From IMG/VR virus record IMGVR_UViG_3300021431_000096, positions 29,360 to 93,359 of that record: a DNA stretch of 64,000 bases; one strand, 5' to 3'. This DNA comes from a virus. Lineage: Duplodnaviria > Caudoviricetes. The translations under genes and the position numbers were made by a program. How positions within the stretch are numbered: position 1 is the first letter of the stretch; each line of letters starts with the position of its first letter. Shown here one piece after another: positions 1 through 64,000 of this stretch. Under the pieces are notes generated by a model. The model did not search any database, was not told the DNA's origin, and was given only the letters and a program-made list of their open reading frames with translations.

Positions 1-2
1 AT

Positions 3-407
3 CAAGACGGATTCCGCCTGAACGCCAGCAATGGTCTGCAGCGATACGACTCGCGTAACGGATGGGGTCCGATGTTTGCCGGGCGCCGCGTGGACAAGGT
101 AACTGCAGCAAAGACGCTCGACGATACCTATGACTTCATTATCGCCGACCCGTCGAACTATTCCGGCGGTTTCACCATCACCCTGCCATACAATCCGCCC
201 GACGGAAAAATCATCACTATACAGTGTACGAGTTATGATCGTTGGGTGGACGTACAGCGGAACACGATTGGCTACATCAAGGTGCTCGGACAGGCATCGG
301 GACTGCCAGCCAATACCTTCGTGAAGGTGAGGATATCCAACTTCGAGCGAGGCGAGTTCGTCGCTTTCGGCGGCAACTGGTATGCAACGAAGTCGGCTTG
401 GGATTAA
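3..407 (+). CDS. C-terminal fragment of a tail/baseplate-associated protein (truncated by window start)
   Basis: Frame of ORF 72..407 stays open back to position 3; beta-rich C-terminus (ITLP...GKIITI...GNWY) of the kind seen in phage tail proteins. Confidence 0.5.
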   Translation, partial: QDGFRLNASNGLQRYDSRNGWGPMFAGRRVDKVTAAKTLDDTYDFIIADPSNYSGGFTITLPYNPPDGKIITIQCTSYDRWVDVQRNTIGYIKVLGQASGLPANTFVKVRISNFERGEFVAFGGNWYATKSAWD

Positions 408-445
408 TAAAAATCGGTCTTGCGGGGCGGCCCTCGAGGCCCATT

Positions 446-479
446 GTCCCAAAATTTTTCGGGCACGACACTAAATTTG
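446..479 (+). promoter_or_regulatory. Phage-type promoter GTCCCA-N20-TAAATTTG
   Basis: GTCCCA 446-451, Bacteroidetes -7 box TAnnTTTG 472-479; one of 13 copies. Confidence 0.7.
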
Positions 480-515
480 TCGGTAGAAAACGCGGGCGGT
501 CGGCAGAGAGTCCCC

Positions 516-611
516 GCAGGTGGTACGACGTATCACATGGCGGCTGGCACGACGGAACACCTCGCAGGTGATACGACGTAGCACCCGGCAGGTGGCACGA
601 CGGACGCGCCG
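516..611 (+). repeat. 4 x 24-bp imperfect tandem repeat (GCAGGTGGYACGACG core)
   Basis: ACGACG at 525, 549, 573, 597. Confidence 0.85.
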
Positions 612-658
612 CAGACAGAAAAAAAAGAATATTCACCAACAACAAAAAAGTAACAATT

Positions 659-1237
659 ATGATTGACATTAACATTTACGTGAATCAGGGCGTCGAGGCA
701 TTCGGCACGACCGGACGGACGCTCACCGTGAACGAACTGCCCAAGGAAGTCTCGCTCGACTTCGTGGCCGAGGAGCTGCACCACAAGATGCGCCATCTGG
801 AGAAGGACGACATCACGATGGTGCTGTCGCGCTTCCTCGACGTGGCGGCACGCATGATGGCCGAGGGATTCGGCATCCAGTACACCAACACCAAGGAGGC
901 CGTGATGATGCGACTCTACACCGACGCCCGGCTCGACCTGCCGACGAAGAGCATCAACCTGCAGAAGGCGCAGGAGCTGATGCCCGACGTCGTTCACACC
1001 GAGCAGGACATGGTGGACCATGCCGTCGAACTCGTGGCGATGGTCGGCGTCAGGCTGCGCCCCTACGTCGAGGTGAAGCAGAAGTTCCATGAACTGCTGG
1101 CCGACTACAAGCCGAAGTATCAGGTGAAAGATACCGTTGAGCGGGCCTACGTGGAGAAGAAGGACGGCTCGGGCTCCGGCTCCGACGATAACGGCGGCTC
1201 TGATGACAACAACGGCGGCGACTCGCTGGAAGGATAA
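659..1237 (+). CDS. Bacteroidetes HU/IHF-related DNA-binding protein
   Basis: Size, HU-like helical N-half (LDFVAEEL...DITMVL...MAEGF) and G/D-rich tail ending LEG, as in 58190..58693. Confidence 0.55.
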   Translation: MIDINIYVNQGVEAFGTTGRTLTVNELPKEVSLDFVAEELHHKMRHLEKDDITMVLSRFLDVAARMMAEGFGIQYTNTKEAVMMRLYTDARLDLPTKSINLQKAQELMPDVVHTEQDMVDHAVELVAMVGVRLRPYVEVKQKFHELLADYKPKYQVKDTVERAYVEKKDGSGSGSDDNGGSDDNNGGDSLEG

Positions 1238-1362
1238 ACCAAAACACAGAGATACATAGACACAGAGATTAAAGAAAGAAAAGCTCTGTACCTCTGTACC
1301 TCTGTGTTGAAAAAAAGTAATCATAAAGCTCAAAGTTCAAAGTTCAAAGCTCAAAGTCCACT

Positions 1363-2880
1363 ATGGCAGTATCAGATGATTTCCGCAAGCAATGGCTCGA
1401 AATGGAGGAGCAGTACGGCAAGAACATCGAGCTGGGCGACATCCAGAAGATGGAGGTCGGCCAGGTCGACGAGACCGTCTCCATGCCCGCCGTGAAGTTC
1501 ACCGACCAGACGCTCACCGTCTTCCAGGAGTACCGTCACGTGCCGATGAACACGTTCATGAAGCCCATCACCGACAAGGTGGCCGAGGCCGAGACGCGAG
1601 TGACAAAACTGGAAAGCGACGTCAGCACCGCCGTCACCCAGGCCAATGCCGCCCGCGACAATGCCAACAACGCTGCCGGGCGCGTGGACACCAGTATTGC
1701 CAATGCCAATGCTGCCGCCGCCACCGCCAACGCCGCCGCGCAGAACGCCGACTCCTCCCGTCAGGCCATCGAGGCCAACGAATCGACGCGACAGACCAAC
1801 GAATCGACGCGCCAGTCGCAGGAATCTACACGCCAGAGTCAGGAGGCCACACGTCAGGCTCAGGAATCGACGCGGCAGTCGCAGGAATCCACCCGTCAGA
1901 GTCAGGAGTCCGCCCGTGAGACTCGTGCCACCAGCGACCACAACCGTGCCGAGACTGACCATACCACTGCCACCACGGATCACTCGACGGCTACCAGCGA
2001 CCACAGCCGCGCCGAGACCGACCACACCGCCAGCGTCAGCGCCACCAGCGAGGCGTCGAACGTCAATGCGCAGCTGGAGGGCATGACCGTGACCATCACC
2101 AACCGCAGCGGCGTGCAGACGAGCGTGAACATCGGCTTCGAGATTTACCGCACCTACACGTCCGTCGCAGCCATGCAGGCCGACGCCGCCAACGTGCCGC
2201 AGGCCAAGTTCGTGATAATTGCCACCACCGATGCCACCGACCCCGACAACGCGAAGCTCTACGCCAAGAACGCCGCAGGAGGCTTCACCTTCCTCAGCGA
2301 CCTCGACCAGGCATCGAGCGCAGCCTTCGCCGACTGGCTGGAGAACTACAAGCCCGTCATCGAGGCCGACCACACGCAGGCAGGACTCGACCATCAGCAG
2401 GCTGTCAGCGACCACTCGACTGCTGCCAGCGACCATACGCAGGCCGGCACCGACCATGCCCGCGCCGAGAGCGACCACACCACGTCGCAGACCGCCTCCG
2501 GCTATGCCAACGAGCAGGGCGACTATGCCAAGAACATGGCCGACCACCCCGCCTACCTCGCCGACGGCACCGCCGCCCATCCAGGCGATGCTGGCTATCT
2601 CTACACGTGGGACTACGCCCGGCAGCAGTATGTGAAGGGCGCACGCATTTCGCTCGACTTCGATTCGATGACGCCCGAGCAGAAGGAAGAGTTGGCTGAT
2701 GCCGTACTCGCCGCCATCGGATTCGACACCGTTCCGACGGAAAACTCCGACAAGGCCGTTACCAGCGGCGGGCTATATATCGCATTTCAGAATGTCAATA
2801 CCGCTCTCGCCGGCAAACAGGACACGCTGACGTTTGCCACCGACGCAACCTGCGAGGCCATCATCGACGAACTCGTCTAA
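1363..2880 (+). CDS. Coiled-coil fibre/tail-associated virion protein
   Basis: ESTRQSQ and DHxxAxx heptad repeats, PTENSDKAVTSGG and KQDTL fibre motifs, high GC3. Confidence 0.65.
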   Translation: MAVSDDFRKQWLEMEEQYGKNIELGDIQKMEVGQVDETVSMPAVKFTDQTLTVFQEYRHVPMNTFMKPITDKVAEAETRVTKLESDVSTAVTQANAARDNANNAAGRVDTSIANANAAAATANAAAQNADSSRQAIEANESTRQTNESTRQSQESTRQSQEATRQAQESTRQSQESTRQSQESARETRATSDHNRAETDHTTATTDHSTATSDHSRAETDHTASVSATSEASNVNAQLEGMTVTITNRSGVQTSVNIGFEIYRTYTSVAAMQADAANVPQAKFVIIATTDATDPDNAKLYAKNAAGGFTFLSDLDQASSAAFADWLENYKPVIEADHTQAGLDHQQAVSDHSTAASDHTQAGTDHARAESDHTTSQTASGYANEQGDYAKNMADHPAYLADGTAAHPGDAGYLYTWDYARQQYVKGARISLDFDSMTPEQKEELADAVLAAIGFDTVPTENSDKAVTSGGLYIAFQNVNTALAGKQDTLTFATDATCEAIIDELV

Positions 2881-2887
2881 CGTCGTT

Positions 2888-2920
2888 GTCCCATTTTCGC
2901 AGAAGCATTTTGTAACTTAG
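2888..2920 (+). promoter_or_regulatory. Phage-type promoter GTCCCA-N19-TAACTTAG (one mismatch in -7 box)
   Basis: Same spacing as the other copies, 24 nt before ATG 2944. Confidence 0.6.
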
Positions 2921-2943
2921 CATCAGCAAAAGTACAAAGGAAT

Positions 2944-3642
2944 ATGGTAACGACAATCAACATACCAGTGGTGCCGCCGGGGACGGATTTGAAGTTCCGC
3001 GTGACGGTGACAAAGGAAAACTTCGACCTGACACGCGACCCGTTCAACATCGTCATCAAGAACAGTTGGGGTCGCGTGGTGGCCCGCTTGCTGAAGAGTG
3101 ACTGCTATCAGGACTCTGAGGGCCGCTGCTATTTCAATATAGATAATGTAAAGGAGGGCGAGTACATGGCCGTGTTCGTCGGTGCCTATGCCGATGCCGA
3201 CTACGCCAAGCAGCATCGCATGTGGAACGACCGCCAGCCGCTCTACATCGGCAGCAACGACTGCGAGACCACGAAGCGGCACTGCTGCGACGGGCATCCC
3301 GTCGAGTATGAGCAGATATGGACGGTGAACGTCAGCGACGGCGAGTATCTGGCCGACAGCGACGGCAACTTTGTCTATACCTCCGACGGCCAGCGCATCT
3401 CGTTCAGCGACCGCTCGACTGCTGACGGTAAGGTGCGCCTCTCGATGACTGGCGACGAGTTTCTCAAGCTCATCGAGGGCCGCGAACCAAACAGCGAGGT
3501 GAACACCATTCCGGAGATGATGGACGTGATGCGCGGCATCACTGACGACGAGACCATCCCGCAAAAGATTCAGCAGGAAATCGACGGGAGTCAGGAGGAG
3601 AATGAGGCGAGCGACGCCGACATCGACAGCATTTTCGACTAA
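2944..3642 (+). CDS. Putative virion protein with C-terminal DIDxIF motif
   Basis: Long ORF with phage codon bias; ends ASDADIDSIFD. Confidence 0.6.
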   Translation: MVTTINIPVVPPGTDLKFRVTVTKENFDLTRDPFNIVIKNSWGRVVARLLKSDCYQDSEGRCYFNIDNVKEGEYMAVFVGAYADADYAKQHRMWNDRQPLYIGSNDCETTKRHCCDGHPVEYEQIWTVNVSDGEYLADSDGNFVYTSDGQRISFSDRSTADGKVRLSMTGDEFLKLIEGREPNSEVNTIPEMMDVMRGITDDETIPQKIQQEIDGSQEENEASDADIDSIFD

Positions 3643-3654
3643 AAAAATAACGAT

Positions 3655-3957
3655 ATGGCAACGACAGACAAATATCCAAGCTACCTGCCCGAGGACTTCA
3701 AGGGACTGGAGTCGATTCAGGAGGGCAACCAGCGGTACTACTATAAGACGGTGGACGGGCAGAATCTGCTCATCGGCGCTATCGTCGGCAAGCGGCATTT
3801 GGTGATCCGCTTTCCCGAGGGTTCGACTATCGACGTGATTCCGAAGGACTCGGTCGGCACGGACGAGATCAAGGACGGCGGCGTGCATCAGGAGGATCTT
3901 GACCCAAACATCGAGGCCGCCGATGACGACATCGACAATATTTTCAATAATCAATAA
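3655..3957 (+). CDS. Small putative virion protein with C-terminal DIDxIF motif
   Basis: Ends AADDDIDNIFNNQ. Confidence 0.6.
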   Translation: MATTDKYPSYLPEDFKGLESIQEGNQRYYYKTVDGQNLLIGAIVGKRHLVIRFPEGSTIDVIPKDSVGTDEIKDGGVHQEDLDPNIEAADDDIDNIFNNQ

Positions 3958-3963
3958 GGCGAT

Positions 3964-4263
3964 ATGAACAAGACAAAGGAATTGGAACTTTTCAAAATGT
4001 CCGACGGGTTCTGGGCAGGACACCAGACCGCAGACGGAAAACGCATGAAGGCGGGCGCTCACAAAATCACCGCCGAGGAAATCATGACGATGTTCACCGA
4101 GTTCTTTCAGGACTACTGCAAGGAAACTGGCGAGTCGAAGCTGCTGATGCAGGACGGAAGCGGCAGACTGTTCGTCACGATGCGGGTGCCAGACAAGCAG
4201 GCAGAAAAGCCGAAGAAGTCCGCACAAAAGCCAGCACACAAGAAGCGCAAGGCTAAGAAATAG
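3964..4263 (+). CDS. Hypothetical protein with Lys-rich C-terminus
   Basis: ORF in operon context. Confidence 0.55.
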   Translation: MNKTKELELFKMSDGFWAGHQTADGKRMKAGAHKITAEEIMTMFTEFFQDYCKETGESKLLMQDGSGRLFVTMRVPDKQAEKPKKSAQKPAHKKRKAKK

Positions 4264-4356
4264 CCCGCACACCAACCAACAATATCCAACACAAGATAGA
4301 ATGAGACTAAATCTCAGCATAGTTCACTGATTTATTAACTAAAATTTGTTTGCATT

Positions 4357-5328
4357 ATGGCAATTACAAATCCAACCAAGTACGTTTCCGTACAAAGACT
4401 GAGCCGCTTCGAGGCTAAGCTCGCTCAGAAGTATCAGACACAGGCCATCACCGCCATCACTGGTCTGAATGCAGAAACCGTAGAGGCCGCTCTGGCTGAG
4501 TTGCTCGGCAAGATCAACGCGCTCCCCAGCGCCATCATCCCCAAGGGCTCCAAGGCTTTCGCAAGCCTCGCTCCCTCGACCGACCTGGCTGCTGCCAACC
4601 TCGGCTTCATGTGGAACATCACGGACGCCTTCACCACCACAGCCGACTTCGCCGAGGGCGCTGGCCACAGCATCCCCGCTGGAGCCAACGTGTATGTGGC
4701 CAACGTAGGCACCGCCGCTGAGCCCGTCTACAAGTACGACATCTTCGCCGGCATGTACGACCTCTCAGGCTACGCCCTGAAGAGCGAGATGTCTATCACC
4801 GACGGTGAGGGTGCCGACGCCGACAAGACCACTATCCAGCTGAAGAGCGGTCTGTCGAAGCAGGTGCTCATCGCCCACCAGGACATCAGCGGCAAGGCCG
4901 ACAAGGTGGCTTCTGCTACCAGCGGCAACCTCGCCGGACTGGACGGCAACGGCAACCTGACCGACTCTGGCATCGCAGCTACTGACGTGGCTACTATCGA
5001 CGCCGACGCCGTGGAGGGCAACATCGCCGAGTTCGACGCCAACGGCAACCCCGTGGACAGCGGTCACGCACTCTCTGAGTACAAGACCAAGCAGACGGCT
5101 GTGGCTGATGCTGACGCCACCACCAGCGGCAACGACACGACCTTCGTGGACAGCGTGACACAGGACACCAACGGCGAGATCTCCGTCCACAAGAAGACCG
5201 TTCCCAACGTGTCTGCCTCTACCTCTGGCGCAGGCGGCACCAACGGCCTGATGCTCGCCACCGACAAGGAGAAGCTCGACCTGCTGCTGGAGTGCTCCGA
5301 CGACGACATCGACAGCATCTTCGCGTAA
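4357..5328 (+). CDS. Head/tail fibre-like protein
   Basis: HQDISGKADK, GNLAGLDGNGNLTDSG repeats and GLMLATDKEKLD, motifs common in phage fibres; ends DDIDSIFA. Confidence 0.7.
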   Translation: MAITNPTKYVSVQRLSRFEAKLAQKYQTQAITAITGLNAETVEAALAELLGKINALPSAIIPKGSKAFASLAPSTDLAAANLGFMWNITDAFTTTADFAEGAGHSIPAGANVYVANVGTAAEPVYKYDIFAGMYDLSGYALKSEMSITDGEGADADKTTIQLKSGLSKQVLIAHQDISGKADKVASATSGNLAGLDGNGNLTDSGIAATDVATIDADAVEGNIAEFDANGNPVDSGHALSEYKTKQTAVADADATTSGNDTTFVDSVTQDTNGEISVHKKTVPNVSASTSGAGGTNGLMLATDKEKLDLLLECSDDDIDSIFA

Positions 5329-5340
5329 TCTCTCTATCCC

Positions 5341-5375
5341 AGGTCAGCAGGGTTCGACTCCCTGCTGGCTTGCCA
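5341..5375 (+). ncRNA. tRNA-like minihelix (acceptor stem + T-arm + GCCA)
   Basis: AGGTCAG-CAGGG-TTCGACT-CCCTG-CTGGCTT-G-CCA; no D or anticodon arm. Confidence 0.5.
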
Positions 5376-5398
5376 AACATTTTAAAACATCAAGAGAT

Positions 5399-5536
5399 AT
5401 GGCACTAACAAACGAAACAAAGTACGTGACCGTGCGACGGCTCAATCGGTTCCGTAACAAACTGAGGGCAGAACTGCCGAGTACGACCGTTGCATCCGAC
5501 GCCACCTGCGAGGCCATCGTCGACGAACTCGTCTGA
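5399..5536 (+). CDS. 45-aa motif-only adaptor peptide (not in ORF track)
   Basis: MALTNETKYVTVRRLNRFRNKLRAELPSTTVASDATCEAIVDELV*; N-half matches the N-terminus of 4357..5328, C-half matches the C-terminus of 1363..2880. Confidence 0.75.
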   Translation: MALTNETKYVTVRRLNRFRNKLRAELPSTTVASDATCEAIVDELV

Positions 5537-5574
5537 CGCCGTGACATTTGTATAACCAATAAAAAGAAAAGAAT

Positions 5575-6480
5575 ATGGCAGATGAATTAGAGAACAACGG
5601 CCAGCAGGTGCAGGGCACCAGTGGCCATGAGAGCGAGACCGTCAGCGTCGGCGGCCTGAAAGCCTCGCTGCAGAAACTGAAGACCGACCACATCGACACG
5701 AAGTACACGAAGCCGTCAGGCGGCATTCCGTCCACGGATATGACCTCGGCGGTGCAGTCGTCCCTTGGCAAGGCCGACGCCGCCAAGGCACTCCTCGACG
5801 ACATCGTGCCCGCACAGGCGTCGGATCAGAACCAGCTTGCCGACAAGAGCTTTGTCAACTCGTCGGTTTCGACGGCAACGGCCACCCATCGCGGCACGTT
5901 CAACCTCGTCAGCGACCTCTCGCTGACCGTTTCGGCCACGCAGTCGCAGATTGCCACCGCACTCGGCACCGCCATCCAGACGGCAGACAACAACGACTAC
6001 GCCTTCGTACAGGTGCCGACGGCCGACGACAATCCGACGGAGATTGCCCGCGTGGACCGCTACAAGCATAACGGCACGGCATGGGCGTTCGAGTACAGTC
6101 TGAACAACTCTGGCTACACCGCCGCGCAGTGGGCAGCCATCAACTCGGCCATCACCAGCGCGAAGGTGAGCGGATATGACTCGCACGTTGGCAACTCCGA
6201 TATTCACGTGACCACGCAGAACAAGACGGCGTGGAACGCCAAGTACGACAAGCCCAGTGGCGGCATACCAAAGACAGACCTTTCCAGCGGCGTGCAGTCA
6301 TCCCTGGATAAGGCCGACGCTGCCGCCCCGCAAAGCACCACCTACTCGAAGACCGAGGTCGACCAGAAGTTCGACGAGTTCGCTGGTCCGACCTACGATC
6401 CCGCCACGCGGGCCATCATCTTCCCCGCCACGGCGAAGGTGTCATACGACGCCGCCAACCGCGCCGTCGTCTTCGGATAA
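5575..6480 (+). CDS. Fibre-like virion protein
   Basis: Two KYxKPSGGIPxTDxxSxVQSSLxKAD repeats, YSKTEVD motif, C-terminal YDxAxRAxxF repeats. Confidence 0.65.
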   Translation: MADELENNGQQVQGTSGHESETVSVGGLKASLQKLKTDHIDTKYTKPSGGIPSTDMTSAVQSSLGKADAAKALLDDIVPAQASDQNQLADKSFVNSSVSTATATHRGTFNLVSDLSLTVSATQSQIATALGTAIQTADNNDYAFVQVPTADDNPTEIARVDRYKHNGTAWAFEYSLNNSGYTAAQWAAINSAITSAKVSGYDSHVGNSDIHVTTQNKTAWNAKYDKPSGGIPKTDLSSGVQSSLDKADAAAPQSTTYSKTEVDQKFDEFAGPTYDPATRAIIFPATAKVSYDAANRAVVFG

Positions 6481-6516
6481 GCAGTACAAGTATTCACTCA
6501 TTAATTTATAAGCATT

Positions 6517-7926
6517 ATGGCACAGGAATTTGACATTTTGAAAATCGGAGGCGTTCCCATCAACGCCTGCGACGTCGTGGCACGCCAGCGCATCGACGAG
6601 CTGGCAGCAGCCAGCGGCGTGACCTACTTCGGCCGCGTGTGGAACCTCCAGAACTCCACGCCCGTGGCCGACCACTACATCGGCAACCTCGCCTTCGGAC
6701 AGCAGCTGCCCGAATGGCTCGGACTGGGCTGCTACATCGTGAAGAACGACCACAGCCGTAAGAAGCTGATGGCCGACAACCATTATAAGTACGAGAACGG
6801 TGCTCCCGCCAAACTGGATGGTACAGAAGGCCATTACCAGTGGGGATGGGGCAAGAAGTTCTATATCGTGGTGAAACAGCAGGGCGACGAGCTGGCGCTG
6901 ATTATTGCCAAGGGCAAGATTCCCGGCGAGGTGAACTACACCATTCCCGTGGCCTCTGAGTCTGCGGCTGGATGGGCTACGATGGAACGCAGCACTGGTA
7001 AGCTGGTAAGCTACATCAATATGGGTGCCGACTACCGTGGTGGTAACAACGACAGCAGTCGTGACGGACAGTATAACACTATGCTCGGACGCCCTGCATC
7101 TTCTATGACTACCAACGCATTCCTGACTGCCGCCCGCCTGAATGGCGACGGATGGCTGGGTGCAAGTATGCGCTTTGACTGCGTGAAGGCCATACTCTTC
7201 TACGTCATCTTCGGTAACCTGAACGTACAGGCCGCCTATAATGCCAATAAGGACGCCAATGGACTGTATCAGGGCGGACTTGGTACTGGTCCTACCAATG
7301 CAGGCGGTTGGTGGGGAGCCAACTGGGACTATTATCCCGTGTTCCCACTGAGTGCAGGTATAGAGTTGGGCGACCGTTGTGGCGTGTTCAACTATGTAGT
7401 GAAGGACGGTGAGGACAATACGTTGCAGACCATGCAGGGTACCTGTTTCTTCGGATTGAAGAACGGCATGGGCGGTATCATGTGGAAGATGATGACCGAC
7501 GAGTTGCTGCAGTGTAATGAGGATAAGAGTCAGACGCACCTGATAGCCGAGAAGATTTGTAAGGTGGACGGCAATTACACCTACAGCATCGGCAACAGCG
7601 CTACGGGCTTTAAGGTTGGTGGTACCACACCTGCTTATGAGAGTGCTGCATGGAACAGTATCAGCCGCGTGCTCTTCAAGAATCTTGAGCTGCTGCCTAT
7701 CGGTGTCGGTCAGACCAATCGCTTCAGCGATGATTATTACAATCCTGCTATAACCTCCGGGTTCCGTCTTGTGCTCCGTTCCGGCTCTCTGGACCATGGT
7801 GGTCGGTGTGGCCTTTCGTTTGTCCTTGGTTACATTGGTGTCGGGAATGCCTATGCGTACGGCGGGTCGTCGCTCTGCGAAGTGACCGAGGAGTGGAGCG
7901 TGGACGGAGAGTACGTCGAGGTCTAA
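6517..7926 (+). CDS. DGR target protein, probable receptor-binding protein with C-terminal CLec-like variable region
   Basis: VR lies in the last ~57 codons (GFRLVLRSG...GSSLC); last gene of the fibre module. Confidence 0.85.
   Translation: MAQEFDILKIGGVPINACDVVARQRIDELAAASGVTYFGRVWNLQNSTPVADHYIGNLAFGQQLPEWLGLGCYIVKNDHSRKKLMADNHYKYENGAPAKLDGTEGHYQWGWGKKFYIVVKQQGDELALIIAKGKIPGEVNYTIPVASESAAGWATMERSTGKLVSYINMGADYRGGNNDSSRDGQYNTMLGRPASSMTTNAFLTAARLNGDGWLGASMRFDCVKAILFYVIFGNLNVQAAYNANKDANGLYQGGLGTGPTNAGGWWGANWDYYPVFPLSAGIELGDRCGVFNYVVKDGEDNTLQTMQGTCFFGLKNGMGGIMWKMMTDELLQCNEDKSQTHLIAEKICKVDGNYTYSIGNSATGFKVGGTTPAYESAAWNSISRVLFKNLELLPIGVGQTNRFSDDYYNPAITSGFRLVLRSGSLDHGGRCGLSFVLGYIGVGNAYAYGGSSLCEVTEEWSVDGEYVEV
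7755..7875 (+). repeat. DGR variable repeat (VR)
   Basis: 15 mismatches to TR over 121 bp, every one opposite an A in TR. Confidence 0.95.
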
Positions 7927-7983
7927 GGATTACGATGTGGTCAATGTGTTCAACAGGTGACAAAGGTTAACAAAAAGGGGGCA

Positions 7984-8013
7984 AGCACGCCCCGCCCCAA
8001 AGCGGGGCGTGCT
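7984..8013 (+). promoter_or_regulatory. GC-rich hairpin/cruciform downstream of VR
   Basis: AGCACGCCCCGC-cccaaa-GCGGGGCGTGCT, perfect 12-bp stem; DGR target-recognition hairpins lie downstream of VR. Confidence 0.65.
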
Positions 8014-8052
8014 CCCCTTCGCTCTAAAAAACATGGTAGCTCTCGTTAAAGA

Positions 8053-8173
8053 CTCCGGGTTCCGTCTTGTGATCCGTTCCGGCAATCTGAACAATGGTGG
8101 TCAGTGTGGCCTTTCGATTGTCAATGGTAACAATGGTGTCGGGAATGCCAATGCGAACAACGGGTCGTCGCTC
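8053..8173 (+). repeat. DGR template repeat (TR)
   Basis: 23 adenines, mostly in AAC/AAT codons; constant 298-bp offset from VR. Confidence 0.95.
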
Positions 8174-8328
8174 ATCTTTATTGGAATATTCAAAAATATA
8201 CATTGGACGACGAGAGTGCCACGCCTCATGGCGGAAAATAAACTGGGGGTGCAAGTGTTGGTAGGCTCACGCGGAAGGACCGTAACAGAGTGCGAAGACA
8301 GGAGCATCTAATGAATAAAGCAGAATAG

Positions 8329-9861
8329 ATGAAGACGATAAAACGACTATCGGACGACATAGCGACTGTCAATAATTTCATCGAAGCGCATGAGAACTAC
8401 ACAGAGACAAAGCCTTATAGGACTGATATCCGTGAGTTTGAAAGCAACTTCACTGCAAACATCAGAACACTTCTTAGAGCATATAACCTTGGCAACTGGG
8501 TGCCACCAGAATACGAAGAGCGTACTATCGTAGAACATAACAAGCTACGGAAACTTGGTGTTTATCCTGCGGCAGAGCACAATATAGAATGGGCAGCACT
8601 GAATTATCTGGAGAAACCGTTGACCGATACATACATCCGCAACTCTTGCGCCTGCGTCAGAGGACGAGGACAGAATGACTTTATTGATATCATATCCCGC
8701 GCCATGCGCAACAGTTATGATGACACACGCTACGGCGTGCAACTGGATGCGCACCACTACTTTCAACTGATAGATCACAATATCATAGAGTGTGTGCTTG
8801 AAAGGAAGATCAAGGACGAAAGGTTGATGCGGTTACTGCACAATATCCTGAGTTCTTTCATGAACGGATTGGTGCTCGGTACTAAACTCAGCCAGATAGA
8901 GGCGAACTTCCAACTGTCGCCCTTTGACCACGGAGCACAATCATTATGGGGTGTTCGCAACGATGTGGAGAAGATGTGTTACTGGCGCCGAAGATATGTT
9001 GACTGGTGCATAGCAACCGTGCGAACCAAGGAACAGGCCGAGGAGCTCGCCAAGGGCGTGCAGTACCTGAACGCGAAGTTCGACAGCCTTGTGGACAAGG
9101 GCGTGTTCTATGCCAGGTTTGCCGACAACATCATCATGCTCTCTGGAGACAAGGCATTCTTGCATATCGTCACCGAAATTGCCATTATGGTGCTGGCACG
9201 GGACTATCACTATCAAACTAACAAGTCGTGGAATGTCCGACCTGTTGAACCCGATGGCATAGACATCTGCGGTTATGTATTACATCATTATTATAGAAAA
9301 GTAAGAAAACGCATTAAACAAGATTTATGGAGAGAGGTCATACAGCTTCGCAAAAAAGGGAAATCGCCAGAGGAAATACGCCTGGCATGTGCCTCGCGTA
9401 TTGGGTGGCTAACGCATGGCGACTGTAGGAACCTTCTCAGGAAAATGAATGTCAATATGGAAGAACGGCTTGGCGATAAGATTAAGAAAAAGAGAATAAT
9501 GATTCCTTTTGAAGGTATGACGAAAGAACAGCGACGTTCTATCGAGGACTTTCTTTGTTATACTGACGAAGACGAAAATGATAAGATGATTCTCCTTTTG
9601 GAATATACTGTCGGCAAGTCGATATTTCCAGGAAAAGAAAACCGTGCTGCGTTAAGGTTCAAAACTTCAAACGGAATCATTCGTCATCCCGATGGTACCA
9701 CAGAGCATCAGTGGAGTGAAGAGGAACTTTACGCATGGACTGGTTCACAAATACTGATAGAACAGATGTTGCAGGAGTTCTCACCAGAAGATTTGCCTGC
9801 GCCGACGGCCATTCACGAAAACACGAACAAATACGGAAAGAAATATTATAAGTTCACTTAA
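8329..9861 (+). CDS. DGR reverse transcriptase with C-terminal extension
   Basis: SCACVRGRG, QLDAHHYF, LVLGTKLSQ, YARFADN, GIDICGY motifs. Confidence 0.92.
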   Translation: MKTIKRLSDDIATVNNFIEAHENYTETKPYRTDIREFESNFTANIRTLLRAYNLGNWVPPEYEERTIVEHNKLRKLGVYPAAEHNIEWAALNYLEKPLTDTYIRNSCACVRGRGQNDFIDIISRAMRNSYDDTRYGVQLDAHHYFQLIDHNIIECVLERKIKDERLMRLLHNILSSFMNGLVLGTKLSQIEANFQLSPFDHGAQSLWGVRNDVEKMCYWRRRYVDWCIATVRTKEQAEELAKGVQYLNAKFDSLVDKGVFYARFADNIIMLSGDKAFLHIVTEIAIMVLARDYHYQTNKSWNVRPVEPDGIDICGYVLHHYYRKVRKRIKQDLWREVIQLRKKGKSPEEIRLACASRIGWLTHGDCRNLLRKMNVNMEERLGDKIKKKRIMIPFEGMTKEQRRSIEDFLCYTDEDENDKMILLLEYTVGKSIFPGKENRAALRFKTSNGIIRHPDGTTEHQWSEEELYAWTGSQILIEQMLQEFSPEDLPAPTAIHENTNKYGKKYYKFT

Positions 9862-9888
9862 TATTCATCATTTTAAAATGTTTTGATT

Positions 9889-10542
9889 ATGAAAACAAGA
9901 AGTTATCAGTCAGGTTTGACTTACGAAAAGTATGATCGCGACCACATTGCAATCTACTTCAACGAGACAACAAAGGAAGTGCCTTCGGGTAATGATAGGG
10001 AATCGACACAGGTAGAGTATGAATACGATACTGTGCTTGTGGCTGCTGAGACTCCTTCAGTAGAGGCATTTGCAGCAGCCCTTGTGGCTAATGGCATAGC
10101 CTTGCTTGATGCACAGGCTATTGCTACGGGTATTATCTTTGCTTCAATCCAAAAGGGGCAGTTGGAGGGTGATGAGCTTGCTGCAGCCAAGGAGATGGTA
10201 CGAGCCAAGATTACTGCCTACGACTCGTCATCGGCAGTTAATGAGTTTACCTATCAGGGAACGCCGATGTGGCTTGACAAAGACACACGTGCAGGTTTGA
10301 TGCTGCGACTGAATGCCGAACAGGCTGGTGGTCACGAAAACACAACGTTATGGTATGGCACACAATCCTTCTCGTTGCCTGTAAGCAGTGCTATACAGAT
10401 GCTTACCGCATTGGAACTTTACGCATCGGCTTGCTTCGACATGACGGAAGAGCACAAAGCCGCTGTTGATGCCAAACACACGGTTAACACCGTATTGGCA
10501 TACGATTATACGCAAGGCTATCCCGAAAAGCTGGCTTTCTAA
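9889..10542 (+). CDS. Tail fibre assembly-like protein (DUF4376-like)
   Basis: KITAYDSSxAVNxF...MWLDKDTR...LELYA...YDYTQGYPEKL pattern typical of Bacteroidales phage genes after fibre/DGR loci. Confidence 0.6.
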   Translation: MKTRSYQSGLTYEKYDRDHIAIYFNETTKEVPSGNDRESTQVEYEYDTVLVAAETPSVEAFAAALVANGIALLDAQAIATGIIFASIQKGQLEGDELAAAKEMVRAKITAYDSSSAVNEFTYQGTPMWLDKDTRAGLMLRLNAEQAGGHENTTLWYGTQSFSLPVSSAIQMLTALELYASACFDMTEEHKAAVDAKHTVNTVLAYDYTQGYPEKLAF

Positions 10543-10577
10543 TCGTTTGTCCTGATTTTCAATAACGCAGAGTAACT

Positions 10578-11081
10578 ATGAGCGTTTCGATAATGCTTTC
10601 TATCCTCCTGGTGGTGTCCTTTGTGGGCACCACCATTTGGAAAGAGAAAGAACTGCCAGATAGCATCAGCGCAATGGTGTGGGTGCTTCCCGAAGGCGGC
10701 TTGCGGTGGCTGTGGTCAATATGGCTCGTTGCCGTGTCCATCCTTACCTTTGCTCCTGCCATCGGCATCCTCGACGCAAGGGGTCTTGGTGTGTTCGGAT
10801 TTCTGCCTATGGTATGCCTCGGCTTTGTTGCAGTGTGGCCTCTCTTCGACCAGGAACACGTCAAATGGCACTACGTGATGGCAGTGGTCGGCGGCATCCT
10901 CTCGCAGGTCACGGTGGCTTTTATCAATCCGTGGTGGCTATCCGTCTGGCTCTTGATGGCTGTAGCGCTATGGAAGCCCATCAGAAGCAAGGCTGTGATG
11001 ATATCGGAGTGTCTATGCTATGTGGCGATGGTTGGCGCACAAACAAGCACAGCTCTTTTCGTCCACACGCAAAATCCATAG
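10578..11081 (+). CDS. Multi-pass membrane protein
   Basis: Five or six hydrophobic segments. Confidence 0.65.
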   Translation: MSVSIMLSILLVVSFVGTTIWKEKELPDSISAMVWVLPEGGLRWLWSIWLVAVSILTFAPAIGILDARGLGVFGFLPMVCLGFVAVWPLFDQEHVKWHYVMAVVGGILSQVTVAFINPWWLSVWLLMAVALWKPIRSKAVMISECLCYVAMVGAQTSTALFVHTQNP

Positions 11082-11297
11082 CAATAAATCTTTTTTTCAT
11101 TATGACTAACGGCGAAGAACAGAAATCACGGAGTTACTTTTACCGCTTCGAGGCCAACACGCGGATATCAAGCCCGACAAGTTCGGTGGCGCACAGGTGG
11201 CCACGCCCGACATGCTGACCGCCGATATGTTGACGTGGGGCATCAAGGCCGAGATAGACCGCAAGTTCTCCAAGGTTTTCGCTATGAACAAGCAGAC

Positions 11298-11434
11298 CGC
11301 GCGTCCAGGACGGCACCTCATCCGAAGGCGGTGATAATGGCGACAACGGCGGCTTCGCTAAATTCAGCGGCACGCCCTCTCCGGCAAAGCGCCACCGTCT
11401 GGATGAATGTTTACAATGGTCCCAGACGCGTTGG
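11298..11434 (-). ncRNA. Candidate rod-like small RNA
   Basis: Begins just after the minus-strand promoter 11440-11470; 11300-11309 pairs with 11421-11430 through two G-U pairs only on the minus strand; inner CATCC/GGATG and CGGTG/CACCG stems. Confidence 0.4.
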
Positions 11435-11439
11435 AACGG

Positions 11440-11470
11440 CAAAGGTAGGGAATGTTTTCGGAACGGCAAG
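11440..11470 (-). promoter_or_regulatory. Host-type promoter CTTG-N19-TACCTTTG
   Basis: Plus strand CAAAGGTA 11440-11447 and CAAG 11467-11470. Confidence 0.6.
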
Positions 11471-11641
11471 CGTTCGTTAGCATTATTTAAGGAAAAGCAC
11501 AAGGGGAGTCCCCGCCGTCCGAGATGGATGGCAGGGATGACTTTGTGGTGTTCTGGCAGCTACCTGACGACGACCGTCAGCTCCGATCCGTCCGTGAAGA
11601 TGATGTCCTGATTGTGATACAGAGGTGGTTGCCGTTATTTA

Positions 11642-11675
11642 GTCCCAAACGAAAAAAGCACATATTGTAAATTTG
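11642..11675 (+). promoter_or_regulatory. Phage-type promoter GTCCCA-N20-TAAATTTG
   Basis: Exact motif and spacing. Confidence 0.7.
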
Positions 11676-11744
11676 CTGATAGAACGCCGCCCAGATGCGG
11701 TTAACAGCGCCAGCCGCAGACAGCGGCTTACTCTCGCGAAGGGA

Positions 11745-11884
11745 AAAGAAAAAAGTTCAGGACTTGCGGGCGAACCTGCTACAATTCTAACGGACATGAA
11801 CCGTCTGTACCCGCAAGGAACCTGAACTAAAAGGTCTCCTTTCTGATACGACGGTTCAATATTTTATTCCGTAAGAATTGTAGC
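11745..11884 (-). ncRNA. Candidate structured RNA with interleaved A-B-A'-B' pairing
   Basis: 11754-11770 complementary to 11810-11828; 11778-11805 complementary to 11850-11884; minus-strand TAATTTTG box at 11889-11896 and U-tract at the 3' end. Confidence 0.5.
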
Positions 11885-11885
11885 G

Positions 11886-12200
11886 ATGCAAAATTATAAC
11901 AAAAATTACAATCGAGAGAATATCCATCACATCAGTGGGTACAATTTAGTGAAACTTAACGCTTATAAACTGAAATTAATGCAGGCTCTCGGCATCAGGG
12001 TGGAGGACGTTAAAAACCTTGCTCCTTACGAGGCTTATCACAACATGATGGGCATGAATATCGACCGAAAGCGCATGTATGCTTTCATCCGGCAGGAGTA
12101 CGGCATCAGCAGGACGAATATGCAGAATATAGCGAAGCGTTTTGAGCAGACGGTTGACAATGATGCCGGTGATTTCGGGGAGGAAATCGGAGACGGATAG
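11886..12200 (+). CDS. Small HTH (Mor-like) DNA-binding protein; true start may be GTG 11949 or ATG 11979
   Basis: C-terminal AFIRQEYGISRTNMQNIAKRF helix-turn-helix pattern. Confidence 0.5.
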   Translation: MQNYNKNYNRENIHHISGYNLVKLNAYKLKLMQALGIRVEDVKNLAPYEAYHNMMGMNIDRKRMYAFIRQEYGISRTNMQNIAKRFEQTVDNDAGDFGEEIGDG

Positions 12201-12455
12201 TTAAGGTTTGTCAATAGAGTGACGCGGGTTTTGGCTGACGGTAGCCAAAACAGCGGTTTTCGGGCGGTATGGCTGTGGCTGTATCGCTCGAAAGCCTTTT
12301 ATACAGGCGGTTTCTGCGTAGCCAAGAACGGTGGCTGCGCATTAACGCTTTTCTTTGGCAGGTGTGGCTTCTTTTTCCGAAATTTGCTGTCGGAAACGAG
12401 GAAACTCAAATCCACTACAATTCACTTTATTTATTAACACAAAAACTTTAAGACT

Positions 12456-13025
12456 ATGGCATTAGAGATGAATGATTTGATGATGCTCCGTGGGATGGAC
12501 TCCAAGGAAGGTCTGTCGCCCTATGAGCAGGTGAAGCTCGACCACATGACTGCAAAGAATCACACTGGCGGTGTGGCAGTAGCAGGACTGGTGACTGGCG
12601 TGGCTGGTGTTACCATCGCCGCAACGGCATGGCTGTTCGGTGGTATGTACTCCAATGCGAAAGCGAAGGAGGCCAAGGAGACGGCTATTGCCGCCAAGGA
12701 GATTGCAACCCTGCAGAACGGCGCTACACAGCGTCAGCTCGATCAGTTGACCAACCTGTTTGCTGCTGAGCGTCAGGAGCGCATCGCTGGCGACGTGACG
12801 CTGAACCAGACCATCACGGACACCGTGAGCGGTCAGCAGGCCAGCACCCTTACTGCCCAGCAGCAGGCAGAACTCATGGCCTCGCAAGCTACGCAGCAGG
12901 TGATGACGAAGACCTATGAGGACTTCGTGACTGGTCGCGCTTCGCTGAACCCGACTCCCGTCAGCCTGTACTCGGCTCCACAGCCTTGTGCTTGTCCTGC
13001 CAGCGGTTGCGGTTGCGGCGCGTAA
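12456..13025 (+). CDS. Hypothetical: Gly/Ala hydrophobic segment, coiled coil, Cys-rich tail (PCACPASGCGCGA)
   Basis: ORF with A-rich leader and strong codon bias. Confidence 0.7.
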   Translation: MALEMNDLMMLRGMDSKEGLSPYEQVKLDHMTAKNHTGGVAVAGLVTGVAGVTIAATAWLFGGMYSNAKAKEAKETAIAAKEIATLQNGATQRQLDQLTNLFAAERQERIAGDVTLNQTITDTVSGQQASTLTAQQQAELMASQATQQVMTKTYEDFVTGRASLNPTPVSLYSAPQPCACPASGCGCGA

Positions 13026-13109
13026 GCGATTTGAGGGGCTGTGACTGTCCCGTATGCTGCGGCACTGCCGCAGCCTCTCATTTCCAAATTCAATTCACGG
13101 CAATATGAT

Positions 13110-13475
13110 ATGTTTGGATATGGTAAACGAAAACGACGTATGCAGATGGTACAACAGGGATTAAGGGCGACGAGCAAGAGCAGTCTGAAGCTGCAATGCC
13201 TCTTTTGTGCAAAGGGCGACCTGAAGGAGGCAAAGGAACTCTACGACTTCTTTGCGAGCGACATGCCCGACCTTCCGGACTACGACCCTGTGCCGCCGAC
13301 TTGGCAGCAGAACACGGCACAGACCATCAACGGCATCATGGACTGGGTGAAAGAGAACCAGGGGGCGTTGGCACAGGCTTACGACTTCATAGCAGGCATC
13401 GTCAGAAAGCGGGGCATACCGCCAACGGCTGCGCCCGAGCCGCCAGCCGCACCGCTGCCACCCATCAATCAGTAA
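13110..13475 (+). CDS. Hypothetical protein of the Cys-rich cassette
   Basis: ATG 13110 follows AATTCACGGCA leader shared with the next gene. Confidence 0.6.
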   Translation: MFGYGKRKRRMQMVQQGLRATSKSSLKLQCLFCAKGDLKEAKELYDFFASDMPDLPDYDPVPPTWQQNTAQTINGIMDWVKENQGALAQAYDFIAGIVRKRGIPPTAAPEPPAAPLPPINQ

Positions 13476-13493
13476 CAACTAATTCACGGCATT

Positions 13494-13715
13494 ATGAATG
13501 AGAAGAAAGAAATCAAGGTGTTCCCCATCACGTTCGAGGTGTATGCCTACGATGCGCAGGAGGTGGAGGAACTGCGCAGTGCGATAGTGGACTTTATCGC
13601 CACCAACGCCCAGCGGAAAGTGCCTATACTGGCTGGCAAGGCCGCACAGGGCATCAGGGCATGGGATAAGAACCCGTTCGTCAGGAACAGGATTATCCAA
13701 CACTTCCAAGTTTAG
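13494..13715 (+). CDS. Hypothetical protein of the Cys-rich cassette
   Basis: ORF in operon context. Confidence 0.6.
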   Translation: MNEKKEIKVFPITFEVYAYDAQEVEELRSAIVDFIATNAQRKVPILAGKAAQGIRAWDKNPFVRNRIIQHFQV

Positions 13716-13762
13716 AAAGAATCAGAAAGTTTTGCAAGAATTATCAAAAAATAGCAAGGATT

Positions 13763-14098
13763 ATGGATCAGACAAATCAGAATCAGAATCAGCAGAGCGG
13801 GCAGTTCAAGTGTCCAGGCAACTGTCTGCAGTGCCTGCCCGCACAGCGTCAGTATTGTGCCTCGCAGCACGCCTACTCGAACATGAAGGTGCTCGACAAA
13901 ATCATGGAGACGCTACTCGGTATGAAGAACCAGATGGACGCGATGCAAGGCACGGTCGCGGAGCTCTCGGCGAAGATCGAGGCCATCCAGAACGGCGAGG
14001 CTGCCGTGTTCGACCCCAATGGCGAGGGCGAGCTCTTCCCGAAGGAGTTTGCCGTCGCGGAGCCCGCAACCGACGCACCTGCAGAGGCGGCGAAATAA
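13763..14098 (+). CDS. Hypothetical: CPGNCLQC...C motif plus coiled coil
   Basis: Four Cys followed by a heptad pattern. Confidence 0.65.
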   Translation: MDQTNQNQNQQSGQFKCPGNCLQCLPAQRQYCASQHAYSNMKVLDKIMETLLGMKNQMDAMQGTVAELSAKIEAIQNGEAAVFDPNGEGELFPKEFAVAEPATDAPAEAAK

Positions 14099-14115
14099 GC
14101 CCCTGAAAATGCCGA

Positions 14116-14190
14116 TGGACTTTTACTACCAACAAAAGTCCACTTTTACTACCAATAAAAGTCCACTTACGCTCCAACAAAAGTCCACCT
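14116..14190 (+). repeat. 3 x 22-23-bp tandem repeat (AAAAGTCCAC core)
   Basis: Cores at 14134, 14157, 14179. Confidence 0.85.
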
Positions 14191-14268
14191 GCACAAAAAT
14201 ACAGCGCAAGACGGGTAGCGGCGCACCAAAAGGCTCCCAAGATAATCAACACAAAAAACTAAAGTATT

Positions 14269-14748
14269 ATGGCAAACTGTAATTGTAATTGTCGTAACGG
14301 ACAGGATGCACTCGACTTCCTGACTTCCGTACCAGGCGGCACCGCTGCCAACGCAACGTATCAACTGGGACTGACCCACTACACTTGTGGAAACCGCAAG
14401 ATGCTCGTGGCTGACCCGACGCATCCCGTCATCGCACAGCTGACGGCTACGCCCGTCGGTACGCCCATCGACCTCGGCAACGACACCTTCTGTCAGGAGT
14501 GCCAGATTGCGGGCACCGTCACCTACAAGCCCTGTAACTCCTGCTCGCCGCAGACCGAGTATGTCAGCCAGCGCGTCTGCCTGCCGTGCTCGTCGGCTGT
14601 GTCGCCCACGCTCACCATCGGCACCGTGGCTGCTTCGCCGAAGCCTATCACGTACTACGCAAACAATGGCTGCGGATGCTGCCAGGGCACTTACCCATGC
14701 ACCAACCGCATCGCCATCACCACGTCGATTAACGTGACAACGGCATGA
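14269..14748 (+). CDS. Cys-rich beta-strand protein (14 Cys in 159 aa)
   Basis: CNCNC, three CxxC, CGCC. Confidence 0.7.
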   Translation: MANCNCNCRNGQDALDFLTSVPGGTAANATYQLGLTHYTCGNRKMLVADPTHPVIAQLTATPVGTPIDLGNDTFCQECQIAGTVTYKPCNSCSPQTEYVSQRVCLPCSSAVSPTLTIGTVAASPKPITYYANNGCGCCQGTYPCTNRIAITTSINVTTA

Positions 14749-15125
14749 ACTGGCCCGATGTACTGATGATTGTCTTCTCCGCGACAGCCGCCAACCACCT
14801 CGGTCTGGCGGCTGCCGCAGAGAGCGTCGTCCGTCACCGCCTGCCAGTCCTGAACTGTCCCAAGTGTGCGGCATTCTGGAGTGTGATAGTGTACGGTGTG
14901 GCGGTAGCAAATTCTTCACTCTTCACTCTTCACTCTTCACTCCAAATCCTCGCCGCCGCCTTCCTCTCCGCATGGTCAGCCGTCTGGCTCGACCTCTTAA
15001 TGGGAATCATTGACCAATTATATATAAAGGTATATGACACGTTTTATCCAACAACAGATACCACCGACACCGACGCGCTCGATACCGCAGACCCCGTGTC
15101 CGATGTGTCCGACGGCCAAGGTTGA
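14745..15125 (+). CDS. Membrane protein with CxxC
   Basis: ATGA overlap with the previous gene; LNCPKCAAFW; three hydrophobic segments. Confidence 0.6.
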   Translation: MNWPDVLMIVFSATAANHLGLAAAAESVVRHRLPVLNCPKCAAFWSVIVYGVAVANSSLFTLHSSLQILAAAFLSAWSAVWLDLLMGIIDQLYIKVYDTFYPTTDTTDTDALDTADPVSDVSDGQG

Positions 15126-15307
15126 GTCTGTCGCTGTGCCACAGCGACCGCAGCCCAAATCCGAAACAATATCGGAAAAGGCACCGAAACCGATGCCTAA
15201 ACGACAAAATAAGAAATAAAAATCGCCGATTTCCGCTTGTTTCCGCAGAAATCCTGCAAATAAGCAGGTTTAAGTCGGCTTAAAGTCTAATTTAAACAGA
15301 AAATAAG

Positions 15308-15808
15308 ATGAACTCAACAGAATTGAAAGACCGCTACATGGGTCTTTATGACTACATGGCGCAGAGCCGCGACCCGAAGAATATGAAAGCCTTCGGTTGC
15401 GTGATGACAGAGATGATGGACTACCTCGTGGCCAACAAGCCCGACGTAGCCGAAGAGATGATAGACAAACTGGAGGCTATCAAATGGCGTCAGTACCTCA
15501 CGCCAAAAGAGGCCGAGAAGATTGTCGCCGGTATGGAACCGAAAGCACCGTGGAGTCGCGAGGTGTGGAAGAACGCTATGGAGTCGTTCGGACTGCCACT
15601 GGAGGAGATGCCAGCCTACAACCGCTGTGCGCTCTGGGTGGAGATGAACAAGATTTACTCCGACTTCGGCGAAGAGATAGCCGCCTTGCTCGGCAAACCG
15701 CTGTCAGCATCCGACAAGGATATCATCTCAGCCTGCTACAAGATGGCGCTGAAGAACCTGAAGGATAAGGACGGCGTGTACGACATCCGCAAGTATTTCC
15801 TCTGGTAG
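15308..15808 (+). CDS. All-helical hypothetical protein
   Basis: YLTPKEAEKIV...PWS...LWVEMNKIYSD...KMA..LKDKD pattern that I recognise from gut-phage cassettes. Confidence 0.65.
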   Translation: MNSTELKDRYMGLYDYMAQSRDPKNMKAFGCVMTEMMDYLVANKPDVAEEMIDKLEAIKWRQYLTPKEAEKIVAGMEPKAPWSREVWKNAMESFGLPLEEMPAYNRCALWVEMNKIYSDFGEEIAALLGKPLSASDKDIISACYKMALKNLKDKDGVYDIRKYFLW

Positions 15809-15850
15809 GTCAAAGTAGGTCAGAGAAGGTCAAAGTAGGTCAAGTTTTGT

Positions 15851-16138
15851 ATGGACTATGCCGCCGCTGCTGATGCACTCATGCGCCGCAAACTCTTAGA
15901 GCAGATGTACGACCGCATGACCGACGAAGAGAAGCGACTCTTCGCCATGATGACAATGCAGAACAAGAGCAGCGACGAGATCCTGCAGGCTATTCAGAAG
16001 AACCAGCAACACTTGCAGCACCTCGTGGAGCACGCCGACCGCGACCAGTGGTACAAAGCCTTCGGCTCCGACGTAGCCGCCAACGTGCTCACCACCTCTG
16101 CCTTCTGGCTCCTCGGCAAGCTCTTCGCCAAGCGATAA
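15851..16138 (+). CDS. Hypothetical protein with amphipathic C-terminus
   Basis: ORF in operon context. Confidence 0.6.
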   Translation: MDYAAAADALMRRKLLEQMYDRMTDEEKRLFAMMTMQNKSSDEILQAIQKNQQHLQHLVEHADRDQWYKAFGSDVAANVLTTSAFWLLGKLFAKR

Positions 16139-16241
16139 AACTATCCATTCGATATCGCCGTGAATGGTCGCGGGCGCATCGGTTTCACAGCCCTTGCGCC
16201 CGCCTTTTTTGCCTGCAAATGCGCCCTTTCCGCAGCCTTAT

Positions 16242-16275
16242 ATCCCAAAAAGTTCACCGCCCGTCTATATCTTTG
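16242..16275 (+). promoter_or_regulatory. Phage-type promoter ATCCCA-N20-TATCTTTG
   Basis: One mismatch to GTCCCA; 23 nt before ATG 16298. Confidence 0.6.
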
Positions 16276-16297
16276 CAGAAAAGAAATCAGACAAGAC

Positions 16298-16663
16298 ATG
16301 ACAACATTTATTAATGACATCCAACCCATCCTGTTGACCGCCCTCGTTGGCGTACTCATCGCCTATGCTCGCTACGTGAACACCCTGAAAACCCGCGTGG
16401 CAGTGTTAGAGCGAACCATCGAAGATTTGCTGAAGACCATCGACAGCATGCAGAAGCGGCTCGACTCGCACTCGAAGAAACAGGACGAGATTCACGACAC
16501 GCTCAACGACGTGAAGAGCGACATGAAGGACATGAAGGTGGAAATCGTGAAGGAGATGGGACAGATGGCCTCGAACCTGAGCGGACTGGCCTCCGACCTG
16601 AAAGGACTCAACAACCTGCTCGCAATCTCTGACTACGGCATCCGTGCCAACAAACCGCAATAA
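16298..16663 (+). CDS. Single-TM coiled-coil protein (holin/hemolysin-like lysis accessory)
   Basis: N-terminal TM (ILLTALVGVLIAYA) followed by heptads. Confidence 0.5.
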   Translation: MTTFINDIQPILLTALVGVLIAYARYVNTLKTRVAVLERTIEDLLKTIDSMQKRLDSHSKKQDEIHDTLNDVKSDMKDMKVEIVKEMGQMASNLSGLASDLKGLNNLLAISDYGIRANKPQ

Positions 16664-16666
16664 AAT

Positions 16667-17107
16667 ATGATTCATCACGACCGATATCCCAATCACTCCG
16701 TGCCTCCGGCTCGCCACAAAGTCGGAAATCGCCGCACTTGGGCTGACCGCTTCGGGCTAAACGTCTTGCGCCAGCGGTGGTCAAACGCCATGCCAAAGTT
16801 CTTCAAGCGTGTATGCTGGCTGTCGGCTCTCGTCGGCGGAACCGCCCTCGCCGTCAATACCGCAATAACATCTGGCGGCGGAACGACGCACGAATGGTGG
16901 AACGACATCTATCCATATTTATTGGGTGTTCCTGCTGGAGCCGCTTTCGTGGCCAAGTTCACTCAGAACTATGATCGAGACGGCAAGCCCATCAAAAAGG
17001 AACTTCCAGAGGGCGACAATCCGTCAGCCGTAAACTACTCCGATATTGAGACCGTTTCGCCTGCTGAGCATGAGAAAATCGACATCGACCCGTACAATGG
17101 CGATTGA
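16667..17107 (+). CDS. Putative holin
   Basis: Basic N-terminus, RW...PKFFK motif, two hydrophobic segments, acidic tail. Confidence 0.5.
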   Translation: MIHHDRYPNHSVPPARHKVGNRRTWADRFGLNVLRQRWSNAMPKFFKRVCWLSALVGGTALAVNTAITSGGGTTHEWWNDIYPYLLGVPAGAAFVAKFTQNYDRDGKPIKKELPEGDNPSAVNYSDIETVSPAEHEKIDIDPYNGD

Positions 17108-17314
17108 CATATATCATTGCTAAAAGATGCGCTTCTCGATATACCCAACAAACAAACGTTAAACAGAAGCTTAAAATATCTTAAACTATTGTCTAAGAAC
17201 ACCCCAAAAACGGACATCAAAGAAAGAGTATCAAATTTTGGTTGATTTCTGAACAAAAAGCGGAAGAAAAGACAGAGACATTCTATAATATATAAGGTAT
17301 AAAAGGACAACGAT

Positions 17315-17857
17315 ATGACACAGAATTGGGAGTGCGAAGAATTATTTCTTAACGAGGTGGTGCGTGTAGAACTGGTACCGGCGAGCAAGGCTGAATTGCT
17401 CGTGCCGTTCAATGTCGGCGAGGTGACGGCAACGGCAGGATGGAAAGAGATTGACGACCCTGATAAGCCAGGCAAAAAGAAAAACGTGTCGCGGGTCGGC
17501 ACGGCGGTGATGGTGATTGACGCGACGGCGACAGACGCGACGGGAAGGCTGGTGTCGCCGCCGACGCTGAAGACCACGGAGAAGCCCGACAGGGCGGGAT
17601 ATATCCGCCAGCACGACCTGCAGATACCCACGGAGGGCGGCTACGAGGACATCCGCAAGAAGCGTGGAGAGCTGGCAGGCGTGGACTTCAACGTGGTGCT
17701 GGAGATGCGCAGCGGCTCGCGGTTTCTGATCTATGCGCTGCCGAACTCATCGACGGTGGCCGTGGAGGATCAGTTCAGCGGCGAGGGCAAGCAGACGGTG
17801 AAGGTCTCTCTTCAGTCGATGTCGAACATGATCCGTCTGACCGATTCAACGACATAG
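17315..17857 (+). CDS. Hypothetical, probable virion protein
   Basis: Beta-rich ORF just upstream of the head genes. Confidence 0.55.
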   Translation: MTQNWECEELFLNEVVRVELVPASKAELLVPFNVGEVTATAGWKEIDDPDKPGKKKNVSRVGTAVMVIDATATDATGRLVSPPTLKTTEKPDRAGYIRQHDLQIPTEGGYEDIRKKRGELAGVDFNVVLEMRSGSRFLIYALPNSSTVAVEDQFSGEGKQTVKVSLQSMSNMIRLTDSTT

Positions 17858-18101
17858 CGGGCGACCGCTCCATATCTTCATATAGCTGACAGACACACAA
17901 TCTTTAAAGTCTAATTTAGTTTATAAATTGTCCCGACGGCGTGGTGCGTGAGCATCGCGCCGTCTTTCGTTTATCCCTTAAAAACGCCTTTTGACCTGCG
18001 GTCGAAATTGCTCACGCTCGGAAATGCTGATGCGGGGCATCGCATTTCGCTCGCTTACTCGCAATTTTGCCCTAAAAACGGCTTTTGCGGGCGAAAAAGC
18101 A

Positions 18102-18133
18102 GTCCCAAAGAAATCGCACGTGCTATACCTTTG
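18102..18133 (+). promoter_or_regulatory. Phage-type promoter GTCCCA-N18-TACCTTTG (head operon)
   Basis: Motif upstream of ATG 18190. Confidence 0.65.
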
Positions 18134-18189
18134 CCGATGTGGACGCGACGAGCCACGACAGCAAAATTGAAAATCGAAAAATCAGATTT

Positions 18190-19938
18190 ATGAACGGACT
18201 ATTTGAAATACTCAGCAACAAGGAGTGGATGATTCAGCAGGAGTTCCTGCACAGCATCCTGCCTACGCTGCAGTACAACATCACAAACCATGCCTCTCTC
18301 GGCATCGAGCGCGAGAAGAAGTCGCCAATGGCCATCGGTCAGCATGGACAGGACTTCATTCGTGAGTATCAGGTGACACAGGACGGAAAGACGCACGGTC
18401 GTTATGGCTGGCGCGGCGACAGCCTGTCAGAGTTGAATGAACCTTTCGTCAATGTTATGCCTATTGACGGACCTATCACCCGCAATGGCGGCGCTTGCAG
18501 CTACGGGTCGATGGAAATCCGCGACTGGATGATGGAGGCTGCTAACAATCCTGCTTGTCAGGGTCACGTATTGAACATCAACACCCCCGGCGGCAGCGCT
18601 TGGGCAAAGAACGACTTCCAGCAGGGTATCGACTATGCTCACGCCCGTGGTCAGCGCGTCATTGCCTTCATCGACGGACTTTGCGCTTCGGCTGGCATGT
18701 ATCTCGCTTCGCTCTGCGACGAGGTGTATGTAATGAACCCGAAAGACCAGTTGGGCTGCGTCGGTGTAATGGCTGCTTTCTGCACCATGAAGAACGGAGA
18801 AAAGTATCAGTGGGGCGAGACCTACCACGAATACTACGCTACCAAGAGTATCAACAAGAATAAGGAAATGCGCGACATTGCCGAGAACGACGACGCCAAG
18901 CTGCTCATTGAAGAGCTCGACAAGCTGGAGGCTGAGTTCCGTGCCGACATGAAGGCTGCTTTCCCCAATGCCAAGGACGAGCACCTGGACGGCAAGGTAT
19001 TCGACGCTAAAGATGTGATGGGCATCCTGTGCGACGGTGAGATGATGCTCGGCGACGTGATCTGCCGCGTGTTCAACCTCGCCAACGGCACCGAACAACC
19101 CATCGCCCGCACCGCAGGCCGAAAGGTCGCTAAGCGTCAGCAGACGGCAGGTCGCGGCACGTCGGCTGGTCAGCAGGCATCCGTCGGCAACTGTGCATCC
19201 GCATCCGTCCGCATGACCGCCGCGCAGGCTAAGGAAAACATTTTATCACCAACAAATAACAGTATCAACATGAAAGAGAATTATCCCGCAGTGTTTGCGC
19301 TTCTCGGAGTCGAGGAGATGCAACTTTCAGAGGAGGGCACTTTCTTCAACAAGGATCTGCTCGCCACGCTGAACAGCGCCATTGAGGCGAAGAACAAGGA
19401 GACGGCTGACGCCAAGGCTCTGGCCGAGCAGCTGACCTCAGAGAAGAACGAGCTGACCGCTCAGATTGAGACGCTGAACGCCGACCACCAGAAGGCCATC
19501 GACGACCTGAAGGCTGAGCACGCCACGGCCATCGAGGAGAAGGACAACCAGATTTCTGCCCTGGAGCAGGAGAAGGCCGACCTCACCGCCGCCGCCACGA
19601 CGAAGGACGAGGAAATCGCCACGCTGAAGACCGACGCAGAGGGCAAGGCTTCACAGATTGAGCAGCTGACCACCGACCTGAACGGTGCGAAGGAGAGTCT
19701 GACCACCGCCGAGGGCACGATTGCCGAGCGCGACCAGACCATCAGCGACCTGAACGCCCAGATTGCCGAACTCCAGAACAACCCCGGCGCAGAGCCCGCA
19801 GCAGGCGCAGCCCCGAAGAACAACGGCGGCGGTGCGGAAGCCCCAGGCGTAGCCGTCAACCAGTATGTCTATGACCCCTCACTCTCCTACGAGAAGAACA
19901 TGGAGGCCAAGGAAAAGTGGGAGGCCGAGCACAAGTAA
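18190..19938 (+). CDS. S49 (SppA/ClpP-like) prohead protease fused to a coiled-coil scaffold
   Basis: INTPGG, DGLCASAGMYLAS, GCVGV motifs; long C-terminal coiled coil; precedes the capsid gene. Confidence 0.85.
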   Translation: MNGLFEILSNKEWMIQQEFLHSILPTLQYNITNHASLGIEREKKSPMAIGQHGQDFIREYQVTQDGKTHGRYGWRGDSLSELNEPFVNVMPIDGPITRNGGACSYGSMEIRDWMMEAANNPACQGHVLNINTPGGSAWAKNDFQQGIDYAHARGQRVIAFIDGLCASAGMYLASLCDEVYVMNPKDQLGCVGVMAAFCTMKNGEKYQWGETYHEYYATKSINKNKEMRDIAENDDAKLLIEELDKLEAEFRADMKAAFPNAKDEHLDGKVFDAKDVMGILCDGEMMLGDVICRVFNLANGTEQPIARTAGRKVAKRQQTAGRGTSAGQQASVGNCASASVRMTAAQAKENILSPTNNSINMKENYPAVFALLGVEEMQLSEEGTFFNKDLLATLNSAIEAKNKETADAKALAEQLTSEKNELTAQIETLNADHQKAIDDLKAEHATAIEEKDNQISALEQEKADLTAAATTKDEEIATLKTDAEGKASQIEQLTTDLNGAKESLTTAEGTIAERDQTISDLNAQIAELQNNPGAEPAAGAAPKNNGGGAEAPGVAVNQYVYDPSLSYEKNMEAKEKWEAEHK

Positions 19939-20000
19939 ACCCCAACCAACACAAGACTCATAAATAACAAAAATTATTCACCAACACATTTTTTTCAACT

Positions 20001-21266
20001 ATGGCAAACGAAAAATTCATCGGATTGGAGAATGTGCAGTCGGTAGCCGACAAGCTCTCTCCGAACATCGTGATCGGTCCCGCATACTACATGCGTGACG
20101 AACTGGACCGCCTTGGCATCAAGGTCGAGACAGGTGTGCAGTACCAGCTGACGAAGACCGTCTTCGCAGGCAAGGGTGGTCAGACCCGCCGCAAGGAGGT
20201 TGGCAACGTCGAGGAGAAGAAGCTGGGATATCTCTTCACCCGCAAATTACAGGCGAATATCTGCGTACACCGCATTCGCTGTAATGAGGACGACTTCCAG
20301 GAGAAGCCCGGCAACATCGCCATCAACGGCTCTGCCGAGATGCACTTCGAGAAGACCGAGCTGTTCATGACCGAGCAGGCCAAGCTCTTCGCTCAGGACA
20401 TCTGGAACAACATCATCGGCGGCGACGCAGCCAGCGACGACGAGGAGATGAACCTCTTCGACGGTCTGCTCACCGTGATGGCCACCGATCTGAACGACGG
20501 CACCGTCAACAAGGCAGCCAAGAATCTCATCCCCAGCGGCGTGTTCGACAAGCCACAGAGCGAGGGCGACAGCCAGGCTTACGACGAGTTCGTGGAGTGG
20601 CACAACCAGTGGTCTCCACAGCTGAAGAAGCAGAAGGCCAACGTCTATATGCCTACCGACGTGGCTCAGGCCATCGCCGATGCCTACGAGCAGAAGCACC
20701 GCTCACACAAGAGCGTCATCGAGCTGGAGAACGGCAACTACCGCATCAACAGCGACGGCCTGTCTAAGCTGACCTTCGTTCCCGTGGACGACATCAAGGG
20801 CAACCTCGTGTTCGCCACCATCGAGGGCAACCTCCTGCTGGGCGTGAACAATGAGAGCGACTCTTCATTCGTGAAGGTTCTCCCAGAGCCCTCGCATGAT
20901 GTAAAAGACCTCGTGATGCAGATTCAGGGAATCTTCGGATTCATGCTGGTTGACCCCTCTGCCCGCGCATTCGTCACCAACGGTGGTGCTGCCGAGATGG
21001 AGTTCAACAGCGGCGACTATACCAAGGATGCCGTCTATGTAACCTCTAACAACGAGGAACTGGGTACCGTAGCCATCACCAACGGCACCGCCCCCGTAGA
21101 GAGCGGCACTGAGGTAGCCAAGGGCACAACCCTGACGCTGACCGCCACCGCCAAGAAGACTGGTGCTAAGTTCGTGAAGTGGAGCAACGGCTCGACCGAC
21201 AATCCTGCCACCATCGTCGCCAACGGCAACCCGATGGCCATCGTCGGTATCTTCTCGGGGGAATAG
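20001..21266 (+). CDS. Major capsid protein with C-terminal Ig-like (InlB B-repeat-like) domain
   Basis: Position after protease, 421 aa, FDGLL motif, C-terminal GTTLTLTATA...FVKWSNGSTDNP. Confidence 0.75.
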   Translation: MANEKFIGLENVQSVADKLSPNIVIGPAYYMRDELDRLGIKVETGVQYQLTKTVFAGKGGQTRRKEVGNVEEKKLGYLFTRKLQANICVHRIRCNEDDFQEKPGNIAINGSAEMHFEKTELFMTEQAKLFAQDIWNNIIGGDAASDDEEMNLFDGLLTVMATDLNDGTVNKAAKNLIPSGVFDKPQSEGDSQAYDEFVEWHNQWSPQLKKQKANVYMPTDVAQAIADAYEQKHRSHKSVIELENGNYRINSDGLSKLTFVPVDDIKGNLVFATIEGNLLLGVNNESDSSFVKVLPEPSHDVKDLVMQIQGIFGFMLVDPSARAFVTNGGAAEMEFNSGDYTKDAVYVTSNNEELGTVAITNGTAPVESGTEVAKGTTLTLTATAKKTGAKFVKWSNGSTDNPATIVANGNPMAIVGIFSGE

Positions 21267-21568
21267 GAGCCGGGGATGAGCCGGCTGAACAAGCATCGGA
21301 TAAGGTAAGTTACAACTTCACTTCGTACAGCGCGGACGGCGAGACCGAGTACGGCAACGGAACGGTCGAGACCACAGGCGAGAAGAAGACCTTCAACGGT
21401 GTCGAGTACACCGAGGCCGAGGTGAAGACGAACACCGAGCCCGAGTGGGTGGGACGTAAGTTCTACATCATCTCGACGGCGACCGCAGACGGAACGACCA
21501 AGTACCCGCTCTACGACGCCGAGGGCCAGGAGGCCGGAGTTCTGGTAACTATCACGCCGACGGCGTAA
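21257..21568 (+). CDS. -1 frameshift extension of the capsid protein (~100 aa)
   Basis: G GGG GAA slippery site at 21257-21263 just before TAG, hairpin 21268-21286, -1 frame open to 21568 with strong codon bias. Confidence 0.7.
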   Translation, partial: GGIGAGDEPAEQASDKVSYNFTSYSADGETEYGNGTVETTGEKKTFNGVEYTEAEVKTNTEPEWVGRKFYIISTATADGTTKYPLYDAEGQEAGVLVTITPTA

Positions 21569-21578
21569 ATCTCTCAAA

Positions 21579-21634
21579 GGGGGTACGGGAGCCCCAGGCG
21601 CTTATATCGCCCGCCGACGGGCTCCCTCCCTTTT
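21579..21634 (+). terminator. Hairpin/attenuator after the capsid gene
   Basis: GGGAGCCC 21587-21594 / GGGCTCCC 21619-21626 followed by pyrimidines. Confidence 0.5.
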
Positions 21635-21675
21635 CTCAAACAAAAGTAGTAACCAACACAAAAACATTTATTGAT

Positions 21676-22236
21676 ATGGCAGACATCACATGTCCAACAT
21701 TGCAAGACATCCTCAAGAGCAATGAGTGCCTTGAGAATCTGGCAGGTATCAGCTCCGACGTCTATGTCGGTGTTAAGAGCGACCTTGCTGCGCCTCTGAC
21801 CGCAAACGAGAACTTGTATGGCACGCCCACATTCTCGTCGTCCGACGGCAAGAAAGGTCTCTACAAGATTCAGGGCAAGAACGAGGCCCAGAAGATTGCT
21901 TTCTCCAGCCTTGGCCCGCGTAAGGGTTACGAGTTGACCATCACGGTGGTCATCGAGTCTCTCAACCAGGCGTTCAGTAAGGTCGGCAGAGCTTTGAACA
22001 ACCTCGATCTGTTTTTCATAGTAGAGGATGGAGAGGACTCTCTGATCATGTACGACCCGCAGCGCCGCTGTGAGGCCGAGTCGGGTGGCATCGCTGGTGA
22101 CACTGGCGACACCGCAGACAGCGACCGTCAGGCCACCTGCGAGTTCAAGCTGAAGCCCGTTAAGTACCCCTTGCTGTATGTCACCAAGCCCTCAGATCCC
22201 AAAGGCTGGGACTCTCTGCTCGCAAGTGCACAGTAA
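21676..22236 (+). CDS. Probable major tail tube protein
   Basis: 186 aa, beta-rich, C..NLAGI N-terminal pattern, late-gene context. Confidence 0.55.
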   Translation: MADITCPTLQDILKSNECLENLAGISSDVYVGVKSDLAAPLTANENLYGTPTFSSSDGKKGLYKIQGKNEAQKIAFSSLGPRKGYELTITVVIESLNQAFSKVGRALNNLDLFFIVEDGEDSLIMYDPQRRCEAESGGIAGDTGDTADSDRQATCEFKLKPVKYPLLYVTKPSDPKGWDSLLASAQ

Positions 22237-22306
22237 AACTCTCGCTCACCGAAAGTCATAATTGATTGGTTTCATAAGTTAGTATTGATTTTAGGTTAGT
22301 AATGTG

Positions 22307-22342
22307 AGCCCCGCGTCACGAGTTGGCGCGGGGCTTCTTTTT
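22307..22342 (+). terminator. Rho-independent terminator between convergent genes
   Basis: AGCCCCGCGTCA/TGGCGCGGGGCT followed by a T-tract. Confidence 0.75.
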
Positions 22343-22988
22343 ATTCCGTCGGCAGCTCGGCGGTCGGCTGTCCGTCGGATTCCTCCGCCTTCGGCTCGTC
22401 CTTCTTCTTCGCCGCCTTCTTCTTCGGCTCGGCAGGCTGCCCGGCGGCCTCGGCCTTCTTCTGCTGCACGCGGAACAGCGACTGCAGGATGCCCACCAGC
22501 GAGCCGACGATGCCCTCGCTGCCCATCATGCGGTTGACCGACCCAGAAAGGACGGAATAGTTGGCGATGCTTGACTTCGGCGACGCCTGCAACAGCATGG
22601 GGCCGCTGACGACCACCGTCTCCGTGTCGCCGACGACGCAGAACAGCTCCATCTGCTGGCCCTCGCGCCAGCCGTACTCCGTCTGCTTCATCCACGCCTC
22701 GCCAAGTTCCGACGCCACCAGCTCCGACTGGTCGCCGTCGGTCAGCAGGTGCAGGCGGCGGATCCACCCACGGTCGTACCACCGCTTCAGGAAGCGCATC
22801 AGCGTGATGTCAACCTCCTTCACGCAAATCCAATACTCGCCGAAGCCCGCATTGGCCACACAGCACAACGCGCCCATCAGCCCTTTCATCGTCACGTCGC
22901 CCTGCGTCTGGAACAGGGCGGCACCGCCGGAACTTCTAAGCATTCGCGGCAAAACGTTCTCTACGCAACATGGTTCTACAAATGCCAT
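22341..22988 (-). CDS. Hypothetical protein, possibly a degenerate PLD-like alpha/beta fold
   Basis: Own GTCCCA promoter; alternating alpha/beta pattern ending VVVSGPML; no HKD motif. Confidence 0.5.
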   Translation of the reverse strand: MAFVEPCCVENVLPRMLRSSGGAALFQTQGDVTMKGLMGALCCVANAGFGEYWICVKEVDITLMRFLKRWYDRGWIRRLHLLTDGDQSELVASELGEAWMKQTEYGWREGQQMELFCVVGDTETVVVSGPMLLQASPKSSIANYSVLSGSVNRMMGSEGIVGSLVGILQSLFRVQQKKAEAAGQPAEPKKKAAKKKDEPKAEESDGQPTAELPTE

Positions 22989-23018
22989 AGTCTTAATTAT
23001 TTGATGATTACTACGACA

Positions 23019-23090
23019 CAAAGATACGGCTTTTGTCGTCTGTTTTGGGACAAGATAGTCCCATTATATATATATAAGGTATTACCTTTG
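23019..23090. promoter_or_regulatory. Back-to-back divergent phage-type promoters
   Basis: CAAAGATA 23019-23026 -N19- TGGGAC 23046-23051; GTCCCA 23058-23063 -N19- TACCTTTG 23083-23090. Confidence 0.75.
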
Positions 23091-23123
23091 CCATTGAAAT
23101 CAAACAAAAAGGCGATATAGATT

Positions 23124-24728
23124 ATGACACAGAGACTTTACACCGAAATGAATGCCGACGAGCAGTTGCAGTGGGTGACTGAGTTCGGCGAAATCATGGA
23201 GCAGCACGGCGAACGGCTCGCGCTGCTGACGAAAGGCAAGGCCACGGCAACCACCGATGATGCTGCCGCCATCCGACGCATTTTTTCTCTTCTCGCAGCT
23301 TGGCCATTCGCACAGGACTTCTGCGACAAGGCCCAGCGCTACGGCGACTACATGGCCCGCACCCCCCGACTGCCTATATATATAGAAAAGGTGAAGGAAA
23401 AGCTGGCCGACGGACTGACCATGACCGACGCGCAGGGTAGGATAGTAGCTTACGTGAATCCTTCCACACCGCTTCGCCGCCGTGGACGTCCGACGAAAGA
23501 AGAAGTGGCAGCCCGTCTGCGCGGTGAAACAATCACCATGCAGGACGGAGACGACCCCGAAGCCCGCAAGCGCCGTACCATCGCCAAGATGCTCGGCCTG
23601 GAAGTGGTGATCCACGGCGATGCACCGCGAGAAAAAAACAATGCCGAGATTGCCGCCGAGAAAGCCGCGAAGCAGCGGGAATATGAAAGAATGAATCCGA
23701 GCCTTTTCGCCGCGCAGCCCGGCGGATCATCGGGGACTGGCTCCATGCGTGCTGTCGAAGATGGCACACTGGTGCCTGTCCCCAGTGATTCGCCCGCTCC
23801 CCAGAGCGGAAACACCGCCGCCTCTTCTGTCTCCGGCGTCCCGTCTGTTGCCGTACCACAGCAACCCCAGTGCCCCACCATGTCCGAGGTCTATCAGGAC
23901 CGCATCGAACAGGACCGCCTGCGCCTCTCCGACCTCGCCTGGCTCTGCTCCGGCGACCTCCGCAAGCGCATCGAGACCGTCCGCGCCCTCCGTGTCACCG
24001 CCGAGTCAGCCTCCGAACGCGCCAAGACGATGGCCGACCTCGGCCAGCCCGCCGACGCCATCGCCCCCTATGCCCAGCAGGCCAAGGAAGCCGTCGATGG
24101 CTACATGGCCATCTATCAGGCCGTCGACGAGGAACTCGCCATCCAGTTCAAGCGCCTCAGTATCGACCTGCCATATCAGGAAAGATTCAAGCGTCGCTTC
24201 AAAGGTGTCGATCTGGAGAAAGTCCTCCATATCACCCGTCCGTATTATGAAAAGGTGAAGAAGGACAATCCTGCCATTGACGTCCGCATCAAGCAGGCCA
24301 TCGAGACCGACAATCCCGAGTACGCCGCCAAGCTGAAAGCCGAGGAGGAGAAGAAGCAGGAACTCCAAGCCCTCCACCGCTACATCATGCGTAAGGACAA
24401 GGAGGCCAGTGACGAGCGTGTTCGCACTATGACAGAACGAATCGCCCGCATCCGCGAACTCGCCGGCGACGCCGTGGCCGACACCTATCTTCCCGTCCTC
24501 GAAAAGACCAGGGCCGACAACCTCGCCTGGCGTGCCGCCAAGGGTAAACCCGCGTCGGACAAACCAGCTGACACCGTGGGGACTGTCCCTGCTGTGGGCA
24601 GCGACGCTCAGGAGCGAACTACAGATGGACTGTCCCCATCCGTGTCAGTCGCTCCCAAAGAGCGAAAGAAGCCTTCGGCCAAGCCTGCCGACAAGAAACC
24701 CTCTCCGAAGAAGCCCGCCAAGAAATAA
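23124..24728 (+). CDS. Large helical hypothetical protein (RRRGRP AT-hook-like motif, Lys-rich tail)
   Basis: 534-aa ORF after a phage-type promoter. Confidence 0.7.
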   Translation: MTQRLYTEMNADEQLQWVTEFGEIMEQHGERLALLTKGKATATTDDAAAIRRIFSLLAAWPFAQDFCDKAQRYGDYMARTPRLPIYIEKVKEKLADGLTMTDAQGRIVAYVNPSTPLRRRGRPTKEEVAARLRGETITMQDGDDPEARKRRTIAKMLGLEVVIHGDAPREKNNAEIAAEKAAKQREYERMNPSLFAAQPGGSSGTGSMRAVEDGTLVPVPSDSPAPQSGNTAASSVSGVPSVAVPQQPQCPTMSEVYQDRIEQDRLRLSDLAWLCSGDLRKRIETVRALRVTAESASERAKTMADLGQPADAIAPYAQQAKEAVDGYMAIYQAVDEELAIQFKRLSIDLPYQERFKRRFKGVDLEKVLHITRPYYEKVKKDNPAIDVRIKQAIETDNPEYAAKLKAEEEKKQELQALHRYIMRKDKEASDERVRTMTERIARIRELAGDAVADTYLPVLEKTRADNLAWRAAKGKPASDKPADTVGTVPAVGSDAQERTTDGLSPSVSVAPKERKKPSAKPADKKPSPKKPAKK

Positions 24729-24798
24729 CTTCTTTTCATTTAGCTATAATTGTCCCCGCCCGCATGTCTCCCTCCGAGACCCCTGCGGGCGGTTTCCG

Positions 24799-25119
24799 TC
24801 ACCACTCGTCATGAGCCTTGATCGCACCGTCTATACTTGCGTATTGTATATTACAAGCATCAACGTCTTCTGTTGGCTCTTCTACAAGTTCGTAGTCTTT
24901 TTCCGCACTTATTGGGAATCCCCATCCTTTTCCATGATAACAACCGCCAGATATGCTCGTTATCGTATATTCTGCCTTGCTTCCTTTTGGACGGATTGTA
25001 TCACCTATATCAAACTTTGGCTTAGGATCCTCTAAATAATCCAGCACATCCTTTAGCAGATAATAAAAATCATCTGCCATTTCTTTTATAGTCTCTTGTA
25101 AAAACATCCCAAGGCTCAT
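24799..25119 (-). CDS. Hypothetical with PKFxxGD SH3/KOW-like segment; may be frameshifted from ATG 25189
   Basis: Shares PKF..GD...ELV with 28755..29417. Confidence 0.45.
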   Translation of the reverse strand: MSLGMFLQETIKEMADDFYYLLKDVLDYLEDPKPKFDIGDTIRPKGSKAEYTITSISGGCYHGKGWGFPISAEKDYELVEEPTEDVDACNIQYASIDGAIKAHDEW

Positions 25120-25192
25120 AATACTCTGATGATCTCAAGTCAAAACTTCTATTATTGCGTATGCTGTCTATTAACTCTTCCTTTGTCATACG

Positions 25193-25618
25193 TTAGTCCT
25201 CTTGCTTGTAATTACTATACCACTCGTCGATGGGTCTCATACCAGCCACCGTGAGACGGTGCTCCAGCAGTTTGAGCCAGTCCTCTGACTTCTTCAACTG
25301 TTCTGCCAGCGCATCCTGACCGCTCTCTACGGCCTTACGCATTGCCCCGTTGATTTGCATTGCTACCGCACCGAGAGCATAGTCATCATCACGGCTCCAC
25401 GTCAATTCCGGCATCACATTCTGCTGCACCCCTTCATCCTCCTTCGGCAGTTTGTCGAGGTCGAACATGTCGAGGTAATACCCGTCCCTTACGATGCAGT
25501 GTTCTGGCACCATCGGTGTACCGTCCACATACGCCTTGATAGCCTTCCACGTCGGAAGGTGTTTCATCATAATTCTTGTTTCTTTGTTCATAATCGTATT
25601 TATATTTTTACCATTCAC
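25193..25618 (-). CDS. Hypothetical early protein
   Basis: Ends in the junction motif (KQED*). Confidence 0.55.
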   Translation of the reverse strand: MNGKNINTIMNKETRIMMKHLPTWKAIKAYVDGTPMVPEHCIVRDGYYLDMFDLDKLPKEDEGVQQNVMPELTWSRDDDYALGAVAMQINGAMRKAVESGQDALAEQLKKSEDWLKLLEHRLTVAGMRPIDEWYSNYKQED

Positions 25619-26385
25619 ACCAGCTCCTTTACCATTTTCCTGATATTCTTCACATACCCCCGCGTCATTTCGATGAAGTTGACCTCCGGGTTCTTCGAGA
25701 GGGCGCAGATGAGCAGCGGGTTATGCACCACGGCGATGATCTGCGTGTGCGGCTTGTGGAAGTCGAGCACGGACTTGATATGCCCGATGTTCTCGATGTC
25801 GAGGTTTCTGTCGGGCTCGTCCATCAGGATGGTCCACTCGTCGCCCTCGACGATGTGGTCGGCAACGTAATCCGTATAGGGCTTGTAGTTGTCCTTGAAC
25901 CGCGTGTAGTCGAACATCAGGTTCGCGCCCTTGCTGAACATCCTGGCGAAGAGCGCGTTCAGTGCCACGATGACACCCTCGCCCGTTGACGACTCCCGCT
26001 GCCCGAGGAACTCGCTGATGGAGTGGTCGTTCTCGAATATCTCGTCGTTGTGCTGCCTCTCCCCCGCATGGCACAGGCGGAACGTGTTGCGCCTATAGTC
26101 GGCATACACGTCGGCACCGGCATACATGTGCTTGTCGTCGCCAAGGCCGAAGCAGATGGCATTGATGTTGCTGTTGAACATACCCGCCGAGCACTCCGAC
26201 AGGTCCACCAGCAGATACTTCCTTATCAGGTTCATCAGCGTGGTCTTGCCGCAGCCGTTCTTGCCGACGATGATGTTCACGCCAGGCTTGAACTCATACG
26301 TCTTGCCGTTCTTGAACGCCCCGAGTCCGCTCAGGTACTCGATGGGCGTGTCCCCGTTGTTGTTGATTACCACCTTTGTTATCAT
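25615..26385 (-). CDS. ABC/AAA-type ATPase
   Basis: Walker A GKNGCGKT, STGE signature, Walker B ILMDEPD, H-switch VVHNP. Confidence 0.85.
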   Translation of the reverse strand: MITKVVINNNGDTPIEYLSGLGAFKNGKTYEFKPGVNIIVGKNGCGKTTLMNLIRKYLLVDLSECSAGMFNSNINAICFGLGDDKHMYAGADVYADYRRNTFRLCHAGERQHNDEIFENDHSISEFLGQRESSTGEGVIVALNALFARMFSKGANLMFDYTRFKDNYKPYTDYVADHIVEGDEWTILMDEPDRNLDIENIGHIKSVLDFHKPHTQIIAVVHNPLLICALSKNPEVNFIEMTRGYVKNIRKMVKELV

Positions 26386-26568
26386 AATTTCTTATTCCTT
26401 TTTTTTATTTCGCCGTGCTCCGTCGGCAGACGTGCGATAATTCATACTGCCGTGGGCTTCCTGCTGTCTCCCTGCGTGGGGCTTTCTGTTCTCGCCCGAC
26501 AAACCTTATTAGTCCTCCTTGCGGTTGGGACCGTCTGCCCGACGGTGAGCGCGTCGATGTATTACCTT

Positions 26569-26877
26569 TTATATATTACGCGAGTGTTGCCAGTGATAGC
26601 CTGATTTGCACCATCCTCGCAGGTCGCGGTCTCGTCGCGGTGTGAATGCAAACCTGCTTGTGTCGCCACACATGACCGATTCGTCGTAGTCCTGCTTATA
26701 CACCCACCTACATCCCTTGTAGGGCTTGCCCGTGCGGATGCTCCTGAGTATGCTTGTGCGGTCGAGGTGGTAGAGTTTCATTGCGTCCATGATGCCCTCA
26801 AACCATCCGTTCAACGTTCCGTCTGGAAAGACTGCCACTACAGGCTTCGGCTTACGTCCTCGCTTTGTCATCGTCAT
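26569..26877 (-). CDS. NUMOD1/IENR1-like small HTH DNA-binding protein
   Basis: KPVVA...WFEGIMDAMK...SILRSIR.GKPYKGCRWVY. Confidence 0.6.
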   Translation of the reverse strand: MTMTKRGRKPKPVVAVFPDGTLNGWFEGIMDAMKLYHLDRTSILRSIRTGKPYKGCRWVYKQDYDESVMCGDTSRFAFTPRRDRDLRGWCKSGYHWQHSRNI

Positions 26878-27332
26878 TCGTCGTCATCTTCCGCAAGCTG
26901 CGGTTTGTTCGTCAGATACCATTTCAGCATCTCAAAGGCCGCGTCGCGCAGGGTCGGCTGGGTGTTGTGGGCATAGCCCTTACCCTCACCCTTGCACTCG
27001 TAGAGGATATTCCACGAAGCGTACTGGTCGCGGTAGATGTAGATGTGGCACACGTTGCCGTCGATGCAGACGTGGGCTGGCAGCAGTCTCAGCATTCTGT
27101 CTGTTGACCATGCCGGAGTGCCCGTTGGGTCTTGGCTCGTTGTTGCGCCAGGGTAGCAGAACGGTCTATACTGCTCCTCGCCGTAGATTCTCTTCGGTGT
27201 AAAGATGTCGCTTATCCACGTCATGTCGCTGGTATCGGCACCCAGTCCGAGGTCTCGCAGTGTGCGCGACTGTTCAAGCGTCGTGCAGATGGTCTGCGGT
27301 TCTTTCTCTCTGTCAATGTCAAGTACGTTCAT
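26874..27332 (-). CDS. Hypothetical early protein
   Basis: TTLEQS..L..LG...T.DM.W and PAWS...L..LLP...DAAFEM pattern of Bacteroidales phage ORFs. Confidence 0.6.
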   Translation of the reverse strand: MNVLDIDREKEPQTICTTLEQSRTLRDLGLGADTSDMTWISDIFTPKRIYGEEQYRPFCYPGATTSQDPTGTPAWSTDRMLRLLPAHVCIDGNVCHIYIYRDQYASWNILYECKGEGKGYAHNTQPTLRDAAFEMLKWYLTNKPQLAEDDDE

Positions 27333-27366
27333 ATTCGTTTCGTTCTATTCGTTCAATTCGTGCTCG

Positions 27367-27852
27367 TTAAAAAGACTCGTCGTTCAAGTCCAGCGGATAG
27401 CGGTCGTCGTCGAAGTCATCGTCGTCATCCTTGACACCCTTCTGGCGATTGCGGCTGCGCTGCACCCAGTCGAGCGTGCAACCTACGTCATAGAACGCCC
27501 GCTTGGTCTTCTTCGACGGTTCCCAGGAGAGGAAGCCGCTCGTGCCGTGCAGGTTCATGTCCTCCTCGCGCTTCACCCAGCCCGCGTCCTTGATCTTCGG
27601 GTGCAGGTAGCCCAGCACGCCCATGTCGATGCTGAAGCCCATCTGTATGCGGTCGATTATTTCACGCGCCAGCTGGTCGAATATCAGTGCCGCCATGCGC
27701 GGCTCCACCAGCAGCCGCCTGCCGATTTTCTCGGCCACTTCCTCCACGCTCTCCGTACCCGACGACTGCACGCGGAACGTCCATCCCAACTCCTTTGTCT
27801 GCGGATGGATTATCTTCACCTTGTGAACTGGTATGTAATTCCTTCTTGCCAT
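27367..27852 (-). CDS. HU/IHF-related DNA-binding protein
   Basis: VEEVAEKI...GFSIDMGVLGYLHPKI; acidic tail. Confidence 0.65.
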   Translation of the reverse strand: MARRNYIPVHKVKIIHPQTKELGWTFRVQSSGTESVEEVAEKIGRRLLVEPRMAALIFDQLAREIIDRIQMGFSIDMGVLGYLHPKIKDAGWVKREEDMNLHGTSGFLSWEPSKKTKRAFYDVGCTLDWVQRSRNRQKGVKDDDDDFDDDRYPLDLNDESF

Positions 27853-28105
27853 ATACCTTTTCTTGTTGTTTCCTATACCTCTTGCGGTTGGTCCCAGTAT
27901 CGTTCCTGTTGCGTTCCCGTACCTGCCATTGAGGTTTCCTATACCGTTTGTGTCACATTCCCTATACCTTTTGTGTCTCACCCCTATAAGGTTCTCTGAT
28001 ACAGCTAAGGATTTTGCTGTCGGAACATTGCCCGTCAAGCATCGAACCCTTGCGCGTCAAACGTCCGTCACTCGCACGTCAAGCTCCGAGACCTTGCGCG
28101 TCAAA
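27850..28105. repeat. Two arrays of 22-bp-period imperfect repeats upstream of the HU-like gene
   Basis: TACC-type cores at 27854, 27876, 27898, 27920, 27942, 27965, 27987; CGTCAA at 28033, 28055, 28077, 28099. Confidence 0.75.
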
Positions 28106-28182
28106 TTCAAGGGATAAATAGTGTCAGGCATCTTTTCTTTCGTCTTTCTATCTACTATCTTCATCGTTCAGTCCTCCTTGAT

Positions 28183-28737
28183 CTAAACAATATCTTTCTT
28201 CTCTGCATCCCACTCGAAGCCCATAGCCTTCAGTTTAGCAAACAACTGTTCGCACTCGTCTTTGTAAGCCTTGCGGTAGGTTCTGCTTCCAAAACTGCCG
28301 ACACCTATGCTCGGCCCAATGGAGGTGTGTCCGTCCTCGATGTTCGTGCAAGCATGGTAGATAATGGCTGTGTTCGTGCCTCCGAACTTACCCTCCGTGT
28401 CGATACCTTTATAGATAAATATGCACTCGCCCGCCATCAGGATGTCGCCGTCCTGAGCCGTGCCGTCGGCAGCATTCACACGCTCAATGACTGGTTCGTG
28501 AGTGTTGCCGTTGTACTTGCGCCCGTCACCGCACACGATGTTGTCGTCATCGTCATAATGCCAGCAGTCGGGGCAGTATTGCCGTCCGTCAATATCAAGC
28601 CAACCGCTCGATGTAGCCTCCGACAGCATATTGCCGCCGTCGGGATCATCCGTGTAATATGTAAATCCGTCGTCGTTGACGAAATGCTCACCGCAGCTAT
28701 CGCATACGATGATAATGGTTTCTACTTTCTTCTTCAT
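28183..28737 (-). CDS. Zn-finger-containing hypothetical (CDSC...CPDC)
   Basis: Start MKKKV after an AAAGGAAT leader. Confidence 0.6.
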   Translation of the reverse strand: MKKKVETIIIVCDSCGEHFVNDDGFTYYTDDPDGGNMLSEATSSGWLDIDGRQYCPDCWHYDDDDNIVCGDGRKYNGNTHEPVIERVNAADGTAQDGDILMAGECIFIYKGIDTEGKFGGTNTAIIYHACTNIEDGHTSIGPSIGVGSFGSRTYRKAYKDECEQLFAKLKAMGFEWDAEKKDIV

Positions 28738-28754
28738 AATCCCAATTCCTTTTA

Positions 28755-29417
28755 TTACATTGCAAACGAGATAAAGTGGCTTGCGCCGTAGATGGCTCCG
28801 ATGGCGATGATGATCATCTTCAGCCAATAAAACACCCATGCACCGAAACCTACCCAGTCGGGATAGTCGCTGAGCACGATGCCCGTGCGCTTGATGCGGC
28901 ACTTGACAAGCCAGATAGTCACCGACTGCCATACATACTGCATGGTTGACAGCAACAGATAGAGCAATGCCGCACCGCCCAGCACATAGAACTCCGCATA
29001 CTTCGAGCCGCCAATGAGCTGACCAGCCAGCAGGACTATCATCGCCCATGCCAGCTGCTCGGCACGGTCGCCCGACGTCTTGCTGCGGTTCTGATACTCG
29101 TCGTAGGCAGCCTGCTCGGTAAGTGGCTGGTCGGCATCGTCCTCGCGCTCAAAGACAGGCTGACGTACTTCCTCCGTCGCTGGGTCAACCAGTTCGAGGT
29201 CATCCTCTAAGATCTCCCACAACTCTGTTCCGAACTTCACGTCATATACCATGCGATAGGTGTCAACATCCATCACATAGCCTGTGCGCCCTGCCAACTC
29301 TTTCGTCTGCTTGGCCCACACATGGTCGCCCTTCTTAAACTTTGGCTCTACTGCGCCCCCCGATAAAGATGCAGGTACCGCATCAGGACGCTGGTTCTTT
29401 TTGTTTTGTTCTGTCAT
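28755..29417 (-). CDS. KOW/SH3-like N-terminus fused to a membrane domain
   Basis: PKFKKGDHV...DLELV followed by three TM segments. Confidence 0.55.
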   Translation of the reverse strand: MTEQNKKNQRPDAVPASLSGGAVEPKFKKGDHVWAKQTKELAGRTGYVMDVDTYRMVYDVKFGTELWEILEDDLELVDPATEEVRQPVFEREDDADQPLTEQAAYDEYQNRSKTSGDRAEQLAWAMIVLLAGQLIGGSKYAEFYVLGGAALLYLLLSTMQYVWQSVTIWLVKCRIKRTGIVLSDYPDWVGFGAWVFYWLKMIIIAIGAIYGASHFISFAM

Positions 29418-29489
29418 AATCGTATTCCTTTTAATAATTCGTGTCAATTAGTGATAATTCGTGTTCAAAAGAAAGTGAAGAGTGAAGAA

Positions 29490-29936
29490 TTAGAGGTCTT
29501 TCACCTTATCATAGCAGATGCCGATGTCTATCTGGCAGCATCGGAGTATGTGCTGGAACAGATGCAAGTAGTCGGCAAAACCCTCGAAGTATTGGAAATT
29601 GTCGGTCTGCTTGCTGTGCCCGTGACGCACGCACACCCACCAGTGGTCGAGTTGCGTGTGGTCAACGCAGATGTCAATGCGCTTCTCGCTGTCCTCGTAT
29701 ATCCACTCGTTAGGTGCGACGCTCGAAGTAAATCCGAGAGCCATCAGCAACTTCTCCGACATCCGCATGGGGGCAATGCCTCGCATGGTGTGCGATTCAA
29801 GTCCGTTGCCCTTGCCTTGATAGATGGTGATGTCCTGCTGCCCGAATGAATACTCGATGCCGCTTGTGCTGACTATCTCAACGGGCTTTCCCTTGCGTAG
29901 AACGATGTCGCCTACCATTAGTTCGTCTGATTTCAT
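29490..29936 (-). CDS. Hypothetical, paralog of 30694..31155
   Basis: ELMVGD...P....LL..LGF...HLFQH. Confidence 0.6.
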   Translation of the reverse strand: MKSDELMVGDIVLRKGKPVEIVSTSGIEYSFGQQDITIYQGKGNGLESHTMRGIAPMRMSEKLLMALGFTSSVAPNEWIYEDSEKRIDICVDHTQLDHWWVCVRHGHSKQTDNFQYFEGFADYLHLFQHILRCCQIDIGICYDKVKDL

Positions 29937-29939
29937 ACG

Positions 29940-30416
29940 TCAGTCCTCCTTAATCTCTTTCCTGAAAGCGCTGACAATCGTATTGATGTTGGCTTTCGAT
30001 GTTTCGTACTGTGCCATCACCCTTTCGAGGGCGGCGATACACTCGCGCTTGGTGTCACGAATGGCATCCTTGCGGTAGTAGTCGAGCGCACCGCAGGGCA
30101 TTTCCTCCGTGATGTCGCGCTTCTTCACCAGCCCGTTCTGGAACTCCAGCCCGTTGTCGTGCAGCGCCTTGATGTAGCCGTTCATAAACGACAGGCTGAC
30201 CTCGCAGAACTCGTCGCCTACATAATTGCCTATGATGTCTCGCCAGCCGTGCATCATGCAGACGTACTTGGCATAGACGTCGGTCACTTCCCTCAGTGCC
30301 ATCTTCTCGTCGATGCAGGTCATGCGGTCTTGCAACTCCCTTTCCAACTTGACCACGGCCTTCTCCCGCTTCCGCAGAGCCATCCACTGCCTGATGTAAT
30401 TGATCATTCGTTTCAT
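29940..30416 (-). CDS. Hypothetical early protein
   Basis: Bounded by junction motifs. Confidence 0.55.
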   Translation of the reverse strand: MKRMINYIRQWMALRKREKAVVKLERELQDRMTCIDEKMALREVTDVYAKYVCMMHGWRDIIGNYVGDEFCEVSLSFMNGYIKALHDNGLEFQNGLVKKRDITEEMPCGALDYYRKDAIRDTKRECIAALERVMAQYETSKANINTIVSAFRKEIKED

Positions 30417-30448
30417 CGTATTCCTTTTAAGTTATTTATTCCTGCGTT

Positions 30449-30643
30449 TTAATGGCATCGCTGCACGGCGGCACTCGACTGAATACGATACTCCTCCTCG
30501 CTCTTGTAGAAGTTGCCGTCGGCACCACGATAACCATACTCTCCCGTGACATTGTTCAGCGTGTAGCCCTCCAGGAAGGCTCCGCAACGGCTGCAAGTTC
30601 TCTTTGCATCGCCGTTCTCTTCTCCGCATTGTTTACATTTCAT
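30449..30643 (-). CDS. Small zinc-ribbon protein
   Basis: MKCKQCG...CSRCG. Confidence 0.6.
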   Translation of the reverse strand: MKCKQCGEENGDAKRTCSRCGAFLEGYTLNNVTGEYGYRGADGNFYKSEEEYRIQSSAAVQRCH

Positions 30644-30693
30644 TGTCGTATTCCTTTTAATTATATTTTGGCTGAAAGAAAAAGAGGAGTCAT

Positions 30694-31155
30694 TTACGGT
30701 TCATCTTTTCTTATGTCATCAATATCAATATACTTGTGAATCCCTGCCATCCTCATGGCATTCTGTAGTTCGTGAACAAAACGTATCTTAATCAGACCGC
30801 CAACCATCCACAATCCTATTCCGCTTTCGTTTGGCCATTCAATCATTTCAAGTTGGAATGGACTCTCGCGGTCTAACGCTGCGAAGTTCTTGTGGTAATA
30901 CTCGAAGCCAATCCTTTTCAATATGGCATCCGTCAGCGGAATGGGCGCAACGACCATCTGATAATCATCGTTGCATATCTGTAAGAACACCCTGCGGATA
31001 GTCTCATAGTCCACTTTGTGATAGTGGTTGAATCTGCCTTCACCTACGCAGATTGCAACAACCAAGTCGCCAATCATCAAGTCCTCGGCATCGACCCTGA
31101 AACCACAATCAAGCCAGTGGTTTTCCATGTTTGCTTCGTTGTATGGTTTACTCAT
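30694..31155 (-). CDS. Hypothetical, paralog of 29490..29936
   Basis: DLMIGD...PIPLT..IL..IGF...VHELQN. Confidence 0.6.
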   Translation of the reverse strand: MSKPYNEANMENHWLDCGFRVDAEDLMIGDLVVAICVGEGRFNHYHKVDYETIRRVFLQICNDDYQMVVAPIPLTDAILKRIGFEYYHKNFAALDRESPFQLEMIEWPNESGIGLWMVGGLIKIRFVHELQNAMRMAGIHKYIDIDDIRKDEP

Positions 31156-31157
31156 CG

Positions 31158-31775
31158 TCAGTCCTCCGTAAATTTATCCTTGTTCCTATGATACACTACC
31201 AGCCAGCCGATGTTGTCGATGGCGCAGCACAGGCCCCAGATGAACATAGCCACTTTTAGCGAGGGCATGAACAGCAGAGCGCAGACGTAGCCGGCGATGC
31301 AGTAGATGCCGCACACAACGTCGTTGTTGTTGTCATAGACCTCGCGTTCGTGCTCGTTCCACAGCTTCGGGCGAAATGTCATCAGACACTTGCCGATGAA
31401 CTCCGACACCAGTGTGCCGTAGAGCAAGCAGGCGATGGCGAGTACCCACACGTTGTACTCCACGAAACAGAGCCACATGCCGACGCAGAAGCCCGCTGCC
31501 GACTCGATGATGCAGAGCGCCGTGAACCATTGGATAGCCTTGCGGCGCACCCAGCCTTTCCATATCATGCCGATAAACAGTCCGACCACGGAATAGACGA
31601 GCGACTGGAACGCGAGCCATTCGGCAGGCAGCTCCGTCACCCACGCCTTCGAGATAGCTGGTCCGACGTAGGCATCCAGCAGCCCGACGATGAACAGCGT
31701 AGATAGCGTCCACCGCTGGTTCTCGTCGGGGTGGATGTTCAGAAGATCGAGTAATCGCTTGAATAGTTTCTGCAT
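31158..31775 (-). CDS. Six-TM membrane protein (half-MFS-like)
   Basis: Six hydrophobic segments in 205 aa. Confidence 0.6.
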   Translation of the reverse strand: MQKLFKRLLDLLNIHPDENQRWTLSTLFIVGLLDAYVGPAISKAWVTELPAEWLAFQSLVYSVVGLFIGMIWKGWVRRKAIQWFTALCIIESAAGFCVGMWLCFVEYNVWVLAIACLLYGTLVSEFIGKCLMTFRPKLWNEHEREVYDNNNDVVCGIYCIAGYVCALLFMPSLKVAMFIWGLCCAIDNIGWLVVYHRNKDKFTED

Positions 31776-31779
31776 CGTG

Positions 31780-32136
31780 TCAGTCCTCCTTGATGTTCAG
31801 TTGCATCTTCAGCCACGCCATAAAGTCCGTCACGCTGCTTTCGACGCTGATAAGCCCGCCCTTGCAAGGCTTGTCGGCACGGCTGGCAAAGTCAATCAGG
31901 TTGTTGGCCTGTTCGTACTCCTCACGCATCTTCTTGATGATACGCTGCTCGATGTCAGCGTTCCACCGTGGCTGCTGCACGAAGTTGCGGTTCTTGATTT
32001 TCCTCTCGTGGTTGGCACCGCCGATAAAGCCTGACGTGAACGCCCGCTTTTCTGCCTCAGTGTACTCCTTGTGGCTCTCGTCCATATCGGCACGAGCCGC
32101 CTTTGTCAATTCTGACAGTCTGCTAAAATCTACCAT
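31780..32136 (-). CDS. Hypothetical early protein
   Basis: Bounded by junction motifs. Confidence 0.55.
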   Translation of the reverse strand: MVDFSRLSELTKAARADMDESHKEYTEAEKRAFTSGFIGGANHERKIKNRNFVQQPRWNADIEQRIIKKMREEYEQANNLIDFASRADKPCKGGLISVESSVTDFMAWLKMQLNIKED

Positions 32137-32151
32137 ATCGCCTTATTCCTT

Positions 32152-32505
32152 TTAATAATTCGTTTTGAATCTATCCCAGTCCGACGGACACAGACCGCCC
32201 AGCATCTGATTGCGCCATTCTTCGTATGTCGGCATGGTTGAATCTCTCTTCCACTCCATCGCCTCGCGCTTGACGAGCACCACCTGCCCTGGCTTGTAGA
32301 GCTTGGCTATCGGCAGTTCGTCGATGTGGACGTACTTCACAATCTTCCACCCGCCTCGCTGGGCTATCTGCTCGATGGTGTCGCGGCTGTCGGTAGAACG
32401 GCAGTAGCACACTATTTCCGTTCCCGCAGGCCAGTCGGGTAGTTGGAACGCCCTCTTTACGTCTTCCTCGCTGAAGAAGCGTGAAATTTCGTCGGTGGTC
32501 ATCAT
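32152..32505 (-). CDS. Hypothetical early protein
   Basis: ORF in array. Confidence 0.5.
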   Translation of the reverse strand: MMTTDEISRFFSEEDVKRAFQLPDWPAGTEIVCYCRSTDSRDTIEQIAQRGGWKIVKYVHIDELPIAKLYKPGQVVLVKREAMEWKRDSTMPTYEEWRNQMLGGLCPSDWDRFKTNY

Positions 32506-32508
32506 GAG

Positions 32509-32898
32509 TCAGTTCTCCTGCTTTTTGACTTTAGGAATTGTCTTGTTCATATCCTCTGCATAGCACCAGCGGTCGATGCAGTGCCACATGCGGCAGCTCT
32601 GCCCGTTGCTTATCCACGGCTCACTATCGTTGATGAACGTGCCAGTCATATACTCATACTGACCGTCGCCGAGGTCTTCGGCGGCAATGATGTATGAGTC
32701 TGGTTCTGGTTTCTCCAGTCGGTTGCGCCACTTGAACTTCTGCCACTTCTTGCGCTCATGTTGCAGTCCTCGCTTGAAAGCCTCGATGAAGATTTTCTTT
32801 TCGAGGTCTATCACCGCACAATTCTGTTCTTCCTCCCACTCGCGGCAAGCCTTGCCTGCAGCGTAGCCGTCATCTGTATTTTGCTTGAAGTCTATCAT
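32509..32898 (-). CDS. Hypothetical early protein (DUF551-like W...P...W pattern)
   Basis: KWRNRLEKP...RWCY. Confidence 0.5.
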   Translation of the reverse strand: MIDFKQNTDDGYAAGKACREWEEEQNCAVIDLEKKIFIEAFKRGLQHERKKWQKFKWRNRLEKPEPDSYIIAAEDLGDGQYEYMTGTFINDSEPWISNGQSCRMWHCIDRWCYAEDMNKTIPKVKKQEN

Positions 32899-32944
32899 AT
32901 TCCCAATTCCTTTTTAATCCATTCAATATGTGCCATATTCCTTT

Positions 32945-33208
32945 TTATTTACTCTTTGCTATTTCTGCCTCGCCGCCATAGACCACCTTCATCTTAGGCT
33001 TGCGGCGCGGCTTGTCAACGAACTTGTAGTGTACCCAGTATTCCCTGTCCTCATACCACTCCTGGTCGATCGGCACAAGGTGGAACATCTCGCCATCAAA
33101 GTCCACACCGATGAGCATACACTCCACGTCGCAGTCGGGGTGTTTCGTGTGCCACAACATCACCTCAGAGTGACGGTAGTGGTAGTTGGCGAACTGGTTC
33201 TGGGTCAT
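32945..33208 (-). CDS. Hypothetical early protein
   Basis: ORF in array. Confidence 0.5.
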   Translation of the reverse strand: MTQNQFANYHYRHSEVMLWHTKHPDCDVECMLIGVDFDGEMFHLVPIDQEWYEDREYWVHYKFVDKPRRKPKMKVVYGGEAEIAKSK

Positions 33209-33405
33209 ATCATCTTGTATTTCTCCATTACCTGTTTCATTTTCCGAACCATGTGGTAATAGCCCTCGTTGATCAGGTAGGTGTTAGGCTTACTGCGTAA
33301 CGTACTCATAACAAGTTGCCACTGCTCGTCTATTTCCTCTGCCACATCCAGTGCTTTCGCCTGCCAGAAACGGCTTTCCGTCGATTGGTCAAATTCCTTT
33401 GGCAT
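33205..33405 (-). CDS. Hypothetical early protein
   Basis: AAAAGGAATACG leader. Confidence 0.5.
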   Translation of the reverse strand: MPKEFDQSTESRFWQAKALDVAEEIDEQWQLVMSTLRSKPNTYLINEGYYHMVRKMKQVMEKYKMI

Positions 33406-33551
33406 TATCGTATTCCTTTTAATTATTTCCGATTGTTAATGATGTGTTAAAAACCGTTCAAAGCTTTCGCACACCCCCTTTGAAAGCTTTCAGCCTTTCT
33501 CTCGATGCGTTTCAGCCTTGCTCGGTCTCTTTCCATTTCGCTTTCATCTGG

Positions 33552-34133
33552 TCAGTCCTCCTGCTTGTTTTCTTCCTTGTCGGGCCACCACGCCCACGCT
33601 GCACTCTCGGCGCGGCTGATCATCCAAGGTTCGATACCTTTGATAATCTCGTCGTAGTATGCCCACGCCACGGGCAACTGCTTACGCCCCTCGCTGTCGT
33701 GAAATTCGCACTCGGCTGGCAGCACATTGGGAGAGAGGAACCGCACGGATTCAAACACGTACTGACCTTCTTTCAAGTCTTTTCTCGTAAGCGCCATCAG
33801 CACCCGTCGCTTTCCGGGGCTCTCCGTGGCAGGCTGCCATGTGAATGAGGTCGGCTTCATGTCTGGGTATTTGTTTTCGACCATCGTAAAAGGTCTCTCC
33901 AGTCCGTGCTTCTTATCCCACGCTCTCAGTCGTGGGCATGACACGTCTGGTGTGCAGCCCAACAATACGCCACCGCCAACGTGACACTCGTAGCCTTTAT
34001 TGCAGAGCGTGCCCAACTTGTTGTGCTTGCACTTCTCGCGGAACTTGATGCGCTCCTTGGGCTCCAATATCCATCTGTGCCCGTGCTGGTTTTTCTTCAG
34101 AACCTTGAACTCTATTTGTTTCTTTTCTGCCAT
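33552..34133 (-). CDS. Hypothetical with Cys-rich N-terminal half
   Basis: Ends KQED* in the junction motif. Confidence 0.55.
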   Translation of the reverse strand: MAEKKQIEFKVLKKNQHGHRWILEPKERIKFREKCKHNKLGTLCNKGYECHVGGGVLLGCTPDVSCPRLRAWDKKHGLERPFTMVENKYPDMKPTSFTWQPATESPGKRRVLMALTRKDLKEGQYVFESVRFLSPNVLPAECEFHDSEGRKQLPVAWAYYDEIIKGIEPWMISRAESAAWAWWPDKEENKQED

Positions 34134-34330
34134 AATTCCTTTATTTTATTTATTCCTGCGTCGCGACTGCTTCTGCTGGCGGCGCTTGGCTTTCTTTACT
34201 TTCCTCGTTTTCGGTCCTATGCCATGACGGTAGTCGTGGTGGGGCATGATGGCATTTGCGCCAAGCATCATCATGGCCATAGCCTCCATTGTCTGCTCTC
34301 TGAGTGGTTTGTGCATACGTCAGTCCTCCT

Positions 34331-35125
34331 TCATAATGATTTCACAAACTCGTTGATGTGGTTGATCTCGTCCTCGGCGAGCTTGCAGACGAGGGCATTG
34401 AAGGTGTCCTCGCTGATAACCGCCTCTTTTACTTTGTCGCCTTCCGCGTATGGCAGTTTAACCGTGACCTTGATCTCGGCTGTCGTCGGATAACTACTCA
34501 GCAGGTCGAACACCTCCTGCAGCTTGCGGCGCTTCTTGGCCATGCGCTCCGCTGTCTCTAATTTCTCTGGGTCCATAATCTTTGCTCTTAATTCTAATAT
34601 TTCGATACTCTCTTCTATTTTCTTGCGCAGATAGTCCACCATGCCTTTGCCATAGTATCTATCGCGGAAATGCTTTGCAGACAAATCAGTGCTCATGCCG
34701 TAGAAGGTGAAGCGTCCGTGCACGACTGGCCTGTAGAACAGCATCAGGATCGTCCTGTCTGTCATCCTGCACGCCAGTCCTCTTGGCTTCTCCTCTATCG
34801 GCAGTCCTTTCAGCATCGCAAACTTCCGCAGCAGCTCGTGGAGCGTGGGTTTCTGTCTGACCATCGGGCGATGTTGCCTGTCGTATTCTCGTAGGAATCT
34901 CTTCAGTGCCTTTTTCACCTTGCGCACAGAGCGGTTGGCATTGGTGCGCCACAGCGAACAGATGGTTCCTTCACCCTTGATGCGCAGACCGATGGTCTTG
35001 GGGCAGTACGAGCAATCGGCTGCTTCCAATATCAGTCCGTGCTTCTCGACGAGCCTGTGGATTTCCGTCTTCGGCGCAGGGTTGCGAAACGACAGGTGTT
35101 CCAGTAGTTTGATGAGATTCGGCAT
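34331..35125 (-). CDS. Hypothetical early protein
   Basis: Starts after the junction motif. Confidence 0.55.
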   Translation of the reverse strand: MPNLIKLLEHLSFRNPAPKTEIHRLVEKHGLILEAADCSYCPKTIGLRIKGEGTICSLWRTNANRSVRKVKKALKRFLREYDRQHRPMVRQKPTLHELLRKFAMLKGLPIEEKPRGLACRMTDRTILMLFYRPVVHGRFTFYGMSTDLSAKHFRDRYYGKGMVDYLRKKIEESIEILELRAKIMDPEKLETAERMAKKRRKLQEVFDLLSSYPTTAEIKVTVKLPYAEGDKVKEAVISEDTFNALVCKLAEDEINHINEFVKSL

Positions 35126-35129
35126 ACGC

Positions 35130-35465
35130 TCAGTCCTCCTTCTTTACAACACATTTTAGGTAATATCCGAACTCGCCGGTCTCTGCCTTGCCTTTCAGCT
35201 CGGGATATATCTCCTCCATGATGATGTAGAAGAACACCTTCGGCAGCGGGCGGCGCAGGTAGGCGATGTACTCGTTGAAGAGGATGTGCTGCGGTGTGCA
35301 GGTGTCGCTCTTCTCGAAACATTCACGGATGGGCTTGTAGTCGCAGCCCTCGCATTCCTCCGGGTGCTCAACGAACTTGCTGAACAGCGCTACCGTCTGA
35401 GGTGTCAGCGGAATGCTCTGCATCATTTCTTCTTTTGTCGGTTGTGTACTCATAATCGTGTTCAC
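35130..35465 (-). CDS. Hypothetical (CxxC)
   Basis: Ends KKED*. Confidence 0.55.
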   Translation of the reverse strand: MNTIMSTQPTKEEMMQSIPLTPQTVALFSKFVEHPEECEGCDYKPIRECFEKSDTCTPQHILFNEYIAYLRRPLPKVFFYIIMEEIYPELKGKAETGEFGYYLKCVVKKED

Positions 35466-35785
35466 TTTAACAGTTCCTTAATTTTATCAGCCACCGATAC
35501 GGTGTGTTCTTGGTCGAGCAGGTCCTTTGCCGCAGCAGTCAGCCACAGGCTATGCACCTGAATCTTCTGCGTGTCGCTATACTCGCCGCCGTTGGCATCC
35601 ACCACGGCCTGTAGTGCATGGGTCAGCGCCACCAGCACCTTGTCGGTGGGTATGTCGGCCATCATCCGTCGCAGCAGCTGGCGGCACGGCTCGGCCCGCT
35701 CTTCGTAGTCGGGAAACAGCTTGCGCAGGCTCCTTTGAGCGTCGCGCAGCATCACCGCCATATCTAAAACATCGTAGTCCGCCAT
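35462..35785 (-). CDS. Hypothetical early protein
   Basis: Starts after the junction motif. Confidence 0.55.
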   Translation of the reverse strand: MADYDVLDMAVMLRDAQRSLRKLFPDYEERAEPCRQLLRRMMADIPTDKVLVALTHALQAVVDANGGEYSDTQKIQVHSLWLTAAAKDLLDQEHTVSVADKIKELLK

Positions 35786-35788
35786 CGC

Positions 35789-36529
35789 TCAGTCCTCCTC
35801 CAGATGATACTCGTGATAGTTCTTGACAGTGACCAGCGTATTGCATAGCAGCAGGCCAGCGACGTAGCGCATGAACTCGTCGCGCAGCACGTCGGGAGTG
35901 AACGGCATTTCGAGCGTGGCACCCTCGCCAAGCCGGATGCGCATCTGACGCTCACGGGGCGGGTAGTCGGCGCGGTACTGGCTGCAACCAGGCAGCGCGG
36001 TAATCATGTAGAGTGTGTTGCCGTGCTCGTCTTTGTCCGGGTCGCGGTTATCTATCAGGCTCAGTTCAAACTTCGTGTCGCCGTCGTAGATGAAATGCAG
36101 GTACAGGTGCTCGCAGAACGAGCTAGGGCTCCCCTTAATCTCCAATTCCATCAGTTCGGGGTCAAACTCGTCATAGAGTTCTTCCTTCATCGCGTCGCCG
36201 AAGTGCTCGTAGAGGTCTTGCGTCGTGACCACCGTCTTGCGCTCCTGCGAGAACATACGGTTGAGCATCGGCAGGAATGTGTTCGCCACCACCGTGTTCG
36301 CCATATCCGACACCTTGTCGTTCATCGCCTTGTTAATCGCCGCCGTCATCTGCGACAACTCGAAGAAGAGGTTCGTCTCCATCTTCTCCTTTAACTCTCG
36401 CTGTACTTCCTTCATAAACGGGCTGTCGTAGCCAGTGTAGAAGTCCCTGATGGCTTTCTCTGCGCCTTGCATGGCGTACTGCTGGGCCATCTCCTGCAGT
36501 TTCTGTTCGTCTAACTTAATCTGTTCCAT
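35789..36529 (-). CDS. Hypothetical early protein
   Basis: 246-aa ORF ending LEED*. Confidence 0.6.
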   Translation of the reverse strand: MEQIKLDEQKLQEMAQQYAMQGAEKAIRDFYTGYDSPFMKEVQRELKEKMETNLFFELSQMTAAINKAMNDKVSDMANTVVANTFLPMLNRMFSQERKTVVTTQDLYEHFGDAMKEELYDEFDPELMELEIKGSPSSFCEHLYLHFIYDGDTKFELSLIDNRDPDKDEHGNTLYMITALPGCSQYRADYPPRERQMRIRLGEGATLEMPFTPDVLRDEFMRYVAGLLLCNTLVTVKNYHEYHLEED

Positions 36530-36555
36530 ATTTCCTTAATTCTATTTGTGAATGT

Positions 36556-37326
36556 TTACTGTTTAAGTCTCAAATCCTCGCCCTCGAAATAGACGCGGAC
36601 GGTGTTGCCGAAGAGGCGCGAGAAGATGCGCTGGTCGTAGCGCTGCGGGAACGTCTGCCCGTAGGTGGGCGAGTCCGTGTCGTCGTCGATTCCGCCGAAG
36701 AGCTCGATGCGCCGCAGGTTGGTGGAGCAGATGAGCAGTTTGTCGCGGTCGTTGCAGAGGTCGACGAGTTCGCTGAAGTAGTTGTGCGTCTCGCCGTAGA
36801 CCTTCGCGATGGCCTCGGTGCCAACGTCGTCGATGCAGACGATTTTCGACCGTTCTATCTCCGTCCAGCGGCTCTTCATCTCCTTGGCGAGGAAATAGTT
36901 GTAGACGGGATGCCCCACGGTGCCGTCTCCGAAACTGACGCGGATGGTGCGCTCGAACAGCAGCGGCAGGATGTCGCGGGTGATGACCGTCTTGCCGCGC
37001 CCGCAGTCGCCGATGCACATCAGCCCTTTGCCCTGGTTGTCGGCCAGCCACGCCGCCACGTCGTCGTACTCCGGCAGCCACTGCACCGTCGGCCCGATGA
37101 CATACGCCAGTCCGCGCATCAGCAGGTCGGCAGCCATGTCGCGGGCGGTCTCTGCGTCGCTGTCGAGCTGCCAGCGTATCTTCCTGTCACCACGGAAGCC
37201 TCTCTTCCGCTGCGCCTTGATCACGTCAGCCAGCAGCGCCGTGCGGTCTTTCCTTTTCGCCGCCTTCGCCTCGTTCTCCGCCGCCGCCTCCCGCAGCATC
37301 CGTTCCTGTTCCTCCGTCAGGTCCAT
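36556..37326 (-). CDS. DnaC/IstB-like replication ATPase (helicase loader)
   Basis: GDCGRGKT, VCIDDVG, STNL, RIFSRL, FEGEDLR. Confidence 0.8.
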   Translation of the reverse strand: MDLTEEQERMLREAAAENEAKAAKRKDRTALLADVIKAQRKRGFRGDRKIRWQLDSDAETARDMAADLLMRGLAYVIGPTVQWLPEYDDVAAWLADNQGKGLMCIGDCGRGKTVITRDILPLLFERTIRVSFGDGTVGHPVYNYFLAKEMKSRWTEIERSKIVCIDDVGTEAIAKVYGETHNYFSELVDLCNDRDKLLICSTNLRRIELFGGIDDDTDSPTYGQTFPQRYDQRIFSRLFGNTVRVYFEGEDLRLKQ

Positions 37327-37329
37327 AGT

Positions 37330-37953
37330 CTATTCTTTTACCAGTTCAGGATGTTTCGCTTCGATGCGGTCGATTTTGCGGACATACACGGCGGTGCGCT
37401 CCTTTAGGTGCTCCCACAGACGGTCGCTCTCGGCCACGTACTCCGTGCGCTTGTACTCTGGCATCTTCTCCTGTTCCATGTCGGCCAAGTCGCTGAGCAT
37501 CTTCCTTGCTGCCGCCACCTCGGGGAACTGGAACATCTGCACGCCGATGCCGTTGCGGTAGAGCAGGCCGTTGATGTCGGTGAACGTATAATCAAGCAGG
37601 TCCACGGCCATCGCCAGACCAGCCATCAGTTCCTGATAGCGTCGGTGGTCGTCGGGGTTCAGCCCCCGCAGCATCTCGGCGATATTGTTCACGTCCATCT
37701 GCCGTTTCTCTTCGAGCGCGATGAGCCGGTGCATTTCGTCCTCCTCAATCTTTCGCATCTGCGTCTGCACGAGGTTGCGCTTCACGAAGTCCCGCCTCGG
37801 GTCGAGCCGCCGGTACTGCTCATACAACTTCTGGTACGGCTTGTGCTGCTTCAGGTTCTGCCTCACCCGCTCCGATATTTCCTCCTCGTCGTAGTGATAA
37901 TCCTTTGGATTGATTGGGTTGATTTGTTCAGCCCTCCTGTCTTCTATCTTCAT
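37330..37953 (-). CDS. Helical hypothetical protein
   Basis: ORF upstream of the loader gene. Confidence 0.55.
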   Translation of the reverse strand: MKIEDRRAEQINPINPKDYHYDEEEISERVRQNLKQHKPYQKLYEQYRRLDPRRDFVKRNLVQTQMRKIEEDEMHRLIALEEKRQMDVNNIAEMLRGLNPDDHRRYQELMAGLAMAVDLLDYTFTDINGLLYRNGIGVQMFQFPEVAAARKMLSDLADMEQEKMPEYKRTEYVAESDRLWEHLKERTAVYVRKIDRIEAKHPELVKE

Positions 37954-38255
37954 AATTCTTTGTTGTTCAAATTATTCTCTTTCTCCTTTATCATCCCGTC
38001 GAACTGGATCCACGTACCCTTGACGAAGATGTAATGCTTGCCGTCGCGAGGCCATATCGTGCCTTCTGGCGCAACGGGCGGCATTTCCATAGGGTCGCGC
38101 TCCGGCAGTTTCTTTGTCCGCACGACGGAGGCCATGATGATACGGAAAATGTTCACGAAGATACCATCCACGATGACCACGAGGAATATCAGCCCGCCGA
38201 GCCAGTGCCAGAAATCCGTGAAAAAGAACTCACACAGATATTTTACTATTTCCAT
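37950..38255 (-). CDS. Single-TM hypothetical
   Basis: EFFFTDFWHWLGGLIFLVVI. Confidence 0.55.
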   Translation of the reverse strand: MEIVKYLCEFFFTDFWHWLGGLIFLVVIVDGIFVNIFRIIMASVVRTKKLPERDPMEMPPVAPEGTIWPRDGKHYIFVKGTWIQFDGMIKEKENNLNNKEL

Positions 38256-38266
38256 ATTCGCTATTA

Positions 38267-38998
38267 TTATCTCAATTCCTTCATTTCCATAATCCCGAGC
38301 ATCGTGTAGATGATGCCATCAATCTCGGCATTCCATGAGTGGTGGAAGTGACCGTAGAACCAGCGGCGCAGTGGGTGTCCGTCGTGACGCAGACAATCCT
38401 GTAGCCCGTCCATCACGCGCCGTTCCTCCTGCATGTCGGCAAGAAGCTCCTCGCTGTCAACGACTCCGGGTGGCATGGTAAACTCGCAGAACGACGGGGC
38501 TGTGTGTGTTACCACGGTGTCGATGCGATATCCATCGCCGAGTATAGCCGAAAGTCTCTCTGGTATGAACACGGGCTTCTCATCCTCCCACCAGTCCTTG
38601 CCAGCCGTGCGCTGGTCGCGGTCGACGCTCACCGCTCCGCCCACGCAGAGAATCTGATGCCCGCAGGCCGTCAGTACCGAGTAGTCTGGCACAAGCCTCC
38701 AACGTCCCATACCAGCCAGATGTTCTCCATTGAAATAAGCTGGATCATCGTGGTTGCCGCGAACGAACACCAACCAGTTGTTAGTAATCACAAGTCTCCT
38801 TATCAATGCCGTCAGCCCCTCTAATGTAGAAAATCGCATATCAAATCCGAAGCCGCAGTCGCCCGCCACGATGATCAGCGTGTCGCGCATCTTGTACCGC
38901 ACGCAGCACTGATACACCAGATTCTCAAACTCGCCGTGAATATCGCCGCAAATCACCACGCTCTTCGCGTTCGGATAGTCGTAATGTTGTATTGCCAT
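38267..38998 (-). CDS. Calcineurin-like metallophosphoesterase
   Basis: GDIHG, GDCG, RGNHD, THT, GHFH. Confidence 0.9.
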   Translation of the reverse strand: MAIQHYDYPNAKSVVICGDIHGEFENLVYQCCVRYKMRDTLIIVAGDCGFGFDMRFSTLEGLTALIRRLVITNNWLVFVRGNHDDPAYFNGEHLAGMGRWRLVPDYSVLTACGHQILCVGGAVSVDRDQRTAGKDWWEDEKPVFIPERLSAILGDGYRIDTVVTHTAPSFCEFTMPPGVVDSEELLADMQEERRVMDGLQDCLRHDGHPLRRWFYGHFHHSWNAEIDGIIYTMLGIMEMKELR

Positions 38999-39011
38999 AG
39001 CCTTTTGTTTC

Positions 39012-39320
39012 TTACAAAGGGTCAGACCCCGTGTGATGTTTGATTGCATTATTCAACTCTTCGTAGAGATACTGCACGTTACTCGCGTCGATATATGCGT
39101 CATCCTTTTTGCGCACCTTATAGCCGATAAAGCCGTAATAAACGTTTCCGTCCATATTCCAAGGCTCCGCATAGAGTGTGAGCGTGGTGTCAAGAGCCAT
39201 GTCGTAGGATATAGTATTATTCGGCAGCTCCTGTACTTCTCCGCCTTGTAACTCGACGAACCTGCGCAACAGGTCCTGCAAAACCTTGCAATCGCCATTG
39301 AATTTCTCGATCTTTGCCAT
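39012..39320 (-). CDS. Hypothetical early protein
   Basis: Starts after the junction motif. Confidence 0.5.
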   Translation of the reverse strand: MAKIEKFNGDCKVLQDLLRRFVELQGGEVQELPNNTISYDMALDTTLTLYAEPWNMDGNVYYGFIGYKVRKKDDAYIDASNVQYLYEELNNAIKHHTGSDPL

Positions 39321-39322
39321 CG

Positions 39323-39922
39323 TCAGTCCTCCCGTCTTTCGAGTTCCAAAATGAGTTCCTGCCTGGCGATGGCCAGCAGACTCAGTGCATCCGTCATCAG
39401 GCTGCGCGGATATTCGCTGGGGTCGTCGCCACTTTTCTGCCATTCCTTGATTTTCTTGCACAGGAACGCTTCAAAGTCCTCGTCACGAAAAGCGTCAAAG
39501 TAATGGAACTTCGCCTGCTGGAAGCCACGGGCGTAATCCTCGTTGCCGATTATGCCCTCGTCCTCTCCGAGTATTGACTTGCGGGCTACTTCCATCAGTC
39601 TTGCGCACGACTCTCTGACAGCCGTCTCGTCCTTCGGCGTCACGGCGCCGAAGATTTCTGCGGCTTCCTTGATGAAGAGCCGCTCGAACTCGGTCAGTTC
39701 CACCTTCTTCCTGACGATGCGCACCTTGCCGTCCTCGATGACGGCCTCGAAGCCGTCTGGGATGGGGATCTCCCGCTCCGCATTCTCCTGCGGTGTCGTG
39801 ATGATGGTTGTCGCAGGAATCAGCGGCTCTGGTTTGAAATCGACTGGCGGGCAGGCGTAAGCACAGACCTGTCCGAACGGCCCGTCGAAAGTGTTGTTTG
39901 CTGTCTTGTCTGAGTTATCCAT
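39323..39922 (-). CDS. Hypothetical early protein
   Basis: IPDGFEAVIEDGKV and ELTEFE segments; ends RRED*. Confidence 0.55.
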   Translation of the reverse strand: MDNSDKTANNTFDGPFGQVCAYACPPVDFKPEPLIPATTIITTPQENAEREIPIPDGFEAVIEDGKVRIVRKKVELTEFERLFIKEAAEIFGAVTPKDETAVRESCARLMEVARKSILGEDEGIIGNEDYARGFQQAKFHYFDAFRDEDFEAFLCKKIKEWQKSGDDPSEYPRSLMTDALSLLAIARQELILELERRED

Positions 39923-39962
39923 ATCCTTTTATTTAAGTATCAGTTTCAGTGCGAAGAGGGCA

Positions 39963-40217
39963 TTATTTACCCCCCCCCATTTTGAGAACTTCGTCATAGA
40001 CGCGCTCAAGGCTGCGGGGGTTGATGTCCTTGATGCGGTTCATTTCGGGCACCGTCAGCTTGTGTCCTGCCAACGTCGCAATCTTAAATACCATCGCCGT
40101 GCGGCTCAGTCCGTTGCCGAGGAAACCTCGGCGAACTTGCTCACGCTCGGCATGATCAATGCCAGCTTTGCCCTGCTCTCGCTTACTCGCAACCTTGCCT
40201 GCGAATTTCGTTGCCAT
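39963..40217 (-). CDS. Hypothetical protein
   Basis: ORF in array. Confidence 0.45.
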   Translation of the reverse strand: MATKFAGKVASKREQGKAGIDHAEREQVRRGFLGNGLSRTAMVFKIATLAGHKLTVPEMNRIKDINPRSLERVYDEVLKMGGGK

Positions 40218-40311
40218 AGCCGTATGTTATTTAATATCCACGAAATCTATCAGCAGGATGTCCTTCTTCGTGCCGGCGGCAGGTAGCTCCAGCTATTGTG
40301 ACTTCCTAAAA

Positions 40312-40635
40312 TCATATCTCCTGGATTTTTGTGATGACTTCGTTCAGTCGCGGCACGAGGTCCCTGATGCGCTGCAGGCGCCGTCCGTTCTCGTAGGACA
40401 GGAAGTAGGAGCACGTGAACATGATGTCCTCGCGCCTCATGCGGCAGTAGCCGACGCAGGTGAAGCCGAGTGCGGGGCCGAAGCAGTCATAGACGGAATC
40501 GTCCCACCTGACTGTGACGCGCATCAGGTCGCCGTCCCGCTTCGCACTCTCGACGCAGATGGGCGTGGTGTCCGTGAAGTGCCAGAACCACATCGCGTCG
40601 CCCTTCCTCAAATCTTTCAGTTTCTTGTTTGTCAT
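40312..40635 (-). CDS. Hypothetical protein
   Basis: MTNKKLKDLRKGD start. Confidence 0.5.
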   Translation of the reverse strand: MTNKKLKDLRKGDAMWFWHFTDTTPICVESAKRDGDLMRVTVRWDDSVYDCFGPALGFTCVGYCRMRREDIMFTCSYFLSYENGRRLQRIRDLVPRLNEVITKIQEI

Positions 40636-40645
40636 ATCGTTGTCG

Positions 40646-41599
40646 TTATTTGAACATGTTCCAGTGTTTATCCACCGAGTGCGGCCAGTCGAGCAGTTCG
40701 TCAACGGCTGCTGGTGAATAGACGGTGCCGAGCAGGTCGCGGACAGACTGTTTCCAGTACACCGTTGCCTTGCCACTGGTCACACGCATCACATCCTCGA
40801 TAAAGTGCATACAGTCAATCACATCGTATGCCTTAAACTGATGCTCGCCAAACTCGAAGTCCTTGCGCACCACACGAGTGTTGCTCGTCAGCAGTCCGAT
40901 TTTGAAGTGCTGACAGCCCGCGTTCAGTGCCTGATACACCATCGCCAGTGCCGACGGGAAGTCGATGACCGGCTCGGTGCTGGCCCAGACGTTGTAGCCT
41001 CGATCCGAGAGATAGTGCATCGCCTTGATACGTTCTTCGTTGGTCGAGGCGTTTGGTTCCAACTCGTCATGTCCAGTCAGTGTGAAGCCGATGGCAAGGC
41101 GGTCGCGTAGCAGGCTTGTGTTAAACAGTGCGATATGGGTAATCCATGCGTCTATGCGCTCCATCTTATCGGCACTATCAACGAGGTTAAAATCATATCC
41201 ACAGAAATCGGCGCATTTCGTCAGCAATGTGCATGGCACGACCTTTTCCTTCGGAGTCTGTCCATGTCCGATACAGTCGCCAACGATGCGGAAGAACAAT
41301 TTTCTCGTCTCTTTTGCACACGGATCTGACGTGAACGTCATAAACAATCCACCGTCGCGGATGATTTCTTCGCGGTGCTCGATAATCTCCGCCATCGCCA
41401 GGTGGTAGGCGTGCTCGTCGCTCACCACACCCTTCTTCAGCACGGGCTTGTCCTGTCCGAGATAAGCCCCCGACGGGCCTTTCTTCAGGTAGCAGTACAG
41501 GCAGCCGTGACTGCATCCGATGTACGGGTTCACACTCCACTTGCCATACTCCTCCGCATTCCCCTGCGGTCGGGACAGAATCTTCAAAGTCTTGCTCAT
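40646..41599 (-). CDS. Radical SAM protein (SplB-like / phage gp37-gp68-like)
   Basis: NPYIGCSHGCLYCY (CxxxCxxC), TSDP, LLTK, EPNAS...ERI, STEPV. Confidence 0.85.
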   Translation of the reverse strand: MSKTLKILSRPQGNAEEYGKWSVNPYIGCSHGCLYCYLKKGPSGAYLGQDKPVLKKGVVSDEHAYHLAMAEIIEHREEIIRDGGLFMTFTSDPCAKETRKLFFRIVGDCIGHGQTPKEKVVPCTLLTKCADFCGYDFNLVDSADKMERIDAWITHIALFNTSLLRDRLAIGFTLTGHDELEPNASTNEERIKAMHYLSDRGYNVWASTEPVIDFPSALAMVYQALNAGCQHFKIGLLTSNTRVVRKDFEFGEHQFKAYDVIDCMHFIEDVMRVTSGKATVYWKQSVRDLLGTVYSPAAVDELLDWPHSVDKHWNMFK

Positions 41600-41632
41600 A
41601 TCTCCTTGAATTAGTTTACTTACTTACGGCTG

Positions 41633-41664
41633 CAAAGGTAGTATATATTCTTCTAACCCGCAAA
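41633..41664 (-). promoter_or_regulatory. Canonical Bacteroidetes promoter TTTG-N20-TACCTTTG for the leftward early array
   Basis: Plus strand CAAAGGTA 41633-41640 and CAAA 41661-41664. Confidence 0.75.
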
Positions 41665-41827
41665 CAAATATAGCACTTATTATTCTAACTTTACGATTAA
41701 TTAACAATCAACGGGAACTGGCTCCCTGATGCGAGCGCAGCGTGTCCCCTTGATTGTCGATATAATATATATAAAAGGTATAGACCGCCCGTCGTGGCGG
41801 TCTTTTTTTGTGTCCGCGAGGGGGTAT

Positions 41828-41861
41828 GTCCCATTTCGGCATCGGCGCGGCTGTATCTTTG
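41828..41861 (+). promoter_or_regulatory. Phage-type promoter GTCCCA-N20-TATCTTTG
   Basis: Exact motif, 20 nt before ATG 41881. Confidence 0.75.
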
Positions 41862-41880
41862 CCGAAAAACAGATACGATT

Positions 41881-42453
41881 ATGTTTGAATTTGACAATGT
41901 TTTGGAGTATTGGGCGACGAAGTACAAGCGCATCAAGCACGACCCCGCCGCCAAGTCGAAGGACAAGCGCTTCTTCCGCATCCAGGAAATCGACCTGCAG
42001 AGCGAGTGGAGCCGCAATATGAACCTGATTGACAAGCCCTGCCTGCTGTTCCGCATGGCAGAAGATGGACAGGTGAACAGCGACAACGTGAACCGCCTCG
42101 ACCGCTTCTGGGGCATCTACCTCGCCGTGAAGCAGAAGGGAGCGCCCAACAACGTGGTCGATGAACTCGGGGCCGCCGACTGCAAGCGCGACCTGATGAA
42201 GATGACCGCCGCGCTGATAGCCTGGCTCGCCCGTCTGCAGTCGTGGGCCAACAACGGGCGCACCGACCTGTCGAACCCCTTCTTCTCACTCGCCGACCGC
42301 GAGACTCGCGAGGGACTGCGCGGACTGCGCATCAACAAGACCGCCTTCTGGACCACCCCCATGCACCTCAACGGCTGGTGGCTCATGGGCATCGAGTTCT
42401 ACGGCATCGACCCCCGCCCCCTCTGCGTCAACGACGAAGATTACGACGAATAA
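41881..42453 (+). CDS. Putative tail completion/terminator protein
   Basis: Size, phage-type promoter, NGWWLMGIEF...PLC..DEDY ending, proximity to the tape measure gene. Confidence 0.45.
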   Translation: MFEFDNVLEYWATKYKRIKHDPAAKSKDKRFFRIQEIDLQSEWSRNMNLIDKPCLLFRMAEDGQVNSDNVNRLDRFWGIYLAVKQKGAPNNVVDELGAADCKRDLMKMTAALIAWLARLQSWANNGRTDLSNPFFSLADRETREGLRGLRINKTAFWTTPMHLNGWWLMGIEFYGIDPRPLCVNDEDYDE

Positions 42454-42578
42454 CCACACAAGTGTATTAGCTTTGACATAAGCAAGTGTGCGACCAGCCG
42501 CGAGGCCCGCCGCACACGATTTTTCTTAATATATTATAAAAGGTGTGCCCGATGCTTGCAAGTTTCAGATATAATGCC

Positions 42579-42795
42579 TATCTTTGCAACGTCTAAATTC
42601 AAATGCGCGGCACAGAAGAAACAAACGAAGCCGCGACGAGCGGCATTTTTTGTGCCCTTAATGGAAGGAGTCGGGAGACTCATATATATAAACAGAACTG
42701 CACCGCGTCGGGTCACTGGATAACACCCCGAAGGCATCAGCGCATTTGAGCCTTGACAGCGCGTAGTGCAGTTTATTTTGTCTAAATTCAAATGC
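42579..42795 (+). ncRNA. CI/c4-like regulatory RNA leader 1
   Basis: TATCTTTG promoter; GTCTAAATTCAAATGC at 42591 and 42780; internal complement GCGCATTTGAG..TTGAC 42740-42757; closing stem 42696-42703/42766-42773. Confidence 0.65.
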
Positions 42796-42929
42796 AAACA
42801 ACAACTACCAACGTCCGCGCGACCTACCCTATCTTCATGGAGATAGCCCGTCGCCGCCAGTCCATCCGCAGGGTGCTCAGCCGCCTGACAGCCCCGCAAG
42901 TGATTAACCCTAACGACGCTGCCTTATGA
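42792..42929 (+). CDS. 45-aa leader-proximal ORF (Icd/Kil-like position)
   Basis: MQTTTTNVRATYPIFMEIARRRQSIRRVLSRLTAPQVINPNDAAL*; ATG lies inside the downstream repeat. Confidence 0.5.
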   Translation: MQTTTTNVRATYPIFMEIARRRQSIRRVLSRLTAPQVINPNDAAL

Positions 42930-43072
42930 ACCGCTCCGACATTGATCCCGAGATGCAGGAGCTGATGGCACTGCTCTCTAAGGCCGTCGTGCCGCGCCAC
43001 CGCCGCAAGGCCGCAGTGAGAACCAACTACCACGCGCCGTACTACTCACCGAGCAGATACAGCAGAATTTAA
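42926..43072 (+). CDS. 48-aa translationally coupled ORF
   Basis: ATGA overlap; MNRSDIDPEMQELMALLSKAVVPRHRRK... Confidence 0.45.
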   Translation: MNRSDIDPEMQELMALLSKAVVPRHRRKAAVRTNYHAPYYSPSRYSRI

Positions 43073-43085
43073 AACCGCAGAGATT

Positions 43086-45089
43086 ATGAAGTTCGTATCA
43101 GTCAAGGATAGTGCCATTGCCCAATATTGGGACTATGAGCATAACACCGCCGACCCCGCCACTGTGGCGAGCAAGAGCGGCAAGAAGTTCTGGTGGATAT
43201 GCCCTGAGTGCCATCAGCCGCATGAGAAAGTGGCGCAGAGTCAGCACAAGTCGCCTCTCTGCCGCAAGTGTGGCCAAAGGAAAGGTGTCTCTAATGGTTA
43301 TAAGTCGAGGATTGCAAAGACTCACAGTGTAGCCGATGATCCCGTTCTTATCAAATATTGGGATTACGAGCGGAATACCGTCAGCCCATCAGATATTACA
43401 TATAAAAGCACAAAGAAATATTGGTGGATATGCGCTCAGTGCGGTCGTCCCCATGAAAGGTCTGCCGGAAACGAGCAGAAGTCGCAGTTGTGCCGCAAAT
43501 GCGGATCTAAAAAAGGGATCGCAAATGGACAAAAGACTCACCTTTCAAAGACACTGACCGTAGCCGACGTGCCGCTGCTGCTGAACCAATGGGACTACGA
43601 TAAGAACCCCATGCCGCCATCCGAGGTGGCCAGCAAGTGCAATAAGAAATTCTGGTGGATATGCGCCGAATGCGGTGAGAGTTTTCAGCGCGGTGCTAAC
43701 CATGAGCACGAAACACAACTCTGTCGGACATGTGGTCTAAAACATCGCACAGAAAACAACAAGACCGCAAAACTTGCAAAATCGCACAGTATTGCTGATG
43801 ACCCTATCCAGTCTAAATGCTGGGATTACGAGCGCAATACGGAAGACCCAAAAACTATCTCTTATAGGAACAATGGTTATTACTGGTGGAAGTGTCCCGA
43901 ATGCGGTCAGTCTTACAGACGGACGGCCAGCAACCAATATGCAAGCACTCATGTTTGCGATGATTGTGCCATGAAAATCAGAATGACATCACGTGCCGCC
44001 ACCAGAATGGAAAAGAGTGAAAAGGTTTCAGACCGCCCTAACATGTTGGCTCAATGGGATTATGACAAGAACGACATTAGCCCTGATAAGGTATTGGCGT
44101 TTAGCAGCGATATGTATTGGTGGAAATGCCCTCGCTGCGGTAAGTCTGATTTTAATACGCCTAAGCATAAATACGAAGCAAAACTATGCAAGAAGTGCGC
44201 CTCCATAGAAGGCGGAAAAAAACATCGGGAAAGTGAAGTCAAGCGCAAAGGTTCTTTTGGCGACCAACATCCGCTCTTGGCAAAAGAGTGGCACCCAACA
44301 CTCAACGGTGACGTGACCCCTTATGACATCACCTCCGGTTGTGGAGACAATTTCTATTGGCAATGTAAGTACGGACATGTCTTTCAGACAAGCCCGAGTG
44401 AGCGTGTCAAGCGTCATGCAGGCTGTCCTACCTGCCGTACATCGCTCCGCACATCATTCACCGAGCAGGCTATCGCTTTCTACCTGTCGAAGGTGGTAGA
44501 AGTCAATCAGCACTTTAAGCAGGGTGGTTTTAATTTTGATATATTCATTGATCCATTCAAGACCGTTGTGGAGTACGACGGAATGTTCTGGCATGCAAAG
44601 GCTGACACCGCCAATCGCGACGCCCGCAAAGACAAATACTGCAAGAAGCGCGGATGGCGTATCATCAGGGTGAAGGAGTCTGAGAAGATAAACAAGGTCG
44701 AGGGTAATCATATCTACGCCCAGCGGCGCAACACCGACTATGTGTGGCTGATTAACCAGGTATGCAGCTTGCTCGGCGTGCTACCGCCTATCGACATCAA
44801 CATTGAGCGCGATACACCTGAAATCTACGCAAGGGTGAATCCCGTCGCCAAGGACGGCTCTTTGGCCGATAAGAAGCCCGAACTATTAAAGTATTGGGAT
44901 AAGGAAGCCAATCTGCCCGTAACGCCTGATATGGTGACGCCGTTCAGCCATCTTGCGTTCTCATGGCATTGTCCAGACTGCGGCCACGAATGGACGCAGC
45001 GGTTAATAGAAATATCCAACAGGAAGGTAAAATGTCCTCAGTGCCGTGAAAAGGCTTTTGCCAAGAAAGGACTAAAATCCAACGGATAA
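43086..45089 (+). CDS. Multi-zinc-ribbon (DUF4379-like) protein with DUF559/PD-(D/E)XK-like endonuclease domain
   Basis: Repeated WDYExN...WWxCxxC...CxxC units; FDIFI...VEYDGMFWH...D..KD.YC...GWRIIRVKE. Confidence 0.8.
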   Translation: MKFVSVKDSAIAQYWDYEHNTADPATVASKSGKKFWWICPECHQPHEKVAQSQHKSPLCRKCGQRKGVSNGYKSRIAKTHSVADDPVLIKYWDYERNTVSPSDITYKSTKKYWWICAQCGRPHERSAGNEQKSQLCRKCGSKKGIANGQKTHLSKTLTVADVPLLLNQWDYDKNPMPPSEVASKCNKKFWWICAECGESFQRGANHEHETQLCRTCGLKHRTENNKTAKLAKSHSIADDPIQSKCWDYERNTEDPKTISYRNNGYYWWKCPECGQSYRRTASNQYASTHVCDDCAMKIRMTSRAATRMEKSEKVSDRPNMLAQWDYDKNDISPDKVLAFSSDMYWWKCPRCGKSDFNTPKHKYEAKLCKKCASIEGGKKHRESEVKRKGSFGDQHPLLAKEWHPTLNGDVTPYDITSGCGDNFYWQCKYGHVFQTSPSERVKRHAGCPTCRTSLRTSFTEQAIAFYLSKVVEVNQHFKQGGFNFDIFIDPFKTVVEYDGMFWHAKADTANRDARKDKYCKKRGWRIIRVKESEKINKVEGNHIYAQRRNTDYVWLINQVCSLLGVLPPIDINIERDTPEIYARVNPVAKDGSLADKKPELLKYWDKEANLPVTPDMVTPFSHLAFSWHCPDCGHEWTQRLIEISNRKVKCPQCREKAFAKKGLKSNG

Positions 45090-45094
45090 TATAT

Positions 45095-45132
45095 AAAAAG
45101 GAGAGACCGCCGCAAGGTAGCCTCTCCTTTTT
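45095..45132. terminator. Bidirectional terminator
   Basis: AAAAAGGAGAG...CTCTCCTTTTT between convergent genes. Confidence 0.65.
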
Positions 45133-45165
45133 CGTGTATAGTAACCAATGAAAAAACTTTCTTTC

Positions 45166-45723
45166 CTATTTTCCTTCAAACATCCGCATAGCGTTCTGCA
45201 CGTCGAGGTCCACTGTCAGACCCTCTGTAACAGCCACCTTAATCTGTTCGCCGTAAGCCATACATAAATAATTGGAAATCCTACTGCAAAGGTGGTTAAC
45301 CTCTCTACGGATGAAAGGTCTGTGACTTCGCCCGGCTGAGCGATCCCAACTACTGATATACCGCTGGTCGAAGTGGGCATTCTTTGAACGCTCAACGGCT
45401 TCTGCAGTCACGCCGCTACCAACTCCTAATTCCGCAAACCGCATATATCGGTTAAAACTGTAAGTAAGATAGATATTATCAATCTCATCTGCAGCCTTGA
45501 TGAAACCCTTGAACGACCGCACACCGCGACCTGTGGAGTACCAGCCGCCCTGACGCTTGCGCATTGCATTTACTTTCTTATAGCCAGGGTACACCTCGAC
45601 GGGGAACACGTGCTGTGTGGCAGCGCCTATCTCCAGCATTTCGAGTGTGTCTTTATGAAACTGCGTGATGACGCGCCGTAATTCCATCGGCGGCGTGATT
45701 ACAGGGTCGATTTTCTTTGCCAT
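45166..45723 (-). CDS. Putative neck/tail component (HK97 gp10-like)
   Basis: STGRGVRS...YMRFAELGVG...HRPFIR pattern; own GTCCCA promoter. Confidence 0.55.
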   Translation of the reverse strand: MAKKIDPVITPPMELRRVITQFHKDTLEMLEIGAATQHVFPVEVYPGYKKVNAMRKRQGGWYSTGRGVRSFKGFIKAADEIDNIYLTYSFNRYMRFAELGVGSGVTAEAVERSKNAHFDQRYISSWDRSAGRSHRPFIRREVNHLCSRISNYLCMAYGEQIKVAVTEGLTVDLDVQNAMRMFEGK

Positions 45724-45750
45724 ATCCGTTTCGTTTAAATGTTCATAGCG

Positions 45751-45834
45751 CAAAGATAAAACCTTTTTTCTCCAAAATGGGACATGCGAAAACAACCTAT
45801 GTCCCAAATTAGTACAAACACTTCATTACCTTTG
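45751..45834. promoter_or_regulatory. Divergent phage-type promoter pair
   Basis: CAAAGATA 45751-45758 -N19- TGGGAC 45778-45783; GTCCCA 45801-45806 -N20- TACCTTTG 45827-45834. Confidence 0.75.
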
Positions 45835-45865
45835 ACGAAAGAAACAATAAAACAACGCAAGAACT

Positions 45866-48800
45866 ATGGCAAGAGGAGATACGGCACAAGCCAAAATCAA
45901 CGTGACTACCAACGCACAGGCGGCCAAGAACGACATTGAGGACATCAATAATCTGCTAAAGAAACTTCAGAAGACAAAACAGATGATGATGAAGGAAGGT
46001 CTGCACCTGACTGTCGACGGCAAGGAGACCGCGACCTTCAAGAAACTGAACCGCGACATCAAGGATGCCCAGCAGTCGCTCAAGCGTATGGTAGATTCGC
46101 AGACGCTGATGAACAAGACGATGGATAACCTGAAGGATATCCGTCTGAAAGAACTGAAGCGCCGCTACCGTGAACTGACCAAGGAACTCGGCAACTTCAC
46201 AGGTCGCGAGAAGCAGGCATCGAAGCAGTGGCGCGACAACCTTGAGAAGATCAAGGCGCAGATTTCTGCCATCGAGGGTGCGGGCAAAGGTGCGTCGAAG
46301 AGTTTTATGTCTTTTGGCGGCTCTTTAAAGACCACGATGAAGAACCTCGTGGCCTATGCGGGCGTGTTTGCCATGTTCAATCGAACCAAAGAAAAACTGT
46401 CGGAAATCGTAAAGCTCAACAAAGAATTTAGCGATCAACTTGCGAATATCCGTAAGGTCAGCAATTTGCCGATGGATTCCATCAACGCACTGGCCACAAA
46501 CCTTGCAAAGATTGATACCCGCTCCAGTGTGCAACAGCTGAACGAACTGGCCTATACAGGTGCAAAACTTGGCTTCGGAACTCTTGGAACCGATGCGCTT
46601 GAGGGATTTGTAAAAAGTGCCGTGGTCGTTCAAAATGCACTCTCAGAAGATATGGGGGCAGATGCCATGACCGCCCTGTCGAAGATGGTGGAGGTGATGG
46701 GACTGATACCGAAACTCGGTGTCGAGAAAGCCATGAACTCCGTCGGCTCGGCTATCTTCAAACTTGCATCCACCTCTACCGCCACGGGTACGAACATCGT
46801 GGAGTTCTCAAAACGACTGATGGGACTTGCTAATCAGGCGGGAATTACCGCTGACGAGCTGTTGGCCATTGGCTCCGCCGCCGACTCAATGGCTTTGATG
46901 CCCGAGGTGGCAGCTACAGCCTTCAATAAGTTGATTACCTCCGTACAGAAGCAGCCCAACCTGATAGAGAATGCACTCCATATTGAGCCAGGCACTATCA
47001 GTCAGATGTATCAGGCAGGCAAGATGACCGATGCGCTGGTGCTGATATTCGACAAGATGCGTGAGAAAGGCGGCATGAATGCTCTGATGCAGTCTGGTGT
47101 GTTCAAAGACCTCGGTTCCGACGGTGCCCGACTGGTGGCTGTGATGGCCACGATGTCAAACCGTGTGGATATGCTGAAAGAGCACCTTGAGACTGCCCGC
47201 GACGCTTTTGCCGAGGGAACAGCGGTAGGTCAGGAATACGCTATCCAGATGGAGACAGCCGAAGCCTACTCTGAGCGAGCCGCTAACATGTGGACCAAGG
47301 CGTTTGTCAACCCCGAGGGTGTCAATGTCGTCAAATCGCTTACAAAGGCGTGGTATGATATGACCGTACAGCTCACGCAGTCTGAGTCGGTGATGACCTC
47401 CGCCAAATTCCTGCTCGAAGGACTTGTTAGTGTCCTCAAGGTATTTATATCCATTCTGCCAGGACTGCTGACAAGCCTTGCAGCCTTCAGTGGTATCAAG
47501 GGACTGATGATGCTCTACAATTCGCTGTTCGCTGTCGAAGGAATGACTATCCGCACCATGCTGTCGCTCAGAGGTCTCGGACTGATGATGAAGACCAACT
47601 GGGTAGGTTGGGTGGTTACGGCCATCGGTGTACTGGGACAGTTCGTATTCTCCCTTGCAGCAGCCAAGGACAAGATGGACGAGGCGCGGGGGGCTATGCC
47701 TGGATTCAAGCGCGACCTCGGCGACCTGAATGTGGCCTTCGGTGCTGCGGCATCCGAAGCAGGCAGATTCCGTGATGCTATCCTCGCAGCTGAGAAAGGC
47801 ACTAAGGAGCGTGCAGCAGCCATCCGTAACTTTAAGCAGCAGTACGGTCAGTACCTCTCACAGATGATAACCGAGGAGAGCAGTGCCTATGCCATTGCCA
47901 AAGCCTATAACGAGGTGACGAAAGCCCTGCGTGCAAAGATTGCCCTCCAGATGAAGGAAGAGGACATCAGCAATCAGGTGGCACCCCGTGAGGGATGGGC
48001 AGCACAGCGCCGCGAGGAATACAACAAATACATGGGGCAGAGCCAATATAACGGCGCATGGCTGACGGGCGTTGTCAACGATGCACTTGCCAAGGGTACA
48101 TCTATCAAAGACCTCGCCAAGCAGCTTAACGCAAAAGCCTTCCACCTGTCCGACGAGATAGTGGAGAATGCCTTGAAACAGAGTGCCAGCGGCACCTATA
48201 AAGATATAAAAGGTGTAACCACAGAGAATGGTGATATCTTCCGTCAGCTTAACGGTCAGAATTTGTGGCGTGCTCTCCGCTATGCCACCCAGTCGTATTC
48301 TGCCAATACGGCTCTAAACCGCGTGAATGAAAAATGGAAGCCCGAGCAAGACTTGATTAATGAGACCCTCGCCAAGCAAGGTGAGAAAGAAGTGATGGAT
48401 CCGCTACTCGATGCTCCTGATAAAGCGGCTGAGCGTGCTGCACGCAAGGCGGCGCAAGATCACAAGCAGGCGATTCGCAAGGACTTGCAGGACGCGAAGC
48501 AGGAGTCGGATGCCATCATCGCGAAGATTGAGGAGTGGTACCGGCTGCAGGAGACGGTGGTGACGGGATTCGCCGCCGACGGGAAGTGGACGCAGCAGCA
48601 GGCGGAGATGGTGAACCGCGAACTGGAGGCCGCGAAGAACGAGGCGCTGGCCAACGCCCGACTGGCTATCAGTGGGCGCGACACCCAGACGTGGGAGCAG
48701 ACCAAGGAGAGCCTGCGCGTGATGATGTTCGACACGGGCGAGTGGTCGCAAGAGCTCTTCCAGCAGATATTGGACGTTTCGATGTCCGCCATCAGCAACA

Positions 48801-50830
48801 AACTCGCAAAGATCGACGCAGCTGGCGGCAAGTACGGCATCACCACCTCGTCGCTGAAGGACGGACTCGACAAGAACGCCGCCGGCAACCGCCGCAAGGT
48901 GCAGGAAATCCGCAACAAGACCGCCAAGGAGGTGGAGAAGATGCTGAAGCAGTACGACTTCTTGCAGCAGGCGATGGACGCTTTCGACAACCGCCTCGCC
49001 CAGTTGGGGCTGCTTACTGACAGTGCCGTGGCCGCTGCCAACCGCATCCGTCAGGCTACGGAGAACCCGGACGAGGCACTGAAGGCTGGCTATCAGGCAC
49101 CGCCAACCGCAGAGCAGGTACAGCAGCAGCGCCGACAGGGACTGGAGACCGCCGCCACCAGGTTTATCGCCGGAGGTGGCAAGTCGATGGCCGTGAACTA
49201 CAACGACAGCAAGGAACTCAACGACTGGCTGCGCGAACTGACCAATGCCACCGTCAGCATGGGTGCCAACGGCATGGAGTTTAAGTTTGAATCGTGGGCA
49301 GATGCCTTCAAAGAGGATTTCGACAAGTGGTTGCACAATACTGAGAAATACAAGTCGGAGATTCAGGCATTCTATCTCTCGCTCGTTCAGGCCAGCGACG
49401 ACTACACCGAGGCCACGAAGAAAGCCTATGAACGCGAAAAGAAACTGCAAGACCAGCGATTCCAGTTGGCTGGCTACCGTGATCAGGAAGAGCAGACCGA
49501 CAAGTCGTTGGAGCGTCAAGGTATCTTAAAGGATGCGGGTATCGGGCAGACTATTCCTGAACAACTCGGACTTGATAAGATTGCCGACGATCCTGAAATC
49601 CTGCGCATACAAAACCGCATCCATTGGCGAAAGGTGGAATACGATGATGCCAAACGTAATCTCGAAGCACAGATGGAACTCGACCGTCTGCGCATAGAGG
49701 AAATGCAGCGCAACGGAGCCACTGAGCAGGAGATAGAAGATGCCAAGATGACGCTGAAGCAACAGCGGTCAGGACTGGAGGAACTGATGAAAGAGCGCGA
49801 GACGGCGCTTATCAACGAGACCTACAATCTGACATCTCAGGTAGCCCAGCAGATGCAGAAGCGCGTAGATTCCATCAAGAACTTCGTCAAGCCCGTCACC
49901 GACTTCACGCAGGCCGCAGGTCGCAAGATTGGCGACATGATATTCAACATGAAGAGTGAAGAAGCCACTTGGGAAGAGTTGTGGAAGAATATGGCTCTGG
50001 CCGTGGGCGAGGCCATGATTGAGATGGGTGCGCAGTATCTGCAGAATCTGATTATGCAGCAGAGTATCAACCGTGCCAGCGAGGCTGAGGAAGCCGCACA
50101 TGTCGCTACGGAGATTCCAATGGGTATTGCCGCTGGTTCGGCCAAGACCATCGGACAGCTCGGTTGGTGGGGTATTCCGCTTGTGGCTGTTATCAGTGCC
50201 TTGCTCATGGGATTGCTCCAAGCGGCTCTATCCACAAATCGTAATAACAATTCTGCCACTGCTGCGAAACCGAAAGTGAAGCTGGCGAGCGGCATGCTGA
50301 CTTACGATGAAGGAAACGTGCAGACGGTCGTGGGCGATGACGGACGGGTGTATCGGGCTCGCGAGCAGCGGTCGTTGCCGGAGGGTGTGTCGATGGTGAC
50401 GGAGCCGATTGCGACGCGGGTGAACGGTCAGCAGGCGCTCGTCGGTGAGCGCGGGCCTGAGATTGTGATCGGGCGCAAGACGACAAGGGCCATTCAGATG
50501 AACCGTCCCGATTTGTTGCGAGACCTGGCGCTGATAGACCGTGGCATCACGACGCGCAAGGTGCGGACGTTCGACGAGGGTAACATCAGTGACATGGCGA
50601 CGGCCTTTGCGGGGCAGTTGCCTGCGCCGCAGCAAGGGCAGCAGGGCAGCGAGGACAGCCCCGAGATGCGCCAGACGCTCGACTCGCTGTCGCAGACCGT
50701 CGCCGCCCTCTCGGCCACCGTCCTGCAGTTGCAGAAGAACGGCATCCCCGCGAAGATTCAGAAGTACGGCACCGGCGGGCTCATCGACGAGGTGCAGTCG
50801 GGGCTGAAGTTCGTCAGCAAGTATAAGTAA
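45866..50830 (+). CDS. Tail tape measure protein (TP901-family core)
   Basis: 1654 aa, helical; FSDQLANIRKV...IDTRSS...GAKLG; C-terminal LVGERGPEIVI. Confidence 0.9.
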   Translation: MARGDTAQAKINVTTNAQAAKNDIEDINNLLKKLQKTKQMMMKEGLHLTVDGKETATFKKLNRDIKDAQQSLKRMVDSQTLMNKTMDNLKDIRLKELKRRYRELTKELGNFTGREKQASKQWRDNLEKIKAQISAIEGAGKGASKSFMSFGGSLKTTMKNLVAYAGVFAMFNRTKEKLSEIVKLNKEFSDQLANIRKVSNLPMDSINALATNLAKIDTRSSVQQLNELAYTGAKLGFGTLGTDALEGFVKSAVVVQNALSEDMGADAMTALSKMVEVMGLIPKLGVEKAMNSVGSAIFKLASTSTATGTNIVEFSKRLMGLANQAGITADELLAIGSAADSMALMPEVAATAFNKLITSVQKQPNLIENALHIEPGTISQMYQAGKMTDALVLIFDKMREKGGMNALMQSGVFKDLGSDGARLVAVMATMSNRVDMLKEHLETARDAFAEGTAVGQEYAIQMETAEAYSERAANMWTKAFVNPEGVNVVKSLTKAWYDMTVQLTQSESVMTSAKFLLEGLVSVLKVFISILPGLLTSLAAFSGIKGLMMLYNSLFAVEGMTIRTMLSLRGLGLMMKTNWVGWVVTAIGVLGQFVFSLAAAKDKMDEARGAMPGFKRDLGDLNVAFGAAASEAGRFRDAILAAEKGTKERAAAIRNFKQQYGQYLSQMITEESSAYAIAKAYNEVTKALRAKIALQMKEEDISNQVAPREGWAAQRREEYNKYMGQSQYNGAWLTGVVNDALAKGTSIKDLAKQLNAKAFHLSDEIVENALKQSASGTYKDIKGVTTENGDIFRQLNGQNLWRALRYATQSYSANTALNRVNEKWKPEQDLINETLAKQGEKEVMDPLLDAPDKAAERAARKAAQDHKQAIRKDLQDAKQESDAIIAKIEEWYRLQETVVTGFAADGKWTQQQAEMVNRELEAAKNEALANARLAISGRDTQTWEQTKESLRVMMFDTGEWSQELFQQILDVSMSAISNKLAKIDAAGGKYGITTSSLKDGLDKNAAGNRRKVQEIRNKTAKEVEKMLKQYDFLQQAMDAFDNRLAQLGLLTDSAVAAANRIRQATENPDEALKAGYQAPPTAEQVQQQRRQGLETAATRFIAGGGKSMAVNYNDSKELNDWLRELTNATVSMGANGMEFKFESWADAFKEDFDKWLHNTEKYKSEIQAFYLSLVQASDDYTEATKKAYEREKKLQDQRFQLAGYRDQEEQTDKSLERQGILKDAGIGQTIPEQLGLDKIADDPEILRIQNRIHWRKVEYDDAKRNLEAQMELDRLRIEEMQRNGATEQEIEDAKMTLKQQRSGLEELMKERETALINETYNLTSQVAQQMQKRVDSIKNFVKPVTDFTQAAGRKIGDMIFNMKSEEATWEELWKNMALAVGEAMIEMGAQYLQNLIMQQSINRASEAEEAAHVATEIPMGIAAGSAKTIGQLGWWGIPLVAVISALLMGLLQAALSTNRNNNSATAAKPKVKLASGMLTYDEGNVQTVVGDDGRVYRAREQRSLPEGVSMVTEPIATRVNGQQALVGERGPEIVIGRKTTRAIQMNRPDLLRDLALIDRGITTRKVRTFDEGNISDMATAFAGQLPAPQQGQQGSEDSPEMRQTLDSLSQTVAALSATVLQLQKNGIPAKIQKYGTGGLIDEVQSGLKFVSKYK

Positions 50831-50876
50831 GGCGGCTATATAATATATATAAAGGTATAAAGAGAAAGGGTGGCGA

Positions 50877-51467
50877 CTAATTGTCTCCACCCTTTTTCAG
50901 TAGCGGCTCCACCTCGCTCCAAGGCGCCAGTTCCATATCGTTGGTCTCGGGGTCGAACCACCCCACGGCGATGAGTTTGGCGGCGGCGTCGGTGGTGTCC
51001 TGGACGATGAAGAACTCGAAGGGTTCGACCTTCGGCGGTTCAATGTCGCTCTCGGCTACTTGTTGGCGGGCGGCAAGGCGGATGCGCTCGATGTCGGCTC
51101 TCGACAAATGCGCTTGTTCAGACCCCCTCTGGCTCCCCCTAACTTCGGGGGAGAAGCCTGCGGCGGCTTTGCGCACGGCGGCGAGTTCTTCTTTGAGAAA
51201 GTGGGCGTTCCATGCCTCCTGCGCCTGCTGGTAGTAGAGCCACTGATAGACGTTGGTGACGAAGTTGACCCAACTCTCGGCATCCTTCATCATCAGCACA
51301 GCCAACGACTGACTGATGAAAAGTCGGCGCTGTTTCTGGTCCCAGACGAGCAAGCCCGACTGTTCGAGGCGGTCGAGGGTGGAGAACGTGCTGCTGAACT
51401 GTTTCAGTTCCTTCAGCTTCTTGCGCTGCTCGCGGCGCTTCTTTGAAAAATACGTGAAAATGCTCAT
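50877..51467 (-). CDS. Hypothetical protein
   Basis: ORF; contains a short REP-like insertion (SPEVRGSQRGSE). Confidence 0.6.
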   Translation of the reverse strand: MSIFTYFSKKRREQRKKLKELKQFSSTFSTLDRLEQSGLLVWDQKQRRLFISQSLAVLMMKDAESWVNFVTNVYQWLYYQQAQEAWNAHFLKEELAAVRKAAAGFSPEVRGSQRGSEQAHLSRADIERIRLAARQQVAESDIEPPKVEPFEFFIVQDTTDAAAKLIAVGWFDPETNDMELAPWSEVEPLLKKGGDN

Positions 51468-51588
51468 AAATCTGTTGTTTTTAAGTGCCCTGTGGGCAAA
51501 AATTATTCTTAGAATTATGTTCTTATAATTATTCTGATGAATTTTAACTTTTTAATTTTAAGATAAATTTTTCGCGTCAGCGACTTCC

Positions 51589-52740
51589 TTACTTATGCTT
51601 CCTTCGGATCTTCTCCATCTCCTCCGCTTCTACCGCCATGTCGTTCAGGTGGCGCAGGATGGCGTGGGCGGTCTGGCTGTTGATCTCATCCTCGGTCAGT
51701 CCGCCGAGGTATTTCTGTAAAGTGGCCATCGAGCGAGTGTAGAGTTCGATGGGCAGCGGTGTCGATTTCGAGCGGCTGCGCGGCTTCTTGTCGGAGGACT
51801 TGAAGCACTTCGGATATTGTTCTTTCAGGTACTGCATCATGCTCGACCACCAGAACATGATGACCTGCCATTCAACCTCCGAGATGCGGGCGAGGCGGAT
51901 GCGCCACTTCGGACAGCCGAACACCAGCGACAGCACCGTCTGTCGGATATCGCGCTCCTGACTGGCAAGTGTCACAATGGGGTCTGGCATTTGCTGTGAT
52001 GTCGCAGATGTCACAGAAGTGCCTGACCCCAGTGTGATGAGCCGACCGCAGATGCGACCGAACCGCGACCGCTTTCCGACATTCGGTCGTGGTTTCTCCC
52101 GCTCCGCCACCAGCGCATTCGCCGTGTTCGTGTACGCCTCCATCCAGTCGTTGATCCAGCGGTAGGTCTGCCACGTCATGCCGTCCATCAGTTCGCCTGG
52201 CGCATAGTAGTCGCGCTTCCACAGCGGCCACCAGCGGCGCAGTCTCGTCGGGTACGGCCACATCAGTTTCGGCATCGGCAGCGCACGGCCCTTGCCGTCG
52301 GTCGCGTCGAGCCACGCCAGCTGCTCCATGAACGAATGCACCTGCCAGGTCTGCAACTCGAACGTCTCCTTGCCGAGCGACGGGTGGCGGCAGACGAAGG
52401 ACACTGTGGGGACTGTCCCCTCTGTGCTATCTGTGATGGCACTACGGGGACTGTCCCTATCTGTGTCCTTGTCGCTCGGCGACATCATCACACTGGGGTC
52501 AGACCCCGCTGATACCGTCGAAGATAGCACATCAGGGTCAGACCCCATTGTGACGATTTCCACTCCGCTGAAGCGGAAGAACAGCCGCGTCTTGATTTCG
52601 GTCCAGTCGAAGGGATGGAACCGCGACAGGCTGGCCATCATCTGACTGCGGATCATCTCCTCGGCAATCATCTCCAGCTCCCGTGTCGAGCACTGCGCCC
52701 AACCCTTCGGCACTTTCAAGTCTAAATGAATCAGTTTCAT
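51589..52740 (-). CDS. Hypothetical late protein (possible tail assembly chaperone)
   Basis: VPKGWAQC start, own GTCCCA promoter, palindromic in-frame insertions. Confidence 0.55.
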   Translation of the reverse strand: MKLIHLDLKVPKGWAQCSTRELEMIAEEMIRSQMMASLSRFHPFDWTEIKTRLFFRFSGVEIVTMGSDPDVLSSTVSAGSDPSVMMSPSDKDTDRDSPRSAITDSTEGTVPTVSFVCRHPSLGKETFELQTWQVHSFMEQLAWLDATDGKGRALPMPKLMWPYPTRLRRWWPLWKRDYYAPGELMDGMTWQTYRWINDWMEAYTNTANALVAEREKPRPNVGKRSRFGRICGRLITLGSGTSVTSATSQQMPDPIVTLASQERDIRQTVLSLVFGCPKWRIRLARISEVEWQVIMFWWSSMMQYLKEQYPKCFKSSDKKPRSRSKSTPLPIELYTRSMATLQKYLGGLTEDEINSQTAHAILRHLNDMAVEAEEMEKIRRKHK

Positions 52741-52757
52741 ATCGCCTTTGTTTTCCG

Positions 52758-52791
52758 CAAAGGTAATACCGACCTTTCGACGAAATGGGAC
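52758..52791 (-). promoter_or_regulatory. Phage-type promoter GTCCCA-N20-TACCTTTG
   Basis: CAAAGGTA 52758-52765, TGGGAC 52786-52791. Confidence 0.75.
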
Positions 52792-52861
52792 TATCTTGAC
52801 AGATAATCGTTAAATTTATAAAATAAAAAGCCACATCCTTGCACATCCAAAATATTCTTCT

Positions 52862-52992
52862 TATCTTTGCACCGTTCAAATAATTACATAATGTATAATC
52901 AGAAATACAAGACTGCACCGTGCGGGGTATGGGACAACCACCCCAAGGTTGTTGCATTATGCGACCTGAACAGCGCGTAGTGCAGTCTTTTG
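52862..52992 (+). ncRNA. CI/c4-like regulatory RNA leader 2
   Basis: TATCTTTG promoter; GTTCA..CATAATG 52874-52893 complementary to CATTATG..TGAAC 52955-52971; stem GACTGCAC/GTGCAGTC followed by a T-tract. Confidence 0.6.
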
Positions 52993-53002
52993 TTTTTGAA
53001 GT

Positions 53003-54337
53003 ATGGCAAAAAGAAAACTTTTCTCAGACGATGACCTTGCCAAGATTGCGTCAGGGTATGATGACTTGTGCGAGTTCCGCAAGAATGAGCCGTCGGCTTA
53101 CGTTGTAATTCATCGGCGCGGGCTATTTGATAAGCTCTGCGGACACATGACCCGTCGCGTCCGCAGGCTGTCTGACGACGAATTGGCAGAGATTGCAAGT
53201 GGCTACGATTATAAGAAGGATTTTCTTCATGGCGACATGGCCGCATATAACACGGCAAAGTCACGCGGCATATTTGAGAAGATTTGTGCCCACATGAAAG
53301 AATACCGAACTCCTTCAGGATATTGGATTAAGGAAAGATGTCACAAAGAAGCATTGAAATATGATAGTCGCATGGGGTTTTGTAATGGCAACCCTGGTGC
53401 ATACGGCGCAGCTCAGTCCCACGGATGGCTCGACGAGGTATGCAGCCACATGAAACCGCAGGGTAACTGGACGAAGCGTAAAATCTATGTGTTCACTTTC
53501 TCCGACGGCTATGCCTATGTCGGATTGACCAATAATATCAAGAGCCGTCTCTCGCAGCACCTCTCCAAGAAGAAACGGTCGCCAGTATGTAAGCACATTC
53601 AAGAGACGGGGGCATCGTTCGAGTTCAAAATCCTTACTGATGAATGGATTGACATGGATGTGGCAGGCAGAGTGGAAGATCAATACATCAGCCAATATGC
53701 AGACGACGGTTGGAAGATGCTCAATAAGAGAGGTGGCGGCCTTGGCAGTCCAAAGCACACCTACTACACCCCAAACCGTCTGCGACGCGAGGTGTCAAAA
53801 TATGAATACTTGCATGATTTCCGCGAGAAATCTCCACAATATTACAGTTACATGCTTGCTCACGGGCTAATTGATGAATATTGCTGTGGGTTGAAGCGCG
53901 ACTTGAAACCGCAAGGATTTTGGACGCTTGAACGTGCGATTGCCGTTGTGCCTGAGTGTAAGTCGCGCCGCGAGCTTGCGTCAAAATACTATCAGGCTTA
54001 TGTCTTAATCAAAGATGCTGGTCTGCTGACAAAGTATTATCCCAACAAGGTAGTATCGAAGAAAAAGATTTGGACCTTGGAGAAGAGCCTTGAAGTAATA
54101 CCTCTTTGTAAATCTCGCAAGGAGTTGCAGAAGAAGTATAGCAAGGCTTACGATACCCTACTGAAGGCTGGAAGGCTTGATGAGTTTTACCCTTTGAAAT
54201 GCAAAAAATACACCGACGAGGAGAAGGCAGCGGCTATTGCTGAGTGCAAGTCCCGCACGGAGTTACATGACCGCTATCCTGCCGTCTATAAGTGGCTGCT
54301 CCGTGAGGGACGTATGGACGAGTTCTTCCCTAAGTAA
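53003..54337 (+). CDS. Free-standing GIY-YIG homing-type endonuclease with helical repeats
   Basis: KIYVFTFSDGYAYVGLT..R..QH...E...LN; flanking W/Y-TxE...C.SR.EL repeats; abuts the terminase stop. Confidence 0.8.
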   Translation: MAKRKLFSDDDLAKIASGYDDLCEFRKNEPSAYVVIHRRGLFDKLCGHMTRRVRRLSDDELAEIASGYDYKKDFLHGDMAAYNTAKSRGIFEKICAHMKEYRTPSGYWIKERCHKEALKYDSRMGFCNGNPGAYGAAQSHGWLDEVCSHMKPQGNWTKRKIYVFTFSDGYAYVGLTNNIKSRLSQHLSKKKRSPVCKHIQETGASFEFKILTDEWIDMDVAGRVEDQYISQYADDGWKMLNKRGGGLGSPKHTYYTPNRLRREVSKYEYLHDFREKSPQYYSYMLAHGLIDEYCCGLKRDLKPQGFWTLERAIAVVPECKSRRELASKYYQAYVLIKDAGLLTKYYPNKVVSKKKIWTLEKSLEVIPLCKSRKELQKKYSKAYDTLLKAGRLDEFYPLKCKKYTDEEKAAAIAECKSRTELHDRYPAVYKWLLREGRMDEFFPK

Positions 54338-54338
54338 C

Positions 54339-56336
54339 CTACCGCCCGTTGGGCGTCATCAGCAACGAATAGCCCTGGCGGAAGTGCTTCACGCCCATGT
54401 AGAGCTCGTCGAAGGCGTCGGTTCCGTCGGTACGGAGTTCCTCTGGTGTCGCGTCCTGAGCATCTACTGAAAGTTTCTCACCCGACTTATCCTTCTTGAA
54501 CGTCGTGCCGTTGTGACCATACGACAGCTTCACGTCGCAGTTCTCGATGGCGGCGATCAACGGCTCACAATTCTGCTTGTTCAGTGCGATGGCAGGATAG
54601 CCGAAGCCCGCGAAAGCCTCGTTGATGTCCTTGTATTTCTGCATGTGGCTCGGCGCCTGCTGCATATCCACGGGGCGCACCTCGATGTGGTATTTCTGCA
54701 GTTCCTGAATCACCGTGTCCTTGATGTCGAGCATCGAGATACCGTGCAGTTTGAACTTTGCCGTGTGCGAATAGTAGTAGTTCACCTTGCGGTTCTTCTT
54801 GAAGTGCGGCTCGTAGTAGTGGTAGAAGTTGCGTATCAGGTCCTGAATCATCTCGCCGTTCTTCACGAACATCGCATTGATCACGTTCAAGGTCTCAACG
54901 CCGTTGCGCTTATACACCTGTCCAATGCAGACCCAGTTTATCAGGTTATTGTAGTCCAGCGCTATCTCCAGGTCGAGGTCGTCTCTCAGGTCGCCGTCGA
55001 GCGTGCAGTCCTTGATGCCGCTCAGATAGTCGAAGTCAGGCGACTCATATTCCGTCGGGTAGGCCGTGCCGCCCACCAGCTGCTTGCCCTGCTTAATTTT
55101 ATACGAGTCGTTGATGGCGGGGCAGTCGTCGTCGATGTAGGTATGCACGTCTGGGTCGAAGTTGCAGTAGAATCCCTCGCCTGTCTTCTTGAGTTTGATG
55201 TTGAGTACACTTGTGGCAAACACGAGCGGCGGCAGCGAGAGCTTCATCTGCTTGATGTACGACTCGCCAAGGATGTCGATATTGTCGAGCGACGATGCCC
55301 GCACGAAGTAGAACGAGTTGCAGCGCAGGTCGTTGATGTGCCTCTGGTATTTCTTCGACCCACGGATGGCCATCATCTCGAAGTGCTCATCCTGCGTGAT
55401 GAGATATTTATAGTCGAACAGCAGTTCCGCGTCCTGCTCGTCGATGAGCTTATAGGATATCAGCCGCTCGATGGTGCCCTTGGTATCTACGGAGTATTGT
55501 CGCGGTATGATTCTGAACCCTCCCTCGCGGGCTTCGACGGCGGCGGCGATGCTGCGGATGCGCTCCTTCGTGTCAGCCGACACCACCTGCACCCTGTGAC
55601 CGCCCCGCTTGGCGTCGCGCAACAGTTCGTTGAAGTACATCACGCGGTCGGCATACTGGTCGAGTTCCTGCTGCACCTGCCGGTACGACATGCCGTCGCA
55701 AGGCCCGTCTTCAATCACCGTGTCCATCAGGTCTTCTTCCTTGGCCAGCCAGTTGCCCTTATTGCTAAGACTCGCGTCGCTGCAGAAGAAAGTCGATTTG
55801 TAGAACGGATTGCTGTCGCCGAAGCCAGGATGCCCCATCGGATGCACGATACCTGAGAGTGCGGGCATTACTTCCTCGTCGATCTTCTTTTTCGGCAGGA
55901 ACTTGCACTCGTCGGCGATGATGTAGTTCAGCGTCATGCCGTTCACGGAGCCGAGCACTGCCAGCGAGGCCGACGCCATCAGCGCCCCATTGGCAAACCA
56001 CATATAGTTGTCGTAGCTCTTCGGACGGATGATGCACTTCGGGATGCTCTTTGGCGGCTTGCCCCATCCGAAATGCACGCCCTCCTGAAACTTGAAGAAT
56101 CGCTCCATTGCGGCAATCACGCCGGGGATGGTGCGCGAGAACAGCTGCTTGCGCGACGAACCGAGAAATACGCCCATGCCCTGCGGCATACTGTTGTTGG
56201 TGGACCAAACTCGCGGACCGATACCGCCGTCTGTCTTGCCCGTTCGACGTGCCCAGAGCAGGCGCATGTGGCGGGCCATCGCATAGAACACCCGCTGTTG
56301 CACCTTATGCAAATATACGTCTCTCGTCTCTGCCAT
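54339..56336 (-). CDS. terL: Terminase large subunit
   Basis: ARRTGKT Walker A, IIADECK Walker B, IALDYN nuclease strand, TDGTDAFD C-terminal acidic motif. Confidence 0.85.
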   Translation of the reverse strand: MAETRDVYLHKVQQRVFYAMARHMRLLWARRTGKTDGGIGPRVWSTNNSMPQGMGVFLGSSRKQLFSRTIPGVIAAMERFFKFQEGVHFGWGKPPKSIPKCIIRPKSYDNYMWFANGALMASASLAVLGSVNGMTLNYIIADECKFLPKKKIDEEVMPALSGIVHPMGHPGFGDSNPFYKSTFFCSDASLSNKGNWLAKEEDLMDTVIEDGPCDGMSYRQVQQELDQYADRVMYFNELLRDAKRGGHRVQVVSADTKERIRSIAAAVEAREGGFRIIPRQYSVDTKGTIERLISYKLIDEQDAELLFDYKYLITQDEHFEMMAIRGSKKYQRHINDLRCNSFYFVRASSLDNIDILGESYIKQMKLSLPPLVFATSVLNIKLKKTGEGFYCNFDPDVHTYIDDDCPAINDSYKIKQGKQLVGGTAYPTEYESPDFDYLSGIKDCTLDGDLRDDLDLEIALDYNNLINWVCIGQVYKRNGVETLNVINAMFVKNGEMIQDLIRNFYHYYEPHFKKNRKVNYYYSHTAKFKLHGISMLDIKDTVIQELQKYHIEVRPVDMQQAPSHMQKYKDINEAFAGFGYPAIALNKQNCEPLIAAIENCDVKLSYGHNGTTFKKDKSGEKLSVDAQDATPEELRTDGTDAFDELYMGVKHFRQGYSLLMTPNGR

Positions 56337-56380
56337 AATAATATGTTAGTCTGTTACTGTGTCTTTATCTGTTCTTCTGC

Positions 56381-56734
56381 CTAAGCCTTCCTGATGGCGA
56401 AGATGCAGGGCTTGCCCGTCACGCTGACCTGCATACGGAATCCTTTCATCTTCAGGTCGTCGATATACAGTTTCAGCGGGTCGCCCAGTCCGCACACGTA
56501 TGCCTTGAAGTAAGAGCGCAGCCGTGCGTCGTCGAACGTCTCCACATACTCGCTCGTATCGTCCATCCCCTGCGGTGCGGGAGCGTAGGTACTGATGAAA
56601 GCCGACACCTTCTCGTCGATCTTGAAGTCCGAGAGGCTCACCTTCGCCACCTCCACCTCCGGCTGCAGGTCGCTCACGTCGGGCGCATCCTCCCAGTCGT
56701 CCCAGTCCTGCTGTTTCTTTTTCTTTTTTGTCAT
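56381..56734 (-). CDS. Hypothetical protein
   Basis: ORF in the packaging operon. Confidence 0.6.
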   Translation of the reverse strand: MTKKKKKQQDWDDWEDAPDVSDLQPEVEVAKVSLSDFKIDEKVSAFISTYAPAPQGMDDTSEYVETFDDARLRSYFKAYVCGLGDPLKLYIDDLKMKGFRMQVSVTGKPCIFAIRKA

Positions 56735-56865
56735 AATATCCCTGCTTTATAGCCGCCCCTTATCAAGGGGCTCAAAATATTTTTCTTTTTTCTGCCCATA
56801 AGAAAATCCGTTTAATCCGTGAAATCCGTGTTCAAAAAAACTCTGTATCTCTGTGTCTCTGTGTT

Positions 56866-57597
56866 TCAAATATTCTCGTCGAAGATGTCGGGCTTCTCTT
56901 CATCGTCGTCCACGGACTGCCATACGCCGTTGATTTCCTCCATCTCCTGCGTCAACTCCCGCTCTGTTAATCCGTACTTTTTCCGCAGCCTTTCTTTTTC
57001 AGCATCCGGCAGGCTTTGTCTGTCGCTCTTCACGACTGACACGTCACCTGTGATGTTGATGTTCGTGTTCGGCATCTGCTCCTGCGGGTCGTCGTCGTCC
57101 TTGAAGTCGTTGTGCAGCTTGAACATCTCCTGGTTGGCCTCCTTCACCGCCTGCCACGTGCCCGTCTGTCGGCCATATTCGCTCAGCCACTCCACGTTTG
57201 CCTCTACCATCGCCAGGTGGATATGCTTCTTCGATGTGTTCAGCCGCGCTAATAATTGATTTACGAGCCAGATATCATTTGAGATGTTTGTTTCGCTTCT
57301 GAGCGATATCGCCCCCGTCTCGGGATGCCGATGCACCCCCAGCGCCTGTGCCATCTCAATGCTCGCCTGATTGCCCATGTCGGCACAGTCCATCAGCTGC
57401 TTGTAGTCCCGCGCAGCGATATTCTTCACGATGGTGCGTATCGGCGTCGCCGGATTGTTCATAAACACGCGGTAGCACTCCAGGCACATCTGCGCCCTGA
57501 ACTTCTGTTCCAGCGTCATATTCATCCGCTCGATGGCCACGCCGCCGTGCGTCCACGCCACCACCTTCTCCAGATAACTCTGTGACAGTTGACTCAT
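56866..57597 (-). CDS. Putative terminase small subunit
   Basis: First gene of the operon containing terL, ~243 aa, helical; assigned by synteny only. Confidence 0.5.
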   Translation of the reverse strand: MSQLSQSYLEKVVAWTHGGVAIERMNMTLEQKFRAQMCLECYRVFMNNPATPIRTIVKNIAARDYKQLMDCADMGNQASIEMAQALGVHRHPETGAISLRSETNISNDIWLVNQLLARLNTSKKHIHLAMVEANVEWLSEYGRQTGTWQAVKEANQEMFKLHNDFKDDDDPQEQMPNTNINITGDVSVVKSDRQSLPDAEKERLRKKYGLTERELTQEMEEINGVWQSVDDDEEKPDIFDENI

Positions 57598-57625
57598 AAT
57601 CTCGTTTCGTTTTTGATTTCTATTG

Positions 57626-57708
57626 CAAATATAGGCATCAGCCGATGGCAAAATGGGACTACTTTGGCCAACAAGTCCCATTTCGGCGAAGGACCGATAG
57701 TAATTTTG
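57626..57708. promoter_or_regulatory. Divergent phage-type promoter pair
   Basis: CAAATATA 57626-57633 -N20- TGGGAC 57654-57659; GTCCCA 57675-57680 -N20- TAATTTTG 57701-57708. Confidence 0.75.
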
Positions 57709-57712
57709 CAGT

Positions 57713-57988
57713 ATGGAAGATACAAGACTAAAGATGATGATGCTCGACATTGACGGCATCCTGACGCGCCACGAGGCCACGGCGACCGACGTGCTGGCGG
57801 CGGCGCAACAGCTGGCCGTGAGTGCCGTGGGCGACATCACTAATAAGTCCCTTGCGGCCACGGGCGGCGATGCGGAAGCGTCGAAAGACCAGACCGATGC
57901 CCTGCACCGCGCTGCCGATGCCATCGCCGAGCAGATCCGCGCCGCGCTGCACAAGCGCATAGACGAAGGCGAGCGCCCCGACTGGTAA
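57713..57988 (+). CDS. Small helical hypothetical protein (nearly leaderless if 57713 is the start)
   Basis: Starts directly after the -7 box. Confidence 0.5.
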   Translation: MEDTRLKMMMLDIDGILTRHEATATDVLAAAQQLAVSAVGDITNKSLAATGGDAEASKDQTDALHRAADAIAEQIRAALHKRIDEGERPDW

Positions 57989-58189
57989 AAAAGGCCGCAA
58001 GGTAAATTTTCCCGACAATCGGCGAATGTGTCAAGATTTAATCATTAGCAAACAATTCGCAAACTGTTTGTACCCAATCCCGAGATTGTTTGTACCCGAT
58101 GCGAAAACCGTCTGCTGACGATGACTACAAAAAAGGCAACGCGACGCCTCAGAAGTTCGCAAGTATTAACAAAATGGTTTTTCAACATT

Positions 58190-58693
58190 ATGTCAGATCT
58201 CAGACTGAAAATTAAGAAGACCGTCCTCAAGCGCAAGCTGGAGGGTGCGACCGTGACAGGCTACTACGGGCGCGTGATCACCAACGGCAAGAAGTCGTTC
58301 GACGAAATCGCCCGCTCATCGGCCAAGAACACGACTCTCCACCCGAAGGAAGCCTCACTGGCTGCCGAACTGCTGCTGGAGGGAGTAGCCGAAGAGCTGA
58401 AGCAGGGTTTCATCGTTGACCTCGGCCCACTCGGCACTATCTATCCCGCAGTCAACTCGCCCTGGAAGCAGGACCCCGAGGAACTTTCTCTCTCAGAGAT
58501 GAAGCCCAAGGTGAACTACTCCAGCAGCCGTGGCATCAGCGCCGCCATCAAGGGAGCCGACCTCGCCTGGGCCACCGCCAAAGACGAGGCAGAAGGCACC
58601 GAGACGCCCGATGACGAGGACAACAACGACGTCACCCCCGGCGACGGAGGCAACGGTGGCAACACCGACGGTGACGAGAATCTGGAGGGTTAA
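58190..58693 (+). CDS. HU/IHF-related DNA-binding protein
   Basis: YYGRV...SFDEIA...EELKQGFIVDLGPLGTIYP; G/D tail ending LEG; TGTTTGTACCC twice at 22-bp spacing upstream (58065, 58087). Confidence 0.75.
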   Translation: MSDLRLKIKKTVLKRKLEGATVTGYYGRVITNGKKSFDEIARSSAKNTTLHPKEASLAAELLLEGVAEELKQGFIVDLGPLGTIYPAVNSPWKQDPEELSLSEMKPKVNYSSSRGISAAIKGADLAWATAKDEAEGTETPDDEDNNDVTPGDGGNGGNTDGDENLEG

Positions 58694-58727
58694 TATCATT
58701 CCCTCTCTGTGGATCGTCAATCTAACC

Positions 58728-58769
58728 AAAGCCCGCTGCAAGACTTCGAGAGCCTGCGGCGGGCTTTTT
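58728..58769 (+). terminator. Rho-independent terminator
   Basis: AAAGCCCGCTGCA...TGCGGCGGGCTTTTT. Confidence 0.75.
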
Positions 58770-59037
58770 CTGTGCGCCAGCCGACAAAAAATCATGGCTC
58801 ACCCGTAAGGGCAAAGGCTCCGTGAGCCATACCAAAACTCTGAAAATCGGCGGTCTCTGCGATTTTCAGTTAAGTCCTTCCATATAGGGAAGGATTTAGG
58901 TTAGGTGGATGCTTCTTTCGTTCTTTCTTCGCGCCGAAGAAAGGACAGGGAAACCGTAGGGCTCGCAGCCCTACAAAAAAGGGCAGCACCCTTTCGGCTG
59001 CCACCCGACCTGAAGCCTCATGCTATGATTGCATGCC

Positions 59038-59766
59038 TTATTTCCTTTTATACCAGCAGAAGAGCGAGCTGCCCGTGTTCATGTCGAAGAAGAACATGCC
59101 GCCTCTATTGGTGAAGGCGTAGTAGAACGACTCCCGCTTGCCGTTCAGGAACTTCTCAAACGTGATTGTTCCCCTCGATGCCGTGTAGTTCGTTTTCACC
59201 TCCAGACCGCTGCCCTCTTCTCCGCTCAGCGTGGCAGTGCCGTCGCTTGCCAAGTCGGCGTAGTATTTAGGTTTCACGCTGATGCCTAACCCTTCTGGGT
59301 AGTAGTCCGTCCGCCAGCTGCCGCAGACGCCGTTGTCGTGGGTTCCGGCATTAGTCGGATCGGTGAATCCGAATACCGTATTGTAAATCACGGGCTCTCC
59401 CGTGGACACATTCCACAGAATGCCTTTGTCGTCGATTCTGATTTTCTCAGGCACGTTTCTCCGCGCAGCCGACTGACCGATATTGTTGGCCAGTAAGACG
59501 GTGGTGAGTTCGTCGCCTACGGCATTCCATGTCCCGACAGCCACAAAGTCGTCGAAGCCGCCCATCATGCCGCCCGACAGTTTTGCCTCGTCCATTTCAA
59601 ACAGGAACGATCCGTTTCTGTAGAAATACACATCCCCTTCCTTGGTGGAATACATGCTGCCGGTGAAGTAGCCTTCTGCGCTACCTGCCGAACTGCTGTC
59701 ATCACTGCTGCAGGCCGTCAGGCCGCAGATTAACACACTCATTAGTGCAAATAACATTTTCTTCAT
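59038..59766 (-). CDS. Lipoprotein (candidate superinfection-exclusion protein)
   Basis: MKK-hydrophobic-LTAC lipobox followed by SSDD, a Bacteroidetes surface-export-like signal. Confidence 0.7.
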   Translation of the reverse strand: MKKMLFALMSVLICGLTACSSDDSSSAGSAEGYFTGSMYSTKEGDVYFYRNGSFLFEMDEAKLSGGMMGGFDDFVAVGTWNAVGDELTTVLLANNIGQSAARRNVPEKIRIDDKGILWNVSTGEPVIYNTVFGFTDPTNAGTHDNGVCGSWRTDYYPEGLGISVKPKYYADLASDGTATLSGEEGSGLEVKTNYTASRGTITFEKFLNGKRESFYYAFTNRGGMFFFDMNTGSSLFCWYKRK

Positions 59767-59817
59767 ATCGCCAAAAAATTTATAAGGTTAAACAAATGCC
59801 TACCTTTATATTATATA

Positions 59818-60120
59818 TCACTCAGCCGACTTGAACGTGATTTCGGCCACGAGCGGCTTGCCGCAGTGAGGACAGACGGCCACTTTGTCGCCCTGCTGCT
59901 CCTGACGGACTGCGCCATTAGCCTTTTCCTCTTCCGTTGGCGGGTCGAACAACTCCGTGACGTGACAACCTATCCCCTCCGCTATCTTATAAAGCACCTG
60001 CACCGACGGATTGCCGTTGACGTGATATGATAATGTAATGGGACTAATGTTCATATTCTCTGCCACCTTTTTTGATGTAAGGTGGTATTTCTTGATTGCT
60101 GCTTTAATGTTTAATGCCAT
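59818..60120 (-). CDS. XRE/Cro-CI HTH regulator with C-terminal CPHCG zinc knuckle
   Basis: KKVAENMNISPITLS...NPS...L.KIA..IG...ELF; divergent promoter arrangement. Confidence 0.85.
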   Translation of the reverse strand: MALNIKAAIKKYHLTSKKVAENMNISPITLSYHVNGNPSVQVLYKIAEGIGCHVTELFDPPTEEEKANGAVRQEQQGDKVAVCPHCGKPLVAEITFKSAE

Positions 60121-60252
60121 AATACTAATATTTTTGTGCAAAGTTAAGCCATTTTTTTGAGAAAACCATAACTTTTCGGCAAAAAATAGTTAAAAACAAG
60201 GAAAATATTTCATTTTTGGCTTAATTTTCTTGTGGAATTCGGAAATTTGGCT

Positions 60253-60477
60253 TATCTTTGCAGCGTCAAATTCAATCAGCGGCGGAAATGTCGCAGTCAA
60301 AAGCGGCATTTTTCTATGCCATCATCATCTTGGGAGAGTGCTTTGGCACTCATAGAAGTAACTGACCGCACAGCGTGGGCGCTCTTAACTGAGCATGCGA
60401 AAGCACCCGGGCATTCGCTGATTGAAGCCTGACAGCGCTTAGTGCGGTCTTTTTATGTTTTGTCAAATTCAATCAGT
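60253..60477 (+). ncRNA. CI/c4-like regulatory RNA leader 3
   Basis: TATCTTTG promoter; GTCAAATTCAATCAG at 60265 and 60462; complement CGCTGATTGAA..TGAC 60416-60433; stem GACCGCAC/GTGCGGTC. Confidence 0.65.
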
Positions 60478-60478
60478 T

Positions 60479-60628
60479 ATGAAGCAATTCAGAGTGACCT
60501 ACACCTTAAACGGTGTGAAATCGGTGCCGATCGACACGTCAAGTCCCGTCGCCGTAGTCGAGAACCTTTCACGCATCGCCATGCTCTCCGGGCTGGTGAT
60601 TGCAAGTCTGACCACTAAACTGTTATGA
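60479..60628 (+). CDS. 49-aa leader-proximal ORF (not in ORF track)
   Basis: MKQFRVTYTLNGVKSVPIDTSSPVAVVENLSRIAMLSGLVIASLTTKLL*; ATGA-coupled to the next ORF. Confidence 0.5.
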   Translation: MKQFRVTYTLNGVKSVPIDTSSPVAVVENLSRIAMLSGLVIASLTTKLL

Positions 60629-60807
60629 GCATGAGCAGACGAAGAACTATCCGTATCGTCGGTAGCAACAACATCGTTGGCAACACCGACACCAGCGTCT
60701 GCAGCAGCGGCATCGTCAGTGCGCTCACGGCGCAGCTGGCCGCAAAGGACAGCCAGATTGCCCGCCTCATGCAGACCATCAGCGAATTAATGAACATGAT
60801 AAAGTGA
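60625..60807 (+). CDS. 60-aa coiled-coil peptide
   Basis: LAAKDSQIARLM heptads; coupled to the HNH gene. Confidence 0.5.
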   Translation: MSMSRRRTIRIVGSNNIVGNTDTSVCSSGIVSALTAQLAAKDSQIARLMQTISELMNMIK

Positions 60808-61298
60808 TGAACTGGCCAGGACTTTTGCGCGAATACCTGTACGTCTGTACCCAATTCGTATGGAAGTGCCTCATGCGGGCACTCCATACGGAGCACAGAT
60901 GGCTGGTGTGGCAGCTGAAGCTGTGGCGGTTCCGCCTTTACTTCACCAACGTTGACATGAGACCGACGGGACCGAAGCACAAATACAGGTCGCCGTACCG
61001 CCAGCAGAAGAAGGCCATCAGGAGGCAGGCGGTGAAGAAGCGCCACAGGCTCTACCGCGAGGCGGGCGGCAAGTGCCAGCTGTGCCACTGCAAGGTGTCG
61101 GGTCGCAAGGTGCAGATCCACCACGTGCTGCCCATCGACCACTTCCCCGAGCTGGGTGCCGACATGCGCAACCTCATGGTGGTCTGTCCCGCCTGCCACC
61201 AGGAGATCCACCAGAACCCCTTCCTCAACGCCCGCCTTATCAAGCAGCGTGCAAGAAAGATGGGCGTGAAATATAAGAAAGTATATAGTAGAATGTAA
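60804..61298 (+). CDS. HNH endonuclease
   Basis: CQLC...IHHVLP...NLMVVCPACHQEIH. Confidence 0.85.
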   Translation: MMNWPGLLREYLYVCTQFVWKCLMRALHTEHRWLVWQLKLWRFRLYFTNVDMRPTGPKHKYRSPYRQQKKAIRRQAVKKRHRLYREAGGKCQLCHCKVSGRKVQIHHVLPIDHFPELGADMRNLMVVCPACHQEIHQNPFLNARLIKQRARKMGVKYKKVYSRM

Positions 61299-61311
61299 AA
61301 ATCAGAAGACT

Positions 61312-61617
61312 ATGAGCAACAAGAAGATCGTAATGGACGAACAGCAGTTCAGAAATAAGGTATGGCTTATGCAGGGCGACGCGATAGACTTTTCGCCTTC
61401 GCAGTATAAAGGCGAAGACCAGCCTATCATTGTGGCATGTGCTCGCGACTCGTTGACATTTGCCGTTGAACGGGCGTCAGACCTGTACGACGATGTTCAC
61501 CCTGCTGAGTGCCCGCTTTGCAGGGAGCGCAGACTGCACCAGCAGCGCATGGATGCCATTCGCCGCAGAGAAGCTCTCAGAGTAGCAGATGCAAAGGAAT
61601 TGTTGAATCTCATATAA
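61312..61617 (+). CDS. Hypothetical (CPLC)
   Basis: ORF in the operon with HNH and TnpB. Confidence 0.55.
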   Translation: MSNKKIVMDEQQFRNKVWLMQGDAIDFSPSQYKGEDQPIIVACARDSLTFAVERASDLYDDVHPAECPLCRERRLHQQRMDAIRRREALRVADAKELLNLI

Positions 61618-61627
61618 TGAAAGGATT

Positions 61628-63679
61628 ATGGAATCATACTTTGACATTCTTGAAAAGCGGCTGTCTCATGGGCTGTCAATCACCAACATTGGCACACAAC
61701 TACAAAAAGAGCGGCTTGGGTTTGCGCTGGAGGTGCATAGACTCATGCCCTTGTGTCCTCTCGTCAAGGAACAGCATGTATTTAGAATTATCTACCTAAA
61801 GAAAAAACAGAAGCAGCCCAATAAGGTCGAGACAAAGCAGTTTATGGACTTCTACCGCAATCTGGTGGTGGTCATGGCCGAAAACAAATGGCCTGCATCA
61901 ACCATGTTTAACTTCACGCATGAGTATAATCGTAACTATGTAATAGAATTAAACGAGCTATGTCAGCGGGCTTTTGATGGCGGTCAGCTTCGAGACGACG
62001 AGATGAATAAGGTTAGAATAGCCGCGCAGGAAGAGGTGAAGGAAACCATCAAGAACAGAAAGAAAGAAGTCAAAGAAAAATCCAAAATCATTAAGTGCGA
62101 GCAGAAAACTGTTGCCAAGCAAGAACGTAAGCAGCGATGCGCCGAGCAAGTGAAGAAACAAAAGAATGGCGGACACCAGCAGGCACAAATAGATCATGCC
62201 TGTCGTCAGGACATGGCAAGGCAACTGCAACAGAAGGTGCATAAGATATACATTGAGCGACACGGCAATGATGTTGAAAGGATTGATGCCGACGAGTACC
62301 GCGAAATATTGTCTATCATCAGCCGTCAGACAACCGATAACCGAAACGCTAATCTGAGGGAAAAGACAGCCGATCGCGAACAGCTGAAGAAAGAAAAGCT
62401 GACCAACCGCGTGTGTCACAAAGTGCGCTTGTCGCTCAACAACAAACAGCGAACTTATATTGATAAATGTATCGGTATTTCACGTTTCACCTACAACTGG
62501 GCTGTTCGTCAATGGCTTGAAGCAAGGGGAAAAGGAAAAGTCGTCTATACCTCGGACTTGTCGTCGCAGTTCTCGGAACTTTCCAAAACCGAATACACCT
62601 TTTCTCGCAAGGTTACTCACAATGCCCGCAACTCAGGATTCAAAGCCTTTAGCGCAGCCATAGATAAGTTTGTAGAGCGAGGCTGGTTTCCTACAATCCA
62701 TAAGCGAAAAGGCATCGGCTCATTCTCATACGTCGCAACTTCTGACAGGAAACAACCTTTTCTCTCAGACTTTAATCCCGACATCCCTGACAGTAAGCCG
62801 AGCAAGAAACGCCAATACCTGCTGATTCCTACTTTCGGATATGTCAAGATGATGCAGAAACTGCGCTTCAATGGATTGCTTTCATACGTCACCATTAAAC
62901 GCGAGGCCGACGGCCACTACTACGCCTGTCTCTACGTTTATGTCAGCCGCGAGGAATGGCAAAACAAGCATCGCGGCTGTAACGATGACCGGACTAAAAT
63001 AGTTCAGCCTCTCGGGATTGACCTCGGTCTGTCTGCCTATGCAACCCTTTCAAACGGAATGTTGATAGAAAGCCGCGATGAGGACGCAAAAGTCATGCAA
63101 CGACAAAAGAAGCTGCAAGCCCGCATTCGCCGATGCGCCAAAGTTCACCCTAAACACACGTCGAATCGGCAAAAGCGGCTGTCGGTGCAACTTGGACGGG
63201 CAAAAGCCAAAATCAGGCACCAGCGCGAGGACTATCTTCACAAACTATCTTCAGCGCTTGCATATACATATAATAATATCGCCATTGAGGATTTGAATAT
63301 TAATGCAATGCTGAAAGAAAATCCAGACATGGCCTTCAAAATACGCGATGCAGCCTTCTACCGATTCCGAAAAATGCTGGAGCAGAAGATGAACATCATT
63401 GGTGGAAATCTGAAAGTGGCTGAAAAGTTTCATCCATCCACACGCATTTGCAGCGTCTGCGGAAACGTGAAGGAGGAAGCATTGCCACTGACACAAAGAA
63501 CATATCACTGCAAGGCTTGCGGAGTCACCATCGACCGAGACTTGAACTCCGCAATCAACCTTGCACGACTACTTGGGCTGGGAGATCCCAACTATCCTCC
63601 TGCCGATAAAGGCCCGCTGACCACAGCCTTGCAAGCCAGTGACATCAGCGTGCATCAGGCAAAGGACGAAAACAGGTAG
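61628..63679 (+). CDS. tnpB: TnpB-family RNA-guided endonuclease with ~260-aa N-terminal extension
   Basis: KVRL...GISRFTYNWA (OrfB HTH), GIDLG (RuvC-I), IAIEDLNI (RuvC-II), CSVC/CKAC zinc finger, DRDLNSAINL (RuvC-III). Confidence 0.9.
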   Translation: MESYFDILEKRLSHGLSITNIGTQLQKERLGFALEVHRLMPLCPLVKEQHVFRIIYLKKKQKQPNKVETKQFMDFYRNLVVVMAENKWPASTMFNFTHEYNRNYVIELNELCQRAFDGGQLRDDEMNKVRIAAQEEVKETIKNRKKEVKEKSKIIKCEQKTVAKQERKQRCAEQVKKQKNGGHQQAQIDHACRQDMARQLQQKVHKIYIERHGNDVERIDADEYREILSIISRQTTDNRNANLREKTADREQLKKEKLTNRVCHKVRLSLNNKQRTYIDKCIGISRFTYNWAVRQWLEARGKGKVVYTSDLSSQFSELSKTEYTFSRKVTHNARNSGFKAFSAAIDKFVERGWFPTIHKRKGIGSFSYVATSDRKQPFLSDFNPDIPDSKPSKKRQYLLIPTFGYVKMMQKLRFNGLLSYVTIKREADGHYYACLYVYVSREEWQNKHRGCNDDRTKIVQPLGIDLGLSAYATLSNGMLIESRDEDAKVMQRQKKLQARIRRCAKVHPKHTSNRQKRLSVQLGRAKAKIRHQREDYLHKLSSALAYTYNNIAIEDLNINAMLKENPDMAFKIRDAAFYRFRKMLEQKMNIIGGNLKVAEKFHPSTRICSVCGNVKEEALPLTQRTYHCKACGVTIDRDLNSAINLARLLGLGDPNYPPADKGPLTTALQASDISVHQAKDENR

Positions 63680-63762
63680 GGCTGCAGACCTAATTCCTGT
63701 GCTCCAAGACCGCCACATGGCGACAGCGATGCCCGTCTGCCTTTACTGGCAGATGGGCTTTT
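63580..63762 (+). ncRNA. Putative TnpB omegaRNA/reRNA region ending at a terminator
   Basis: Overlaps the tnpB 3' end (CCTG...GAAAACAGG pairing typical of these RNAs); terminator GCCCGTCTGCC/GGCAGATGGGC-TTTT at 63731-63762; guide boundary not determined. Confidence 0.4.
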
Positions 63763-64000
63763 GAAAGAATGATTATCTGTATTTATAATAAATCAAAAAA
63801 CAAACACATAGCATATCCCTGGTTTTTTGGATATTTATACTTGACATATATCAATTAATAGGCAATTTCTCCAAAAATGCCTTGCCCGTCAGCGTATGCC
63901 AAATCGGCTCAACTTGCTGACTTTTAAGTGTTTACAAAAATCGACAAACTGCCCGAAACAACTCAATTCCGCTGTAAGTCAAGAAAAATAGATCGGAAGA

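Follow-up and report, generated by a model that had tools for sequence, protein, structure and literature searches.

A GTCCCA box at −33 and a host-type −7 box mark a probable phage-specific late promoter class in a Bacteroidota phage

Introduction

The middle promoters of phage T4 combine a MotA box at −30 with the −10 box of sigma-70, and they are served by the activator MotA and the co-activator AsiA in a process known as 'sigma appropriation'. The housekeeping promoter of Bacteroidota consists of TTTG at −33 and TAnnTTTG at −7. To our knowledge, the timing of gene expression in gut and rumen phages of Bacteroidota is almost unstudied, except for the crAss-like phages, which bring their own polymerases. 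A preliminary description of a 64-kb stretch of DNA (64,000 nucleotides, here referred to as the window) from a 93-kb Prevotella-type phage genome listed 13 promoters in which GTCCCA precedes a Bacteroidota −7 box, and proposed that a phage factor takes over recognition at −33. We found no published description of such a GTCCCA class in the literature, and none that links TAnnTTTG to a class of phage promoters. The phage has no nucleotide match among the GenBank phages, where only distant matches to proteases of Flavobacterium and Porphyromonas phages were obtained.

Results

The GTCCCA box occupies the −33 position

A pattern search of the window located all 13 listed sites, and GTCCCA (once ATCCCA) was checked at each of them. 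The spacers between the hexamer and the −7 box measure 18 to 20 nt, and three pairs of sites are arranged back to back and divergently (23046/23058, 45778/45801 and 57654/57675). The window contains 11 perfect matches to GTCCCA-N17-21-TAnnTTTG, where 0.05 are expected (100 dinucleotide shuffles, shuffle maximum 1), namely at 446, 11642, 18102, 23058, 41828, 45801 and 57675 on the plus strand and at 23051, 45783, 52791 and 57659 on the minus strand. The remaining two sites, at 2888 and 16242, are one-mismatch variants. The hexamer GTCCCA alone was found 34 times in the window where 28.5 are expected, and therefore only the composite is enriched. The complete 93-kb phage contains 15 copies, including two beyond the window at genome positions 7360 and 15249, and all 15 are intergenic and oriented toward the start of a gene.

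Sequence logos of 50 type-A (GTCCCA) and 33 type-B (GTCCGY) sites were compared with 64 host-type promoters. The extended −7 consensus TAnCTTTGC is identical across the three sets, and the spacer measures 20 nt in 62% of the type-A and 82% of the type-B sites. The upstream box, WWGTCCCAWTT, is about 10 bp long, asymmetric and without dyad, and it occupies the place of the host −33 TTTG/TTG. This Bacteroidota element is missing from the GTCCCA promoters, where the CCA of GTCCCA stands in its position.

Recognisable late genes lie behind GTCCCA promoters

In agreement with the preliminary description, the nameable genes behind the GTCCCA promoters are of the late type, and this class precedes all recognisable late genes of the phage; it is because of the identity of these downstream genes that we label it putatively 'late'. 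A holin/spanin-like gene (16298-16663) follows ATCCCA-N20-TATCTTTG at 16242..16275 (+), and the genes for a prohead protease/scaffold (phrog_53; 18190-19938) and a virion protein (20001-21266) follow GTCCCA-N18-TACCTTTG at 18102..18133 (+). The tape-measure gene (45866-50830) lies behind GTCCCA-N20-TACCTTTG at 45801..45834 (+), and the genes for a 243-aa protein, a 117-aa protein and the large terminase (57597-54339, −) lie behind GTCCCA-N20-TATATTTG at 57626..57659 (−).

Most of the downstream genes are unannotated, and some are not evidently late, such as a small HTH gene and genes of the HU family. The HTH gene (11886-12200) is preceded by GTCCCA-N20-TAAATTTG at 11642..11675 (+) and a leader of about 210 nt with a large hairpin, and GTCCCA-N20-TAATTTTG at 57675..57708 (+) precedes a small ORF and the HU-HIG DNA-binding protein gene 58121-58693. 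At the left end of the window, GTCCCA-N20-TAAATTTG at 446..479 (+) has the plus-strand ORFs 659-1237 and 1363-2880 next to it, and GTCCCA-N19-TAACTTAG at 2888..2920 (+), with its mismatch in the −7 box, stands ahead of a plus-strand ORF cluster (2944-5328) that is present only in the GTCCCA-type ones among the relatives. The divergent pair formed by GTCCCA-N19-TATCTTTG at 23019..23051 (−) and GTCCCA-N19-TACCTTTG at 23058..23090 (+) serves a 215-aa gene (22341-22988, −) and a 534-aa gene (23124-24728), respectively. A 190-aa gene (41881-42453) follows GTCCCA-N20-TATCTTTG at 41828..41861 (+), a basic 185-aa gene (45166-45723, −) follows GTCCCA-N19-TATCTTTG at 45751..45783 (−), and genes for 383-aa and 196-aa proteins (52740-50877, −) follow GTCCCA-N20-TACCTTTG at 52758..52791 (−).

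The host-type promoters named in the preliminary description (41640−, 42579+, 52862+, 60253+ and 11447−) were likewise found to carry an upstream TTG or TTTG at a distance of 19-20 nt from the −7 box. TTTG-N20-TACCTTTG at 41633..41664 (−), with a second promoter 32 nt upstream, lies ahead of the long minus-strand early operon (41599-25193). TTG-N20-TATCTTTG occurs at 42556..42586 (+) ahead of a non-conserved zinc-finger-array/REase-like gene (43086-45089), at 52839..52869 (+) ahead of a non-conserved GIY-YIG gene (53003-54337), and at 60230..60260 (+) ahead of HNH and TnpB-like genes (60455-63679). The sole host-type promoters of the late region precede non-conserved selfish nuclease genes.

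The composite is at control level in host-family genomes

The comparison with host DNA that the preliminary description had suggested was made with 61 Prevotellaceae genomes (about 175 Mb). The composite matched 43 times against 34 times for the reversed control, or about 0.25 per Mb, and the density of about 129 per Mb in the phage is about 500-fold above that of the Prevotellaceae chromosomes. In five MAG or isolate genomes, the matches were likewise about as frequent as those of the reversed control, and they were piled on phage contigs. These counts would be compatible with a host factor that has a very small regulon.

The box switches between related phages

The search in related phages, also suggested earlier, showed that the box is present in them and switches among GTCCCA, GTCCGY and GTCCTC at orthologous promoters. 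GTCCCA sites number 11, 7 and 9 in the relatives G003, G004 and G005, and zero in G001 and G002, which instead carry GTCCGY at promoters orthologous to the GTCCCA ones; the promoter orthologous to the one at 16242, for example, has GTCCCA in G003 and G005 and GTCCGT in G001. The more distant relatives MGM1, C315 and L053 have GTCCCn, GTCCGC and GTCCTC, respectively, and RUG7, a further relative, has no GTCC box and carries a GCCCTTGA box with an N19 spacer. GTCC is the core common to the GTCCCA, GTCCGY and GTCCTC types. Across the relatives, orthologous promoters keep their position, their spacing and the host-like −7 box while the upstream box is lineage-specific, as predicted for a reader that is encoded by the phage. 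Box type switched at least twice inside one phage family whose rumen or gut sources are similar. A cassette that the present type-A phage has in common with a type-B phage retains its GTCCGC promoter, and in the present phage an extra GTCCCA promoter lies upstream of it. In a second group of phages, which is distantly related, GTCCCA-N21 occurs at 8 sites within 45 kb. This group shares head, tail and packaging families with the present phage, namely the protease, a 186-aa family, the terminase, 651-aa and 917-aa families and the tape measure, and in addition a DUF4406 protein and a C5 methylase.

Candidates for the box-reading factor

The preliminary description saw no sigma factor in the window, and this holds for the whole 93-kb phage, where six-frame searches with PF04542, PF04545 and PF08281 (Sigma70_r2, r4 and r4_2) and with TIGR02937 and TIGR02985 (full-length ECF models) returned nothing at cut-offs of E≤1 or E≤10 while controls were detected. 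No Pfam match to MotA or AsiA was obtained among the about 90 ORFs scanned, which comprise part of the small ORFs, and it should be noted that analogues need not be homologues. A homologue of Lpa or Ogr was not detected in the phage either.

The 'Mor-like' HTH protein at 11886..12200 (+), previously put forward as the factor, is a four-helix protein of 104 aa with an HTH-like C-terminus. It has no Pfam match, and its AF2 model (pLDDT 78) suggests a plausible HTH fold; the best structural match is to the HTH subdomain of Mu transposase (Z 6.5), and Mu C was matched by Foldseek only in the noise range (E=8). RUG7 encodes this protein although it is without a GTCC box, whereas MGM1 and C315 have GTCC boxes and lack the protein. 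Its putative recognition helix is identical between one phage with GTCCCA and one with GTCCGT. Because neither its occurrence nor its recognition helix follows the box, we rejected it as the reader. The other ORF proposed earlier, the 534-aa ORF at 23124, fared no better: zero residue columns partition by box type in it, and the same was found for the 185-aa and 243-aa proteins.

A 189-aa protein (12456-13025) looked regulator-like at first since it is always found behind a host-type promoter. It was rejected, as a transmembrane helix and a Cys-rich tail were seen in it and MGM1 and C315 lack it. The 383-, 196- and 186-aa proteins show a clean split between type A and type B in near relatives, yet their consistent and inconsistent columns are balanced (60/64, 21/21 and 20/20, respectively), and searches of PDB sequences and of a protein atlas gave no result for them. 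The tree of the 383-aa protein mirrors the phage phylogeny, and its model (pLDDT 68) matched no PDB fold and a single viral protein significantly, which is uncharacterised. The HU-HIG DNA-binding paralogues are not universal, and no small basic ORF is both universal and type-tracking. An HTH_3 (Cro/CI-type) protein of 100 aa (59818..60120, −), whose C-terminus carries a CxxC hairpin, belongs to a multi-paralogue family of early regulators, with several HTH_3 paralogues per phage that could not be mapped onto box type. An ABBA/BABA-style test of 23 families gave a best p-value of 0.0125 before correction, from which no candidate emerged, and a presence/absence filter across the relatives left only unannotated or structural-looking proteins. 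Comparison of the small proteins with those of the second GTCCCA phage group (498 hhalign comparisons) gave none at a probability of 40% or more. Covariation, presence/absence, fold and profile-profile searches thus yielded no box-reading factor.

Discussion

We consider it probable that the GTCCCA sites constitute a phage-specific promoter class for late genes (virion, packaging and lysis) that joins the host −7 box to a phage box at −33 and is read via a phage factor. We infer that this factor is phage-encoded and replaces recognition at −33 while the host sigma reads the −7 box. In this view, the primary sigma of the host RNA polymerase would still recognise the −7 box, and the box at −33 would be bound by a phage protein acting as a monomer. 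This protein could serve as an activator, with sigma region 4 either taken over or displaced as by MotA/AsiA of T4, or it could substitute for region 4, and it would switch transcription from the host-type early promoters to the late promoters. Both the late timing and the AsiA/MotA-style mechanism are presumed. The factor is neither a recognisable sigma nor the HTH protein at 11886. Of the earlier proposal, a phage-specific class with a host −7 box has stood, with indirect support, and the named candidates for the factor have not.

A highly diverged phage sigma might replace the host sigma by recognising GTCCCA as its −35 element together with the TAnnTTTG-like box. In its asymmetry, its length of about 6-10 bp and its strict spacing, the GTCCCA box resembles a target of sigma region 4, and such a protein could hide among phage proteins that are mostly unannotated; we nevertheless regard it as improbable, given the empty six-frame searches with five sigma models and the −7 extended consensus, which equals that of the host-type promoters, so that host sigma region 2 is the simpler explanation. 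GTCCCA could also be the operator of a phage repressor, with the promoters running on a strong −7 box alone and silenced, early in infection or during a carrier state, by a protein that covers the −33 position. C1 of phage P1 is a precedent, with many asymmetric single operators scattered over the genome, and several Cro/CI-type HTH_3 proteins are encoded behind host-type promoters of the present phage. This explanation has little likelihood, however, because the phase of the box to the −7 box is fixed at 20 ± 1 nt and the box replaces TTG rather than joining it, which is typical of a recognition element of the transcription machinery and unnecessary for steric repression, and the HTH_3 paralogues are unmatched to box type.

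The reader might also be a host protein, either a minor sigma or an activator that controls very few genes, in which case the box differences would reflect differences between host species. The composite is not wholly absent from host genomes, with 0-6 copies each, but the host counts equal the reversed control, the box switched at least twice among members of a single phage family with similar rumen or gut origins, and the type-B cassette gained a type-A promoter in this type-A phage; a host reader is accordingly quite unlikely. Least credible, and pure speculation, is that the box works as a −33 element only once a phage enzyme has modified the DNA (for example a GTCC/GGAC methyltransferase), so that late transcription would be tied in time to DNA that has been modified or replicated. 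Every GTCC-type phage examined has a conserved N6/N4 methyltransferase, which the search did not find in RUG7; more genes of the DNA-modification type lie in the early region, and the shared GTCC core would suit such an enzyme, but the methyltransferase is without type-consistent residues (8 against 16) and the C5 methylase is lacking in G001.

Returning to a phage-encoded factor, we tentatively suggest that phages of Prevotella and other Bacteroidota may possess an undescribed family of such factors that has no sequence relationship to MotA/AsiA, Mor/C, Lpa or sigma and that retargets the unusual primary sigma holoenzyme of Bacteroidota from the −33 TTTG to a phage box, with a specificity that evolution easily resets (GTCCCA, GTCCGY, GTCCTC and GCCCTTGA) and that gives related phages late regulons orthogonal to one another. 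The class provides a countable late-promoter signal with a natural specificity series at orthologous promoters, and an experimental handle on a factor that would redirect the Bacteroidota sigma-A holoenzyme. It can aid annotation by flagging late operons in phage genomes that are otherwise unannotatable, and orthogonal pairs of box and factor, if true, would be useful gene-control parts for Bacteroides and Prevotella.

The −7 box, the extended consensus and the spacer length are identical to those of the Bacteroidota housekeeping promoter, from which the class differs by GTCCCA in place of the −33 TTTG and by the chance-level occurrence of the composite in 61 host-family genomes. TGCCCTTG and TGTCCCA boxes in other Bacteroidota phage DNA resemble it in box and architecture. 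As in Mu Mor/C promoters, the downstream box is usable and an upstream consensus is lacking. The Mu promoters depend on a small phage HTH activator, and the present phage encodes a small four-helix HTH-like protein (11886-12200); however, Mor and C bind dyad sites centred near −43.5 as dimers whereas the box here is asymmetric and at −33, and the 11886 protein neither co-varies nor co-occurs with it. The late promoters of P1 (Lpa with host SspA) and P2/P4 (Ogr/Delta) are also scattered sets with a phage-specific upstream element replacing −35, but for this element P1 has an inverted repeat near −22 and P2 a dyad near −55, and their activators have no detected homologue here. T4 middle promoters share the retained host downstream element, the asymmetric phage box at the −35/−33 position with tight spacing and, as proposed here, reading by a monomer. 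In contrast to T4, the sigma is the Bacteroidota primary one with its −33/−7 architecture, no MotA/AsiA-like protein appeared among the about 90 ORFs scanned with Pfam, the genes are apparently late rather than middle, and box specificity switches between close relatives. By analogy, therefore, this kind of promoter would already be known from the T4 MotA-box promoters and the Mu, P1 and P2 late promoters, and its GTCCCA variant appears to be new.

The GTCC promoters of G000

In the window, the hexamer GTCCCA by itself is not enriched (34 occurrences against 28.5 expected); the composite GTCCCA-N17-21-TAnnTTTG is found 11 times against an expectation of 0.05. Two further sites have one mismatch each, namely site 2888, which carries TAACTTAG, and site 16242, which carries ATCCCA, and together with the 11 perfect composites they bear out the list of 13 sites in the preliminary description. 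Across the whole genome of G000, the phage under study (an IMG/VR viral contig of 93,359 bp with 54% G+C, 95% complete according to CheckV, of which the window makes up the final 64 kb), there are 15 sites, and one of the two outside the window heads a conserved gene for a 651-aa protein. When shadow ORFs are set aside, all 15 sites are intergenic and each is directed at the start of a gene, the distance from box to start codon being 17-56 nt at most sites, with longer leaders at site 446 (179 nt) and site 11642 (210 nt). The three back-to-back divergent pairs of GTCCCA promoters described earlier are real, and the promoters with which they had been contrasted do carry the host-type TTG or TTTG, N19-20 from the -7 box. 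Downstream of the GTCCCA promoter at 11642 and ahead of the small HTH gene at 11886 there is a large conserved hairpin (~11760-11870), represented at the equivalent position in relatives by an A-run and a GTCCCCGCC...GGCGGGGAC stem; it may act as a terminator or as a control element of the leader.

Relatives of G000 were collected with the conserved 582-aa head protease/scaffold protein as the query. Some are contigs of uncultured phages, 57-130 kb long; others were binned with Prevotellaceae MAGs, and one, of 90 kb, belongs to the isolate Prevotella sp. MGM1 and hints at a host-phage pair that could be cultured. A Prevotella-type Bacteroidales bacterium is thus the most probable host of G000. 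In five Prevotellaceae genomes with related phage contigs the composite was no commoner than its reversed control, and the matches were concentrated on the phage contigs. The same holds for 61 genomes of this family (~175 Mb), in which 43 composites were counted versus 34 for the reversed control. Since the host counts approximate the control, the promoter class is phage-specific, as had been proposed.

Promoter positions are conserved while the box changes

The relatives G003, G004 and G005 have 11, 7 and 9 perfect GTCCCA sites, respectively, with diverged spacer sequences, and G001 and G002, which are as close to G000, have none. In an unbiased census of the hexamers located 18-20 nt upstream of -7 boxes, the top word was GTCCCA in the G003-G005 group and GTCCGT in the G001/G002 group; we refer to GTCCCA phages as type A and to GTCCGY phages as type B. 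Orthologue mapping revealed that orthologous genes retain the position of their promoter and that the box type goes with the phage. Genes with such position-conserved, box-switched promoters encode the protease, proteins of 534, 215, 651, 383 and 185 aa, the holin-like protein, the giant fibre-like protein and others. The motif is thus present in related phages, as GTCCCA in G003-G005 and as other GTCC boxes at orthologous promoters elsewhere.

Among more distant relatives (~40% protease identity) the box is GTCCCn (MGM1), GTCCGC (C315, L049, L051) or GTCCTC (L053), and RUG7 has GCCCTTGA-N19-TAnnTTTG, which agrees with TGCCCTTG, a form reported for other Bacteroidota phages. Core-protein trees indicate at least two changes of box type. 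A related phage contig of 92 kb (L044 / G007:C7) lacks a GTCC box and carries GCCCTTGA-N19-TAnnTTTG four times, at 27098(-), 31312, 63133 and 78105(-), one of them upstream of the capsid gene. A 21-nt spacer is found at the GTCCCA sites, up to eight per genome, of a second and distantly related group of 24-45-kb phages. Its 45-kb member G013 (L102-L104) has eight GTCCCA-N21-TAnnTTTG sites on a single strand, with a spacer one base longer than that of G000, and they head protease, terminase, portal-like and tape-measure genes.

Genes behind each promoter class

Annotation with Pfam, PHROGs and NCBIfam is very poor and few G000 genes can be named. The names cover structural and lysis functions (prohead protease, virion protein, tape measure, a weak large-terminase match and a holin/spanin-like protein), methylases, radical-SAM and PAPS-reductase-type enzymes, several nucleases, a TnpB-like protein, and HTH_3 and HU-family proteins. 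The left arm (genome 599-15114, L059) encodes N6/N4 and C5 methylases, two radical-SAM proteins, a PAPS-reductase-like protein, DUF4494 and DUF4406, a DNA-modification-type gene set that suggests modified phage DNA.

GTCC promoters serve the protease/virion-protein block and the tape measure, the terminase and lysis blocks, the fibre region and several unknown genes that are conserved. The long early operon and the HTH_3 genes lie behind host-type promoters, as does a conserved Cys-rich membrane cassette. Apart from this cassette, host-type promoters in the late region are found only ahead of non-conserved, selfish-looking genes. These are four nuclease-type genes located between late operons: a zinc-finger-array/REase-like gene (43086-45089) with seven DUF4379 treble-clef zinc fingers and a REase-like domain, a GIY-YIG gene (53003-54337), and an HNH/TnpB unit consisting of an HNH gene (60807-61298) and a TnpB-like gene with a 260-aa N-terminal extension (61628-63679). 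The cassette itself (12456-14098, midway through the late region) encodes a 189-aa membrane protein followed by proteins of 121 and 73 aa and a Cys-rich protein of 111 aa; the 189-aa protein has a Cys-rich C-terminus and more than 1,400 homologous metagenome clusters, every one unnamed.

The HU-HIG cassette of G000 (genome 7360-8220, outside the window; L001:1501-2361) is nearly identical to that of the type-B phage G002 (L025:18080-18560), and the shared stretch spans a GTCCGC-N20 promoter and a leader of 136 nt in which GTGCTTGCAC occurs as three direct repeats. About 200 bp upstream, G000 has an extra GTCCCA promoter that G002 lacks. Such an addition would be expected if the imported GTCCGC promoter were not read in G000, which it fits without proving it. 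The three HU-HIG paralogues (PF18291, a Bacteroidota HU family; 58121-58693(+), 27367-27852(-) and genome 7732-8220) carry acidic, glycine-rich tails that terminate in NLEG/SDEG, are missing from some relatives, and may be virion or nucleoid proteins.

Promoter anatomy and possible mechanisms

Logos were compiled from 50 type-A and 33 type-B sites of G000 and its relatives, with 64 TTG-type promoters from these phages for comparison. The box extends beyond the hexamer, to WWGTCCCAWTT in type A and aTGTCCGY in type B. At 62% of the type-A and 82% of the type-B sites it is separated from the -7 box by 20 nt (by 19 or 18 at the rest), and a spacer of 20 nt also prevails among the TTG-type promoters; the final three bases of the hexamer thus coincide in position with the host TTG. 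The two classes do not differ in the -7 box and its extension, TAnCTTTGC.

We infer both the late timing of the GTCC class and its mechanism. Probably the host primary sigma factor would still read the -7 box and a putative phage product would supply recognition at -33. A sigma factor hidden in the phage seems unlikely: a six-frame search of G000 with five models at permissive thresholds retrieved no sigma domain, in line with the earlier remark that the window has none. We rate a repressor operator overlying -33 just as low; the box is asymmetric and present in a single copy per site, which suits a reader that acts as a monomer, in a fixed register relative to the polymerase, rather than a dimeric operator protein. 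Somewhat less probable again is a host factor whose regulon is tiny, the density of composites being 129 per Mb in G000 and 0.25 per Mb in the 61 family genomes. A modification-dependent element, with an N6/N4 methylase present in all GTCC-type relatives examined, is the most improbable of these explanations.

Candidates for the putative phage product that would read the box were sought among the phage proteins. The Mor-like HTH protein at 11886, named as a candidate in the preliminary description, has a four-helix predicted fold (pLDDT 78) with structural matches only to generic HTH and sigma-4-like proteins (Z up to 6.5, within the stated noise range of the tool). Its family is represented in RUG7, a phage without GTCC boxes, and absent from MGM1 and C315, both GTCC-box phages, and its putative recognition helix is identical in one GTCCCA and one GTCCGT phage, so that this candidate is uncoupled from box type. 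ORF 23124 (534 aa), another candidate named there, fared no better, as no residue column partitions by box type in its family or in the 185- and 243-aa families. The 186-, 196- and 383-aa proteins split cleanly by box type among near relatives, but when distant clades are included there is no excess of type-consistent residues (60 versus 64 inconsistent for the 383-aa protein, the model of which has no meaningful fold match). In 23 family tests of covariation with box type the best family reached p=0.0125 before correction. The 189-aa gene always has a host-type promoter, yet its product is a membrane protein; small basic ORFs and the HU-HIG proteins are not universal among the relatives; and profile-profile comparison detected no small protein shared with the second GTCCCA phage group.

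Comparison with known systems

We found no description of such a promoter class in the literature on Bacteroidota phages. The late promoters of Mu, P1 and P2 resemble it less closely than the T4 middle promoters do, and the GTCC box lacks the dyad of the Mu sites. The T4 middle promoters, with a MotA box plus the host -10 element, have the same working architecture as the GTCC class, which is a likeness and not an assignment to any of these systems.

Follow-up and report, generated by a model that had tools for sequence, protein, structure and literature searches.

In phage T4, the proteins gp34, gp35, gp36 and gp37, encoded by consecutive genes, are segments of one long tail fibre, linked end to end and finishing with the receptor binder; these segments are large and require dedicated chaperones, and we know of no shared short connector motif and no peptide-only link in that fibre. 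In podophages of the SP6/K1-5 type and in the T5-like branched fibres LtfA/LtfB, receptor-binding proteins that can be interchanged are mounted on a conserved site by a short docking peptide or a protein of small size; these adaptors have folded domains of roughly 100 residues or more. The podophages KP32, K11 and KP34 of Klebsiella carry an RBP1 with an anchor and a branching domain and an RBP2 with a conserved N-terminal docking peptide (PMC6872550), a branching scheme that has been validated experimentally (PMC13352976).

We compared these systems with a gene cluster (1363–7926, plus strand) in a 64,000-nucleotide stretch, here called the window, of the 93-kb genome of a rumen/gut Caudoviricetes phage (IMG/VR record IMGVR_UViG_3300021431_000096). 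The cluster would encode a host-recognition apparatus whose segments are translated separately. As in the T4 fibre, consecutive segment genes (A ... F, M, D, T) place the putative receptor binder last; the cluster proteins gave no PHROG or Pfam match to gp34–gp37 or their chaperones and have no sequence relation to them. Like the SP6/K1-5 and LtfA/LtfB adaptors, protein M would be a small mounting element for interchangeable receptor-binding proteins; unlike them, it has 45 residues, lacks a body and has ends that switch type independently. Like Mtd of Bordetella phage BPP-1, a DGR-diversified lectin-fold protein that is the distal tail-fibre element, the DGR target T would stand at the tip, but its attachment would run via at least one separate shaft segment (D) and might occur at two positions. 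The arrangement resembles that of KP32, K11 and KP34 in that a short conserved N-terminal peptide would be the sole attachment element of a separately encoded receptor-binding protein, with modules exchangeable between phages. The KP32-type socket, however, has the form of a folded branching domain resembling T4 gp10, whereas the candidate socket here is another terminal peptide of about 12 residues, and many orthogonal types and free-standing two-peptide adaptors occur here. The N1 head described below is analogous to the Klebsiella peptide in position, with no sequence similarity between the two, and at the sequence level neither the ten cluster proteins nor the upstream giant tail protein gave a Pfam or PHROG match to a T7 gp17-like anchor or a T4 gp10-like domain. 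A motif of the same general class, unannotated and unstudied, occurs in a cultured myovirus, Faecalibacterium phage FP_Taranis (NC_047914), where two successive fibre proteins upstream of the DGR target (gp65 and gp66) share one C-terminal motif and gp66 has the central region of F in common; its host belongs to another phylum and a mini adaptor is neither annotated nor evident.

Layout of the cluster and its terminal motifs

Gene A (1363–2880), which contains 21-nucleotide tandem repeats, encodes a 505-residue fibre protein rich in 7-residue repeats that ends in a 14-residue C-end connector, X1 (2836–2877). It is followed by a 232-residue protein (2944–3642), predicted by AF2 to form an Ig-like β-sandwich over approximately residues 1–155 with a low-confidence acidic tail; Foldseek returned generic Ig matches only, and the sole leads from the ESM Atlas, BppU-like and Phage_tail_C neighbours, fell below the reliable range. 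This protein ends in a second connector, C1 (3607–3639), unchanged across nine homologues. C1 also closes a 100-residue protein (3655–3957; C1 at 3916–3945) and the 323-residue fibre protein F (4357–5328; C1 at 5293–5325), which matches phrog_31688/38190 and opens with an N1 head (4375–4422) followed by shaft repeats. Between these two lies a conserved 99-residue protein with a Lys-rich tail (3964–4263), present by alignment in every cluster variant, whose ESM Atlas neighbours were all hypothetical proteins. Downstream of F, M (5399–5536) consists of an N1′ head (5417–5464; residues 7–22, as in F), a short linker and an X1 end (5492–5533; the last 14 residues). D (5575–6480) is a 301-residue fibre shaft segment with an N-end connector, Dn1, at residues 21–35 (5635–5679) and a double Y strand at its C-end (6388–6477), and T (6517–7926), the distal adhesin, carries its N-end connector, Tn, at residues 9–23 (6541–6585) and its VR at 7755–7875. 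The template repeat (8053–8173) and reverse transcriptase gene (8329–9861) lie downstream on the same strand; the VR/TR pair spans 121 nucleotides, with 15 of 15 mismatches at TR adenines.

The arrangement A ... F, M, D, T is preserved; tail-protein PHROGs are matched by D (phrog_27373, 1e-16) and by T (phrog_5302, 2e-44), and the neighbours of the cluster are tail or host-range proteins. Megablast of positions 1–12000 against phage records gave a 92-nucleotide match only, Pfam and PHROGs contained no family for M or any terminal motif, and querying PDB sequences with an M profile and with F and D produced nothing useful except a weak match of the D shaft region to PSA Gp15 (6r5w).

A first-pass annotation of the window had described the C1 ends of three proteins, the N motif opening F and M, the X motif closing A and M, the related N-end motif and two terminal Y strands of D, the N-terminal peptide of T, the 45-residue open reading frame and a DNA repeat. 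All were located as described, and none is a chance match. The C1 pattern, run against the six-frame translation of the entire 93-kb genome, matched three times, exactly at the three C-termini, and N, X and C1 were found nowhere else in that genome. Among locus open reading frames of more than 150 residues, N1, X and C1 never occurred internally, and N1 heads began at residues 1–7 in all global matches with a reported match, in proteins of 43–1186 residues. We considered a reading of C1 as similar to an SSB tail, with an acidic tip ending in an aromatic residue, and dropped it because the motif is limited to the fibre cluster. The DNA repeat is longer than the approximately 45 bp first described, covering 58 nucleotides (2829–2886 versus 5485–5542) at 86% identity and extending beyond both stop codons; it probably represents local conversion here and not the general mechanism.

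The spacer between F and M contains a tRNA-like acceptor/T-arm minihelix (5337–5373, plus strand) with an invariant T-loop and a 12-bp stem that shows compensatory changes in 35 distinct sequences. ARAGORN found no tRNA in this hairpin, and its best Rfam match, mascRNA-menRNA, scored 18.3 bits where the gathering score is 42.5. We excluded a phage attachment-site copy of a tRNA 3′ end, since a fragment of a tRNA gene would have no need for the co-variation seen on both strands of the continuous 12-bp helix.

The mini-gene M and the co-variation of end types

M lies directly 3′ of F in all related loci and holds the same position across approximately 35 related rumen and gut phage contigs. Its reading frame is unbroken in approximately 30 distinct sequences and in the 56 clusters retrieved by a profile search over 1.84 billion proteins. 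Over its first 26 codons, pS is 0.57 and pN 0.23, and in 30 distinct sequences of this 5′ region third codon positions vary at 25 of 26 sites, against 15–17 at first and second positions, the pattern of purifying selection. The AF2 monomer has two helices, at residues 12–25 and 34–44, at a moderately confident pLDDT of 73. In minis extended by shaft repeats (L060, P0057 and P0015), the head lies at one end and X at the other, and connector-only minis occur at other joints: a 74-residue D in L038, and proteins of 58–76 residues that unite an N1 head with a Y end. Comparative sequence evidence, namely conserved position, purifying selection and strictly terminal motifs, thus bears out the first-pass view of M as a genuine motif-only protein: M is a real, conserved 45-residue protein built of two end-peptides.

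At least eight connector types exist among the relatives. In 14 of 15 genomes, the C-end type of M equals that of A, whose C-end lies 2.5 kb upstream; shuffling gives an expectation of 4.4, and 14 was reached in none of 200,000 shuffles. The BLOSUM diagonal sum of the A and M C-ends was likewise attained in none of 20,000 shuffles. The exception is L029, in which A is of type X1 and both M and D are of type 2, and several genomes (L025, L015 and L016) have M without A. When placed on a tree of F, the gene in between, C-end types change 19 times against a shuffled mean of 19.7, that is, they are randomly scattered, so the match between A and M is not simple co-inheritance. Within a genome, the X copies of A and M differ mostly synonymously (pooled pS 0.63, pN 0.26), which argues that the match is kept by selection on the peptide and not by gene conversion. 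These pS values exclude conversion as the general cause of A–M matching; in the window and in L003, whose A and M copies differ little in DNA even beyond the stop codon, conversion has probably acted.

The C-end type of M also forecasts which N-end type D, the gene that follows, will have, with no mismatch in approximately 36 typed loci spanning three different backbone and N-head families. M and D adjoin, so this co-variation alone could be linkage. Among the sequences compared, co-variation at the level of type is independent of backbone phylogeny. The joint co-variation of the M C-end with the A C-end and the D N-end is the strongest signal in the data, and M is therefore read as a candidate adaptor that mounts D, and not, as first proposed, as a further link equivalent to the others.

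Other pairings and rival explanations

Y-type C-ends precede Tn-type N-ends in two separate gene contexts: D followed by T (the window, L008, L044 and L074), and the 100-residue family followed by F/M in L007 and L009, where C1 and N1 are both swapped together. The terminal connector on the body of the 100-residue protein varies by phage: C1 in phages of the N1 type, Y-like in L007 and L009 and X5 in L055. The putative pairing of C1 with N1 is suggested by elimination and by just three lineage-level co-changes. A first-pass rule that acidic helices dock on basic ones holds for C1/N1 and for X1/D1, but several of the remaining connector types carry no charge.

The principal rival reading is that the end motifs are tags for self-association or assembly (trimerization seeds or chaperone-recognition tags) and not docks between segments. 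A and M would then share X through the same folding helper or mutual association, and M would serve fibre assembly as a scaffold, cap or regulator and might not remain in the virion. The motifs are short amphipathic helices, which favours this reading, as does the conserved 99-residue protein in every cluster, although that protein stays the same whatever the connector type. M aligns with residues 1–50 of F and could therefore be a stand-alone copy of the F N-terminal domain instead of two independent connectors, and the loci contained no natural (Rosetta-stone) protein in which a C-end connector is fused to the N-end proposed as its partner; a search for longer proteins containing the first 70 residues of D was swamped by its common shaft repeat, which turns up in many long phage proteins. 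On backbones that are otherwise almost the same, however, the type changes in step with the N-end of the following gene, something a generic tag would not need to do, and M of L025 keeps X without A, against X–X self-pairing. We regard the tag reading as unlikely, though the most credible of the rivals.

Recombination at the DNA level could instead have left the shared sequences as linkers at module borders, with M, an F-like head and an A-like tail, as a functionless by-product or relic of module exchange. The distal module is indeed freely exchanged relative to F, and the near-identical A and M copies of the window and L003 likewise speak for this reading. Yet in most genomes the paralogous X copies are synonymously saturated and the peptide is retained, the F and M heads share just 61–70% of their DNA (40–46 of 66 nucleotides) and are maintained as distinct paralogues, and the intact M frame recurs across the distinct sequences and global clusters described above; a relic is excluded by conservation and selection, and the linker explanation as a whole appears improbable. 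Still harder to sustain is the proposal that M is the first part of an M–D fusion made by frameshift or read-through and not a separate protein. The M–D spacer is short (38 nucleotides in the window; 12 nucleotides and in frame in L002), but its length and relative frame differ among loci, which we take to exclude recoding; a stop lies in the D frame upstream of the D start, and every locus has a separate start for D. We give this proposal very little credence.

The reading we favour, and consider somewhat better than an even prospect, is that type-specific end-to-end connectors join the fibre segments and that M is a peptide-only adaptor. From comparative genomics we infer physical docking, the choice of partners (that of C1 with N1 above all), a trimeric state and presence in the virion. 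Segments would be joined by short terminal peptides, the C-terminal peptide of one piece docking, type-specifically, the N-terminal strand-plus-helix peptide of the next. X1, at the C-ends of A and M, would receive D by its N-end; the double Y strand of D would receive the DGR-diversified T, likewise by its N-end; and C1, at the ends of the 232-residue and 100-residue proteins and F, would receive F and M by their N1 heads. On this view M would convert an N1-accepting site into an X1 site, and the D–T adhesin module could have two mounting sites, the long fibre A and, via M, the F branch. The first-pass idea that terminal motifs chain the fibre segments stands for type-specific connectors with a DGR-diversified last link, which co-vary across approximately 40 loci, and fails for M as an equivalent link.

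Implications for host recognition

We advance more tentatively, as a possibility falling a little short of even, that the connectors constitute a combinatorial docking code of at least eight mutually orthogonal C-end/N-end peptide pairs of 10–20 residues each, with peptide-only adaptors of 43–79 residues, so that swapping a few dozen codons could re-plug any distal adhesin module, DGR-diversified or otherwise, onto any proximal fibre. If true, such a code would be a natural minimal counterpart of cohesin–dockerin for virion assembly, and open reading frames of 43–79 residues, usually missed by gene callers, could be structural parts of virions. The proposed pairings are all directly testable with peptides. 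The rules by which receptor-binding modules are attached determine phage host range and, to our knowledge, are known for a few model phages, none of them from rumen or gut Bacteroidota. Very short, orthogonal and genetically separable connectors would, if confirmed, account for the free shuffling of adhesins in these phages and for the mounting of their DGR-diversified tip.

Terminal motifs of the fibre gene cluster

We identified nine consecutive plus-strand genes between positions 1363 and 7926 of the window. These include A (1363–2880, 505 amino acids), genes for proteins of 232 (2944–3642), 100 (3655–3957) and 99 (3964–4263) amino acids, F (4357–5328, 323 amino acids), M (5399–5536, 45 amino acids), D (5575–6480, 301 amino acids) and the DGR target T (6517–7926). 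A template repeat and a reverse transcriptase lie downstream of T, and all 15 of the 15 differences between the variable and template repeats fall at template adenines; the DGR is genuine. Both D and T match tail-protein PHROGs, and the giant protein encoded upstream of the cluster matches, in a relative, host-range and tail-fibre PHROGs. The shaft repeat of D is common to many long phage proteins, and D also weakly matches the receptor-binding protein of Listeria phage PSA, in the stem of that protein.

The protein termini quoted in the first-pass annotation were all found in window ORFs. One C-terminal motif class, C1, ends the 232-residue, 100-residue and F proteins, and a second, X, ends A and M. 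The N motif forms the N-terminal head of both F and M; D begins with a head related to it and ends in a double Y strand, and T carries the quoted peptide N-terminally. The DNA repeat that had been reported at the ends of A and M was also borne out, spanning 58 nt at 86% identity (2829–2886 compared with 5485–5542). In a six-frame translation of the whole 93-kb genome, the C1 pattern gave three matches, exactly the three C-termini. We found no copies of the motifs elsewhere in the genome, and no internal copies in any ORF of more than 150 residues in the related loci. Structure prediction gave the 232-residue protein an Ig-like sandwich and a disordered acidic tail terminating in C1.

Two arrays of a 21-nt (7-residue) repeat (1765–1932 and 1927–2494, plus strand) make up much of protein A, which in relatives has 270–830 amino acids or is encoded as two separate genes. 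Its shaft length looks freely adjustable, with both ends retained. The 99-residue protein is conserved, with a variable Lys-rich tail, and is present in every cluster variant, even in distant N2-type phages. No family, fold or function is assigned to it, and it is a candidate assembly factor.

Gene M and the F–M spacer

We assembled about 45 related loci from scans of viral and metagenome contigs and database protein look-ups. A gene with an N1-class head begins 70–115 nt past F in every locus covering the place. Over the first 26 codons of M (30 distinct sequences), synonymous difference (pS) was 0.57 and nonsynonymous difference (pN) 0.23, with 25 of 26 third positions variable compared with 15–17 at first and second positions. 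A profile of the mini-proteins matched 56 clusters among 1.84 billion representative proteins; about 35 matches were proteins of 43–87 residues, and the head started at residue 1–7 in every match with a reported alignment. AF2 predicted two helices in M (residues 12–25 and 34–44) with moderate confidence. We conclude that M is a real gene. Its head shares 61–70% DNA identity (40–46 of 66 nt) with the F head of the same genome and is, judged by this divergence, a stable paralogue rather than a converted copy.

The F–M spacer holds a hairpin (5337–5373, plus strand) with a 12-bp helix, invariant closing pairs and an invariant, T-loop-like capping heptaloop. It resembles a tRNA acceptor/T-arm minihelix and always lies between F and M, with compensatory changes in 10 of the 12 pairs across 35 distinct homologous sequences. 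It was not called as a tRNA, and its best Rfam match, weak and sub-threshold, was to mascRNA-menRNA, a tRNA-like RNA processed by RNase P. The hairpin may be an RNase P/tRNase Z processing or stabilising element, and may allow F to be expressed separately from M, D and T.

Co-variation of connector types

The key result of our analysis is the co-variation of connector types. Behind its head, M varies in discrete types (X1, X2, X3, X5, a Y type and at least three others). M shared its C-end type with A, whose C-end lies 2.5 kb upstream, in 14 of 15 genomes; shuffling predicts 4.4, and 14 was not reached in any of 200,000 shuffles. The exception, related locus L029, has type 1 on A and type 2 on M and D. 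On a tree of F, the gene between A and M, types are distributed at random (19 changes versus 19.7 for shuffled labels), so the A–M match was not inherited as one block. Within genomes, A and M copies are near synonymous saturation (pooled pS 0.63, pN 0.26); in the window and related locus L003 they have higher DNA identity, extending beyond the stop codon. Peptide-level selection is the general cause of the match, with conversion at times. Several genomes have M without A. The N-end type of D tracked the C-end type of M with no exception in about 36 typed loci, across three backbones and head families that differ widely, but because M and D are adjacent this association by itself could be linkage.

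After the stop codon, the identity of the A and M copies runs into a short common motif, GTTGTCCCATTTT (2881–2900 in the window, after A). It also occurs in L003 after both X-bearing genes and in the F–M spacers of two other related loci, L042 and L055, possibly as a promoter or terminator travelling with the connector.

Further pairings of this kind occur. In the window and in L008, L044 and L074, a Y-type C-end on D is followed by a Tn-type N-end on T. This pairing recurs in another setting: the L007 and L009 homologues of the 100-residue protein end Y-like instead of C1, and the F and M heads there are Tn-like instead of N1. A third class pair replaces both in L008 with the pattern retained (A like M, the small protein like F), and C1 and N1 drifted together in the divergent L074 lineage. 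L055 has an X5 end on the 100-residue body. Connector-only forms at other joints include a D of 74 residues in L038 and proteins of 58–76 residues with an N1 head and a Y end; minis with one or two added shaft repeats (locus L060 and proteins P0015 and P0057) have the head at one tip of a short shaft and the X end at the other.

A putative connector set and known fibre systems

The simplest account is an end-to-end connector set, in which we infer that each C-terminal peptide would dock the N-terminal strand-helix of one specific next segment. D would attach to X1 of A and of M, T to the Y end of D, and F and M, through their N1 heads, to C1 of the 232-residue, 100-residue and F proteins. This would make M an adaptor from an N1-accepting site to an X1 site, and the D–T adhesin could sit on fibre A and also on the F branch. 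Co-variation suggests the X–D and Y–T pairings; elimination and three lineage-level co-changes point to C1–N1. The first-pass annotation had proposed that acidic C-ends dock basic N-ends. C1/N1 and X1/D1 are indeed charge-complementary, but types 3 and 5 carry little charge, so the electrostatic rule is not general.

The end motifs might instead be assembly or chaperone tags, a reading at odds with the switching of types on a constant backbone. Were the shared motifs recombination linkers and M a relic, the synonymous saturation between copies would be hard to explain, and the variable M–D frames argue against M as an M–D recoding product. Counted against the connector account are the mismatch in L029, the genomes with M but no A, the alignment of M with F residues 1–50 and the fact that we found no natural fusions of connector partners.

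Functional analogues are the segmented long fibre of T4 and, in SP6/K1-5 and T5-like phages, small adaptors. Klebsiella podophages have the closest system described, an anchor/branching-domain/conserved-peptide architecture for which a peptide–socket interaction has now been shown by experiment (PMC6872550, PMC13352976). On the proposed reading the principle is shared but the parts differ. Sequence searches detected neither a gp10-like nor a gp17-like domain here, a short terminal peptide is also the candidate socket, orthogonal types are numerous, and some adaptors consist of peptides only. A non-exhaustive literature search found no published description of the mini adaptor or of these motifs. 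The cultured Faecalibacterium phage FP_Taranis (L072, NC_047914) has two successive fibre proteins upstream of a DGR target, gp65 and gp66, whose annotations go no further than tail fibre or hypothetical protein. Both end in one and the same 15-residue motif, which belongs to the general class of X and C1; the class thus extends beyond Bacteroidota phages. An unrelated phage contig (L006, 7203–10651) has four consecutive ORFs, one of 50 amino acids, with a different but analogous pair of N- and C-terminal motifs. Head/tail connector logic may be widespread in other phage groups.

Follow-up and report, generated by a model that had tools for sequence, protein, structure and literature searches.

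What stands in for Avd when a DGR has no room for it, and can such an element work with an RT whose catalytic motif is altered? Both questions are raised by a complete DGR in a gut Bacteroidales phage, located at positions 6517-10542 of the window (the whole 64,000-nt stretch of DNA that was analysed, part of a 93-kb virus record). An Avd gene occurs in more than 70% of DGRs without being obligatory, and gut phages, which are the densest in DGRs, often do without it; to our knowledge, all that is known of the DGR mechanism comes from one Avd-dependent system. The cassette comprises the following elements:

6517-7926, plus strand: DGR target gene, an ORF for a tail protein of 469 aa (phrog_5302 tail protein, E 2e-44) with the variable repeat close to its C-terminus
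7755-7875, plus strand: variable repeat (VR), a 121-nt repeat inside the target ORF, 88% identical to the template repeat
7977-8018, plus strand: strong GC-rich stem-loop between the target stop and the template repeat, with 12-bp arms at 7984-7995 and 8002-8013, read directly from the sequence
8053-8173, plus strand: template repeat (TR), found by comparison with the VR, with 23 adenines and many Asn codons
8174-8328, plus strand: TR-RT spacer, a candidate structured part of the DGR RNA, marked by sequence blocks conserved in 12 loci
8329-9861, plus strand: RT ORF, whose 510-aa translation ends in YYKFT
9883-10542, plus strand: acidic ORF of 219 aa, pI 4.6, with an N-terminal clade module (own profile) and a C-terminal DUF4376 (PF14301)

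The VR sits inside the tail-protein ORF, at the 3' end of this protein-coding target, and differs from the TR solely at TR adenines. All 15 mismatches in the 121-nt pair fall on adenines of the TR and none on its 98 non-A positions; since the TR is 19% A, an all-A pattern would arise by chance with a probability of ~0.19^15, or ~1e-11. The TR has a single VR partner in the whole 93-kb record. As regards an IMH-type GC-rich VR end with a hairpin peculiar to the VR, the homology stops at GGGTCGTCGCTC and a small hairpin with VR-specific bases is predicted, its folding being non-significant. A megablast search of GenBank phages with the cassette returned no match. Among related loci, the N-terminal part of the target is present in 102 of 114, and the median gaps are 286 nt from VR to TR and 201 nt from TR to RT. 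Adenine specificity is also evident in these relatives, where 315 of 332 VR/TR mismatches accompanying xADN RTs and 435 of 462 accompanying xMDN RTs are at TR adenines; overall, VR/TR pairs that are ~95% A-specific were found in 70 of the 76 loci with xDN or xDG RTs. Moreover, loci with a common cassette layout (L026-L035) carry from 0 to 13 VR changes each. We regard the element as an active Bacteroidales-phage DGR, with adenine-specific editing.

Comparison of the RT with known structures revealed a close relationship to the Bordetella phage enzyme, bRT. The RT family profile had bRT (8ub7_A) as its best PDB sequence match (E 4.7e-43), and the AF2 model had the same entry as its best structural match (Foldseek E 1e-16, TM 0.89 on target). 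The RT is detected by PHROGs, NCBIfam and PDB profiles and went undetected by Pfam RVT_1. Its motif 4 reads LGTKLSQ (aa 183-189), in agreement with the (I/L/V)GxxxSQ pattern of DGR RTs. Within the RT ORF, we distinguished four parts:

8329-9456, plus strand: RT core, aa 1-376, consisting of N-terminal extension, fingers, palm and thumb (phrog_1423 E 2e-57; 8ub7_A)
8926-9093, plus strand: clade-specific helical insert of ~50 aa between motifs 4 and 5, aa ~200-255, seen as a profile gap against bRT
9118-9129, plus strand: motif C, F-A-D-N, aa 264-267, with N267 aligned with bRT D216
9457-9861, plus strand: C-terminal tail, aa 377-510, a linker helix followed by a predicted OB-fold (AF2 model; SSB-type matches)

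The catalytic motif had been read from the sequence as FADN rather than YxDD, and this holds: FADN starts at aa 264 and places N267 at the position of bRT D216, so that the canonical motif with both aspartates is lacking and DGR membership follows from the other features. The second aspartate of YxDD is commonly regarded as essential. Furthermore, an earlier survey found both aspartates 100% conserved among DGR RTs (PMC3521204), and one might therefore suspect that FADN marks an RT without catalytic activity, accompanied by a fossil VR/TR pattern. However, the change is a property of the whole lineage: among 155 non-redundant relatives, motif C is FADN in 93, FMDN in 51, FVDN in 2, FVDG in 4 and xDD in 5, so that 150 of 155 carry xDN or xDG, and yet all other motifs are retained, with database homologues 35-88% identical to the window RT. 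Neither the Asp of motif A nor the first Asp of motif C varies in any of the 155. Together with the adenine specificity of the related VR/TR pairs, the variation of VRs among loci of the same layout and the lack of any non-A change over 121 nt in the window itself, this distribution largely refutes a dead enzyme, to which we assign a very small probability. Since lineage-wide xDN or xDG motifs coincide with ~95% A-specific VR/TR pairs, these enzymes evidently work, and a DGR RT is apparently able to function when Asn or Gly occupies the site of the second Asp. In bRT, the Mg2+ that was observed has D138 and D215 as its ligands (10.1101/2023.10.23.563531); in the window RT, only the Asp of motif A and the first Asp of motif C would be left as carboxylate metal ligands.

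A second peculiarity lies in the palm. The sequence-only reading had noted an insert of roughly 60 aa between GTKLSQ and FADN; the insert is indeed present, while its size is better put at ~50 aa, because 74 residues separate Q189 from F264 as against 25 in canonical YMDD DGR RTs. This SQ-to-motif C spacing is 73-76 aa in 155/155 relatives, compared with 25 in YMDD outgroups. Profile positions 200-254 have no bRT counterpart, the model places three helices at 213-257, and the conserved residues of the insert include the aromatic and basic Y218, W219, R222, Y223 and R232. Both the insert and the tail occur in all 155 non-redundant relatives; judged by these distributions, Asn267, the insert and the tail are lineage traits.

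We then turn to Avd itself. The gaps of 126 nt between the target stop (7926) and the TR (8053) and of 155 nt between the TR and the RT start (8329) contain, as their sole ORF, the TR in frame, which bears out the earlier remark that no room is left for avd. An avd elsewhere in the genome was sought with PF05635, TIGR02436 and HRDC profiles, and no Avd or HRDC gene was detectable at E<=1 in the whole 93-kb record. Likewise, 34 of 35 related virus records gave no PF05635 match, and the remaining one gave a sub-threshold match ~30 kb away from its DGR. Nor is the tail an Avd homologue, since it is beta-rich with a pI of 5.5, as opposed to the basic helical bundle of ~110-130 aa recognised by PF05635 or TIGR02436; no Pfam, NCBIfam or PHROG family matched it. 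Going by these profile searches, the phage lineage does not use Avd.

The frame runs on past the thumb, as first noticed, from MEERLG at aa 377 to the terminal YYKFT, adding 134 aa that begin with a short linker helix carrying a local basic patch (DKIKKKR); overall, the tail is mildly acidic (pI 5.5). Its AF2 model (pLDDT 90.3, pTM 0.81) displays the order b1-b2-b3-helix-b4-b5 of a five-stranded OB barrel, with strands at 45-53, 63-76 and 82-95, a helix at 98-106, and strands at 115-123 and 129-133. The OB-fold, at first a guess, is thus predicted by the model and agrees with the SSB-type structural matches. In Foldseek searches of the PDB, the top matches were all SSBs, at E >=0.02 and TM ~0.3, while BFVD yielded phage ssDNA-binding proteins at E 2e-4 along with two phage RTs, and the nearest ESM Atlas clusters were partly phi29 SSB. 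VIA-align placed the OB domain of RuvBL2 first (Z 5.8) and a PhiC31 integrase-RDF fusion second (Z 4.8), followed mostly by SSB, PriB, RPA or Teb1 OB folds, the overall range of Z 3.3-5.8 lying below the value of 8 under which, by the tool's own caution, a match possibly reflects just a common arrangement. Sequence profiles (Pfam, NCBIfam, PHROG, PDB-sequence) gave no match to an SSB or OB family. The modelled tail resembles SSB proteins weakly but consistently. Across aa 363-510 (thumb end, linker and tail), 39 positions are conserved in >=80% of the 155 relatives, and b3-b5 carry the conserved aromatic and lysine residues Y468, F484, K501, K504, K505 and K508.

The tail is found solely at the C-terminus of DGR RTs and is fused in every intact locus. 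As the sequence-only reading anticipated, it co-occurs with DGR RTs only, in 114/114 fetched loci and in the matches from the representative library, the one exception (P0118) being a 2129-aa protein matched in four stretches at 29% identity (E 2e-7) that looks like a Lys/Glu-rich compositional match. A tblastn search located the tail in one unannotated faecal fragment only (MT835875.1). The same reading had compared the tail to a small stand-alone ORF found downstream of RTs, which did not survive closer inspection: the stand-alone matches are fragments or frameshifts, and the downstream ORF is unrelated to the tail. Short matches begin at the conserved Met of the junction or come from contigs <1.3 kb. 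In L002, the tail ORF has been separated by a 4-nt deletion, as comparison with the fused L075 shows; L012 and L113 contain frameshifts, and L112 is a relic.

Between the TR and the RT, the spacer retains conserved blocks over 12 loci whose RTs are only ~40-50% identical. Among them are a 4-bp hairpin, whose window version reads CGCC UCAU GGCG, with a pair that covaries from A-U to G-C, and a variable hairpin between conserved GGTAG and CAGG. Single-sequence folding of the spacer was non-significant (z 0.08), and the consensus from RNAalifold on the 12-locus comparison was poor owing to misalignment of the variable hairpins. The spacer is likely a structured part of the DGR RNA, whereas the stem-loop at 7977-8018 may be either a terminator or an upstream element of that RNA.

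These observations can be combined into a working model, in which a transcript covering the TR and the structured downstream spacer would be copied by the RT, TR adenines would be miscopied during cDNA synthesis, and the cDNA would replace the VR at the 3' end of the tail-protein gene. Here, the OB module would most likely be a built-in binder of single-stranded nucleic acid that keeps the nascent cDNA, or a portion of the spacer RNA, attached to the enzyme, thereby taking on in cis some or all of the scaffolding done in trans by the Avd pentamer in the Bordetella phage. In the latter, Avd is positioned ~40 Å from the active site and binds a stem-loop immediately 3' of the TR as well as the N-terminal extension of the RT, and bRT has no additional nucleic-acid-binding subdomain (10.1101/2023.10.23.563531). 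We infer nucleic-acid binding by the tail and its substitution for Avd from the modelled fold and its setting, and replacement of Avd by the tail is plausible on that model. An active Avd-less DGR with a bRT-like RT, three fixed peculiarities and an OB module partly standing in for Avd is the account we favour, with about an even chance of being right as a whole.

The closest structural neighbours of the tail, SSB, PriB and phage SSBs among them, genuinely bind ssDNA, and the OB tail could instead act after cDNA synthesis as a tethered SSB that coats or protects the single-stranded cDNA and delivers it to the VR during retrohoming, with the scaffolding of Avd covered by the RNA, the palm insert and the N-terminal extension; the conserved Y218, W219, R222, Y223 and R232 of the insert could assume the RNA contacts. 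Given that the data do not separate RNA from DNA binding and that function is not established by fold similarity alone, we consider this unlikely, if still the strongest competitor of the partial substitute for Avd. A different role is hinted at by the best VIA match, the OB-like domain II of RuvBL2, which makes largely protein contacts, and by the net acidic charge of the tail: it might be a protein-docking module for host SSB, replisome parts or the virion, without nucleic-acid binding. The dominance of ssDNA binders among the neighbours and the residues Y468, F484, K501, K504, K505 and K508 in b3-b5, which fit nucleic-acid contact, leave docking only a slim chance.

Finally, the accessory factor might be sought outside the RT. 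An acidic ORF of 124-151 aa (pI 4.2-5.9, most 4.2-5.4) begins -4 to +40 nt from the RT stop in 111 of 114 loci, and a profile built from these 111 loci matched only ORF 9883-10542 among 726 six-frame window ORFs (E 6e-6); the true start of this ORF may be the ATG at 9889, and PF14301 scored 27.6 bits on it against a cut-off of 25. Small acidic proteins of 160-169 aa and pI 4.7 have been described as CH1, whose genes Wu et al. (PMC5758913) encountered in avd-less Bacteroides DGRs and nowhere else; the window ORF, directly after the RT, has 219 aa and pI 4.6. The Hankyphage ORF, with 161 aa, pI 4.7, DUF4376 and an overlap with the RT stop, fits the published description (PMC5758913). The acidic ORF could accordingly be the true trans-acting accessory factor, a counterpart of CH1, with a different or minor role for the tail. 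However, an acidic protein would be a poor RNA binder, and DUF4376, present in the Hankyphage version as well as in that of the window, is classed by PHROGs with tail fibre proteins, so that the ORF may be a fibre assembly factor linked to the target and not to the RT; since the target is co-conserved, these two links are inseparable. We hold the acidic ORF to be improbable as the true accessory factor, slightly less so than docking. Returning to the OB tail, a fuller version of our account, in which the RT has a D...D-N active site and a tethered SSB-like OB domain, possibly with a translationally coupled acidic protein, replaces the Avd pentamer, is tentative and clearly less probable than partial substitution.

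If it is true, the retrohoming machinery of this Bacteroidales-phage lineage would differ from the Bordetella paradigm, with the OB domain organising the RNA/cDNA complex and a two-carboxylate active site altering metal use and perhaps adenine infidelity. Asn or Gly in YxDD contradicts the published invariance of both aspartates in DGR RTs (PMC3521204) and bears on RT metal-ion catalysis and fidelity in general. With at least 155 members and clear evidence of ongoing activity, the clade is a concrete system for tests, and as it combines the lack of Avd with a built-in candidate nucleic-acid-binding domain, it can reveal what Avd is needed for. Directed-evolution tools based on DGRs could likewise profit from a mutagenic RT that forms a single polypeptide and needs no Avd beside it. 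Avd-less DGRs and C-terminal RT extensions were known before, whereas the loss of the second Asp and the OB-like fold appear undescribed, literature searches having found no description of FADN, an altered YxDD or an OB-fold in DGRs.

Among known proteins, SSB and PriB share with the tail the predicted b1-b2-b3-helix-b4-b5 order and long hairpins and were its commonest neighbours in four structural searches; in contrast, sequence similarity is undetectable and scores are low, and the tail is a monomeric, polymerase-fused domain whereas those proteins are free oligomers. Hankyphage (Bacteroides phage p00) also carries a Bacteroidales phage DGR with annotated target, RT and DUF4376 ORF and no gene between target and RT. 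Its RT extends ~110 aa past the thumb and is followed by the small acidic DUF4376 ORF, and the extreme C-termini of the two RTs look similar (F-x-T-x-S ... P-x-x-T-x-I ... Y-x-F-T end), although the Hankyphage RT is only 26% identical to the window RT, keeps the canonical YCDD and is without the palm insert. Profile comparisons lent no significant support to homology of the tail with either the RT extension or the downstream ORF of Hankyphage (hhalign E 0.03 and 0.12 for the extension; hmmsearch non-significant), and a search to enrich the Hankyphage profile yielded only proteins >=90% identical.

Wu et al. (2017; NAR 46:11, PMC5758913) had already described DGRs without avd (Architecture A), an avd-less Bacteroides lineage (Lineage 3), extensions of up to ~150 aa at the C-terminus of ~20% of DGR RTs and, beside avd-less DGRs, small acidic CH1 genes; in those extensions they recognised neither motif nor fold, and the loss of the second catalytic Asp and the palm insert go unmentioned. 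The BPP-1 DGR (mtd-avd-TR-brt) shares with the window the order of target-VR, TR and RT, mutagenesis confined to adenines, the placement of the VR at the 3' end of a tail or receptor-binding gene and a motif 4 of the IGxxxSQ type; its RT, known from bRT-Avd-RNA structures (8ub7 and related entries), can be aligned with the window RT from end to end. In contrast to BPP-1, the window DGR is without Avd, has N267 where bRT has D216 and carries a ~50-aa insert between motifs 4 and 5; and while bRT stops after the thumb, the window RT continues into an OB-like tail of 134 aa and is followed by a small acidic ORF.

By every functional criterion, the element in this window is a diversity-generating retroelement (DGR), and it lacks two features often listed for the family, namely the full pair of catalytic aspartates and the accessory variability determinant, Avd. 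The window covers the final 64 kb of an IMG/VR virus record of 93,359 bp, estimated to be 95% complete, and the cassette comprises the following features:

6517-7926, the DGR target gene, encoding a 469-aa tail protein (phrog_5302, E 2e-44)
7755-7875, the variable repeat (VR), a 121-nt repeat in the 3' part of the target ORF
8053-8173, the template repeat (TR), a second copy, 88% identical to the VR
8329-9861, the reverse transcriptase (RT) gene, 510 aa
9883-10542, an acidic ORF, 219 aa, pI 4.6, with DUF4376 at its C-terminus (27.6 bits; cut-off 25)

Alignment of the two repeats placed 15 of 15 mismatches at TR adenines and left every other position identical, an adenine-only pattern far beyond chance for a TR of 19% A content. 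Since the mismatches are confined to TR A positions, 7755-7875 and 8053-8173 are therefore assigned as VR and TR, and the TR has a single VR partner across the whole 93-kb record. The gaps from the target stop to the TR (126 nt) and from the TR to the RT (155 nt) contain no ORF other than the in-frame TR, confirming the sequence-only reading that target, TR, and RT leave no room for avd between them; across the related loci described below, the median gaps are 286 nt (VR to TR) and 201 nt (TR to RT). In the gap from target stop to TR, a strong stem-loop at 7977-8018 is built on a perfect GC-rich inverted repeat of 12 bp (7984-7995/8002-8013) with a GGGG/CCCC extension; it may serve as a target-gene terminator or belong to the DGR RNA as an upstream element. 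A small predicted hairpin at 7866-7887, whose folding is without statistical support, is reminiscent of the hairpin on the VR side of the Bordetella DGR; its 5' arm lies in the GC-rich end common to VR and TR, and its 3' arm is VR-specific.

The 510-aa RT is the protein described from the sequence, with LGTKLSQ at aa 183, FADN at 264, MEERLG at 377 and a C-terminal YYKFT. Pfam RVT_1 did not match this protein, and phrog_1423, the PHROGs RT family, matched aa 1-400 (E 2e-57). A profile of 50 relatives matched the Bordetella phage BPP-1 DGR RT (bRT, PDB chain 8ub7_A) with E 4.7e-43, and the same chain gave the best superposition on the AlphaFold2 model (pLDDT 89.6; Foldseek E 1e-16, TM 0.89, bRT-normalised). 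The profile-bRT alignment fell into two blocks (positions 2-199 and 255-373), and therefore about 50 residues between motifs 4 and 5 are without a bRT counterpart. The insert noticed from the sequence is thus present, at about 50 rather than roughly 60 residues, with 74 residues between Q189 and F264 versus 25 in ordinary YMDD DGR RTs; it is modeled as three helices (213-257). In the profile alignment RFADN lies over RYMDD of bRT, so that D140, D266, and N267 correspond to bRT D138, D215, and D216. In the bRT structure, Mg2+ was observed 2.2-2.3 Å from D138 and D215 (10.1101/2023.10.23.563531).

A search of 5.8 billion proteins returned 92 close relatives of the RT (35-88% identity), nearly all of 500-580 aa and with the C-terminal tail (aa 377-510) covered. 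With the tail as bait, we fetched 114 related loci, 80 from the 197 positive IMG/VR contigs and 34 from GTDB genomes, all 34 of which are Bacteroidales (Muribaculaceae, Alistipes, Segatella copri, Bacteroidaceae, Parabacteroides, and Lepagella). Motif C, read from its alignment column in 155 non-redundant full-length sequences, was FADN in 93, FMDN in 51, FVDN in two, FVDG in four, and xDD in five, while the motif-A Asp and the first motif-C Asp were invariant. The insert (spacing 73-76 residues) and the tail were found in 155/155 relatives. Judged from these alignments, the altered motif C, the insert, and the tail characterize the lineage rather than reflecting damage. In the tree, the xDD members lie near the base and a 19-member FMDN group is sister to all others, so that either the second Asp was lost twice or the root is misplaced. 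The motif 4 signature, SQ in the window (aa 188-189), is AQ in 38 and ST in 19 of the 155 relatives.

Activity was assessed in related loci whose RT is intact and whose upstream sequence is long enough. VR/TR pairs of 90 nt or more were found in 28 of 31 loci of the xADN motif-C class and 42 of 45 of the xMDN class, with 315/332 and 435/462 mismatches, respectively, at TR adenines. Loci L026-L035, with a common cassette layout, displayed 0 to 13 VR changes. The adenine-specific mismatches of the related loci, the VR differences within L026-L035, and the perfect identity of the non-A positions in the window argue for ongoing mutagenic retrohoming by RTs without the second Asp. Outside the window, an RFMDN subclade carries a poly-G tract in its palm insert, about 849 nt before the RT stop (loci L022, L024, L060, L061, L066, L068, L116, and L117), and G7 is usually in frame. 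Variants from G6 to G9 break the RT frame in at least six viral contigs, and the same spot is out of frame in two Segatella copri genomes, including one from an isolate; this length variation could be a phase-variable DGR on/off switch or a homopolymer assembly error.

Absence of Avd extended beyond the cassette. An avd elsewhere in the genome was sought with PF05635, TIGR02436, and HRDC, none of which matched at E<=1 in the whole 93-kb record, while control genomes responded. PF05635 likewise had no match in 34 of 35 related virus records; the lone PF05635-like match, in locus L084 (G015:C1:45077-45379, minus strand), scored 24.9 bits, below the cut-off, and lies ~30 kb from the DGR.

The tail proved linked to DGR RTs as anticipated: in 114/114 loci it is read in frame with the RT, or the frame is visibly disrupted. 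Searching 1.84 billion representatives with aa 377-510 (phmmer) produced 43 matches. Leaving aside the library protein P0118, which looks like a compositional match rich in Lys and Glu, these lie at the extreme C-terminus of the protein; the long ones are RTs, a few with canonical xDD. The resemblance to a stand-alone ORF downstream of RTs, proposed from the sequence, did not hold: the apparent stand-alone tail proteins are of three kinds, namely pieces on tiny contigs, gene calls from a conserved junction Met, and a deletion in locus L002. For L002, comparison of L002:470-482 with L075:5949-6012, a fused relative, revealed RT and tail split by a 4-nt deletion in a AAATAAAT repeat, the tail ORF beginning at the junction Met, which is found in 100/155 relatives. 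Across aa 363-510 (thumb end, linker, and tail), 39 positions are conserved across 80% or more of the 155 sequences. Overall, the tail has a mildly acidic pI of 5.5. It had no match among Pfam, NCBIfam, PHROG, and PDB sequence profiles, and clearly is no homologue of Avd.

A tail model from a 13-sequence alignment (pLDDT 90.3, pTM 0.81) predicts a short linker helix bearing a local basic patch, then the succession strand-strand-strand-helix-strand-strand. This is the OB-fold order, so the suspected OB fold found support in strand order, but the structural match scores were weak. The top PDB Foldseek matches were all SSBs (E 0.02 or worse, TM about 0.3). VIA-align over 48,161 chains ranked the RuvBL2 OB domain first (Z 5.8), then the PhiC31 integrase-RDF fusion (Z 4.8), with mostly SSB, PriB, RPA, Teb1, and editosome OB folds among the remaining rows (Z 3.3-4.5). 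Phage ssDNA-binding proteins (E 2e-4 at best) and two phage RT proteins came up in BFVD, and the closest clusters in the ESM Atlas consist of small viral proteins, some with the phi29 SSB family. The searches thus returned the same kind of match at weak scores, and the tail is probably an SSB-like OB fold, a prediction that carries no direct word on function.

In the Bordetella phage, Avd sits ~40 Å from the active site and acts by binding a stem-loop immediately downstream of the TR together with the N-terminal extension of the RT, which makes a built-in RNA-holding module a reasonable substitute. The tail would tether single-stranded spacer RNA, or cDNA as it is made, to the polymerase, giving in cis part of what Avd contributes in trans. 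Among loci with RTs of only about 40-50% identity, the 155-nt TR-RT spacer retains sequence blocks, including a small hairpin in which one pair covaries and a variable hairpin whose flanks are conserved; this is consistent with the structured spacer RNA enveloping bRT in the Bordetella RNP. We consider the proposed substitution of Avd by the tail an even call. The SSB-like tail may instead act after synthesis, in cDNA delivery, or be a protein-docking module.

The accessory role may alternatively fall to the downstream acidic protein. In 111/114 loci, an ORF of 124-151 aa (pI 4.2-5.9, most 4.2-5.4) starts -4 to +40 nt from the RT stop, and a profile of these ORFs matches just one of 726 six-frame window ORFs, that at 9883-10542 (E 6e-6, first 86 residues), which is longer than its relatives because of the DUF4376 domain. 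The protein may be a DGR accessory factor, or, because PHROGs places its DUF4376 part among tail fibre proteins, a factor for tail-fibre assembly that is linked to the target gene. The target N-terminal part is conserved in 102/114 loci, and better (median 51% identity) than the RT (38%), whereas for the flanking genes (4357-6480 and 10578-14100) the 114 loci yielded no detectable relatives. Target, TR, RT, and acidic ORF therefore behave as a single module, which seems to travel, or to be maintained, as a unit across phage backbones, so this conservation does not separate the two readings of the acidic protein.

DGRs without Avd, an avd-less Bacteroides lineage, and unexplained C-terminal extensions in ~20% of DGR RTs are already known (PMC5758913). 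In the searchable literature, we found no description of the Asn variant of motif C, of an evidently active clade in which nearly all members lack the second Asp, or of the extension's probable fold, the 50-aa palm insert, or the tightly coupled acidic ORF. The Bacteroides Hankyphage p00 RT is 26% identical to the window RT and differs in its canonical YCDD. Like the window, Hankyphage has ~110 residues beyond the RT thumb and a 161-aa DUF4376 ORF (pI 4.7) overlapping the RT stop, an ORF that agrees with the CH1 accessory genes as described in the literature.
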